Positions 1 through 45,040 of a DNA stretch of 45,040 nucleotides are shown here, piece by piece. Within the stretch, counting starts at the first letter, position 1, and the number at the start of each line of letters is the position of its first letter. Source of the DNA: Candidatus Sumerlaeales bacterium (lineage in GTDB: Bacteria > Sumerlaeota > Sumerlaeia > Sumerlaeales > Sumerlaeaceae); the NCBI GenBank assembly GCA_038243585.1, contig JBBSQY010000026.1, positions 1-45,040 of the forward strand, in the 5' to 3' direction. The notes beneath the pieces were generated by a model, which was not told the origin of the DNA, searched no databases, and saw only the letters and a program-made list of their open reading frames with translations. The position numbers and the translations under genes were made by a program.

Positions 1-1
1 C

Positions 2-709
2 GAAGGAAAATCCGTCTTTGAGACCAGCGCCTTTCATGAAGGATTATTTTATGCGCAGGACGAAGCTAGCCAGCTGGTAGCTCATGTCCTGGCTCCTCAG
101 GCAGGGGAGTCCATTTTAGATTTTTGTGCGGCACCGGGCGGAAAAGCGACGCACCTGGGAGAACTGGCCGGAGGCGCGGCGAATGTAACAGCCACAGACT
201 TATCGCCTGAGCGCCTGGAAAACGTACTCGAAAATATTGCGCGCCTGCGCAGCCCCGGCGTGCGGGTCACGCAACTTGATGAAGTAATGGAAAGCGGCAA
301 GCAGTTCGACGCCGTGCTGGTCGACGCCCCATGTTCAGGCCTCGGCACCATGCGCCGAAACCCAGAGATTCGATATCGTATTTCCGAGGAAGGCCTTAAC
401 CGCCAGCGCGTTCGGCAGTTGAACGTGCTCAACGAAGCCGCCCCCCTCGTATGCCAGGGAGGACGCCTGGTTTACAGCACATGCAGTATAAGCGACGTGG
501 AGAACAAGGGAACTATTACAGAATTTTTACGGGAAAACACAGGATGGGAAATCGTCTGTGACAGCGCCGCAACCGATCCTATTGACAAAGATCCGTCACA
601 ATCAAACTCCGCCCTTAAGGAAATAAGACGCCCCGACGGATTCTACGCCACCTGGCCCCGCCATCCGGAAATAGACGGCTTCGAAGCCGTCGTTTTAAGG
701 CGTCTATAG
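2..709 (+). CDS. rsmB: 16S rRNA (cytosine-C5) methyltransferase RsmB/Sun family, 5'-truncated by the window edge
   Basis: The frame is open from base 2 (EGKSVFETSAFHEGLFYAQDEASQLVAHVLAPQAGESILDFCAAPGGKATHL...) and continues into the 260..709 ORF. It carries QDxAS, DxCAAPGGK, DAPCSGLG and LVYSTCS motifs. Confidence 0.93.
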   Translation, partial: EGKSVFETSAFHEGLFYAQDEASQLVAHVLAPQAGESILDFCAAPGGKATHLGELAGGAANVTATDLSPERLENVLENIARLRSPGVRVTQLDEVMESGKQFDAVLVDAPCSGLGTMRRNPEIRYRISEEGLNRQRVRQLNVLNEAAPLVCQGGRLVYSTCSISDVENKGTITEFLRENTGWEIVCDSAATDPIDKDPSQSNSALKEIRRPDGFYATWPRHPEIDGFEAVVLRRL

Positions 710-792
710 GAACAACAGGTTTCGCGGCTCGGTAAAGGGCTCAAGTTTGGTGCAAATCACAGGAACATCATCCCATACCCAACTTCAGGGGA

Positions 793-1782
793 TTACTCAG
801 TCTCCCAGAATTCGGATTCTTCATGCATATCGTATTTGGCCGCAATTTTTGGGTCTGTGGTACTCAGTAACGTGTAATCCTTTGCAGTTGGTGCAACGGC
901 CTCCACCAGGACTCCGTCCTCTAACATTGCTCGCATCTCCGCAGCCCTGGCCTCACGGGTCACAGCTATTTCTGGGAGGCTTTGAGCATCCGGGGCAAGA
1001 GATTCGTTTTGCCATTTCCGCACAAAGCGCCGCCGCGACGAGCGGAATAATTCGGCGTATTTTTCCCGCACATAGGGATTCAGTTGTTCAGCAAAATCCT
1101 CGGACAACTCTAAATTTTTAATGAGCTCCTGCACATCGGAAAGATCTTTCAACCTGTCGGAACCAGACATGCCGGAAGCCAGCTTAAGTTCAATGAGAGC
1201 TGGCAGCGAAAGGATACAGATTCCGTCTTTTATTTCGCCAACATCCACAGGGTCGGGAAAGGCCACCGGTTTCGGTTTCCCGTCGCCGGGGAAGCCGCCG
1301 GTCACTAGAAACTCAATCTTGACTCCGGTCTCGGTGTCGCGAAGATTTTTACTACCCTGAAAAAGAGGGGCGTAGCCGAGGCCTTCGAGCTTTGCATGAA
1401 TGTCTTTTAAAACGGGAGCGGTAACAAGAATGTCGACATCTTCGGTAAACCGGCGAAAGCCATGCATGAAGAGTGCCATCCCTCCGACTACTGTGTAGGG
1501 CAAATTCAAAGAGTTAAGCTGTGCAGTTATCTTGTGCAAAGTCTTTTGGACATCGCCACCACCTTCAAAAAAACGACTGCCCTGGCTCAACGCCCACCGA
1601 CTATCGTCAAGCATTCGAGCTCCGTAGGTAAGGGTGGTCGCTGGAGAAACGTGACCGGACAGAGGCGATACCGATTTAATAGTAGACGTTTTACCAGAAT
1701 TGCGGTCTGCGTTCGCGTGCTGGTCATTTTTTTGAGCCCTTGGTACCATTTGACAGTGTTTAGGCATAGCCTGCAAGATCAT
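793..1782 (-). CDS. Nucleotidyltransferase-fold protein (GGxA...RxTxDxD type) with an extra C-terminal segment; true start probably downstream of 1782
   Basis: VVGGMALFMHGFRRFTEDVDILV, plus LIELKLAS and RLKDLSDV motifs typical of AbiEii-like/DUF nucleotidyltransferases. The first ~45 aa look unconserved. Confidence 0.7.
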   Translation of the reverse strand: MILQAMPKHCQMVPRAQKNDQHANADRNSGKTSTIKSVSPLSGHVSPATTLTYGARMLDDSRWALSQGSRFFEGGGDVQKTLHKITAQLNSLNLPYTVVGGMALFMHGFRRFTEDVDILVTAPVLKDIHAKLEGLGYAPLFQGSKNLRDTETGVKIEFLVTGGFPGDGKPKPVAFPDPVDVGEIKDGICILSLPALIELKLASGMSGSDRLKDLSDVQELIKNLELSEDFAEQLNPYVREKYAELFRSSRRRFVRKWQNESLAPDAQSLPEIAVTREARAAEMRAMLEDGVLVEAVAPTAKDYTLLSTTDPKIAAKYDMHEESEFWETE

Positions 1783-1911
1783 TCAATGAGGATTCCCGTA
1801 AAACAGGCACTGAAAAAGTCGTGACCTTGGCGTCGTTTCGTTTTTAATAAAGCTTTTCTGTCGCTGAGTAATTCCGGTTGGATCAAATCAGTCGCAGAAG
1901 TTAAGCTCCGT

Positions 1912-3831
1912 TTATCCCGCCATCCCTGACTCGTTCATGCGGCGATCGAGGTCAAAGGCGGCGCTGATAAGAGCCAGGTGGGTAAAGGCCTGGGGGAAGT
2001 TTCCAAGATGCTCTCCTCGCGGACCAAGTTCTTCGCCATACAAACCCAAATGGTTGGCGTACCCCAGCATCTTTTCAAAAAGAAAACGGGCCTGTTGAAG
2101 GTCGCCGCTTCGACTGAGGCATTCTACGTACCAGAAGCTGCACATACTAAAGGTGCCTTCAGCGCCATGGATTCCGTCGAGGGGATTAACAGTACTCTTC
2201 GACGACTTGTCACTGTCAGAACCATCGGCAACACCCGGCGGCATCATGAGTTTGGCTTCGGTTTTTTCCTTTTCGCCGGGAGGAAGATAACGATATACCA
2301 GGCTATCAGAGAGGAGGTGCTTTTCAACCGCGCGCAAGGTCGAGAGCCAGCGGGGATCGCGGGGACCGATAAAGCGCACCAAAGGCATCACCAGGCAGGA
2401 CGCGTCCATTACATCGCTGCCCTTGCTTTGAGTAAACGCCTGCAGCTCATCATTCCAGAAGTTTTCAAAAATATCGTTATAGATGTCGTCCCGTGCCGCC
2501 CTCCATTTTGCCAGTGGAGCAGGCAGAGAGCGCTTATTGGCCAGCCTGACGCCCCGATCAAGGGCGACCCAGTTCATCACTCGCGTAAACAAAAATTCCT
2601 TTTCGCCGCCCCGCACTTCCCAGATGCCGTGATCCGGCGTCCGCCAGTTGTCCGTCAGCCAGTCGAGGATTCGGGTGAGGTCCTTCCACATATCATAATT
2701 AATAGGACCTCCAAGTTTGTCATGGATGTAAACGGAGTCCATCAGCTCGCCATAGATGTCCAGCTGGGTCTGACTATAGGCACCGTTTCCGATCCGCACC
2801 GGGCTCGACTTCATATAGCCCTCAAGGTGCGGCAATTCAATTTCCGTAAGGTGGTGGCGGCCGTCAATGCCATACATCAGCTGGAGTCCGCCGTAGTCGG
2901 TGTTACTTTCTTCGCACCGCTTTTCCAGCCAACTCATGAATGCGTGGGCTTCGTCTGTAAAGCCCAGACGCATCAGCGCATAGAGTGTGAAAGAGCTATC
3001 GCGGATCCAGGTGTATCTATAATCCCAGTTGCGCACACCGCCAATTTCTTCCGGCAGACCAAACGTCGGGCTGGCGATGATTGATCCGTAACGGCGGGAA
3101 GTCAGAAGCTTAAGGACGAGCGCAGAACGGTTGACTATTTCTCTCCATCGACCCTGGTAGCTGGATTTGCTTACCCATTCCCGCCAAAAGTTCAGCGTGT
3201 CTTTAAATGCATCGATAGCGTAATGAGGGCTCTGAGTGGGGGATTGGTCCTCGGGCCGGGCCATCTCGAGCATGAAAGTCGCACTCTCTCCTGCCGGCAA
3301 CACAAATTCCGCCGCCGCGCCACCCTCACATTCCGTCATCTCCACCGTGGAATGAAGATACAAATCCGGCTGCGTAGAGTTTACACAGTTAAAATAAGCT
3401 CGGAATCCTTCTTTATCCACCAGCAGATGGTGGGCGCCCCGCGCATAGTCGAAGCGGGGAGAACAGCACATTCGGTAGCGGATGACGCCATGGACAGTCT
3501 TAACCCGGCGGATGAGAACACCATCAGACCGTTCCGCTGTCGCGTGCATGAAGTCAGAAATTTCCGCCACGCCCTCGTCGCTCAGAAACCGGGTGAGCAG
3601 TACGTTAGAATCCGGAAGGTACAACTGCTTCGTCGTAGAGCAGTCAAGCAAAGGTGCCAGCTCAAATTGGCCTCCGCCGTCGCTATCCAGCAGCGCAGCA
3701 AAAATGGTCGGAGAATCAAACTGCGGGAAACACATAAAATCAATCGAGCCGTTCATGCCCACCAAGGCGACCGTCTCGAGATCGCCAATGACGCCGTAAT
3801 TGCCAATAGGATGATACTTATTATCTTCCAT
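1912..3831 (-). CDS. Glycoside hydrolase family 15 (glucoamylase/trehalase-like)
   Basis: IGNYGVIGD, FDSPTIFAALLD, GGVRNWDYRYTWIRD, GIWEVRG, LGLYGEE and HLGNFPQAFTHLALI motifs. ATG 3831 is preferred because the ORF-track start (TTG 3876) lies inside the repeat array. Confidence 0.93.
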   Translation of the reverse strand: MEDNKYHPIGNYGVIGDLETVALVGMNGSIDFMCFPQFDSPTIFAALLDSDGGGQFELAPLLDCSTTKQLYLPDSNVLLTRFLSDEGVAEISDFMHATAERSDGVLIRRVKTVHGVIRYRMCCSPRFDYARGAHHLLVDKEGFRAYFNCVNSTQPDLYLHSTVEMTECEGGAAAEFVLPAGESATFMLEMARPEDQSPTQSPHYAIDAFKDTLNFWREWVSKSSYQGRWREIVNRSALVLKLLTSRRYGSIIASPTFGLPEEIGGVRNWDYRYTWIRDSSFTLYALMRLGFTDEAHAFMSWLEKRCEESNTDYGGLQLMYGIDGRHHLTEIELPHLEGYMKSSPVRIGNGAYSQTQLDIYGELMDSVYIHDKLGGPINYDMWKDLTRILDWLTDNWRTPDHGIWEVRGGEKEFLFTRVMNWVALDRGVRLANKRSLPAPLAKWRAARDDIYNDIFENFWNDELQAFTQSKGSDVMDASCLVMPLVRFIGPRDPRWLSTLRAVEKHLLSDSLVYRYLPPGEKEKTEAKLMMPPGVADGSDSDKSSKSTVNPLDGIHGAEGTFSMCSFWYVECLSRSGDLQQARFLFEKMLGYANHLGLYGEELGPRGEHLGNFPQAFTHLALISAAFDLDRRMNESGMAG

Positions 3832-3854
3832 CAGAAACCAGGCCGTCCATAAAT

Positions 3855-3980
3855 CCAGGTAGGGATGGCTCGCCAAGCCGTCCGCGTATCGATCAGCCAG
3901 ATCGGAATGGCTCGCCGAGCCGTCCGCGTATCGATCAGCCAGGTAGGGATGGCTCGCCGAGCCGTCCGCGTATCAATCAT
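3855..3980. repeat. Three tandem 42-bp REP-like palindromic units
   Basis: Units 3855-3896, 3897-3938 and 3939-3980, consensus CCAGGTAGGGATGGCTCGCCGAGCCGTCCGCGTATCGATCAG: GTAG followed by the hairpin GGATGGCTCG/CGAGCCGTCC. Confidence 0.9.
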
Positions 3981-3981
3981 A

Positions 3982-4416
3982 TTATATCCCTGGACCACCC
4001 ATTAGATATGGATACGGAGGATAAATATACCCCGCACCCCAATACGGCGCAATTCCATAGTAAGCGTAAACATCTCCAGCATAGGGTTGAACAGTCGTGA
4101 TCTCCGGATGATAACCAGGCGCGTCTCTTACATGGGCGACAGTCATATCCACATCTACCTCATCATCCTTAATGGCGGTAACCGCGTCCACAGGAATCCA
4201 GAATTTCTTTTCCCCAATACCTAAAAATCCGCCGGCCACCACCACGAGAAACCGGACTTTCTTGTGCTCTTCGTCCACCATCAGGTCGTCGATATGTCCG
4301 ATATCCTCCCCCGCCGCGTCTCTAACAGAAGAGCCACGTACATCCTCCTCGGAGTGTTCTAAAGTGAGATTTGTATCGGACAATCTGACCAGCGCGTTCA
4401 ATTCAGGAGCGTCCAT
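3982..4416 (-). CDS. PRC-barrel domain protein
   Basis: DVRGSSVRDAAGEDIGHIDDLMVD...VRFLVV..GGFLGIGEK..IP is the PRC-barrel pattern, followed by a YYG..PYW tail. ATG 4416 has an AAGGA RBS upstream. Confidence 0.88.
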   Translation of the reverse strand: MDAPELNALVRLSDTNLTLEHSEEDVRGSSVRDAAGEDIGHIDDLMVDEEHKKVRFLVVVAGGFLGIGEKKFWIPVDAVTAIKDDEVDVDMTVAHVRDAPGYHPEITTVQPYAGDVYAYYGIAPYWGAGYIYPPYPYLMGGPGI

Positions 4417-4521
4417 TGCAGTATCCTTTCCAGAGGGAAATTCGATCCGACAAACTATTGAGCTATGACCTAAACATAACCTTAGTATACGCCATTTGAA
4501 AGCAAATGCTATATAATTGAC

Positions 4522-4545
4522 GTAGCATAGGCGTCCTGCCGATGT
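4522..4545 (+). repeat. Single copy of a second REP-like family (GTAGCATAGGCGTCC...)
   Basis: GTAGCATAGGCGTCCTGCCGATGT closely matches the copies at 40069-40092 and 40106-40129. Confidence 0.65.
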
Positions 4546-4760
4546 AAATTGTTTTATTAACAATCATCCTGAAATAGAACAAGAATAAATCCGTTCAAAA
4601 AGAACCACCTTTTTATTGGTCTGATTCTTATTTGTTGCAAATAAATATTCCTTCGATGCCGGCGAATATATTCCAATCTTTTCCTTGACGGTTAGGCCGC
4701 GGCAAGCATAGATATTACGGATATAGGCTTATATCATATTTAATTAGGAGGTGGCACTCA

Positions 4761-5456
4761 GTGAAAAAATTATCATCTGGCTTCACGCTGATCGAGTTGC
4801 TGATTGTTGTGGCCATTATTGCCATACTGGCAGCAATCGCAGTCCCAAATTTTCTGGAGGCGCAGACCAGGGCGAAAAATGCAAGGATCGTTTCGGACAT
4901 GCGCGCACTAGGTACGGCGATCGAAACGTATATTATTGATAACAACGCAGCCGCACCTGAAGCGGGAAAAGGCGGATATCCTGCAGTCCCCTTACTTTTT
5001 GGAAAAACTGGAAGTTGGACTGGCATTCTTAACCAAGCAATTACGACGCCAATAGCTTACATGAATACTTTTGAAATCGAGGACCCTTATTTCCAAGGCC
5101 AGGATGTCAATTCCGACGAGAGAACATTTACTTACCAGGCATACACATGGCGCTGGCCAAAAGCTAAGCCAAGCGCCGTTCCTGATTCAACAGTGATACC
5201 TTTTAATGATGGTGGCCTAACGGATATTAACGGACGCACTATGACTGGGACAACGTTTAAAGATATTTTCGGAATGTATCGTATGTGGTCTGTCGGTCCT
5301 GACAAACAGTGGGATAACAAAACCGGTGCGCCAACTATTAGTAGTCCTGCCCCGGTAACAATGCCTTATGACGCCACCAACGGATCGATAAGCTTAGGTA
5401 ATATCGTAAGGTCGCAAAAGGGCAGCGGCGATCAGGCGTGGTTCAAAACACCATAA
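4761..5456 (+). CDS. Prepilin-type N-terminal cleavage/methylation protein (PulG/type IV pilin-like), paralog 1
   Basis: Class III signal MKKLSSG/FTLIELLIVVAIIAILAAIAVPNF with Glu at +5. GTG start follows an AGGAGGT RBS. C-terminal WSVGPD...YDATNGSISLGNIVR. Confidence 0.9.
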   Translation: MKKLSSGFTLIELLIVVAIIAILAAIAVPNFLEAQTRAKNARIVSDMRALGTAIETYIIDNNAAAPEAGKGGYPAVPLLFGKTGSWTGILNQAITTPIAYMNTFEIEDPYFQGQDVNSDERTFTYQAYTWRWPKAKPSAVPDSTVIPFNDGGLTDINGRTMTGTTFKDIFGMYRMWSVGPDKQWDNKTGAPTISSPAPVTMPYDATNGSISLGNIVRSQKGSGDQAWFKTP

Positions 5457-5485
5457 AGTTTTCGCGATGATCTTAAATTTTTCTG

Positions 5486-5519
5486 AGCCGACAGATCACA
5501 CTTTCTGTCGGCTTTTTTT
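5486..5519 (+). terminator. Intrinsic terminator between convergent genes
   Basis: AGCCGACAGA / TCTGTCGGCT stem followed by a T run. Confidence 0.8.
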
Positions 5520-6738
5520 ATTCCACCACGATGATCCGGACGCTTTCGTTGCCGCCGTTAGTAGATACAGGCGTGATGGCAGCCAGGGCCGACCGCAGGC
5601 GGTCTTCGTTACCGGCGTAAAATTGAATGGACTGGTTGCGGGAAACATTGACCTGCTTCTGAGTCGCCAAAGCGTTCACAATGACGCCGTCGGACGGCGC
5701 CTGGTAGGGCGTCAGGGTCTGGGTCATGCGGCGCATGGAACCAGTAGGCAGTTCCAGAGTGTATAATCTATACCGCTGACCGCCCATGGCAAACTGATCC
5801 TGCCGCGCCACCCGGCCACCCGGCTGGGTTTCCCCCATAGCTTTCACGGCCGCCGCCAGCGCAGATTCCCGAAACCCGCCAGGAGTGTTCGGGCTGTCCG
5901 TTGGCTTTAAAACCAGCGCCGCTATCTGGGGCTGAGCGTTTTCTGCCGGGCCCGGAATCGCCTCTTCAGTCGCCCGGGCCAGCGCTGCCACAGTAGAATC
6001 CGCCGATGCCATCCATACCCGGGCATTGGTTATGATTTCCGTAACAGCTTGGGTTCCTGGCAACGGACCGGCCGGAGCCTGAAAACCCGCTGTCATAACA
6101 GGCGTTCTCGCCGCCAACACGGGCGGCGGCATTACAGGTAGTTTTCCCGGCAACTGATAGGGATCAGGTTTCCCAAGGGCCGAATCCACGGCGGACCATA
6201 CCAGCTGCTGCGCCTGATCCGCCATGGGTATGCCTTGAAACTGTCCGGTATAAAGCGCGCCTACGCCAGCGACGACGAGAAATCCCGTGGCCAGGACCGG
6301 GGAACCGCGCCGCCAGACCTTGCGTACACGTCCAGGGCGGGGCACCACGACGCCAGCGAAAACCGGAAGATCATCGTTCTGTGTAGCAAGGGACCCGAGA
6401 CCGGCGACGGATGCCGCGGACGTTCGCGATTTCGGGCTGAGGATATCCGCAACAGTAGGGTCTTCACTCGGCGTGGTGGTCCGTTCCCGGTGGTCCCGGA
6501 CCGCTTGAGAAAGTATACGAGATCGCAAATCCGACGGCGCGACAAGGCGTGGCACCATTTTCATTCTGGCGGTGATTCGCTCTTCCGCCTCTAATATCTG
6601 GCGGCAGTCGTCACAGGTTTCAATATGATCAAAAAGCGCCAGACGATCCTGAGGCGCAAGGGCAGCGCCTGAGATCTGGTGCTCCAGCATATCCTGAAAA
6701 TAACTATGGTCGCGCGGGGACATCGGGGGGTTGGACAA
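5518..6738 (-). CDS. Zinc-finger (ZAS) anti-sigma factor, single-pass membrane protein
   Basis: HIETCDDC (HxxxCxxC) near the N-terminus and a hydrophobic segment (VLATGFLVVAGVGALY). It lies downstream of an ECF sigma factor on the same strand. Start could be 6738 or 6723. Confidence 0.82.
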   Translation of the reverse strand: MSNPPMSPRDHSYFQDMLEHQISGAALAPQDRLALFDHIETCDDCRQILEAEERITARMKMVPRLVAPSDLRSRILSQAVRDHRERTTTPSEDPTVADILSPKSRTSAASVAGLGSLATQNDDLPVFAGVVVPRPGRVRKVWRRGSPVLATGFLVVAGVGALYTGQFQGIPMADQAQQLVWSAVDSALGKPDPYQLPGKLPVMPPPVLAARTPVMTAGFQAPAGPLPGTQAVTEIITNARVWMASADSTVAALARATEEAIPGPAENAQPQIAALVLKPTDSPNTPGGFRESALAAAVKAMGETQPGGRVARQDQFAMGGQRYRLYTLELPTGSMRRMTQTLTPYQAPSDGVIVNALATQKQVNVSRNQSIQFYAGNEDRLRSALAAITPVSTNGGNESVRIIVVE

Positions 6739-7001
6739 CGGCGGCGGGGAACGGTTTGGAACCTGTAAGGGAAAATACCGAGATCAGTTAAAAAACTTAA
6801 CACCAAAGTACGAAGTCAGGATGCGCCGTGGAGGACTACCTGCACGAAAAAAACCGTCCGAAGACGGTTATTATCGACGTAACTTACCACCAAAAGAGTT
6901 TATCCTTTGGTTTACCATGAAACGGCAGGCGTTTCAACTCACTGCTAGCACACCGCATCTTCCAGTCTCGGTTGAGAGGCGATGCCCGTGTTATATGCCA
7001 G

Positions 7002-7676
7002 TTACAGGTACTCCGTCATCACATCACGCAGTTCATTGCGTGCGCGGTGGATCCGACTTTTTACGGTGCCAAGGCTCAAGCCGAGGATATCCGAAATTTC
7101 TTCGTAAGACAGTTCTTCCATGTAGCGGAGAACAAGCACTTCACGATGTTCGCCGTTCAGGGTTTCAAGCTGCTTCTCAAAATAAGCCATAGCTTCGCGG
7201 TCCGCCGCGACTTTGCGCGGGGTTGGCTGGCTGTCGGGGAACTGTTTTACGCGTTCTTCATCATCGGCGTCCATAGGAGCGTCCATGCTGGTCATGCGAT
7301 TCATCCCGCGGCTTTGTTGATACTTCCAACGATTCTTAGCCGTGTTCACGGTGATACGATAGAGCCAGGTAGACAGAGCGGAATCGCCTTTGAAATTGGC
7401 TATTTTGCGGAAACAGTTAAGGAAGACTTCCTGCGTAAGATCAAGGGCTTCTTCGTAGTTGCCCATAAGGCGAAACGCCGTGTTAAACACCCGGTCCTGG
7501 TGGGTGCTGATCAACTCGTCAAAAGCCTGGCTGTCGCCAGCCTTGCAGCTTGTGATCAACTGAGCTTCCGTCTGAGTTTCAGTTCCAGCGGCACCGGCAA
7601 CGGCGCCCGTAAATACATTACTTAGAGTCTCGGCACTCATATTTCCCAACCTCCCGCCTTTGCCCCGCAGGCTCAT
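7002..7676 (-). CDS. ECF RNA polymerase sigma factor (SigW/RpoE-like)
   Basis: Region 2 (DLTQEVFL, FKGDSALSTWLYRITVN) and region 4 (LSYEEISDILGLSLGTVKSRIHRAR). Confidence 0.95.
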   Translation of the reverse strand: MSLRGKGGRLGNMSAETLSNVFTGAVAGAAGTETQTEAQLITSCKAGDSQAFDELISTHQDRVFNTAFRLMGNYEEALDLTQEVFLNCFRKIANFKGDSALSTWLYRITVNTAKNRWKYQQSRGMNRMTSMDAPMDADDEERVKQFPDSQPTPRKVAADREAMAYFEKQLETLNGEHREVLVLRYMEELSYEEISDILGLSLGTVKSRIHRARNELRDVMTEYL

Positions 7677-7991
7677 TAAAACCTATTCAATAAGCAAACA
7701 GACCATTCAAAGGCGCAATTTGAACTTCAATACTACTGATTCATCACCCGAATTTCTCCCTGTAAAGAGAGAAATGCAGCAGTGGGTGAGTCATCAACTA
7801 TGTTAGTTACCAAGACCCGTGCCGGAAATTGCATGAACCGGACAAGCGATGGTCTAATGTTAAATCCGCTTGACAAACAAGTGGCCTGAATCAAATAACA
7901 AGTCCAAATTACGCTCTGCCTTCAAATTAATGCGTGAAGCCGGTTGTGGATGAAATTAATCTATAAATATTTTAAAAGCAGGAGATGCTAA

Positions 7992-9488
7992 GTGATAAAG
8001 AAATTATTAGGCACGGCAGCGATTTTCGCTGCGCTTGGGTCCGCCGGAGCGGTAGTTATAGTAGACGGTGTAGCTAACGGTGATGTCGATGGTCTGTCGC
8101 CCTTTGAGACCCTGCAGGCTGCGGTACAGTTTGCCAATTCCGGTATTGAGACCGTAATCGAAATACGGACTAATGAGCTACCCGGCGGCTTATATTTTGC
8201 CGACACGCCGTTAAACCACGATCTGACCATTCAGGCAGGTGCTGGGTTTACCCCGGTCATTAAAGATGCAGTGCACTTCCTGCCAACGAATGAAGTCAAC
8301 CTGGTGACCTTAAAAGACATCACAATTTCAACAAACCTGGATTTGCCAGTAGATGCCCCGACGACCGGCGCGCTACACGTAGGCTGCAACCTGACAGCCA
8401 TCAATTGTATCTTCAACAGCAACTGGGAAACCCTTGCAAAAAACTTTGCTGTTTCCTGCGCCGTACCTAGCGCAGGAACTGTTTCCACTCTTACCATGAC
8501 GTCCTGTACGCTTAAAGGGCAGGGTGGTCTGGAAACTGGACGCGCTGCGCGTGAGCATTTCCTTGATCGATGCCTGATCGACGCTTATCAGCCGACCGGT
8601 GAATCCTTTCAAGCCCTTGGCATAACAAACGCGCGAAATTTCCGGAGCGGCCCTAAACTCACATCAGGCGGCCAGCCTGTGGATGCGCGTATGGATGGCG
8701 CCGCAGGGTTCTTTGTTATTGAACAACCTCGCAATGTTACATTAAAAGACACTATTGTCCGTGCCGGAACGGTGATCGCCTGGCCCACTTCCAAAGAAAG
8801 TGGTACGTATAATACGAATGCAAACAACGTGTTCGGCCGTATCACTGCCACAAACTGCGTCTTCGACACCGTTCGCAATCCGGAAAAACAAGCGTGGCCT
8901 TCTGGATTTGGTGCTAGCACGTTGCCCGATAATCAGGACATTAATTGTGCTTTTACTCACTGTACTTTTCGTGCAACCAGCCCTGCGGAAACAACAGTGG
9001 CTGCGCAAATGAAAGCAGCCAATGGATTAATCTATTTTCCGACTAACGATCTGGGCACACCAATCGTTAACTTTACAAACTGCCTGTTTGACGCTCCATC
9101 CGTCGACTACCTTATGTTCGATGTATCCACCCACACAGCTTTGTCGGGCGATGGAAACACCTACCACTATCTAAAAAACAGCACGCATCACCGTGGTGTC
9201 ATATCTGGTGGCGGAACTTATCCTGCTCGGACACCCTTTGAACTCACTCAACGGACAGATATTACAGAGCTCACCCTAAGCTCACCGACATTCGTTGATA
9301 GCGATGGGAACATTGTAATTGTCGATCCGCGGATCGTTGCCAATGCGGTCCCAACTGTGCCCGCAGTGACGAAAGACATCCACGGTGACTCACGCCCAAT
9401 GCCTGTGTCTGCTCTAAAATCTGATATTGGTGCTGACGAAATCGACGAAACCCCACGTGCGTCGGTTAATGACTGGTCGGTTTACTAA
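7992..9488 (+). CDS. Secreted protein with probable right-handed beta-helix (pectin-lyase-like) fold and C-terminal VxDWxxY motif
   Basis: GTG start after AGGAG and a Sec signal peptide ending ..GSAGA. PFETLQAAV, recurrent TxxNCxF rungs and DIHGDSRP...SDIGADE (resembles the choice-of-anchor-Q-type ending of beta-helix proteins). Ends SVNDWSVY. Confidence 0.75.
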   Translation: MIKKLLGTAAIFAALGSAGAVVIVDGVANGDVDGLSPFETLQAAVQFANSGIETVIEIRTNELPGGLYFADTPLNHDLTIQAGAGFTPVIKDAVHFLPTNEVNLVTLKDITISTNLDLPVDAPTTGALHVGCNLTAINCIFNSNWETLAKNFAVSCAVPSAGTVSTLTMTSCTLKGQGGLETGRAAREHFLDRCLIDAYQPTGESFQALGITNARNFRSGPKLTSGGQPVDARMDGAAGFFVIEQPRNVTLKDTIVRAGTVIAWPTSKESGTYNTNANNVFGRITATNCVFDTVRNPEKQAWPSGFGASTLPDNQDINCAFTHCTFRATSPAETTVAAQMKAANGLIYFPTNDLGTPIVNFTNCLFDAPSVDYLMFDVSTHTALSGDGNTYHYLKNSTHHRGVISGGGTYPARTPFELTQRTDITELTLSSPTFVDSDGNIVIVDPRIVANAVPTVPAVTKDIHGDSRPMPVSALKSDIGADEIDETPRASVNDWSVY

Positions 9489-9521
9489 TCAGGTCTATTA
9501 ACCAATCTACTTCAGTTTGCT

Positions 9522-9567
9522 ACCCAGCCGGATACGCTAAATTATTCCGGCATTCGGCTGGGTTTTT
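9522..9567 (+). terminator. Probable intrinsic terminator (large loop)
   Basis: ACCCAGCCGGA / TTCGGCTGGGT stem followed by Ts. Confidence 0.6.
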
Positions 9568-9657
9568 ATAGAGACGAAAACAGGCTCGAATATGCTGTGA
9601 CGGACATCCGATTTATATTATTTTATTATTATAGTTACGTTAGAAAGAGATTAATCG

Positions 9658-10377
9658 ATGAAAAAGAGCTTCACCCGCCAATCCGGCGGGTTCACCTTAA
9701 TCGAGCTGCTCATCGTAGTTGCCATTATCGCAATTCTTGCGGCTATTGCCGTTCCGAATTTTCTGGAAGCACAAATGAGGGCAAAGGTATCGCGGGTAAA
9801 GGCAGATCATCGCACCATTGCAACTGGTCTGGAAGTTTACCACATTGACACCAATGCATATCCACTAACCAACTTCGATAACCGTTCGTTAACTTTTAAA
9901 GTCGGTGGAGGATTCCAACTTACGCTGGAGCGTCTGACGACCCCAATATCGTATTTGACTGGGGAATCGGCCTTTGTTGATCCATTTGATCCTGCGAGTG
10001 GAAATATCTATTATCGCGGTCCCGATCTTGATACTCCATTTGTCTTAAGCACATCCGGTGATGCGCGGACAAACCGCACATATTGGTACACAGCGTGGAC
10101 CGCGGATAACATGAAAACGTGGAGCAGTATCGGCACCGCTAATAACACGCCAAGCTGGTATTTTTTGGAGTCTGCCGGGCCAGATCGTCGGTTTCATTTG
10201 ACCGCAGAGTTCCTCCGTACTCTCACGGCCGATAATGACTTCAACCGTAAGCGGACGGGGAAACTTTTCTACGACGCCACAAATGGTACGGTGTCTCGCG
10301 GTAGCATTTGGCGTGGTGGCGGAAGCCCACCATCTGTTGCCCTGTCGTTTTATCATCTTCTGCACTCGTACAAATAA
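9658..10377 (+). CDS. Prepilin-type N-terminal cleavage/methylation protein (PulG/type IV pilin-like), paralog 2
   Basis: ..RQSGG/FTLIELLIVVAIIAILAAIAVPNFLEAQ, LTTPISY, and ESAGPD...YDATNGTVSRGSIWR. Confidence 0.9.
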   Translation: MKKSFTRQSGGFTLIELLIVVAIIAILAAIAVPNFLEAQMRAKVSRVKADHRTIATGLEVYHIDTNAYPLTNFDNRSLTFKVGGGFQLTLERLTTPISYLTGESAFVDPFDPASGNIYYRGPDLDTPFVLSTSGDARTNRTYWYTAWTADNMKTWSSIGTANNTPSWYFLESAGPDRRFHLTAEFLRTLTADNDFNRKRTGKLFYDATNGTVSRGSIWRGGGSPPSVALSFYHLLHSYK

Positions 10378-10396
10378 CCTGGGTTTTCAAAAACGC

Positions 10397-10430
10397 AAAA
10401 AGCCGGATCTGAGATTTCAGATCCGGCTTT
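10397..10430. terminator. Bidirectional intrinsic terminator
   Basis: AAAGCCGGATCTGA / TCAGATCCGGCTTT inverted repeat between the convergent pilin gene and tsf. Confidence 0.88.
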
Positions 10431-10450
10431 AACTTTTGCTGCCTGTTTAA

Positions 10451-11338
10451 TTAATCTTCCGTTTCCGCTGCTGCGCCTTCGCCCAGCTGGTAACGGACAA
10501 AGCGACGCAAAGTCAGACCGTCGGCACCGTGGGCTTTGCCGGCCTCTGATACTACGGCTTCGACCTTCTTGTCAGGATCCTGCACATACGCCTGCTCAAG
10601 CAGACACACTTCGCCATAATACTTGGCGATGCGGCCGTCCATGATCTTGTCGATGATCTGCTCAGGCTTGCCTTCATTAAGCGCCTGGTTGCGGAAGATG
10701 CCTTTTTCAATTTCAAGAGCTTCCGGCGAAACCTGATCACGGCTCAGGCAGGTAGGATTCGCGGCGGCCACATGCATCGCGATTCCGCGGGCAGCCTGCT
10801 GAAATTCCGGATTACCGGCCAGGCTTGCGCCACCGGCAAATTCCACCAGCACGCCGATTTTGCCCGGAGGGTGGATATAAGATACAATGACGCCGTCAGT
10901 GGAATCCAATTTGGCAGCCCGGCTAACAACAATGTTCTCGCCGATTTTTGCGATGGCATTTTTAACGACCTCAGCAACAGTCGAACCGTCAAGCTGGGTA
11001 GTTAAAACATCTGTGCCCTCTGGGACGGTTACGGCATGCTGAGCAATTTTATCCGCGAGCGCCTTGAAGTCGTCATTGCGGGCGACGAAATCGCTTTCGC
11101 TGTTGATCTCAAGAAGAGCGCCCTGCCGGGAATCCGGGCTGAGAGCGGCAACGATAAGACCCTCTTTGGCCGCACGGCTGCCACGCTTAACAGCGATAGC
11201 CTCGCCGCGTTCACGAAGCAGCGCCATGGCCTGTTCAGAATCTCCCCCGGCCTCGGTCAGCGCCTTTTTACAATCCATCATGCCTGCGCCACTTTTTTCG
11301 CGCAGTTCCTTCACCATCAGTGCGGTGATCTCCGCCAT
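10451..11338 (-). CDS. tsf: Translation elongation factor Ts
   Basis: MAEITALMVKELREKSGAGMMDCKKAL, EINSESDFVARN, IAMHVAAANP and EVCLLEQ. Confidence 0.98.
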   Translation of the reverse strand: MAEITALMVKELREKSGAGMMDCKKALTEAGGDSEQAMALLRERGEAIAVKRGSRAAKEGLIVAALSPDSRQGALLEINSESDFVARNDDFKALADKIAQHAVTVPEGTDVLTTQLDGSTVAEVVKNAIAKIGENIVVSRAAKLDSTDGVIVSYIHPPGKIGVLVEFAGGASLAGNPEFQQAARGIAMHVAAANPTCLSRDQVSPEALEIEKGIFRNQALNEGKPEQIIDKIMDGRIAKYYGEVCLLEQAYVQDPDKKVEAVVSEAGKAHGADGLTLRRFVRYQLGEGAAAETED

Positions 11339-11460
11339 CTTCAAATGTTTCCTTTCGTAAATAAACCTAAATCTCTAACGCAGGGACGCGGAGGGGATAG
11401 TTCTTTTGTTTGCTTTTCCTTCGCGCATTTACGCCTTTGTATCAAATTCTTTTGTTTGGA

Positions 11461-14100
<2,640 letters not shown>

Positions 14101-14611
14101 TCATAGGAAAGCCCCCGCGAAGGGGGGCTCAAAAAACCGGCAGGGCCGGACAACGCCATTGATTGATGGCTATTACCCAAACCAGTTTGCAAGTATGAAA
14201 TTCACTGCCTTCCTGCCGTCGGGTGATGGTGTAATTGGCGTGTATAATTGGAATTAAAAGGTTTAGCCAAACCCTAAGGCGATTTTTATGGAACATTTGT
14301 TCTTTCCTTTGGGGCGGAATCGCCAAATTTCAGAGTTTGGCTCTTTCTGGTTGGCAAAAACGATATGAACTTAACTTATAAAAGCCTAATTTGTCAACTA
14401 ATGATATATGACATCGCGGAGTTCGATATTGCACCGTCTTGGAACGAAGCCGATTGATCATTGTCTGTTGTTCGTTGCAGACAACTACTCTGCGATATAA
14501 GTTTACAGGCCCGAAATAAGACGTGCAGGTTCAGCTCTAGATGCGACTGCTATTTTCTGAATTGAAATTTTAATAAACGCGCGCAACTTACGGTTCCATT
14601 GGGAGAAGTAC

Positions 14612-16549
14612 ATGAGGTTTAGACAAAAGCAGGTAAAGTGTGCCGCGAGAGATTTGCGCGTGGGGATCCCTAACCTGGAGTTGCGACGCAGTGTTTATCC
14701 GGCGATTGTGGTGGGTATTTTAGGTTCGGTTTTTTGTATTGAACCGGCCTTCAGCCAGACAACCAGCCCTCTTGAAATTTTAAGTGGGGCCCCAAAAGTA
14801 CGGCTCGACGATCCAGAGCCAACGCCGCGACCGGTCGACCCGGTGCCTTATGTACCGCCTCGAGGCCCAGCTCCTGTTATCAGACCTGTGCAACCGGCGC
14901 TTACTCCTTATGCCGGGACTCGTGTCGGCGGCGCCCCCGCATCCCAGCCAGATCCCTACTATCCACCTGCGACCCAGGCTCCACGATTTGTCACTCCGAC
15001 CCCAACGCCGCGGCCAATACTTGGACCAGAAGATGTTAATCCCAAGCCTAAAAAAGGGTTTGTGCGCGGCCTGATCAATGCTATACCTTTTGTGGGTGGC
15101 GACGATGATGAGGAAACGCCAGTTCCTGCCCCACCGGCACGATCAAACAATCAGAGTGACCACACGCCTGACAGGGATAATCCCGCCAGCGGTTCAACAA
15201 TATATCGTGGCTATGACGCCGCCCCTCCCCATGATCCCGCTGAAGAGCCACTATTGCTGCCTCCCGGCTCCACTCCTTTGCCCTCAGTATATCCCAGCGA
15301 TCCGGAACCGTCGTCACCTCCCATTATGACCCCCACACCACGCGCTGCAGATCCATCATTTGACGACGCTGTTAGAGATCTTGATGATCCAATTAGACCA
15401 GATGGCGGCACAAGTATTGGCACTCCGGGACGTCCCGACGAACCGTTAAGCAATGCCCCTGTCCTGACTGTAAAACGCGAATCGGATAGCACCAGTCCTA
15501 CGTATACCCAGCCTGCGCCTCCTTCCGGCAAGTCGCCGGCGCTTTCTCCGCCCACTATCGATCCAACCCCAAAGCCTCTGGAGCGAGCCACCACTTCGGT
15601 TCTAATCCAGGAGTCGCGGCCATCATCAGATTCTCTCGGCCCAGAGCCGGATGCTTCGGCGACGTCGCTTAAATCTTTCGATCCGACGGCTACTCCTGCG
15701 CCGGACCCGGTCGCTGATCAAACTGCGGTTGATGATCTGCTGACCAGTCTGGTCATTGAGCAGGCGGACCTGGGAATGCCAAATCCTACGTATGAGCAGA
15801 ACGCATCCGTTCTGGCAGAGTTTCAAGACGCTGTGCGTAAAGCCCGCGCAGACGATCATGCCGGGGCCGCTCAGGCTTTTCGCGATTATGGACTGAATCA
15901 CCCATCATCGGGCCTTGCTCCCCGTGCCTATTTCCTCTCAATAGTTTTTGAGACAAGCCGCAGCAAGGCAAAAGAAAATCTGGAATCATTGCGTCGCCTC
16001 TTTCCGGAAAGTCGTTACTTGAAAGAAGCGGAAACCCGTCGCACGGATATCGCTGCGTCGCCGGCGCCGGATGCCGAAGCCGTTGCCGCACCGATAGAGG
16101 CACCTCGCGAGAAAGTAGTTCGTCTCGAAAAGGAATTAACTGCCGCGGTTGGCGACGCGGCTCGGGAGCCAGTTTTACGCAAAGATCTGGGCCTGACCTA
16201 TCTGGAACTGGAAGAATACGACCGCGCCTACGAGGTTTTGCGTCCCGCCGCAGAGATGTCCGCGGGTCAGCCCGCCGAGGGCGAGGTGTTACTTGCTTTG
16301 GGGCGGGTGATGGTTGGCCGAGGCGAAACGGTGCAGGCAATCAGCCTTTACGACGCGGTTGATCAAAAGTATCCTGACCTGATCTACAAGGACGCGCCGT
16401 CGGCCTGGAGTGTCGGCCTCGCTTTTGAAGGCGGCGGACGCTACAGCAAGGCCCGCACGATTTATAACACCCTGAGACAACGCTGGCCAGAGTCAGTCGA
16501 AGCCGGCTGGGCCACGTCCCGTCTTACGGATTTAGCCTCACTTCAGTAA
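14612..16549 (+). CDS. Exported protein with a long Pro-rich disordered N-terminal half and C-terminal TPR-like (BamD/CpoB-like) helical repeats
   Basis: Hydrophobic stretch ending AFS, then a P/D/S/T-rich region. C-terminal repeats include HPSSGLAPRAYF, FPESRY, LGLTYLELEEYDRA and WPES. Confidence 0.7.
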   Translation: MRFRQKQVKCAARDLRVGIPNLELRRSVYPAIVVGILGSVFCIEPAFSQTTSPLEILSGAPKVRLDDPEPTPRPVDPVPYVPPRGPAPVIRPVQPALTPYAGTRVGGAPASQPDPYYPPATQAPRFVTPTPTPRPILGPEDVNPKPKKGFVRGLINAIPFVGGDDDEETPVPAPPARSNNQSDHTPDRDNPASGSTIYRGYDAAPPHDPAEEPLLLPPGSTPLPSVYPSDPEPSSPPIMTPTPRAADPSFDDAVRDLDDPIRPDGGTSIGTPGRPDEPLSNAPVLTVKRESDSTSPTYTQPAPPSGKSPALSPPTIDPTPKPLERATTSVLIQESRPSSDSLGPEPDASATSLKSFDPTATPAPDPVADQTAVDDLLTSLVIEQADLGMPNPTYEQNASVLAEFQDAVRKARADDHAGAAQAFRDYGLNHPSSGLAPRAYFLSIVFETSRSKAKENLESLRRLFPESRYLKEAETRRTDIAASPAPDAEAVAAPIEAPREKVVRLEKELTAAVGDAAREPVLRKDLGLTYLELEEYDRAYEVLRPAAEMSAGQPAEGEVLLALGRVMVGRGETVQAISLYDAVDQKYPDLIYKDAPSAWSVGLAFEGGGRYSKARTIYNTLRQRWPESVEAGWATSRLTDLASLQ

Positions 16550-16630
16550 GTTCCGGGCGCGAATTGTGCTGTTGACACTGCCAGTTCGTACCAATATCCG
16601 TAACGTCATACCGTTAAAGGAATCTCTGCT

Positions 16631-17449
16631 GTGTTATTTTTTCAACCTTCCATATCCGAAAAATCGCTTCTGTTTGCCGTTGGAATTATCGGCGCAATGC
16701 TAACCCCCGCCGTAGCCCAAGTGGCCACCGTACAGGTTCCCGCTGCTGCCCCTCAAAGTGACCGCCTTGACAACGGCACTCTGGTTCAGCGTGGAGTCAC
16801 GCTGGGTGTCGGCGGAGCCGCAGCAACTTATGGGGTCGGGAAAGTTAGTGGAGCCGCCAAAGGCTTGGTCAATGTTGGTAAGGTCCGAAATGTTGCTCAC
16901 TGGGGACCGGCGACTGCAAGCGTTCCAATATTTGGCAAGGCGGCCGCCGGCGGCCATATCATTCCGACCACTATCGGCCAGGTGCCAGTAATGGGTTATG
17001 TCGTAAATCGGGTTCCCGTAGTCGGGCCCGTTATCGCTGGACCGGCAAACCCCATATTAGTGGGCGCCGTTGCCATTGACAATTACGTGATCCCAAAATA
17101 CTCACCTTGTGGATATACAAAAAGCAGCATCGTTGCAGTCACCAATGACTTTAACAGCCCGCCAAAGCTGCGCGGATATGTCAATTATCTCGCGCCTTTG
17201 CCATACACCCACCCCCCTATATATAGCCCTGCAACCCTCAATACTGATTTGCCGGCGGACGTTGCCTATATTGATGGCGTGGCCCCACATACATTGGTCA
17301 GCGGCATGACTCTTCCCGGTTCAGCAACGCCTTATCAGACGGATTCCTCACGATCCGATTACGCAGGCGCCGGGACCGGCGGCGGACTCGGACCTGCAGC
17401 CTCCACTAATCCGACCGGCGGCTTGTACTCGGTTAATACAACACCTTAA
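16631..17449 (+). CDS. Hypothetical secreted Gly/Val/Pro-rich protein
   Basis: GTG start after AAGGA and a signal peptide ending AVA. Gly-rich hydrophobic segments; no family recognised. Confidence 0.6.
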   Translation: MLFFQPSISEKSLLFAVGIIGAMLTPAVAQVATVQVPAAAPQSDRLDNGTLVQRGVTLGVGGAAATYGVGKVSGAAKGLVNVGKVRNVAHWGPATASVPIFGKAAAGGHIIPTTIGQVPVMGYVVNRVPVVGPVIAGPANPILVGAVAIDNYVIPKYSPCGYTKSSIVAVTNDFNSPPKLRGYVNYLAPLPYTHPPIYSPATLNTDLPADVAYIDGVAPHTLVSGMTLPGSATPYQTDSSRSDYAGAGTGGGLGPAASTNPTGGLYSVNTTP

Positions 17450-17466
17450 TTCTCTCACTCCATGTT

Positions 17467-17500
17467 CTGGGAACGGGGTGCAACGGCACCCTGTTCCCAG
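17467..17500. terminator. Strong hairpin between convergent genes
   Basis: CTGGGAACGGGGTGC / GCACCCTGTTCCCAG, without a clear U tract. Confidence 0.55.
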
Positions 17501-17543
17501 TGTAAGTCAAGCTTGACCCATTAATAGTCGCGATCTCTTCGGT

Positions 17544-18044
17544 TTAACTCTCATGACCAGCCATCGCGTCAAATTGCTCCGCGTCCAAACGGTAAAAGCA
17601 CCAGTCTTGCAGGTGCTTTGCGCCCTTTTTATGATAGAAATCCCGGGCTAACTGGTTCCAGTCCAGAACGACAAATTCGACGCGCCCGCATCCCCGAGAT
17701 CTCGCCTCCGCTGTTACCCGCTTAAACAAGGCAGAACCGGCTCCGGATCCGCGAAAATCCGGCAGCACAAACAAATCTTCCAAATATAGAGTCGGCAGCG
17801 CCAGGAATGTAGAGTAAGTCTCCAGGACGAACGCATATCCCGCCGACTGTCCGTTCGATGTTTCTGCCAGAAAAATATTAAATCGGGGCTTTTCTGCAAA
17901 AGCATCTGTCAGCAGCCGTTGCTGCGCCTCCTCGGACGGTGGGTCCAGTTTTTCATAATCTGCTAATGCTTTAATAAGCATAATGATATTGTCGGAGTCA
18001 GCCGGAGCGGCCGCTCTCACTGAGATGTGCGCGTGATTTTCCAT
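17544..18044 (-). CDS. GNAT N-acetyltransferase (spermidine/spermine N1-acetyltransferase-like)
   Basis: IKALADYEKL, YSTF...LYLEDLFVLPDFRGSGAG and VLDWNQLARDFY. Start taken at MENHAH; the ORF extends to 18086. Confidence 0.88.
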   Translation of the reverse strand: MENHAHISVRAAAPADSDNIIMLIKALADYEKLDPPSEEAQQRLLTDAFAEKPRFNIFLAETSNGQSAGYAFVLETYSTFLALPTLYLEDLFVLPDFRGSGAGSALFKRVTAEARSRGCGRVEFVVLDWNQLARDFYHKKGAKHLQDWCFYRLDAEQFDAMAGHES

Positions 18045-18199
18045 GCGACTCCCATACACCCTATGGATGATTTCAATGAAAGACAATATTTATGTTGTGC
18101 TTAAAAATCAGGATCGAGATACTCTTTAATAGTTTTACGCGAACAACCATCCCTGTCGTAACCCGTTAAAATTATATTAACCGAGAGTCCTAGAGTCCC

Positions 18200-20734
18200 A
18201 TGGAAACCACACAAACTGCAGATACGCCGATATCCGGTCTAAAAGGCGATAATGATTCCTTTCTCCCGTTAAACCCCACTCCCTTTGATGGCGTGCCTAT
18301 CATCACAGAAGAACGCTTCCGCGAGCAGCTTAAACAGCGCGTTAAATACAGCCTTGGCCAGGATTGGGGGACAAACATCAGCGTCAAAAATCTCCTGTGG
18401 GTCGTGTCACTGGCCATTCGCGATTTAATGATGGAGCGCTACCTCGCCACCGAACGGAGGTATCAGCGGAACAACGTCAAACGTGTCTATTATCTTTCCA
18501 TGGAATTTCTGGTCGGAAGCAGCCTTGGTAACAATCTTATAAACCTTGGTATCACGGATCAGGCGGAAAGAATTCTGTTGGAATTTAGCTCAAGCCTGAG
18601 CGACTTATGCGAGGCGGAACTTGATGCCGCCTTGGGGAATGGTGGACTTGGCCGCCTCGCCGCCTGTTTTCTTGATTCTCTCGCAACCTTGAATATGCCC
18701 GGTTTTGGCTACGGAATTAACTACGAATACGGCCTATTTTGCCAGAAGATTGAGAACAACCAGCAGGTGGAAATGCCGGATAGCTGGCGTGTTCTGCCCA
18801 GCCCCTGGCTTCTGGATCGGCATGATGAGCAGGTTATCATACCACTATATGGTAAAGTTGTAGACGCTCCCGATCGGTTTGGAGAGGTCAAACCGACATG
18901 GGTCGAGGTTCGGCATTTCATAGGCGTGCCGAGCGATATGCCCGTCGTGGGTTATGGTGCTCGGACGGTTAACTATCTGCGCCTGTACTCCGCCCGGGCG
19001 TTTGAGGAATTCGACATTCAGAAGTTTAACGCCGGAGAATATGTAAAAGCGGTAGAAGAACGCATTTCCTCGGAATCGATCAGCAAAGTTCTTTATCCCT
19101 CAGACGACGTCGAGAGTGGCCGCGAACTTCGCCTCGTCCAGGAATATTTCTTCGTGGCCTGCGCCATACGCGACATTATACGTCGTTACCTTAAAAAGAA
19201 CGCCACTTTTGATGGCTTTCCGAACCTGGTAGCCATTCAATTAAACGATACGCATCCGGCTCTAGCCGTTGCTGAGTTAATGCGCGTCCTATACGATGAA
19301 AACAATGTTTCCTGGGATAAGGCGTGGGAAATTACCACCGCGACCTTGAGCTACACAAACCACACGCTGCTTCCGGAGGCGCTTGAAAAATGGCCAGTCA
19401 GGCTGTTCGAGCGAGTCCTGCCCCGCCACCTGAGCATTATCTATAGCATCAACAAGCGTTTCCTGGAAAAGGTCAGTCTCCGCTGGCCGGATGATGTCGC
19501 GCGCCTTAAACGCATGAGCATCGTAGAAGAATCAAACGGGTACAAAGATGTTCGGATGGCACACCTCGCCATTGTGGGAAGTCACGCCGTAAACGGCGTC
19601 GCGAAACTTCATACGGAATTGGTGAAGACTCAACTTGTGCCGGATTTTTACGAACTATGGCCGGAGCGATTCACCAACAAAACGAATGGAGTAACTCAGC
19701 GTCGCTGGCTGCTGAAGGCAAACCCGAAGTTGGCAGACCTGTTGACGGAGTGCGTGGGAGAACGCTGGGTGAAGGACCTCAATCATCTGAAAAAGCTGGA
19801 ACCATTCGTCGATGACGCGGGAATCCAGGAGCGTTTTATGACCATAAAACACGAGAACAAGGTGCATTTAGCCGGAATAATCCAGAAAACCACAGGCATC
19901 GTCGTAAATCCGGACAGCATTTACGACGTCATAGCAAAACGCATCCACGAGTACAAGCGCCAGTTGCTTATGGTGATGCGCGTAATGCATGACTACCTCT
20001 CAATAATAGAAGATGGCGTCTTGCCCGTACACCCCCAGACATATATATTTGCGGGAAAAGCAGCCCCCGGTTATTGGGCGGCAAAGCAGATCATCCGGCT
20101 AGTAAACGAACTGGGCGAAATCATCAATAATGACTTTCGCACACGCGATCGGATTAAAATTGTGTTCATTCCGGATTACCGCGTTTCCCTCGCCGAATCA
20201 ATCATGCCTGCTGCCAACATTTCCGAACAGATTTCAACCGCAGGTAAAGAAGCCAGCGGCACCGGCAATATGAAATTCGCCATGAACGGAGCTCTGACCG
20301 TCGGGACCCTCGACGGGGCGAACATTGAAATAAAAGACGCGGTCGGCGAAGAAAATATCTTTATTTTCGGCCTGAAAGTCGAGGAAATACAGGCCCTGCG
20401 TGATTCCAACAGTTATAACCCGTGGGACTATTATCGTAGAAGCGCTTCCATTAAGAGAGTAATGGACACTTTTAACTCTGACCATTTCTTTCCCGGCGAA
20501 CCGGGAGCTTTTAAATGGATATTTAACAGTATTCTCCACAACGGAGATCCTTACTTTCACCTCGCCGATCTGGAGAGCTATCTTCGTATCCATGAAGAGG
20601 TCGTGGCCGAATACGAAAAGCCATCACAGTGGGCACGAAAATGCCTGTTGAACGTGGCGCGTATGGGACATTTCAGTAGCGACCGCACAGTAACCGAGTA
20701 CGCCCGTGAGATATGGGACATTAAACCCATCTAA
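18200..20734 (+). CDS. glgP: Glycogen/starch phosphorylase (GT35)
   Basis: YYLSMEFL, LGNGGLGRLAACFLDS, IQLNDTHP, KRIHEYKRQLL and the PLP motif EASGTGNMKFAMNG. Confidence 0.96.
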   Translation: METTQTADTPISGLKGDNDSFLPLNPTPFDGVPIITEERFREQLKQRVKYSLGQDWGTNISVKNLLWVVSLAIRDLMMERYLATERRYQRNNVKRVYYLSMEFLVGSSLGNNLINLGITDQAERILLEFSSSLSDLCEAELDAALGNGGLGRLAACFLDSLATLNMPGFGYGINYEYGLFCQKIENNQQVEMPDSWRVLPSPWLLDRHDEQVIIPLYGKVVDAPDRFGEVKPTWVEVRHFIGVPSDMPVVGYGARTVNYLRLYSARAFEEFDIQKFNAGEYVKAVEERISSESISKVLYPSDDVESGRELRLVQEYFFVACAIRDIIRRYLKKNATFDGFPNLVAIQLNDTHPALAVAELMRVLYDENNVSWDKAWEITTATLSYTNHTLLPEALEKWPVRLFERVLPRHLSIIYSINKRFLEKVSLRWPDDVARLKRMSIVEESNGYKDVRMAHLAIVGSHAVNGVAKLHTELVKTQLVPDFYELWPERFTNKTNGVTQRRWLLKANPKLADLLTECVGERWVKDLNHLKKLEPFVDDAGIQERFMTIKHENKVHLAGIIQKTTGIVVNPDSIYDVIAKRIHEYKRQLLMVMRVMHDYLSIIEDGVLPVHPQTYIFAGKAAPGYWAAKQIIRLVNELGEIINNDFRTRDRIKIVFIPDYRVSLAESIMPAANISEQISTAGKEASGTGNMKFAMNGALTVGTLDGANIEIKDAVGEENIFIFGLKVEEIQALRDSNSYNPWDYYRRSASIKRVMDTFNSDHFFPGEPGAFKWIFNSILHNGDPYFHLADLESYLRIHEEVVAEYEKPSQWARKCLLNVARMGHFSSDRTVTEYAREIWDIKPI

Positions 20735-20840
20735 GGGAATGCCCGGTAATATATGGCAGAACTTTTGACCGGGGAATCCGTCGAATAACTTCAAAAACCG
20801 GTGGTAGAAAATGGCCGTGCGGCTAACAATTGCACGATGC

Positions 20841-20916
20841 TGGCGAGTGGCGCAACTGGCAGCGCATCTGACTCTGACTCAGAGGGTTCTAGGTTCGAAT
20901 CCTAGCTCGCCAGCCA
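20841..20916 (+). tRNA. tRNA-Gln (anticodon CTG)
   Basis: Acceptor stem TGGCGAG/CTCGCCA, discriminator G, encoded CCA. D arm GCGC/GCGC, anticodon arm TCTGA-CTCTGAC-TCAGA, T arm CTAGG-TTCGAAT-CCTAG. Confidence 0.97.
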
Positions 20917-21043
20917 ATTTTTCTTATTAATATCGACCCTTTCGGTTTCAAATAAAGCCACCTTATAGGTCGTCGTCATTTTTAGACAAAAAAACTGCCG
21001 GACGATTTCTCGCCCGGCTATTGCAAATCTAAAACGAAATCTA

Positions 21044-21313
21044 CTAAACTCGGCTGCCCCGCTTTTTCGCAACAAGGCGATAAACAAGCAGCAAAATGAC
21101 AGCACCCAAAACTGCTAGAATAAAATTGCCGATGCTCCAGCGGTCCATTGTTCCCATTTGGAAAACAAATGTTCCGATCAACTGCCCGATCAACGCGCCG
21201 ACGATTCCGAGTATGGATGTGATAATACATCCACCCGGATCTTTTCCAGGCATAAGCAGCTTTGCTACAACGCCGGCAATGAGGCCGAAAATAACCGCGC
21301 TAATAATACCCAT
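21044..21313 (-). CDS. GlsB/YeaQ/YmgE family (transglycosylase-associated) stress membrane protein
   Basis: GLIAGVVAKLLMPGKDPGGCIITSILGIVGALIG...AVLGAVILL. Confidence 0.92.
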   Translation of the reverse strand: MGIISAVIFGLIAGVVAKLLMPGKDPGGCIITSILGIVGALIGQLIGTFVFQMGTMDRWSIGNFILAVLGAVILLLVYRLVAKKRGSRV

Positions 21314-21500
21314 CTCTTAAAAGTTCTCCGTTGTTTTAATTAGAAGCATGGAACATTAAAAACTTCAGGCAAGTCCTGTGCCGTGCAAAATGCACAAGCA
21401 AATTAATTAACATATAACCCCCTTTCCTGGGGCCGAATCGTAAAATTTATTGCGGCGTTTTCCAGTTGCCATATCATCCGCGTTTGTTCCTGATACTCAT

Positions 21501-23141
21501 ATGGTAGACATTGCTTATTTATATCCGGAGGCCGACCTCGGCCTGATTCCGGAAGTTTTTCCAGTGAACCCCACCGGCGCGGCCATAGGCCGCCATCTGG
21601 ACAATGACCTTCCGCTGTCCCTGGATTCGGTCAGTCGCCATCATGCCCGGCTCGTAAAGACTGGCGACGAGTGGCTGTTGACCGATCTTGAATCCAGCAA
21701 TGGCACTTTCATCAACGGCGACCGGATAGACGCGCCACGGCCACTAAACGACGGGGACATAATAACGTTTGGCAAAGCCAATTTCGTTTTTAAATTAGAT
21801 CCTGTCAGCGCTGAGTCTGAAGAGATAATCGAGCACACCAGTGGGTTTAGCCTGGTTGGAGATGATGAGGATTGCAGCGTCATTCTCTCCACACAGGTTT
21901 CTGATGGAACTCCATATAAATCCTCATCTATAGACAGTGCCACAGAAGCACAACTTGCCAAATTAAACAAGAGATTGCTGGCTTTGTATAAGCTGAGCGA
22001 TATCCTGCGCGGAATGTCGCAACGTGAAAAAATCCTCAAGGCCCTGCTGGAACTCGTTTTCGAGAATCTCCCTGCGGATCGCGGAGTCGCCCTGGCCGTC
22101 GTTGAGGGAACAGAAGAGGTCATTCCAGAACTCTTCCAGTTTCGTGAAGGTATCGAAAACCGGGAACTAAAACTCAGCAAAACCATCACCCACAGAGTGC
22201 TGACAGAGCGCGTCGCCGTGCTGAGTCGGGATGTTCGTCTCGACAATCGTTTTCAGTCCAGCGAAAGTATAATGAGTTCAGACATTCGATCCGCTATGTG
22301 CGTGCCGCTGGCCGGAAAGCAAAGTCTGATGGGGCTTTTGGTCCTGGACATCCGCGAGTCACTCCACGCCTTTACGGAAGACGATCTCGCGTTCGTATCC
22401 GCCCTTGCGACGGATGCGGCCATGACCCTTGAGAACCTCTCACTCATGGAAGACAACATTCGCCAGGAACGGCTGGCGGCCGTCGGCCAAACGATATCAG
22501 GGCTCGCTCATAATATTAAAAATATCCTTCAGCTTGCCCGCGGCGGAAGCGAACTGATGGACATGGCCATCGAGAAGGAAAACTTTTCGGACATAAGAAC
22601 CTTATGGCCCATCACGCGCCGCAGCGTCGAACGAATGCAAACCCTGACTTTGGAAATGCTGGACTTGAGTCGTACATCAAAACCCCAGATGGCCGAAGCC
22701 GATATCAACGATCTCCTCCGCCATATTGAGGAAATGCTGAAAGCCGACACCCGCGTTTCTAGCATTAATATCACAGTCAACTACGACGATTCATGCGTCA
22801 AAGTTCCCATAGATGCGGATGGCCTGAGTAAAAGCCTCATGAACCTGCTGAGCAACGCCTTTGACGCATTGCAAAGCCAACCCGGCGCGGAGGTTCTGCT
22901 GGCAACGGAGAATTGCAAAGGTAATATGCTGGTGCGAATAAAGGATAATGGACCCGGCATCCCGCCGGAAATCCTGCCCCGGATCTTTCAGCCATTTTTC
23001 AGCACAAAAGGCAGCAAGGGAAACGGTCTCGGCCTGTCCATGACCCGCAAATATCTGGAAGACATGGGCGCCCGCCTGGATGTGAAATCCACGGCAGGGG
23101 AGGGAGCTGAGTTTGTTATTCTGTTGCCGGGTGTGGACTAA
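21501..23141 (+). CDS. Cytoplasmic FHA-GAF-histidine kinase
   Basis: FHA (IGR, SVSRHHA, SSNGTFING), GAF (IRSAMCVPL, FTEDDL), H-box (GLAHNIKNIL), N box (NLLSNA) and G boxes (DNGPGI, FSTKGSKGNGLGL). Confidence 0.92.
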   Translation: MVDIAYLYPEADLGLIPEVFPVNPTGAAIGRHLDNDLPLSLDSVSRHHARLVKTGDEWLLTDLESSNGTFINGDRIDAPRPLNDGDIITFGKANFVFKLDPVSAESEEIIEHTSGFSLVGDDEDCSVILSTQVSDGTPYKSSSIDSATEAQLAKLNKRLLALYKLSDILRGMSQREKILKALLELVFENLPADRGVALAVVEGTEEVIPELFQFREGIENRELKLSKTITHRVLTERVAVLSRDVRLDNRFQSSESIMSSDIRSAMCVPLAGKQSLMGLLVLDIRESLHAFTEDDLAFVSALATDAAMTLENLSLMEDNIRQERLAAVGQTISGLAHNIKNILQLARGGSELMDMAIEKENFSDIRTLWPITRRSVERMQTLTLEMLDLSRTSKPQMAEADINDLLRHIEEMLKADTRVSSINITVNYDDSCVKVPIDADGLSKSLMNLLSNAFDALQSQPGAEVLLATENCKGNMLVRIKDNGPGIPPEILPRIFQPFFSTKGSKGNGLGLSMTRKYLEDMGARLDVKSTAGEGAEFVILLPGVD

Positions 23142-23171
23142 GCGCTGGCTCTGCCAGACCACGCCGCCGCA

Positions 23172-25265
23172 TCAGAATTCTGCGGTCCCATCCGCCCCCG
23201 GTTCCTGGTCGATTGACAGCGAGTAGATTTTCACACCAAACGACCCACCCGCAGGCGGCGGGACGTTGTGCATCTTATCTACCGCAATCGTGACAGGCAG
23301 GCTGTGAAGTTCCACTTCGGTTGAAAATGGGAGTGTAATTGTCTGTGCGGTGTCTATTTTGACCTTCCGCTTATCCTCGCCGCTGCGCAGGGTTAACTCC
23401 ACCGACCGATCTTTGTATCTGTTATACTGCGGCTGATCGAACTCCGGGGAACAATGAAGCCGCAGCATGTATCGCCCAGGCGCCAGCGTCACATCAAGTT
23501 GCAGAGTCACGCTTGGTTTGGTCGTCCAGATGAAGCGGTGTCCCGATGGATCGTAACTAAGGTCCAGGCGATCATAAGCGAAGCCCCATTCCTCTCCCGA
23601 CATAAGCAGCGGTGCCTTTTTCGGCTGAGTTTCAGACGTCTGCTTATCAGACTTTTTTGCTGCTTTAGGCTTTGGCGGCTTAGGGCGGAAGGCCGGATCA
23701 GCGGCAGTGAAGATAAACTGCGTGTTTGACGTTGGTTGATCCAGAATTTTAAGAGATCGCGGTTCATCATACCACTGGGCCAGGGTTTTCTGATCTAGAT
23801 CATCGCTCTTGATCACCATGTTCAGGCGGTTTTGCCACAAGACTTCGCTATCCGCATATTGCGCAAGCGCGCCCTGAAAGGTATGGAGGTGAGCAGACTC
23901 CGTTTGAAACTGCGAGACGACGAAATAGACCGGCTGGTCCGCCGGCACGTCCGCCCAAGTCTGAAGCAGCTCGCTAACGCCCACCACATTAAAGCTTTTT
24001 CCATAAAATTCCGTCCAGAACTGCCCCAGCGCCACCGTGTACCCCGGCCAGAACGCAAGCACATCGTCATCTCCGGCGCCGTCTGTAATTATCGTATTCA
24101 ACATGTCTGTAGTAGCGGTTTTCTGAAGAGTCCAGGCTTGTGCAATAGTTGAAAAAAGGAACACGGCAGCAAAAGCGGCAGATAGCACAAACTTGATCAG
24201 CCAGTTACATCGAGCGATAAGAATGCCCAATGTGAGACAAAACCACGGCAGGGCAGTCATTCCTTCCCTCTCAGCAAGAAACCGCGGCGTCTCGAACTGG
24301 CTATAGGTAAAGGGCAGAGCGATGGCCAATAACATCGCCGATATGGCAGCGAATGTGCGAAAATCCATAAGCCTCAAAGTTTTCAGCAGGGGAGGGAGCA
24401 TAAGAACAAAAAGAAGCAGGCTGGTAAGCCAGAGAGACAAAGGCCTCCACCCGGTGAAGCCAAAGAGATAAAACTCGCCAAAAATCCGCGCGATTTCTGA
24501 AAAAGCCGGACGCGGCAATTCCCATGGGAGCTTGTTCGGCATAATCCACAGCCACGGTATGCTGACGGCAATGATGATAAAATGATTAAGCAGCACACCT
24601 TGGATCAGGCGGAACCGGTGCATTCGCCGCTCTTTGTTGACAGGGGGGAAAAACAGAGCCCGGCAGAATTGGATAATAGGAAAAGCCACCACAAAAAACG
24701 CCGCTTCCCGTTGCGTATGAAGCAGCAGAATTGCCATTATATCATAAAAAAGCCAGTCGCGCCAGCGGTTCGATTCCGCGCTGCGAACCATCGCCAGAAA
24801 CCCGCCAATAGAAAGAAGCACAAAAACAGCGGACGGCTGAAACTCCTGAGAGTAGTAAACATGAAGGGGATTAAGCAGTAGGAGATACGATGCGAGCACA
24901 GCGGCCGGCTCACCATAAAGCTTCCGCCCCGCCAGGTATAATGCAATCGGCGTAAGCGCACCTGCAATAATAGACACCACTCGCAAAGCCGCCAGCGACA
25001 TCTGAAAGTTTGCGACAGGATGTGCGAACAGGTAAAATACCGGAGGGCAAAAATCCGGCTGGATGCGTCCTAGATACCCCCCCAGGGGCACCGCCGCCAT
25101 TAAGGCGGCCATGGCCTCGTCAAACGAAGGAGATTCATTCATCATGCTCCAGGCTCTAAGATAAGAACCCAACACGAGCAGAAGAACTATGTGAATCCAG
25201 AATCGGGATTTTCGTGTTTTTGCAGGAGTGCGGTGTTTAGAAAGTTCGTTTATATATACAGACAT
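23172..25265 (-). CDS. GT-C fold integral membrane glycosyltransferase (GT39/PMT_2/ArnT-like) with a C-terminal extracytoplasmic domain
   Basis: SFDEA after the first TM, a PP.FY motif, LNPLHVYYSQE, many TM segments and a soluble beta-rich C-terminus. Confidence 0.8.
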   Translation of the reverse strand: MSVYINELSKHRTPAKTRKSRFWIHIVLLLVLGSYLRAWSMMNESPSFDEAMAALMAAVPLGGYLGRIQPDFCPPVFYLFAHPVANFQMSLAALRVVSIIAGALTPIALYLAGRKLYGEPAAVLASYLLLLNPLHVYYSQEFQPSAVFVLLSIGGFLAMVRSAESNRWRDWLFYDIMAILLLHTQREAAFFVVAFPIIQFCRALFFPPVNKERRMHRFRLIQGVLLNHFIIIAVSIPWLWIMPNKLPWELPRPAFSEIARIFGEFYLFGFTGWRPLSLWLTSLLLFVLMLPPLLKTLRLMDFRTFAAISAMLLAIALPFTYSQFETPRFLAEREGMTALPWFCLTLGILIARCNWLIKFVLSAAFAAVFLFSTIAQAWTLQKTATTDMLNTIITDGAGDDDVLAFWPGYTVALGQFWTEFYGKSFNVVGVSELLQTWADVPADQPVYFVVSQFQTESAHLHTFQGALAQYADSEVLWQNRLNMVIKSDDLDQKTLAQWYDEPRSLKILDQPTSNTQFIFTAADPAFRPKPPKPKAAKKSDKQTSETQPKKAPLLMSGEEWGFAYDRLDLSYDPSGHRFIWTTKPSVTLQLDVTLAPGRYMLRLHCSPEFDQPQYNRYKDRSVELTLRSGEDKRKVKIDTAQTITLPFSTEVELHSLPVTIAVDKMHNVPPPAGGSFGVKIYSLSIDQEPGADGTAEF

Positions 25266-25433
25266 AAGATAGACGGGTTATCATTCGGTAGCAGAAATTT
25301 GACGTAATGGGAACTTGTTTACTGTTATCTTGTAGCATGAATCAGCGGTATCACAAGTGCGTGCCATACCTATAGAGGGGAATTATCTTAAACTGTTTCC
25401 CGTCAGAGCAAATATGAAAGGTTAATCTGGAAC

Positions 25434-26144
25434 ATGAGATATCTGGCGCAAGCATTTCTTTTGATTGTATTACTTTCATACGCGCAGAACAGTTATGCGG
25501 ATCACGCGCTGTTAGACGACGGCAGAGTACTCTATAACGTAATGGTTCCAGATGGAGCAACCACAGGATCGGCAGCCTTAACCAGGATCCGCGTCGGCAG
25601 CCTAAGCTTTGGTTTCGATCCCAAAAGTAATACAGTCTTTCGTCTACCCGCTCATTCTGTTATTTATCGCATTGCGGATTATATAGAATCGTCTGCAACC
25701 GTAGGCCGCGCCGAAGCGACCGAAATTGTACAAAAGCGCCGCTGGGGAAACTATACAGCTCCGCCGCAGTTCGCCGCGCTGGTGGCTCCGCCTCCAGCTC
25801 CTAAAGCAAAGCCGCTTCCCCCCGGCCTTGCACAGGAAACCCCTGTTCCGCTGAATGTCGTTCCAAAATCGGTTCCACTTGACGAGCGCCTTACCAAACA
25901 ACTCGATCTGTTTATGAAGGAACAAACCACGCTGGCACAGGATGCAACGACTTCCATGGCCCGCGGTATCGTGAGTCCCCAAGCGGCCACTGGGCAAAAA
26001 GTTCGTCTGCTGCAGCAGCAAAAAAATATCCTTGAGCAATTTTATCCCCAAACAACCGACACAGTTAAGCTGGCAGTCGAATACTGGGGCGAGCAGGTAA
26101 ACCGTGCCGCGCAAACGGGGCGGTTCGATCTGGAAAATCTCTGA
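25434..26144 (+). CDS. Hypothetical secreted protein
   Basis: Signal peptide ending SYA, a Pro-rich linker and a helical C-terminal half. Confidence 0.65.
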   Translation: MRYLAQAFLLIVLLSYAQNSYADHALLDDGRVLYNVMVPDGATTGSAALTRIRVGSLSFGFDPKSNTVFRLPAHSVIYRIADYIESSATVGRAEATEIVQKRRWGNYTAPPQFAALVAPPPAPKAKPLPPGLAQETPVPLNVVPKSVPLDERLTKQLDLFMKEQTTLAQDATTSMARGIVSPQAATGQKVRLLQQQKNILEQFYPQTTDTVKLAVEYWGEQVNRAAQTGRFDLENL

Positions 26145-26303
26145 TGTTAGTGTGCTTTTGCTTCAGGATGGAATTTTTCGGCACAAATCTGGTCACATAA
26201 AACATCGTGCTGCGGAAATCCTGCTGTTTTGCGTGGAATTTCCATGCCGTGTCTGAATGAAAATAAAAATTATTGTGTAGACGACGCCGGATTAGGAATA
26301 TTT

Positions 26304-26582
26304 TTGCCAACTAAAAGAACACAACAGAAGCAAGCACTACAGGGGGGGCAACGGCCTCAGCGTCAAGCCAAGGATAAGGGCATTGAGCTGGAGGGAGTTG
26401 TAACCGAGCCTCTGCCGAATTGCATGTTCCGGGTTGAGCTCCAGAATGGACTGACTGTTCTCGCGCACATCAGCGGTAAAATGCGTATGAATTTTATTAA
26501 AATCCTCGCCGGGGACAAGGTAATGGTAGAGCTTTCTCCTTACGACCTTACGCGCGGACGCATCACATACAGATTTAAGTAA
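26304..26582 (+). CDS. infA: Translation initiation factor IF-1, apparently with a short N-terminal extension
   Basis: [23 protein letters not shown]...[37 protein letters not shown]. Probable TTG start at 26304 after AGGA. Confidence 0.95.
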
Positions 26583-26597
26583 AAGCGGGATAGTGAA

Positions 26598-26711
26598 ATG
26601 AAAGTTCGTGCATCAGTTAAACCGATTTGCAACAAGTGCAAGCTTATCAAGCGTAAAGGCGTATTGCGGATTATCTGCGAGAACCCGAAGCATAAGCAGC
26701 GCCAGGGTTAA
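26598..26711 (+). CDS. rpmJ: 50S ribosomal protein L36 (zinc-ribbon form); not in the ORF track
   Basis: Hand translation: [37 protein letters not shown]. Confidence 0.97.
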
Positions 26712-26825
26712 TTTAGCCGGCGTCGTTATAAAAGTCTTATCCCTGTAATAACGGGGCTGTAATACGAATCTTGGGTTTGGCGGGCAATTTGCCTGTTAGA
26801 CCTGAAAATTTTTGATAGGGAAGCA

Positions 26826-27194
26826 ATGGCACGCATCGCTGGAATAGATTTGCCGCGCGAGAAGCGCATCGAAACAGGCCTGACGTATATCTACGGCATT
26901 GGCCCCACGATCTCCCGTCGCCTGCTTGTGCAGGCCGACATCGACCCGGCAAAACGGGTTCGTGAGCTTGATGAAATGGAAGTCGGAAGATTGAACTCCA
27001 TCATTCAGAACAGCGTAAAGGTGGAAGGTGATCTCCGCCGTGAAGTTGGGATGAGCATCAAGCGTCTCATGGACATTGGCTGCTATCGCGGCCTCCGTCA
27101 CCGTCGCGGTTTACCTGCGCGAGGCCAGCGCACCCGTACCAATGCACGTACCCGCAAGGGCCCCCGTAAGACAGTCGGCGCGAAGAAGAAATAA
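26826..27194 (+). CDS. rpsM: 30S ribosomal protein S13
   Basis: [10 protein letters not shown]...[28 protein letters not shown]. Confidence 0.98.
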
Positions 27195-27211
27195 GGTATA
27201 AGAGCTAAATC

Positions 27212-27613
27212 ATGGCAGACAAAAAAGCAAAAGCAGGCACCAAGGTTAAGAAGAAGGCCCGTAAGAATATCGCCAACGGCGTAGTTCATATTCAGGCCAC
27301 ATTCAACAACACCATGGTTACTATTGCAGACAAGCAGGGCAATACGATCAGCTGGGGCTCCAGCGGCACGGCGGGTTTCAAGGGTTCGCGTAAAAGCACA
27401 CCTTTCGCTGCTCAGCTCGCAGCAGAGCAATGCGCCAAAAAGGCCATGGAGCACGGCCTTAAGGCAGTCGAAATTTTTGTGACAGGTCCTGGAAGCGGAC
27501 GCGAAGCTGCAATTCGTAGTCTTCAGGCTGTAGGGTTGGAAATTTCCATCATCAGGGACGTAACACCAATCCCTCATAATGGATGTCGTCCTCCAAAACG
27601 GCGCCGGGTTTAA
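27212..27613 (+). CDS. rpsK: 30S ribosomal protein S11
   Basis: [23 protein letters not shown] and [18 protein letters not shown]. Confidence 0.98.
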
Positions 27614-27649
27614 CTTTATAAGTATCTGTCCGGGAGCGAACTCTTTCGG

Positions 27650-27886
27650 ATGATAGAGATTTTGGTTGTGGTGCTGGTTGCGGGATTGGCGGTCGTTGCC
27701 TCTTTGTATTTCAGGAGGCGAGGCTATTCCCCCAACCAGCGCATTATTTTGTCTGCTATTGCTGTCGCGCTGCTGGCTTGGAACTTTAGGAGCCAGATTG
27801 CTAATAATCCCGCGCAGGGGCTATTGGTTGGTATTGCGGCGCTGGTTTTGATTTTTGGGGCCTGGCTAGTAGGCAAGTCCCGCTGA
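27650..27886 (+). CDS. Small hypothetical membrane protein (about three TM segments) between rpsK and rpsD
   Basis: 78 aa with three hydrophobic stretches separated by RRRG and RSQ..NNP loops. Confidence 0.6.
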   Translation: MIEILVVVLVAGLAVVASLYFRRRGYSPNQRIILSAIAVALLAWNFRSQIANNPAQGLLVGIAALVLIFGAWLVGKSR

Positions 27887-27902
27887 AGTACAAGTTTTAG
27901 AT

Positions 27903-28015
27903 TTTCCGGGACGAAGACGTCCTCATGAAACAATGGCGATCCTCGGATCGCTAACGTCGTAAACCGGAAATGGGCAGCTCGAAAAGGGCTGCTCGAACTC
28001 TGCGGATGAGCAGAG
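27903..28015 (+). promoter_or_regulatory. Candidate structured RNA leader upstream of rpsD
   Basis: Nested pairings TTTCCGG/CCGGAAA, GACGT/ACGTC and GGCGATCC/GGATCGCT, then hairpins GGGCAGCTC/GGGCTGCTC and CTCTGC/GCAGAG just before the RBS. Confidence 0.45.
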
Positions 28016-28041
28016 AGATGCTAAGGAGGCATAAGGAAAAC

Positions 28042-28668
28042 GTGGCTCGTTATACTGAGGCCAAATGCCGGCTATGCCGGCGTGAAGGCGAAAAATTATT
28101 TTTAAAAGGCACGCGCTGCCTGAGTTCAAAGTGCGCAATCGACAAACGCGCATACCCGCCCGGACAACACGGACAGGCTCGCCAAAAGCTTTCCACCTAC
28201 GGACAGCAGTTGCGTGAAAAGCAGAAGACAAAACGGATTTACGGCGTTCTTGAACGTCAGTTTCGCCGCTACTTCTTCCTTGCGGACAAGTATCGTGGAC
28301 TTCCCGGTACGGTGTTGCTGCAGCTTCTCGAGCGTCGCCTCGACAATGTTGTTTACCGCCTGGGTATTGGCGCGTCCCGTAATCAGGCTAGACAGTTTGT
28401 TCGTCATGGACACGTCAAGGTTGACGGCCGTCGCGTAGACATCCCGTCTTATTTGCTTAAAGCGGGTCAGCAGATTAGCCTGCATGAAGGTTCAGAGACT
28501 AACATACTGATAGTCGCCAATCTTGAAATAGCCTCCGGTCAGTCACGTCTGCCATGGCTGGAGTGGAACCCGGAAAGTCGTACCGGCCGTGTTCTCACTA
28601 TTCCGTCCCGCGAAGATATCCCAACAGCGGTAAACGAGCAGCTTATTGTCGAGTTGTACTCGAAGTAA
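28042..28668 (+). CDS. rpsD: 30S ribosomal protein S4 (zinc-binding Cys form)
   Basis: GTG start after AAGGA; ARYTEAKCRLCRREGEKLFLKG, LERRLDNVVYR and EQLIVELYSK. Confidence 0.98.
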   Translation: MARYTEAKCRLCRREGEKLFLKGTRCLSSKCAIDKRAYPPGQHGQARQKLSTYGQQLREKQKTKRIYGVLERQFRRYFFLADKYRGLPGTVLLQLLERRLDNVVYRLGIGASRNQARQFVRHGHVKVDGRRVDIPSYLLKAGQQISLHEGSETNILIVANLEIASGQSRLPWLEWNPESRTGRVLTIPSREDIPTAVNEQLIVELYSK

Positions 28669-28763
28669 GGTAGCATCTGGGAGCTGACCGCGGTTCACCT
28701 CGCCGCTGTCGGTTAGTATGTTGGGTAGACCAAGCTGAGGCCTGAACTTAGGAGAGACACTGA

Positions 28764-29789
28764 ATGGATTTCAAGCCGCTTAAAATGCCCCGCGAGTTAC
28801 TCGCGGACAAAGACACACAGACGGAGACTTACGGTCGGTTTGTGGCAGAGCCTTTCGAACGTGGTTTTGGTACCACAATCGGCAACTCTTTGCGTCGGAT
28901 ATTGCTGAGCTCTGTACAGGGCGCAGCAGTAACGGCCATCCGTATTGAAAATAAAAACCACGAGTTTGACACAATTGAAGGGGTTAAGGAAGATATCCTG
29001 GATATCATCCTTAATCTTAAGAGCCTGCGCATTAAATTCCTGGGAAGCGTCCGCGGCGAAAGCACAATGTATCTGGACGTGCAGGGACCAAAAGTAATTA
29101 CCGCTGCCGATTTTGAACTTGATGGTAACATCGAAGTACTCAATTCCGACCAGATAATTGCCACCCTTGCCGACGGTGCTGAGCTTCGCATGGAGGCTGT
29201 CGTGCAGCAGGGTCGTGGATACGTTCCTGCTTCGCAGATCAAAGAGCTAAGTGGCAATGCTGACACTTTTGGAACAATCTTCCTGGACGCAGTATTTTCC
29301 CCAATAGTGAACGTGAAATATCATGTAGAAGCAGCCCGCGTGCAGCAGCACACGGACTTCGACCGACTGATTATCGAACTGACAACCAATGGAGCCGTTA
29401 GTCCGGAGGATGCAGTCAGCTATTCCGCAAAAGTTCTTCGTGATCACCTGAACCTGTTTATTTCCATGAAAGACCAGGCTGCGGAACTTGCAGCGCTTGA
29501 AGAAGAGCAGCAGGCTGCTTCCGCAACCACCGCTCTGGAAGAGAAACTGGATAAGTCGATTGAAGAATTAGAACTTAGCGTTCGTAGCTTCAATTGCCTC
29601 GAAGCCGCCGGAATCAAAACAATACGCGACTTGGTGCAGAAGACTGAAAGCGAAATGCTGAAGTATCGCAATTTCGGACGTAAGTCGCTCACAGAAATTA
29701 AAAACATCCTTAAAGAAATGAACCTGCGGTTCGGCATGGAGATCGATAAAGAATCTGGTCTCCCCGTCTCACTGGGTTCTGAGAAGTAG
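28764..29789 (+). CDS. rpoA: RNA polymerase subunit alpha
   Basis: EPFERGFGTTIGNSLRRILLSS, ELELSVRSFNCL and RNFGRKSL. Confidence 0.98.
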   Translation: MDFKPLKMPRELLADKDTQTETYGRFVAEPFERGFGTTIGNSLRRILLSSVQGAAVTAIRIENKNHEFDTIEGVKEDILDIILNLKSLRIKFLGSVRGESTMYLDVQGPKVITAADFELDGNIEVLNSDQIIATLADGAELRMEAVVQQGRGYVPASQIKELSGNADTFGTIFLDAVFSPIVNVKYHVEAARVQQHTDFDRLIIELTTNGAVSPEDAVSYSAKVLRDHLNLFISMKDQAAELAALEEEQQAASATTALEEKLDKSIEELELSVRSFNCLEAAGIKTIRDLVQKTESEMLKYRNFGRKSLTEIKNILKEMNLRFGMEIDKESGLPVSLGSEK

Positions 29790-29804
29790 GAGATACCTTA
29801 AACC

Positions 29805-30305
29805 ATGCGTCACCGCAGACACTCGTCCCGGTTAAACCGGACGACGGAACATCGGACCGCTCTTATGCGGAATTTAGCTATCGCAATCATAGAGCACGGA
29901 ATCATTAAGACCACCGTGCCTAAAGCCAAAAACGTCAGGCAGTATGTGGAGCGTATTATCACAATTGCCAAAGACGGACTTGCGGCAAATGATGATGCCG
30001 GCACAGGCTGTCACAAGCGCCGGCTTGCTTTCTCATACCTGAACAACAAGGAAGCCGTCAAAAAGCTTTTCAACGAAGTCGCGCCGACATGCGCTGGTCG
30101 TCCGGGCGGTTACACCCGCATCGTACGCGCTGGGGTTCGTGCCGGAGATGGAGCGCCAATGTGCTATATCGAGCTCGTTGATCGCCCTGGCATAGAAGCC
30201 GAATCGACTGCGCCGGTAATCGAGCAAAAGCCTAAGGCAGAAAAGAAGCCGCGCAAAGCTGCATCGGAATCTGCATCTGGAGAAGCCTCAGCACCTGCTG
30301 AGTAA
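29805..30305 (+). CDS. rplQ: 50S ribosomal protein L17 with a low-complexity C-terminal tail
   Basis: MRHRR..RLNRTTEHR, IKTTVPKAK, RPGGYTRI and RAGDGAPM. Confidence 0.97.
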   Translation: MRHRRHSSRLNRTTEHRTALMRNLAIAIIEHGIIKTTVPKAKNVRQYVERIITIAKDGLAANDDAGTGCHKRRLAFSYLNNKEAVKKLFNEVAPTCAGRPGGYTRIVRAGVRAGDGAPMCYIELVDRPGIEAESTAPVIEQKPKAEKKPRKAASESASGEASAPAE

Positions 30306-30327
30306 TTTCCAGTAACTAAAGAATCTG

Positions 30328-30362
30328 AAACGCGCAGAGAGAAATCTCTGCGCGTTTTTTTT
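30328..30362 (+). terminator. Intrinsic terminator of the alpha operon
   Basis: AAACGCGCAGAGA-GAAA-TCTCTGCGCGTTT followed by further Ts. Confidence 0.93.
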
Positions 30363-30474
30363 ACATAAATTGTCGCCTCGCCAGTGCAGTCAGCCGATAG
30401 GCTATCGTACTTCTTGTCATCTTTGTACACGCGCGTGAAGTGTAACCCCGCAAGAATGTAACCGTTGCATATAT

Positions 30475-32688
30475 ATGGCCACCGTGAGCCCACTTACCGC
30501 AAATTTTACAGATACTGAGTCAGTTCTCACGTATATCCTTGGCGATGCCCGGGATAAATACACAGAGGACGACATCGATCTGGTCTCGCGCGCCTACGAG
30601 TTTTCCCGCGCATCTCACGGAGACCAGAAACGCGCCAGCGGCGAACCCTATATTCTTCATCCCGTGGAAGTGGCCCGCATTGTTGCGGATAGAGGACTCG
30701 ACGCTCACGGACTCGCTGCGGCCCTTCTCCACGACACTCTGGAAGACTGTTGCGTAAGCCATGAACAGCTCTCTGAAATGTTTAGCCCCCAGGTGGCTGA
30801 CTTGGTGGAAGGCGTCACCAAAATCTCCGCCTTGAATTTTGGCACACGCAAAGAAGAACAGGTGGAGAACCTGCGCAAGATGATACTGGCCATGGCGCGA
30901 GACATCCGCGTTGTGATCATTAAACTTGCCGACCGTCTTCATAACCTCAGGACCCTTACCCACCTGTCGCCCGAAAAACGCTTGAAAATCGCCCAGGATA
31001 CCATGGATGTATACGCCCCCCTGGCCAATCGTCTGGGCATGACCCGGATCAAAAGCGAACTTGAAGACGGCAGTATGTATTACCTGCAGCCGAAGGCATA
31101 CAAAGAGATCGCTCACAAGGTCGCCCTTAAAAGAACGGAACGTGAGGCCCTCGTTCAAAAAAGCATAGAGGTTCTAAACACCGAACTCGATGCTCAGGAT
31201 ATTAAAGCGGAAATTAAGGGGCGCTCAAAACATCTCTGGTCTATTTACCTAAAAATGGAAGGCCAGGATATGCCTTTCGACCAGATTCATGACCTCATCG
31301 GTCTGCGGGTCGTGTGTGAGGACGTACCGACCTGCTACGAAATTCTGGGCATCGTCCACAAGCTCTGGCGTCCCATCCCCGGCCGATTTAAAGACTACAT
31401 CGCCATGCCCAAAGAAAATATGTATCAAAGCCTTCATACCAGCGTTGTGGGCCTGGGCGGCCACCGAATTGAGATACAGGCGCGCACCTTTGAGATGCAC
31501 CGGTTTGCGGAAGAAGGAATCGCTGCTCACTGGAAATACAAAGAAGGCGTTCGCGGCAATCTGGATCTGGAAGATAAACTGGCCTGGCTGCGCAAACTGA
31601 CCGATTGGCTGAACGACGTTCGCGACCCCGGCGAGTTCATGGATGCTCTTCAGAAAGACGTCTTCTCAGACACCGTTTTTTGCTTCACCCCTCGCGGCGA
31701 CGTCATTGAATTGCCTGCCGGATCCACGCCTCTGGATTTCGCTTACGCCATCCACACCAACGTCGGAGAAAGTTGCACCGGCGCCAAGGTAAACCACCGA
31801 ATCGTACCCTTGCGCTATACGCTCCACAACGGCGATTTCGTTGAGATCTTTACAAGCAAGAATGGCCACCCCTCTCCGGACTGGTTGGACATTGTTAAAA
31901 CCAGCCGCGCCCGCACAAAAATCAAGCACTGGCTTCGTACGCGCAACTTTGCAGAGAACGTAGAAAAGGGCCGGGACCTTCTCGCTCGGGCCGTGCGAGC
32001 TCGCGGATTGTCCCTGGACTGGAGCGTAATGGCCGAGCGCGCCGCCCCTGCTCTGAAAGGCTTCAAGGTGCAGTCGTTCGACGAACTGCTGGGAGAAATC
32101 GGATTTGGTGGACTGTTGGCAATCAACGTCGTTCACCGCCTTTTCCCGGAATCGTCTGCCCCCGCCGAAGAGGCAGAAACGGCTAAGCCAAAAAAAGGCT
32201 CCCGCGAAAGCCGCAAACGTAAGGATCAGGGCGTCATTGTTGAGAACCTTCCATCCACGGTTCTCAGGTTCGGTCTATGCTGCAGCCCCGTTCCCGGAGA
32301 CGAAATTGTAGGGTTTGTTACCTATGGTCGCGGCGTTACGATTCACCAGAAAACCTGCAAGACGCTCGCCGGAATCATGGCCAATAACGGTAACGAAGCG
32401 CGAATTCTCAGTGCAGAGTGGGATTACCAACACCCCCCCGTACGCCGTGTAACAATACGAGTCGAATGCCAGGACAGGCGTGGTCTGTTAGCGGATATAA
32501 CCAGCGTAATGACCAGCAACAATATCTTCATCCATGAAAGCAAATCCAAAAGCAAAGCAGATGCTGCTGTTTTAAAGTTTACCATAGAGGTTAAAGATGT
32601 GCATCAGCTTAATAACCTGTTTAGCCAGCTACGACAGGTCAAAGGCGTTGTAAACATTGGCCGCGATAGTAGATCGCCGCAGGCATAA
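30475..32688 (+). CDS. rel: Bifunctional (p)ppGpp synthetase/hydrolase (long RSH: HD, SYNTH, TGS, ZFD, ACT)
   Basis: Intact hydrolase motifs (HGDQKRASGEPYILHP, LLHDTLED), RFKDYIA, YQSLHT, TGS (TPLDFAYAIHT), CCSPVPGD and ACT (DRRGLLADIT). Confidence 0.95.
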   Translation: MATVSPLTANFTDTESVLTYILGDARDKYTEDDIDLVSRAYEFSRASHGDQKRASGEPYILHPVEVARIVADRGLDAHGLAAALLHDTLEDCCVSHEQLSEMFSPQVADLVEGVTKISALNFGTRKEEQVENLRKMILAMARDIRVVIIKLADRLHNLRTLTHLSPEKRLKIAQDTMDVYAPLANRLGMTRIKSELEDGSMYYLQPKAYKEIAHKVALKRTEREALVQKSIEVLNTELDAQDIKAEIKGRSKHLWSIYLKMEGQDMPFDQIHDLIGLRVVCEDVPTCYEILGIVHKLWRPIPGRFKDYIAMPKENMYQSLHTSVVGLGGHRIEIQARTFEMHRFAEEGIAAHWKYKEGVRGNLDLEDKLAWLRKLTDWLNDVRDPGEFMDALQKDVFSDTVFCFTPRGDVIELPAGSTPLDFAYAIHTNVGESCTGAKVNHRIVPLRYTLHNGDFVEIFTSKNGHPSPDWLDIVKTSRARTKIKHWLRTRNFAENVEKGRDLLARAVRARGLSLDWSVMAERAAPALKGFKVQSFDELLGEIGFGGLLAINVVHRLFPESSAPAEEAETAKPKKGSRESRKRKDQGVIVENLPSTVLRFGLCCSPVPGDEIVGFVTYGRGVTIHQKTCKTLAGIMANNGNEARILSAEWDYQHPPVRRVTIRVECQDRRGLLADITSVMTSNNIFIHESKSKSKADAAVLKFTIEVKDVHQLNNLFSQLRQVKGVVNIGRDSRSPQA

Positions 32689-32934
32689 GATTGTGTCTAA
32701 GTGGCAAAAACCGCTAATGATGGTGTAAGCCTGTCAGCTTTGCAGTGACCAGAACTTAAACACTAAGCAGTCAATAAAAGCTTTGTCATTGATGCTAAAG
32801 CTGAAGATGTTAAGTCTAAGCACTTATTTGACAGTAACCTACAGCATCGGTTGTCTCTATAGGCAGCCATCTGTTTAGTTGGCACATGACTGGTAAAGAA
32901 AACATGTATGATCTTGCTTAATATCGGGGCTAAA

Positions 32935-33657
32935 ATGGTGCTGCAGTTTAAAATTTTTAATTTGAGTCTTCTGGCAGGCTTCATCTTGTTATCAATGCAG
33001 GCTGTCGCGCAGCCAGGTATGCCTGGCCCCCCACCCGGCATGCCCGGCTCTGATGGCCCCAGACAAAGTGGGCCCTACGGTCCCTCCTCCCGTTCTCCAG
33101 TGTCCCCATATTCCGGTCCCGGAAGTCAGTCCTTTTCAACTGGTCCCCGTGGTGGTAGCCCGGACACTGCCCCCCGGTCCCAATCGCAACCAACACGTTT
33201 TGGGTCGATCCCGGATTCCCCAGCCAACAGCGGAAGACAACAAAATGGCTTTCCATCGTTTCCAAATTCCGGTAGATCTCCGGGCATGCAGGGCTCTTCG
33301 GGGCCGTCTCCTGCAGACACCGCAAAAATGCAGCAGGCACTGCACCAGCGGGATTACCAGGCCATTGGAGAAGAGAACCGCGGCGTGAGAAACCGGGCTA
33401 AAGAAATTCAGGATCTAGGACCCGGAATGCCGGTGCAGGATCGTATAAAGCTGCCACTCATAGGGCAGATGTACCGCCAGGGCGCAGATATGGTAGACGA
33501 TGGCAGAACCAGACAGGATGAGTCAAAAATTCGCGTCGGAATACAACAGATAAATGAAGCCAACGAAAAGCTGGACCATTTAAAAGGCTCGATGGATCGT
33601 CATTCTCCGGGCCCTTATGGCCCTCAACAGCAAGCTGGACCTCGGCCAGGGCGCTGA
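32935..33657 (+). CDS. Hypothetical secreted Pro/Gly/Ser-rich protein with a helical C-terminus
   Basis: Signal peptide ending AVA, about 110 aa of low complexity, then predicted helices. Start could be 32908 or 32935. Confidence 0.6.
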   Translation: MVLQFKIFNLSLLAGFILLSMQAVAQPGMPGPPPGMPGSDGPRQSGPYGPSSRSPVSPYSGPGSQSFSTGPRGGSPDTAPRSQSQPTRFGSIPDSPANSGRQQNGFPSFPNSGRSPGMQGSSGPSPADTAKMQQALHQRDYQAIGEENRGVRNRAKEIQDLGPGMPVQDRIKLPLIGQMYRQGADMVDDGRTRQDESKIRVGIQQINEANEKLDHLKGSMDRHSPGPYGPQQQAGPRPGR

Positions 33658-33765
33658 TTCTGGCGCTAGCCTAAGCTGGAACAAAATCATATAGATAAAT
33701 ACGATTAGGTAAATACGATGTCCTGGTCGCAGAAGCCAGGTATCCTTCGTAATCGCAATGCTAAC

Positions 33766-34482
33766 TCAGCTGCGGTCGCCGAAAATCGCCGTTCCGATGC
33801 GAACCATTGTCGACCCTTCTTCAATCGCCACCTTATAATCGCCACTCATCCCCATAGATAATTCTCTTGGCGAAAATCTCGGATCACTAATTTTTTTTGA
33901 GAGCGATTCTCTGATTTCGTATAGCGACCTAAATACCGGTCGTGCCTCTTCCGGGCCGGCAAACGGTGCCATGGTCATAAACCCGTCAATAGTTAACTCG
34001 GGGCAGCTGTCCAAGATGGCATTCACATGATTTTCCAAGTCGCCAGCCGAAAAGCCACTCTTCGATTCTTCACCACTGATATTGACTTGTATCAGGACCG
34101 ACATAACTTTGTTTTCCTCCGCAGCAAAGCGGTTGATCTCTCGGGCAAGACGAAGCGAGTCAATCGAATGGATCATATCGAAATTCTGCACCGCCTGTCG
34201 CGCCTTGTTCGATTGCAGATGTCCGATCAGATGCCACTTCAAAGACGAGCAGGCGGCGTCACCCTTCAGCGTCTCAATTTTCGGAATTGCCTCCTGCACG
34301 CGATTCTCTGCCGCATCGGTTAACCCCGCTCTCACGGCTGCCGCCACATACTCAGCCGGATAAGTTTTCGTAACGGCAATAAGCGTCACTTCGCCAGGGG
34401 TCCGCCCCGCCCTTGCCGTCGCATCGGCTATCTCCGTTTGAATCCGCTCAATGTTTTCTGAAATATGCAAAAGTTCAGTCAT
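33766..34482 (-). CDS. yggS: PLP homeostasis protein, YggS/PROSC family
   Basis: LIAVTKT, ENRVQE, WHLIGHLQSNK, ELSMGMSGDY and GSTMVRIGTAIFG. Confidence 0.96.
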   Translation of the reverse strand: MTELLHISENIERIQTEIADATARAGRTPGEVTLIAVTKTYPAEYVAAAVRAGLTDAAENRVQEAIPKIETLKGDAACSSLKWHLIGHLQSNKARQAVQNFDMIHSIDSLRLAREINRFAAEENKVMSVLIQVNISGEESKSGFSAGDLENHVNAILDSCPELTIDGFMTMAPFAGPEEARPVFRSLYEIRESLSKKISDPRFSPRELSMGMSGDYKVAIEEGSTMVRIGTAIFGDRS

Positions 34483-34601
34483 AGTAAAATGAGCTACATC
34501 CGGCTCCCCGGATTTATCAATATCCGTCAGTTTCAACATTATGAATCAACGAAACGACTTTTGGTTTCTGCCAGATAAAGTTAAAGATCGAGGGCGTTCG
34601 G

Positions 34602-35426
34602 ATGTCTCCATTTGAAAAGACGGTGGGTTTCATTGGATCGGGCAATATGGCCCGAGCTATAATTAGGGGCATGATTACCACCGGGCTCGTCGCTCCCGGT
34701 CAGGTTTGGATTTCCGATGCAAACCCAGACCAGGTGGTCAAGCTGGCTGCAGAAACCGGCGTAAACGCTGTCGAAAGCAATACCCATCTGGCGCAGCAAA
34801 GCGACATCCTCATCCTGGCCACAAAGCCCCACCATGTGGTTGGGGTGATGCAAGAAATTCAAAATGTCCTTGTGCCCGAGAGACATCTCGTCATCTCGAT
34901 CTGCGCTGGCGTCAGAACGCCCACAATAGAAAATTCCGCTACAGCCGGCGTGCGTGTAATTCGGGTAATGCCAAACACACCCGCTCTCATAGGATGCGGT
35001 TCCGCTGCCATCTCCGGCGGCAAACACGCCAGCAGCGACGACTTAAAAGTGGCCTCTCAGATTTTTGACTCCGTAGGCGTATCCGTCGTGGTAGATGAAG
35101 ACAAACTTGATGCGGTCACCGGCGTCAGCGGCAGCGGCCCCGCTTACGTATTCCGGTTTATGGAAGCACTCCTAGCGGCCGCCGAGCAGCAAGGTCTAAC
35201 CCGCGAAGAAGCTCACGTTCTCGTTCCACAGATGGTGCTGGGCGCCGCGCGTATGGCCGTAGAAGGGGAGCGGAGCCTTGAAGACCTGAGACAAGCGGTA
35301 ACCACCCCAGGCGGCACAACCGCCGCCGGTCTTCGCGTGCTTGAAGAGAACAACTTTATGGAACTCATCGACAGATGCGTAACCGCCGCCACGGCCCGCA
35401 GTCGAGAACTGGCGCAGGATTCCTGA
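34602..35426 (+). CDS. proC: Pyrroline-5-carboxylate reductase
   Basis: GFIGSGNMA, RVMPNTP, SGSGPAY and VTTPGGTT. Confidence 0.97.
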   Translation: MSPFEKTVGFIGSGNMARAIIRGMITTGLVAPGQVWISDANPDQVVKLAAETGVNAVESNTHLAQQSDILILATKPHHVVGVMQEIQNVLVPERHLVISICAGVRTPTIENSATAGVRVIRVMPNTPALIGCGSAAISGGKHASSDDLKVASQIFDSVGVSVVVDEDKLDAVTGVSGSGPAYVFRFMEALLAAAEQQGLTREEAHVLVPQMVLGAARMAVEGERSLEDLRQAVTTPGGTTAAGLRVLEENNFMELIDRCVTAATARSRELAQDS

Positions 35427-35531
35427 ACTCCAAGTCGTTTTCCTTCAAGAACCCATTGACAAGCGCCCGACGCGCTTCTGAGTTAGGCGCTTAAGAGCTG
35501 ATTGATTTCAGGAAGGAATCATTGACGACAG

Positions 35532-37361
35532 ATGTGGGCTTGGAAAAAGTTTCTGGCTGGGGGATGCGTGGTAATGATGCACTTGGCTGGCTGGGGCGCG
35601 CCGGATGAAAAAATGATGTCTGATGCCATAGCTCTGCGTGATCAGGGTGAGTTTGAGAAAGCAACCCGCGCCTTTCAATCCTGGCTCGATCAGAACACCT
35701 CCGGTGTAGAAGAATCAGATCGCCGTATCGTCGAATTCGAAATCGAGCGCATCCATAGAATCCGGCAGGACTATCGCCTGACCAGGGAACGTCTCCTTAC
35801 GGATATGCAGGATCGGCTGACTACCTTCACAGAAGCAGAGCTGGACAGCCTGGAACGGGAGGGAAAGCTCGACGTGCAAATGATCGACGGGCAGAAACTC
35901 TACGTAAACCCCAGTGCGTCAAACCTGCTTTTCCGGGTGCCAGGGTTGCGGGCGAGAGTCCGCAAACCCCAAAAAAATTCCGCCTACCGTCGCCTGTACG
36001 AACACATGCTCACAGCGGAAAAAGCCGCCACCCTGACAAGTTTGTCGCTGGTGCTCCCTCAGGATTTCCTCGTGACATACACGCTGACAGTTAACTCTAA
36101 CGCCGCGACCGAAGGCAAGACCATCCGCTGCTGGTTGCCGTTTATGCACAGCTTCCCATACCATGCCGACGCCGCGATTTTAAAGGCGAGTCCCGGACTC
36201 AAAGCCATTGCACCGGCGGAATATCCCCACCGGACAGTTTATATGGAGCAGACCACCGCCAAAGATAAGCCGACCACGTTCGATCTCAGCTTCGTATATA
36301 GAAGCTGGGCGCGCGTGCATAAGCCAGATGCAGCGAAAATTGAACAATATGACAAAAATGCGCCGGCCTACGCTTTCTACACGGCCGAACGGAAACCCCA
36401 CATCGATTTTTCCAACGAAGAACTTCAGCGGATAGACGCGGAAGTCAGCGCCGGCGACGGCAACCCGCTCCTTCTTGCCCGCCGGATCTTCGACTGGGTC
36501 GCAAACAACACCATTTACCAGTATGCCCGCGAATACTCCACCATAGACAACATGAGCTTTTATACAGCCTCGCGCCGCGCCGGCGACTGCGGTCAGCATG
36601 GGATGCTGTTCATCGCTCTCTGCCGTATGAACGGCATACCCGCCCGCTGGACGACCGGCTGGGAATCCTTTGCCCATAGCGGCGTCAACATGCACGACTG
36701 GTGCGAATTTTACGTCGAACCCTACGGCTGGCTGCCCGCTGATCCCGACATGGCCGTTAACATATTGAACTACTCCAATGACGAACTGACCTCCGACCAG
36801 CAAAAGACCCTTGCCGGGTGGATGTTCGGCAACCTTGACCACTACAGGCTCACGGTCAACAGCGATTTCAGCCGCACCCTGTATCCCCCCAAAACCGACT
36901 TTCGTAGCGAAACCGTCGACTTCCAACGCGGAGAAGTTGAGGCTGACGGCAAAAACTTGTATTTTGATAAGTGGAAATACAAAATGCAGATTAAGCCCGT
37001 TGACGCTAAAAGGGCAGAAGCACTCCGTAGCCAGTTTGTGCCGGAACCAGTAAAGATGCCGGCACCCACCCCAACGCCCGCGCCAACTCCAAAGCCAACC
37101 CCAATACCAACGCCCGCACCCACCCCGGCGCCAACGCCAACGCCTACTCCCGAGGTAACGCCAACACCGGCTCCAACTCCAGTTCCAACACCCACCCCAG
37201 CGCCAACACCAACTCCAACCCCAACACCAACACCAACTCCAACCCCAGCGCCATCACCAACGCCAACACCAACCCCAACGCCTGAAGCAACACCAACCGT
37301 CCAATCCGAGGCGACAGCCTCAACCGCAACCGCCGATGAGAAAACCTCCCCAACTGAGTAA
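35532..37361 (+). CDS. Secreted transglutaminase-like (Cys-His-Asp) protein with a C-terminal Pro/Thr repeat tail
   Basis: Signal-like N-terminus. Catalytic [35 protein letters not shown]. The tail is a (PT/PA)n tract. Confidence 0.85.
37059..37300 (+). repeat. Degenerate 6-bp coding repeat encoding Pro-Thr/Pro-Ala dipeptides
   Basis: CCAACG/CCAACA/CCAACT/CCAACC runs translate to [15 protein letters not shown]...PEATPT. Confidence 0.9.
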
Positions 37362-37514
37362 ACCTGCCCCGCCCCAGACACAACGCCACGAACAACCCTT
37401 TCCCGTTCTTTAGATATTTCCTTCTTCTACCGTCCTTTGCGCCCTGGCGACAAACACGTAGCTCACCGTCAAACGCGAATCCATTAGAATTCATTTCCAT
37501 CAGAAAGTCAAACC

Positions 37515-38333
37515 ATGCTCAATCACATCTGGGCGTTCCTGATCGTCGTCGGTATCCTCACCGGCCTCGGCGGAGCCGTCTATAAGGCGCAGACCGGCAC
37601 AACGATCACAAAAGTTGTCGATGGGGTAAAGGTCACCGAAACTGTCCGCTACTCAACCTGGAAACAAAAAGTCGATTCCATAACCGATGCCGGAAATCGC
37701 ATGGCCGGAGAGATGTTCGACATGGTGGGCTTCCAATACACCACCGACGACGGCAGAGTCCGCGACGGTGCTGTCGGTATCGCCATAGGCTACGTCGGCC
37801 TTATCGCGTTCTGGCTCGGACTGATGAAGCTGGCCGAAGCCGCTGGCCTGGTCGCCGCCCTGTCGCGCTTTATCTCGCCCCTCTTTCGCCTGATATTTCC
37901 CGGCGTGCCCAGGGATCATCCCGCCTCCGGTGCCATACTGCTCAATTTTTCCGCCAACATGCTCGGCCTCGACAACGCAGCCACACCCCTGGGCATTAAA
38001 GCCATGCAGGAGTTGCAAAAGCTGAACGGCAAAAAAGACACCGCCACCCATGCCATGTGCATGTTTTTATGTCTGAACGTGTCCAGCCTGACCATAGTTC
38101 CTGCCAGCATAATCGCGCTGAGAGCGAGCCAGGGCAGCGCGTCCCCCGCTCAATTCTGGCCCGTCATGCTGGTCGCCACCTTTATCGGATCGGCGACAGC
38201 GCTGCTGCTGTGTAAACTGATGGCCCGCCTGAGCCCGGACAACCCCAGACCCGGCGAACCCGGAGCAGATGACGGCAACCAGGTCGCTCCCGCCTCTCCC
38301 GCCAGCCTCGCCCATGAACAGGAGCCCGCCTGA
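37515..38333 (+). CDS. spmA: Spore maturation protein A-like membrane protein (nucleoside-recognition/gate domain)
   Basis: MLNHIW, FWLGLMKLAE, DHPA.GAILLNFSANMLGLDNAATPLGIKAMQELQ and MFLCLNVSSLT. Confidence 0.88.
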   Translation: MLNHIWAFLIVVGILTGLGGAVYKAQTGTTITKVVDGVKVTETVRYSTWKQKVDSITDAGNRMAGEMFDMVGFQYTTDDGRVRDGAVGIAIGYVGLIAFWLGLMKLAEAAGLVAALSRFISPLFRLIFPGVPRDHPASGAILLNFSANMLGLDNAATPLGIKAMQELQKLNGKKDTATHAMCMFLCLNVSSLTIVPASIIALRASQGSASPAQFWPVMLVATFIGSATALLLCKLMARLSPDNPRPGEPGADDGNQVAPASPASLAHEQEPA

Positions 38334-38908
38334 TGAACGACCTCACCCCCGACAACCTTCCCGGCTGGCAGATCATCTCCGAGATGACCTCCGGCTGGAT
38401 GATCCCGTTCATCATCCTTTTCGTAGTCTGTTTCGCCTACGCCCGCCGCGTCAAAGTCTACGAAGTATTCGTCGAAGGCGCCAAAGAAGGCTTCGACGTG
38501 GCCGTCATGATCATCCCATATTTAATAGCAATCTTCGCCGCGATAGCCCTGTTCCGGGCCAGCGGCGCGCTCGATTTTGTAGCCGGAGCCTTCGCCGCCA
38601 TCGTCGCACCAGCCGTCATGCCGGCAGAAATCCTGATGATGGCGCTGATCAAACCCATGAGCGGCAGCGGCGCCCGTGGACTTATGATGGACGTATTCGG
38701 CAACTACGGCGTAGACAGCTACCCCGGCTTTCTCGCATCAGCCATCCAGGGCAGCACAGAAACAACCTTCTACGTAGTCGCAGTATACTTCGGAGCAGTA
38801 GGAGTCCGAAACACCCGATACACCGTAGGCGTAGGCCTCTTCGCAGAACTAGTAGCCGTTATAGTATCAACAATACTAGCCTACCTATACTGGCAGACAG
38901 CCGGATAG
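38333..38908 (+). CDS. spmB: Spore maturation protein B-like membrane protein
   Basis: VKVYEVFVEGAKEG, FRASGA, PMSGSGA and GSTETTFYVVAVYFGAVG. TGATG overlap with spmA. Confidence 0.9.
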   Translation: MNDLTPDNLPGWQIISEMTSGWMIPFIILFVVCFAYARRVKVYEVFVEGAKEGFDVAVMIIPYLIAIFAAIALFRASGALDFVAGAFAAIVAPAVMPAEILMMALIKPMSGSGARGLMMDVFGNYGVDSYPGFLASAIQGSTETTFYVVAVYFGAVGVRNTRYTVGVGLFAELVAVIVSTILAYLYWQTAG

Positions 38909-39137
38909 CTTCTTCACGGCCTCGCAATTCAGAAGACACAGTTCCGCATTTTTCGGCGAAGCCGAGTGAGGTCATATGTGGACGGGAGCTTCTTCCCCGT
39001 CCACATTTAGCTTTTCTTTCTTTAGCAGTTCCTTTCTTCTGCTTTTCTTCGTGTCTTCGCGTCAAAATTTCCCAAGCCACCACTTCCAGCCCAACAACCG
39101 CCACCATCACCACCACCAGCCCTCAAAAAACAACCCA

Positions 39138-40049
39138 ATGCTAACCACATTTCTCATCTCATACGCCATCTACTGGGCAATCCTCCTGACAGCCAAAGCC
39201 ACAGCCAAAGCCCGCGCCCGCCCAATCGCCGCCACCCTAGCCGCCCACCTGCGCGTCCACATCCTCATCATCGGCTCCATCATCATGATTGCCCCATTCT
39301 ACTGGATGCTCTCCACCTCCCTAAAAGACAGCTCCAATGCCATGGCCTACCCGCCCACATGGTGGCCCGCTGCTCCCCGCTGGACCAACTACCGCGACGC
39401 CTGGAACCGCCCGGAAGTCGGTTTCGGCCGCTACTACTGGGTCAGCGCATACACCTCCGTCGTCGTCACCGCCGGCACCCTCTTCACCAGCATCCTCGCC
39501 GCCTACGCCTTCGCCAGAATGAACTTTACCGGCAAAACATTCCTCTTCTACCTCGTCCTCGCCACCCTCATGGTCCCCGGCCAGGTACTCATAATCCCAG
39601 ACTACATCATCCTCGCCCGCCTGCAATGGCTCGACAGCTACAAGGCCCTCACGGCACCCTGGCTCGCCAGCGTGTTCAGCATCTTCCTGATGCGCCAATT
39701 CTTCATGACCCTGCCAGCCGACCTCTGGGACGCCGCACAGATCGACGGCGCCGGGCGCTGGCGCTTTCTATGGCGCGTCGCCGTCCCCCTCAGCGTGCCC
39801 GTCCTCATCACCACCGGAATCTTCAGCTTCGTCGCCACCTGGAACAGCCTCCTCTGGCCCCTCGTCGTCACCAGCCGCCCCGAGATGCGAACGTTAATGG
39901 TAGGCCTGCAAGTCTTCACCAGCGAAGCCGGAGGAGAATACCACCTGCTAATGGCCGCCTCCGCCTTCTGCATCCTGCCGGTGGTCGCCGCGTTTTTCCT
40001 GCTCCAACGCTTCTTCATAGAAGGGATAGCGCGAAGCGGACTAAAGTAA
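39138..40049 (+). CDS. Carbohydrate ABC transporter permease (MalG-like), orphan
   Basis: PFYWMLSTSLK, AAYAFAR, FLMRQFF, an EAA loop (DAAQIDGA) and LQRFFIEG. ATG 39138 preferred over the ORF-track start 38976. Confidence 0.9.
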   Translation: MLTTFLISYAIYWAILLTAKATAKARARPIAATLAAHLRVHILIIGSIIMIAPFYWMLSTSLKDSSNAMAYPPTWWPAAPRWTNYRDAWNRPEVGFGRYYWVSAYTSVVVTAGTLFTSILAAYAFARMNFTGKTFLFYLVLATLMVPGQVLIIPDYIILARLQWLDSYKALTAPWLASVFSIFLMRQFFMTLPADLWDAAQIDGAGRWRFLWRVAVPLSVPVLITTGIFSFVATWNSLLWPLVVTSRPEMRTLMVGLQVFTSEAGGEYHLLMAASAFCILPVVAAFFLLQRFFIEGIARSGLK

Positions 40050-40129
40050 CATAGCCCTCCCGCCAGAAGTAGCATAGGCGTCCCGCCTGTGTAGCAAATC
40101 ACGAGATAGCATAGGCGTCCCGGCTGTGT
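40046..40129 (+). repeat. Cluster of REP-like GTAGCATAGGCGTCCCGCCTGTGT copies
   Basis: Copies at 40069-40092 and 40106-40129, with a degenerate one at 40046-40066. Core palindrome CATAGGCG/CGCCTGTG. Confidence 0.75.
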
Positions 40130-40315
40130 CCCAGTACGAAGCATCGCACAATCACGAGCAAAGTAAAAGCAATTCCAAGACGGACCAACGGTCGCCGAAC
40201 TCCTAAAGCATCGGGCAGCCTAAATCACGACACCAAGAAAATTTTAAAAAAACAAGCTTAAATCCCTAAAGCATCGGTAGCTTCTTACCAAATAGTCTAA
40301 TGAATGGAGAAATGC

Positions 40316-41755
40316 ATGAAGTCTTTACCATTATATTGTGGCATTGCAGCAATGTTTTTCGTCGGGTCAGCGTCTGCTCAAAACGTTGACGTGGAAAAGT
40401 TTGAAACGTATGCTGATACAACGTCGTTGCGACTTTTGTGGAAGAGCGTGGCTGGTAACGGAGGCGAAGTCGCCGATCTTGTGGCCACTGGTGGCGCAAA
40501 TGGCAGCGCTCAATGGGCGCAGCTTACCGATACCGGATACACAGCGGGAATTGGGGCAACTAATGTCGTTGCGGCTCCAACTGCTGGAACATATAAATTA
40601 AATTTTTACTATAAAAACGGCTTTGATGGTAAACCGCGTTGGCGTGGTCTAAAAGTAAGTCTTCTGCAGAATTCTTCGGTTGTGCAGACCGTCATAGTTA
40701 ATCCGGGAACGACAGGTGCTGCCCCTGATGTTCCTACTTGGACTTTTGCAGAAAGTGCCCCGTTCACGATTACTGGCGATGCACTTTCCATAAGAGTAGA
40801 CTCAAATGTTTCCAACGGGGCTTTAACAAACTATACAGCGGCAATAGATGAGATCGTCTTAATTAAACAAGTCAATCCGGCGCTAAGCGTTTTTCCTGAT
40901 GATCGAATTTACTTGTCTGGATCGGAAACAATTGTGGCCTCTGTCTCCGGTGGAAGCGGAACATACTCGAAGGTTGATTTTGACGTAAACAACGACGGTA
41001 GTGTTGAGTTCTCAGATACTGCTGCGCCGTTTCAGTACACGTGGAATACACTGGTGGATGTACCTGCTGGCACTTCCCGGACCCTTAGTACGACTCCCGC
41101 AAACACTGCGATACCTTTGAAAATTACGGTAACCGATAGCGCGAGTGGAGTTGCCACCCTTATTGAGAACTACTCGGTAGATAATGAGTTTGGCGGGCGT
41201 GAATCTATGGTTGTCAATGGCGACTTTAGCCAGTTCCAGGACGGAACAAATTTTGGGACGAACTTGCCTGTGGGGTGGACAACACAGTTGGTTTCTCCTA
41301 ACGCCACCTACGGACCTGCTGCTGAAAGTTACAGCCCGGCGGCTGGTCAGTCTCTAAACATTCAGTTTAGCGGTGGGAACAACGAAGACAACACCGATAG
41401 ATATACCCTTCGCACGGATGGCAAAACGGGTCGTTATCGTGATATGCAGGCAACCTGGTGGGGCAAGGGCTCTTTTTGCAGACTCTACTATGCCACAAGC
41501 ACAGATAACGGAGCGACCTTCGTGGTCTCCGCAGAAACCGCTGGCGCGGCGAACAGTAGTTTTTGGGTATTTGTAGTCGAAAGCCCAGTTCAGAGCGGGC
41601 CGGGGCTAGGATTAACAGATACCACACAGGTTTCGCTTGCCACCCATACTCTCGGCGCAGCTGCCGGTGGAGTAAGTTACTTCTGGGATGACTTGACATG
41701 GGAAGGTCTGTTGATTCCTGCAGGCACCGGCGTCAACGAGTGGAATCTCTACTAA
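40316..41755 (+). CDS. Secreted multidomain beta-sandwich protein (CBM-like / Ig-like / CBM-like) with C-terminal VxEWxLY motif
   Basis: GGAGA RBS and a signal peptide ending ASA. VEKFETY...IDEIVL, an Ig-like segment (KVDFDVN...DTAAPFQYTWNT) and VVNGDF...YFWDDLTW. Ends GVNEWNLY. Confidence 0.75.
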   Translation: MKSLPLYCGIAAMFFVGSASAQNVDVEKFETYADTTSLRLLWKSVAGNGGEVADLVATGGANGSAQWAQLTDTGYTAGIGATNVVAAPTAGTYKLNFYYKNGFDGKPRWRGLKVSLLQNSSVVQTVIVNPGTTGAAPDVPTWTFAESAPFTITGDALSIRVDSNVSNGALTNYTAAIDEIVLIKQVNPALSVFPDDRIYLSGSETIVASVSGGSGTYSKVDFDVNNDGSVEFSDTAAPFQYTWNTLVDVPAGTSRTLSTTPANTAIPLKITVTDSASGVATLIENYSVDNEFGGRESMVVNGDFSQFQDGTNFGTNLPVGWTTQLVSPNATYGPAAESYSPAAGQSLNIQFSGGNNEDNTDRYTLRTDGKTGRYRDMQATWWGKGSFCRLYYATSTDNGATFVVSAETAGAANSSFWVFVVESPVQSGPGLGLTDTTQVSLATHTLGAAAGGVSYFWDDLTWEGLLIPAGTGVNEWNLY

Positions 41756-41788
41756 GCAACACTTGTCCACTATAGATTACTGAACTGT

Positions 41789-41830
41789 GTGCAGGAAAAG
41801 GCCAAAAGCCTTTTCCTGCACTTTCTTTTT
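41789..41830 (+). terminator. Intrinsic terminator immediately before the next gene's RBS
   Basis: GTGCAGGAAAAGGC / GCCTTTTCCTGCAC followed by TTTCTTTTT, then GAGGAG. Confidence 0.9.
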
Positions 41831-41845
41831 GAGGAGCCATAATTT

Positions 41846-43414
41846 ATGCTACGTTTCATCGCCACCTTGTTTCTTGTGCTGTCAGGCACCGTGCAATTCG
41901 CCAGCGCCGCCGACACCTATTTTAAATTAGACGATACATCGATCCCCCTGGCTGTGCGGGTAGAAAAAGCGCAAGGGTTGCTTCGCGCTTGGGGATTTGC
42001 ATCTCCGGAATTCGCCGAACAGTTTGTGCTAAACGACGCCGCCAGCACAAGGAAGGTGCAACAGGCACTGAAAACTTTATTAGACCGGAACACCGATTCA
42101 GCCTCGACGGCCGAAAGAGCTTCTTCCGAAGCAGAACATTATGTAACCTGGGCCCTGGCGCGAGCCCAGATGTTAAACGGTCTGGATTTTTCCGACCAGG
42201 CCTTAAGGCATTTTTTTTCTGTTAACCCCAAACAATATCAATGTGAGCCGACGGCAAAAGTGTCTGAGCTGTTGGTGCCCGCCACCTATGTCGACACGCT
42301 GGACACTACGGCTGTGTTGTCCGAAATCGCGCACCGACTGATGTCAGAGCAGTTTGGCCGCGTCGCCTATGAGACTTCTCTTAAATACGGAAAGCCGGAT
42401 CCCGGCTTCAAGGGCGACGTGACCCAAAAAACCGTCGGCGCCGACAGGTTCAAACTTTATAAACTCGCCCAGGCCGCCGGAGGCGTTGGCGGCCCTTACA
42501 AGGTGGCCGACGGTTACCTGTTCGTTCAGGTGCATAAGATTGTTTCCAATGAGGACCAGTGTTATCAGTTCCACCACGACCAGATCGTGCAGGACTACGG
42601 CAGAGAATGGCTCAAAAAGATTTATGCAGACACCCTGACAACCGCCGCACGGCAATTAAAACCTCTGGTAACCGAAGTGACGTCCGTTCCACTGACCAGC
42701 GATATCGCCTACCTCGTAGATGGCCACAGCGTTACCTTCGCACAAGCGCGGGCGACATTGCCATTCTTGTTTGGCGATGATAAAAGCCTGCCCTTCTGGA
42801 AATCAATCCAGCGCCAGGCGCTGGAGGTAGAACTGATCTACCACAGCCAGGCAGGCCAGGCCATTCGCGCATCCGATGAGTACCGACAGCAGCTTAAAGT
42901 TCTAACCCTTCTGAGCGACGCGCAGAAACAGGTGAAGCAGGTACTCGCGCAGGAATCAACAACGGCGTCGATTCAGGCGTGGTATCAACAAAATCGAAAG
43001 CAATTTACAGAGACGACGACCGTTAGTTACACCCTGTACCGATGCGACGCTGCCGCAGGCGCGATTCCAGCGACGACAGTTTCACTTACTGCGGCGCAAT
43101 GTGCCGCGACGCTGGAAAAACTCCGAGGCGATCCCACAGTCGCCCGAAAGCCACTCACCGGCAGCCTGATATCGGAGAAAGTAACCTCTCAGACCTGGGC
43201 GTCAAGGTCGCGGGAAATCCAGGTAGCGTGCCAGGAACTCCGGCCAGGGGAGTGGTCGCAGGTCTTTTCCATCGACGCCAAACCGCAGGTTCTGCACCTT
43301 GAAGCCATTGACCGTAAAACCCCGGAGCCGGCGGAGATATGGCCAGATATAAGCGCGCGCTACGAAATGGATAAACGGATAGAGTACTGGCAGAGATTTG
43401 TCGGAATAATATAA
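41846..43414 (+). CDS. Secreted SurA/PrsA-like foldase with two degenerate parvulin-like modules
   Basis: Signal peptide ending ASA. Repeated architecture: FFSVNPKQY...GGVGGPYKVADGYLFVQV and WYQQNRKQF...ELRPGEWSQVF, resembling the YY..N...F and L.PGE.S.P...GY hallmarks of parvulins. Confidence 0.62.
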   Translation: MLRFIATLFLVLSGTVQFASAADTYFKLDDTSIPLAVRVEKAQGLLRAWGFASPEFAEQFVLNDAASTRKVQQALKTLLDRNTDSASTAERASSEAEHYVTWALARAQMLNGLDFSDQALRHFFSVNPKQYQCEPTAKVSELLVPATYVDTLDTTAVLSEIAHRLMSEQFGRVAYETSLKYGKPDPGFKGDVTQKTVGADRFKLYKLAQAAGGVGGPYKVADGYLFVQVHKIVSNEDQCYQFHHDQIVQDYGREWLKKIYADTLTTAARQLKPLVTEVTSVPLTSDIAYLVDGHSVTFAQARATLPFLFGDDKSLPFWKSIQRQALEVELIYHSQAGQAIRASDEYRQQLKVLTLLSDAQKQVKQVLAQESTTASIQAWYQQNRKQFTETTTVSYTLYRCDAAAGAIPATTVSLTAAQCAATLEKLRGDPTVARKPLTGSLISEKVTSQTWASRSREIQVACQELRPGEWSQVFSIDAKPQVLHLEAIDRKTPEPAEIWPDISARYEMDKRIEYWQRFVGII

Positions 43415-43439
43415 CTCATTCGTCCTGCCTGTGTCTATT

Positions 43440-43462
43440 CCGCCACGGAATTGGCGGTTTGT
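43440..43462 (+). terminator. Weak hairpin, possible terminator
   Basis: CCGCCA / TGGCGG followed by TTTGT. Confidence 0.4.
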
Positions 43463-43605
43463 CCTATAACTAAAGGGGGAGTGGGGAAGCGCATAGATTT
43501 AGGCGTGGAACAAAAGAATTTAAATTAGCTCTTGCAATGGGTAACGCACTCGTCTTAAAACAACTGGGTTACTAGAATTATCATTTTATAAGAAGGACTT
43601 GCTTA

Positions 43606-44595
43606 ATGAAAAAAGTATTTTTAACAGCCGCGGCAGTTGCTGCGATGATTCCCTCTGCTTTTGCTGCCAGAACCGTATCCATGGTTCCTGTAGTAGACCT
43701 AGCTGTTGTAACGCCGGGTGCAATAAATTCTGCAACCTATGTTCCAGATGGTGGCGTTCCGGGCGCGGACAAGTTCTTAACCTATTCAGCCACTTCAGTT
43801 TTGCCACCGGCTGTGTACAACACGGCGGGAACACAGCAGGGAACCCTTCCCTCGACAGGGGTTGCGCCGAGCGGCGGTCAAGGATTTTTCGCATTAACTG
43901 CCGGAGTTGATGGCGTCATTTATGGCTTCGAAAATGGTGCAGTGGATATCTGGAAGTGGGATAGTTTTTCTGACTCGACGCCAATTAAGGCCTATGACAC
44001 GCCACTTGGCTTTCAGCGCGTTGGGTCTGTAGGCGGAACCGGAATCAATACAGTTCTTGCCTTTACAGGTAATGCTACGGCTGGCAAAGTAGAATTTTTC
44101 AGCGGCTCTGCTCCTTTTACCTCCAGCGAAACGCCGACGCTGCTCGGCAAGTCTGGTCTGGCAATTAATACTGCCGGTGATGTTGCGTTTACTGTCGCTG
44201 ATACGGGTCTGAAAATTCGGAAGTTTGTTAAAACCGGTGGTGTCTGGGCAGAAGATACAGCAAACTGGATCATTCCTGGACCTATTGGCGCTGGAGCTCT
44301 CACATACGATTCTGTAAATAATGTATTGTTCTCGTCTCCACAAGCTGGATCTATAAACGGGAAAGTATACGCGTACGATGGCCTCACGGGCGGTGTCCCG
44401 ATCGGTGAGCTCACGTTCACAAATCTTCAGGGAACTGTTCCCGCAAATTGCGGAGGCGTAGCAGTACCAAATGGACCCGGCGGAACAGTCGGTTTTGCAG
44501 CGCGCGGTGCCGCCACAACCGCCACTGCTGTATTCCGTAAACTTACTTACACTGTTACCCCGGATGCCAGCGTTAGCGACTGGACATTGTATTAA
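43606..44595 (+). CDS. Secreted beta-rich (possible beta-propeller) protein with C-terminal VxDWxLY motif
   Basis: AAGGA RBS and a signal peptide ending AFA. Blade-like repeats (ALTAGVDGVIYG, GLAINTAGDVAF, ALTYDSVNNVLF). Ends SVSDWTLY. Confidence 0.75.
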   Translation: MKKVFLTAAAVAAMIPSAFAARTVSMVPVVDLAVVTPGAINSATYVPDGGVPGADKFLTYSATSVLPPAVYNTAGTQQGTLPSTGVAPSGGQGFFALTAGVDGVIYGFENGAVDIWKWDSFSDSTPIKAYDTPLGFQRVGSVGGTGINTVLAFTGNATAGKVEFFSGSAPFTSSETPTLLGKSGLAINTAGDVAFTVADTGLKIRKFVKTGGVWAEDTANWIIPGPIGAGALTYDSVNNVLFSSPQAGSINGKVYAYDGLTGGVPIGELTFTNLQGTVPANCGGVAVPNGPGGTVGFAARGAATTATAVFRKLTYTVTPDASVSDWTLY

Positions 44596-44599
44596 GTTT

Positions 44600-44632
44600 T
44601 AACCGCAACACGTAACCGCAACACGTAACCGC
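44600..44632. repeat. 13-bp tandem repeat, 2.5 copies
   Basis: TAACCGCAACACG TAACCGCAACACG TAACCGC. Confidence 0.85.
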
Positions 44633-44642
44633 TAAAACTCTG

Positions 44643-44677
44643 CTCGGGTTCCGGATTTCCGGACCCCGAGTTTTTTT
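44643..44677 (+). terminator. Intrinsic terminator
   Basis: CTCGGGTTCCGGA / TCCGGACCCCGAG followed by a T run. Confidence 0.88.
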
Positions 44678-44764
44678 ATTGCCAGGAATTCCTATCACGC
44701 CTTTTGGACATTGAGACGGAATAGATGAGTATCTATTCAGACTCCTATTCCTCGGTCTTTAGGT

Positions 44765-44847
44765 GCGCCGAAGGTGTTGCATGGGATAGCCCAGGGTGAA
44801 ACCCTGGGAGTCGGAACAAAAAGATTCAATCCTGAAGGGATGACATA
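44765..44847. repeat. Palindromic element CCCAGGGT-GAA-ACCCTGGG flanked by (G/C)C(C/T)GAAGG motifs
   Basis: Perfect 8-bp stem at 44790-44808, with GCCGAAGG upstream and CCTGAAGGG downstream. Single copy in this window. Confidence 0.45.
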
Positions 44848-45040
44848 GTTAACAAATCTGAAATGGCAAAAGATCCGAGTATCAGCCGGCCCTAATCATA
44901 CCTGCCATTTCCCTTCAAATAACCTTCCCGCCGGAATTTAGACACTCTGAGATATCGAGAGGGAACATTATGTTGTCATTGTGGAAAACTATCCGGCTGG
45001 TCCTAACGGCGTCGGCGCAGCAGGTTACGGTCGGCGGTCA

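Follow-up and report, generated by a model that had tools for sequence, protein, structure and literature searches.

The tagged locus

The window analysed in this study is a stretch of 45,040 nucleotides from contig JBBSQY010000026.1 of a Candidatus Sumerlaeales bacterium, and it carries three genes whose products begin with a signal peptide and end in a closely similar short peptide, together with two GspG-like pseudopilin paralogues and a gene for an exported peptidyl-prolyl isomerase (Table 1). The sequence-only reading of this DNA had reported the three ORFs, their endings and a Sec-type signal peptide on each, and translation reproduced all of these at the same positions; its further observation that no other ORF on the contig ends in this way was also correct. 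The codons of the three tags differ, and conservation therefore lies at the protein level, as had been proposed.

Table 1. Features of the window discussed in the text (all on the forward strand)
Feature	Position	Strand	Length	Description
Second GspG-like pseudopilin paralogue	4761..5456	+	231 aa	No adjoining tagged gene
Tagged gene 1 (P0001)	7992..9488	+	498 aa	Sec signal peptide, right-handed beta-helix body, variable C-terminal region, tag; ends in TPRASVNDWSVY before the stop
Tag of P0001	9462..9488	+		SVNDWSVY plus stop; the nine-residue unit begins at Ala 9459-9461
GspG-like pseudopilin paralogue	9658..10377	+	239 aa	Prepilin N-terminus, large head; Pfam N_methyl
Tagged gene 2 (P0002)	40304..41755	+	483 aa	Signal peptide; ends in PAGTGVNEWNLY before the stop; GVNEWNLY 41729-41752, stop 41753-41755
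Exported PPIC-type peptidyl-prolyl isomerase (P0004)	41846..43414	+		SurA/PpiD-like; Pfam Rotamase_2; between tagged genes 2 and 3
Tagged gene 3 (P0003)	43606..44595	+	329 aa	Signal peptide; ends in TPDASVSDWTLY before the stop; SVSDWTLY 44569-44592, stop 44593-44595

The three products had been described as unrelated, and they are not homologues by BLAST at E<=1e-5; at the same threshold none of them resembles any other tagged protein of the genome. P0001 has no Pfam or NCBIfam family. Its AlphaFold2 model (pLDDT 77) is a beta-helix over approximately residues 20-395, and residues 488-498, at the tagged end, are without secondary structure and fall below pLDDT 50 in this model, which was built on a shallow alignment of 15 rows. 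Among the 15 relatives of P0001 that were fetched, 12 have the tag at their end, and one relative with added internal repeats still has a tag-like end at its terminus. P0002 shows a weak match to an Ig-like domain, under the Pfam cut-off. P0003 has no known family in Pfam or NCBIfam, and no relative of near length was found among 5.8 billion clustered proteins. Genes adjoining the isomerase gene in the same genus end in VDGWKLY and VEGWNLY.

Form and abundance of the tag

In the whole genome, the pattern V.[DE]W..[YF] stands at the terminus of 32 of the 3162 genes of a crude, ORF-based set (3.43 Mb, 99 contigs) against 0.033 expected from its 11 internal occurrences, a terminal enrichment of about 1000-fold. 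The DNA pattern GTNNNNGAYTGGNNNNTNTAYTRR gave 28 matches in the genome and its reversed control gave none. With a relaxed core, 47 ORFs stop exactly at Tyr or Phe and 28 have one extra polar residue, making approximately 75 of 2822 ORFs, of which at least one, a NAD synthase with the ending GWPIF, is a false positive, and only three ORFs carry the core two to seven residues from the end. Position -9 is Ser, Ala or Thr in all 34 strict cases and Pro is frequent at -11. The tag takes the form [Ser/Ala/Thr]-x-Val-x-Asp-Trp-x-[Leu/Ile/Val/Met]-Tyr-COOH, sometimes followed by one polar residue. The motif had been put forward as an octapeptide; its terminal position stands, but the length of eight does not, as position -9 is conserved and the unit is of nine residues. 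Likewise, Val at -7, Asp or Glu at -5 and a final Tyr hold for the three tags of the window, but across the genome neither Asp at -5 nor Val at -7 is obligatory and the aromatic residue is not always the last.

The linker ahead of the tag is short, with a mild enrichment of Pro and Thr, and the residues directly before the tag do not align between carriers. A 15-residue segment of hydropathy >=1.6 occurs within the last 45 residues of just 1 of the 75 tagged ORFs, and the last six residues are free of Lys and Arg in 71 of them. No family was returned when the three tails were compared with all NCBIfam models at E<=10, and Pfam models were likewise without a match, which agrees with the earlier claim that existing family models do not describe this tail; a literature search found no description of such a tag.

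The free carboxylate of many of these tails raises the question of a periplasmic PDZ-type or tail-specific module (Prc/CtpA/DegP-like), for which the peptide would mark processing, folding surveillance or turnover and not transport. PDZ domains bind protein C-termini that end in a hydrophobic or aromatic residue and have a free carboxylate, as in DegS with the YxF ends of outer membrane proteins and Prc with non-polar ends, and the 47 of 75 tails with an exact Tyr or Phe end would suit them. The additional polar residue behind the aromatic one in the other 28 should, however, disturb binding anchored by the carboxylate; conservation back to -9 reaches beyond typical PDZ ligands, and a degradation tag on approximately 3% of the proteome, including stable extracellular enzymes, is hard to rationalise. 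We regard this explanation as unlikely.

Carriers and distribution

The 46 strict carriers fall into 25 BLAST clusters, of which 20 are singletons and the largest has 12 members. Tagged proteins as a whole are mostly hydrolases and glycan-binding proteins, and their Pfam families include GH43, GHL10, NAGPA, S8, M23 and M12 peptidases, LTD, BNR, nucleases, deacetylases and a Bmp binding protein. The tag is modular with respect to these domains: the untagged paralogue C74 ends right behind the last strand of its domain, at the place where its tagged paralogues add the linker and the tag. All six GH43 relatives keep the tag. Could the shared ending be no signal at all, having arisen by chance, by inherited paralogy or as the closing strand of a C-terminal domain that the carriers have in common? 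Certain domains do recur among carriers (Golvesin_C in 13 of the 72 scanned) and the cluster of 12 consists of similar proteins, but the size of the terminal enrichment, the 20 singleton families, the unaligned residues before the tag, the unstructured tail of the P0001 model and the terminal position kept despite inserted domains all speak against it, and we consider it very improbable.

Enrichment of the motif among proteins with signal peptides had been predicted for the whole genome, and it was found. Under the stricter of two signal-peptide rules, 35 of 71 tagged proteins were positive compared with 401 of 2669 untagged ones (odds ratio 5.5, p 3e-11), and under the looser rule 61 of 71 were positive compared with about 40% of all ORFs; both rules are home-made and crude, the former too strict and the latter, with 40% of ORFs positive, too lax. 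One carrier has a twin-arginine (Tat-type) signal, and the tag therefore serves a protein that is exported folded. The tag exists, is terminal and modular, and sits on exported proteins, nearly all of them with signal peptides of the Sec type.

The sequence-only reading had linked similar endings to Sumerlaeota, and the organism does belong to this phylum. The tag pattern is present in 42 of 75 Sumerlaeota genomes, with near-zero matches for the reversed control. It is essentially missing from some families of the phylum and is restricted to certain lineages.

Pseudopilin genes beside tagged genes

The larger of the two pseudopilin genes of the window lies 170 bp downstream of P0001 on the same strand. 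Its AF2 model has a pilin fold (pLDDT 90.5), and a Foldseek comparison with the PDB returned type IVb and type IVa pilins as the best matches, with weak E-values and none at E<=0.001. The Pfam match of the GspG-like paralogues is limited to the N-terminal methylation motif, and some homologues of this pseudopilin carry T2SSG (PF08334). It belongs to a clade of five paralogues, four of which adjoin tagged genes. The P0001-pseudopilin pair was also found in the same genus (G002:C65). A search for the P0001 locus with a six-row alignment gave two loci, both in Sumerlaeota MAGs, and the one full-length relative has no pseudopilin alongside; conservation of the pair thus does not extend beyond the genus. 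No small Cys-rich or poly-Pro leader ORF was seen ahead of the pseudopilin-linked genes of the window.

Across the genome, a tagged gene is the immediate neighbour of 9 of the 26 GspG-like paralogues, while the shuffle mean was 1.3 and none of 5000 shuffles reached 9. Seven of these nine pairs are co-directional, with spacings from an 8-bp overlap to a 294-bp gap. In other genomes, pseudopilins adjoin 4 of 18 and 2 of 26 tagged genes, against approximately 0.6 expected for the 44, and they are the only specific neighbour family that recurs beside tags across genomes. Tagged genes adjoin pseudopilin genes more often than chance predicts. Nevertheless, only about one tagged gene in seven has such a neighbour. 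Starting from the pseudopilins of other genomes, the rule gave a tagged immediate neighbour for 2 of 19, and a variant ending seen by eye raised this to 3 of 19; as about one was expected, this sample does not convince by itself. On the paralogue tree, tag-adjacency shows no significant clustering, since 57 of 500 shuffles equal it. A complex prediction with the pseudopilin head (residues 36-239, 80-row alignment) and the 30 C-terminal residues of P0001 (21-row alignment) scored 0.00, which is no answer and speaks neither for nor against binding. The link between the tag and GspG-like pseudopilin genes is circumstantial, and we infer from the adjacency that the pseudopilin downstream of P0001 is a candidate partner or receptor of the tag.

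Secretion machinery and other candidate readers

The genome encodes two Omp85 proteins, three secretins and a complete T2SS operon. GspG-like pseudopilins are found in all 75 genomes of the phylum, including those of nearly tag-free families, and orthologues of the T2SS secretin with similar identity occur in the tag-free genomes G021, G027 and G019; neither, consequently, explains the distribution of the tag. Secretin copy number and tag count show a loose inverse trend only. The sequence-only reading had seen in the motif a short terminal tag read by an export, anchoring or assembly machine: the short tag on unrelated exported proteins is confirmed, but the reader machine is not. The machines that were profiled, the T2SS secretin and the pseudopilins, also occur in tag-free relatives.

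Other neighbours of tagged genes were considered too. The isomerase P0004 was rejected as a general reader: its clear orthologues are limited to the genus, and at E<=1e-5 it matched in 11 of 75 genomes, mostly weakly. Histidine kinases, ABC ATPases and CBM-like proteins recur beside tags, but their families are large and show no specificity for tags.

A different view of the tail is that of a surface-retention label, which would bind non-covalently to an outer membrane protein, lipopolysaccharide or surface layer after the carrier has crossed the outer membrane by a general route. In function this would resemble the T9SS CTD with A-LPS or SLH anchors, in a much shorter form. Polymer-degrading enzymes and lectin- or adhesin-like carriers gain from staying bound to the cell, the tail is flexible and rich in aromatic residues (Trp, Tyr), and a lineage-specific spread with tag-free families is what a lineage-specific envelope ligand would produce. 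On the other hand, no gene for a candidate ligand or anchor stood out in the neighbourhoods of tagged genes, a peptide of nine residues is short for stable anchoring to a glycan or protein, and the adjacency to pseudopilins is left unexplained. Surface retention is thus a possible reading, though a doubtful one.

Comparison with known signals

The tag shares with LPXTG/sortase, PEP-CTERM/exosortase, GlyGly-CTERM/rhombosortase and MYXO-CTERM/myxosortase the placing of one C-terminal tag on dozens of unrelated exported proteins of one lineage. It differs from these tripartite signals in having nine residues instead of about 25-35, and neither a hydrophobic helix nor a basic tail. A cleaved transpeptidation signal may still be imagined, in which an enzyme cuts near -9 and attaches the protein covalently to an envelope acceptor, with the nine residues as leaving group. 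The invariant Ser/Ala/Thr at -9 and the frequent Pro at -11 resemble a processing site, and the available parts of one report describe the export signal of TcpF as also being removed on secretion (PMC10120004). However, the tag lacks the membrane helix and basic tail that would keep the substrate at a membrane enzyme, and no conserved candidate enzyme was found beside tagged genes. Exosortase (EpsH, PF09721) had no match in the genome of the window (G000), which is 89.7% complete, so that absence is not proven. We judge such a signal improbable.

The C-terminal domain of T9SS (TIGR04183/PF18962) is likewise a C-terminal signal of Sec-exported hydrolases and adhesins in diderm bacteria, but it is a folded domain of 70-100 residues, whereas the tag is an unstructured tail of nine, with unaligned residues before it. 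Searches for SprA (PF14349) and for the CTD (TIGR04183) gave no match here and none in any of the control genomes either. With the beta-signal of outer membrane proteins the tag has in common an aromatic last residue, and the organism possesses Omp85 proteins; its carriers are nonetheless soluble enzymes and not barrels, P0001 being a beta-helix, and one extra terminal residue is tolerated. In the tag, -1, -2, -4 and -7 are hydrophobic, -5 is Asp and -3 is polar, so the hydrophobic positions do not alternate. As to the architecture of the tail, the earlier conclusion that tripartite tags, the T9SS CTD and the beta-signal do not fit was sound. NCBIfam also holds NF053834 (ultrashort_CTERM) and NF050076 (sort_motif_YLP), which we take to be very short C-terminal putative sorting motifs of exported proteins without a membrane helix; the former had no match in the genome and the latter one sub-threshold match, in a 25-aa frame elsewhere that is unrelated to the tags.

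A close likeness concerns TcpF of Vibrio cholerae and CofJ of ETEC, for which the available parts of two reports describe short disordered N-terminal export signals bound by the minor pilins TcpB and CofB (PMC10120004, PMC9565799). According to the same parts, the cargo is a folded protein exported by Sec, its short disordered terminal peptide contains a critical tyrosine, its gene adjoins pilin genes, and the peptide is transferable and is recognised by a pilin in the periplasm (PMC10120004, PMC9565799). The end of the P0001 model is likewise short and disordered. As far as these accounts go, each such system has an N-terminal signal for a single cargo, whereas the tag here is C-terminal with about 70 cargoes; the reader there is a minor pilin at the tip, whereas the candidate partners here, suggested by gene adjacency, are GspG-like paralogues.

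Proposed role and significance

Taken as a whole, the motif looks like a lineage-specific, ultrashort C-terminal tag on approximately 70-75 exported proteins of unrelated fold, apparently undescribed so far, and it probably serves as a signal for sorting or docking. Its recognition by pseudopilins or the T2SS is a tentative suggestion. Our preferred explanation, to which we give a probability of roughly 0.3, is a docking peptide that would act after Sec or Tat export: a flexible, non-covalently recognised peptide may deliver the folded protein, to be secreted or displayed, to a machine of the envelope, the type II secretion/type IV filament apparatus being the favoured route. By analogy with TcpB/CofB and TcpF/CofJ, the GspG-like pseudopilin paralogues with large heads could act as receptors or adaptors for the tag. 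A further-reaching and less probable reading would see here the first linear, portable secretion or display signal of a type II secretion-type machine, docking folded cargo on GspG-like pseudopilins that carry it through the secretin or present it there.

The way in which folded proteins are selected to cross the outer membrane is an old and unsettled problem. According to the available parts of PMC10120004, it is poorly understood how type II secretion and type IV pilus systems recognise their substrates. A nine-residue, helix-free tag carried by approximately 3% of the proteome would offer a simple way into the question of substrate selection. The peptide can be synthesised and used as bait for its reader, and it might serve as a portable targeting tag. 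If the docking on pseudopilins is true, the pseudopilin families that have expanded in this phylum would serve as cargo adaptors, and the expanded GspG-like paralogues would have gained a first function. From the tag itself, the secretome or surface proteome of an uncultured, polymer-degrading phylum can be predicted.

Form and abundance of the C-terminal tag

With reference to the window, the three open reading frames (ORFs) for which a sequence-only reading had reported a common ending were recovered with their endings as claimed, each with a typical Sec signal peptide at its N-terminus. The three tails are encoded by different codons, as had also been stated, and no further ORF of the window ends in this way. 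The host's named relatives are MAGs of Candidatus Sumerlaeaceae, Sumerlaeales and Sumerlaeota, in agreement with that reading's mention of similar endings in Sumerlaeota (BRC1) proteins.

Coordinates of the tagged genes and other window features, and of envelope genes elsewhere in the same genome (C-numbers denote contigs)
Feature	Location	Strand	Remarks
Tagged ORF P0001	window 7992-9488	+	498 aa, ending TPRASVNDWSVY-stop
Tagged ORF P0002	window 40304-41755	+	483 aa, ending PAGTGVNEWNLY-stop
Tagged ORF P0003	window 43606-44595	+	329 aa, ending TPDASVSDWTLY-stop
Pseudopilin after P0001	window 9658-10377	+	pair of tagged gene, then pseudopilin, recurs in same genus
AbiEii-type nucleotidyltransferase toxin domain (type IV toxin-antitoxin)	window 793-1782	-	adjoins GH15 glucoamylase-like gene; unrelated to tag
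Type II secretion (T2SS) operon	C45:11740-24382		GspE, GspF (position and size only), GspH-like, two further pilin-like genes, GspK-like, PilM/N fusion, GspM-like, GspD
Big-headed GspG-like paralogue	C45:9595-10425		276 aa, adjoins T2SS operon
Canonical GspG (T2SSG)	C5:15179-15616		145 aa, other contig than T2SS operon
Giant secretin	C32:28553-33631		1692 aa, TPR repeats, then Secretin_N and Secretin domains

The genome-wide search of protein ends that had been proposed was run on the whole assembly (3.43 Mb in 99 contigs, 52.5% G+C, 89.7% completeness; the window is contig C26), using a crude gene set of the longest ORFs with overlaps removed (3162 ORFs). The motif V.[DE]W..[YF] was terminal in 32 of these ORFs against 0.033 cases expected, since it occurs internally only 11 times. 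Among 34 strict cases, Ser/Ala/Thr at position -9 and Trp at -4 are invariant (34/34 each), Tyr occupies -1 in 33, Val -7 in 32, Leu/Ile/Val -2 in 32 and Asp -5 in 31, while at -11 Pro is found most often. The claim of a short tag at the very C-terminus was borne out by a looser core, [VIA]..W.[LIVMFA][YF], applied to the 2822 ORFs that are 80 aa or longer: it is exactly terminal in 47 and followed by exactly one residue (N, D, E, Q or H) in 28, by two residues in none, and by three to six in only 3. In total, about 75 of the 2822 ORFs count as tagged, at least one of them falsely: it encodes an NAD synthase, a cytoplasmic enzyme, with the end ...GWPIF. We consider it nearly certain that the tag is a selected feature.

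The tagged tails lack both a membrane helix and a basic end, and the suggested comparison with Pfam and NCBIfam returned no model that matches them; the 'ultrashort' NCBIfam motif models NF053834 and NF050076 do not match the tags either. No exosortase was found in this 89.7% complete genome, and searches for the T9SS CTD and SprA gave 0 matches, the same searches being equally silent in control genomes. A full-text literature search found no paper on the tag, and we could find no description of it in the literature or models searched.

Tagged proteins and their export

The proteins that carry the tag are diverse. Clustering of the 46 strictest carriers by BLAST gave 25 clusters, of which 20 were singletons, the three window proteins among them. 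P0001 and P0003 have no family in Pfam or NCBIfam, and P0002 only a sub-threshold Ig-like match. Among the 72 carriers outside the window that were scanned with Pfam, 22 have no family, and the others include GH43, GHL10, NAGPA phosphodiester glycosidases, Golvesin_C, subtilases, trypsin-like, M23 and M12 peptidases, lamin-tail domains, endonuclease/phosphatase families, BNR/sialidase-like, Kelch and FG-GAP propellers, ice-binding-like proteins, glucose/sorbosone dehydrogenases, deacetylases and a Bmp-type binding protein. Paralogues without the tag end directly after the last domain strand, whereas the tagged ones extend by a few linker residues and the tag. All six close relatives of a tagged GH43 examined carry it, one with two extra residues.

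The body of P0001 was modelled by AlphaFold2 (15-row alignment, pLDDT 77) as a right-handed beta-helix, with its last 11 residues below pLDDT 50 and without secondary structure. Its family is rare (19 matches among 1.84 billion representatives), and 12 of the 15 members fetched close with W-x-hydrophobic-[YF], extended by at most one residue; the remaining three comprise two whose tag-like ends deviate and one truncated member. In one member extra repeats are inserted and the tag-like end is still terminal.

The proposed enrichment among signal-peptide proteins was observed with home-made, crude scoring rules. The strict rule was passed by 35 of the 71 tagged ORFs with a complete N-terminus and by 401 of 2669 others (odds ratio 5.5, p 3e-11), and the lax rule by 61 of 71 tagged compared with about 40% of all ORFs; by eye, most of the 36 tagged ORFs that failed the strict rule have an obvious signal peptide. 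A tagged DUF1501 protein (C1:58022-59302, locus L044) bears a twin-arginine-type signal (RRTFLQG), indicating that the tag is not restricted to Sec substrates and also serves a protein translocated across the inner membrane in folded form.

Distribution in the phylum

Among the 75 species genomes of the phylum in the collection searched, the strict DNA pattern of the tag was detected in 42, with at most one match per genome to a reversed-control pattern on either strand. In the window's own family the pattern is abundant, occurring in 11 of the 12 other genomes; a second class has it as well (12 matches in G041), and elsewhere in the phylum it is patchy. A 12-column tag profile gave 38 matches in the window's own genome, 14 in G063 (mostly of the form with one extra Glu), 5 in G014, 2 in G019 and a noise-level 1 in the complete 6.0-Mb genome G021. 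A 232-kb sample of G021, nine GH43 loci included, has no common ending, so at least one family is essentially tag-free. The tag is real, abundant, modular, terminal and lineage-specific.

In the second class, locus L158 (G041:C28:1-9687) holds three tagged genes in a row on one strand, two of them with the identical end ...STPVLDWALY; this stretch is without a pseudopilin.

Envelope machinery and pseudopilin neighbourhood

The organism of the window is a diderm; its genome encodes 2 Omp85 proteins, 3 secretins and numerous GspE/PilB/PilT ATPases. The T2SS operon has no GspG within it. The secretin on C32 belongs to neither the T2SS (C45) nor the PilMNOPQ-like cluster (C37) but to a third system. 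Across the phylum, secretin copies vary from 2 to 14 per genome; the two families richest in tags tend towards few copies (2-6) and several tag-poor families towards many (7-13), though three families combine tags with numerous secretins, and related genomes are not independent of each other.

Of 36 pilin-like genes in this genome, 26 belong to a single family of paralogues, 190-280 aa long, that combine a GspG-like N-terminus with a large head; this family is also the largest recurring cluster within two positions of tagged genes (10 members). Nine of the 26 lie directly next to a tagged gene, a number that none of 5000 shuffles reached (mean 1.3, maximum 7), and 7 of these 9 pairs are co-directional, some with a few-base overlap. 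Starting from tagged genes in other genomes, an adjacent pseudopilin was noticed for 4 of 18 (three other families and the second class) and 2 of 26 (another genus and G041), about 0.6 of 44 being expected by chance. Starting from 19 pseudopilins of other genomes, mostly tag-positive ones, 2 had a tagged neighbour by rule, one more a variant neighbour (...ALWSIYE) by eye, and 2 more a tagged gene two genes away, against about 1 of 19 by chance; 20 pseudopilin loci of tag-poor genomes gave 1 case (G063, a pseudopilin followed by two tagged genes). The paralogue tree contains a well-supported clade of five, including the window pseudopilin, of which 4 are tag-adjacent, while over the whole tree tag-adjacency shows no significant clustering. 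The pseudopilin head was confidently modelled as a pilin fold (pLDDT 90.5), with type IVb and IVa pilins as its best, weak PDB matches.

One GspG-like pseudopilin (L173:1321-2058, - strand, G002:C277; also P0067) itself ends in ...SSEVAEWRVYE, which is tag-like with one extra residue, and it is the only one to do so among the pseudopilin relatives P0005-P0124.

Possible function and reader of the tag

The only specific lead to a reader of the tag is its recurrent, often operonic association with GspG-like pseudopilin paralogues. This resembles the export signals of TcpF and CofJ, which are read by pilins (PMC10120004, PMC9565799). A type II secretion or pseudopilin route is the favoured reading, though less probable than not. 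Against it, the pseudopilin family is present in 75 of 75 phylum genomes, tag-poor ones included, T2SS secretin orthologues exist in tag-free genomes, and the majority of tagged genes are not adjacent to a pseudopilin.

The SurA-like isomerase encoded between two tagged window genes was rejected as the reader, being genus-specific. The order of tagged protein, then SurA-like isomerase (window 40304-43414) is kept in the two other genomes of the genus (L114 and L115), whose tails, ...VDGWKLY and ...VEGWNLY, have Gly in place of Asp/Glu at -5.

Taken as a whole, a sorting or docking role of the tag is probable (roughly 0.75), and the best-supported function is that of a recognition peptide acting after export, either as an address or as a docking label.
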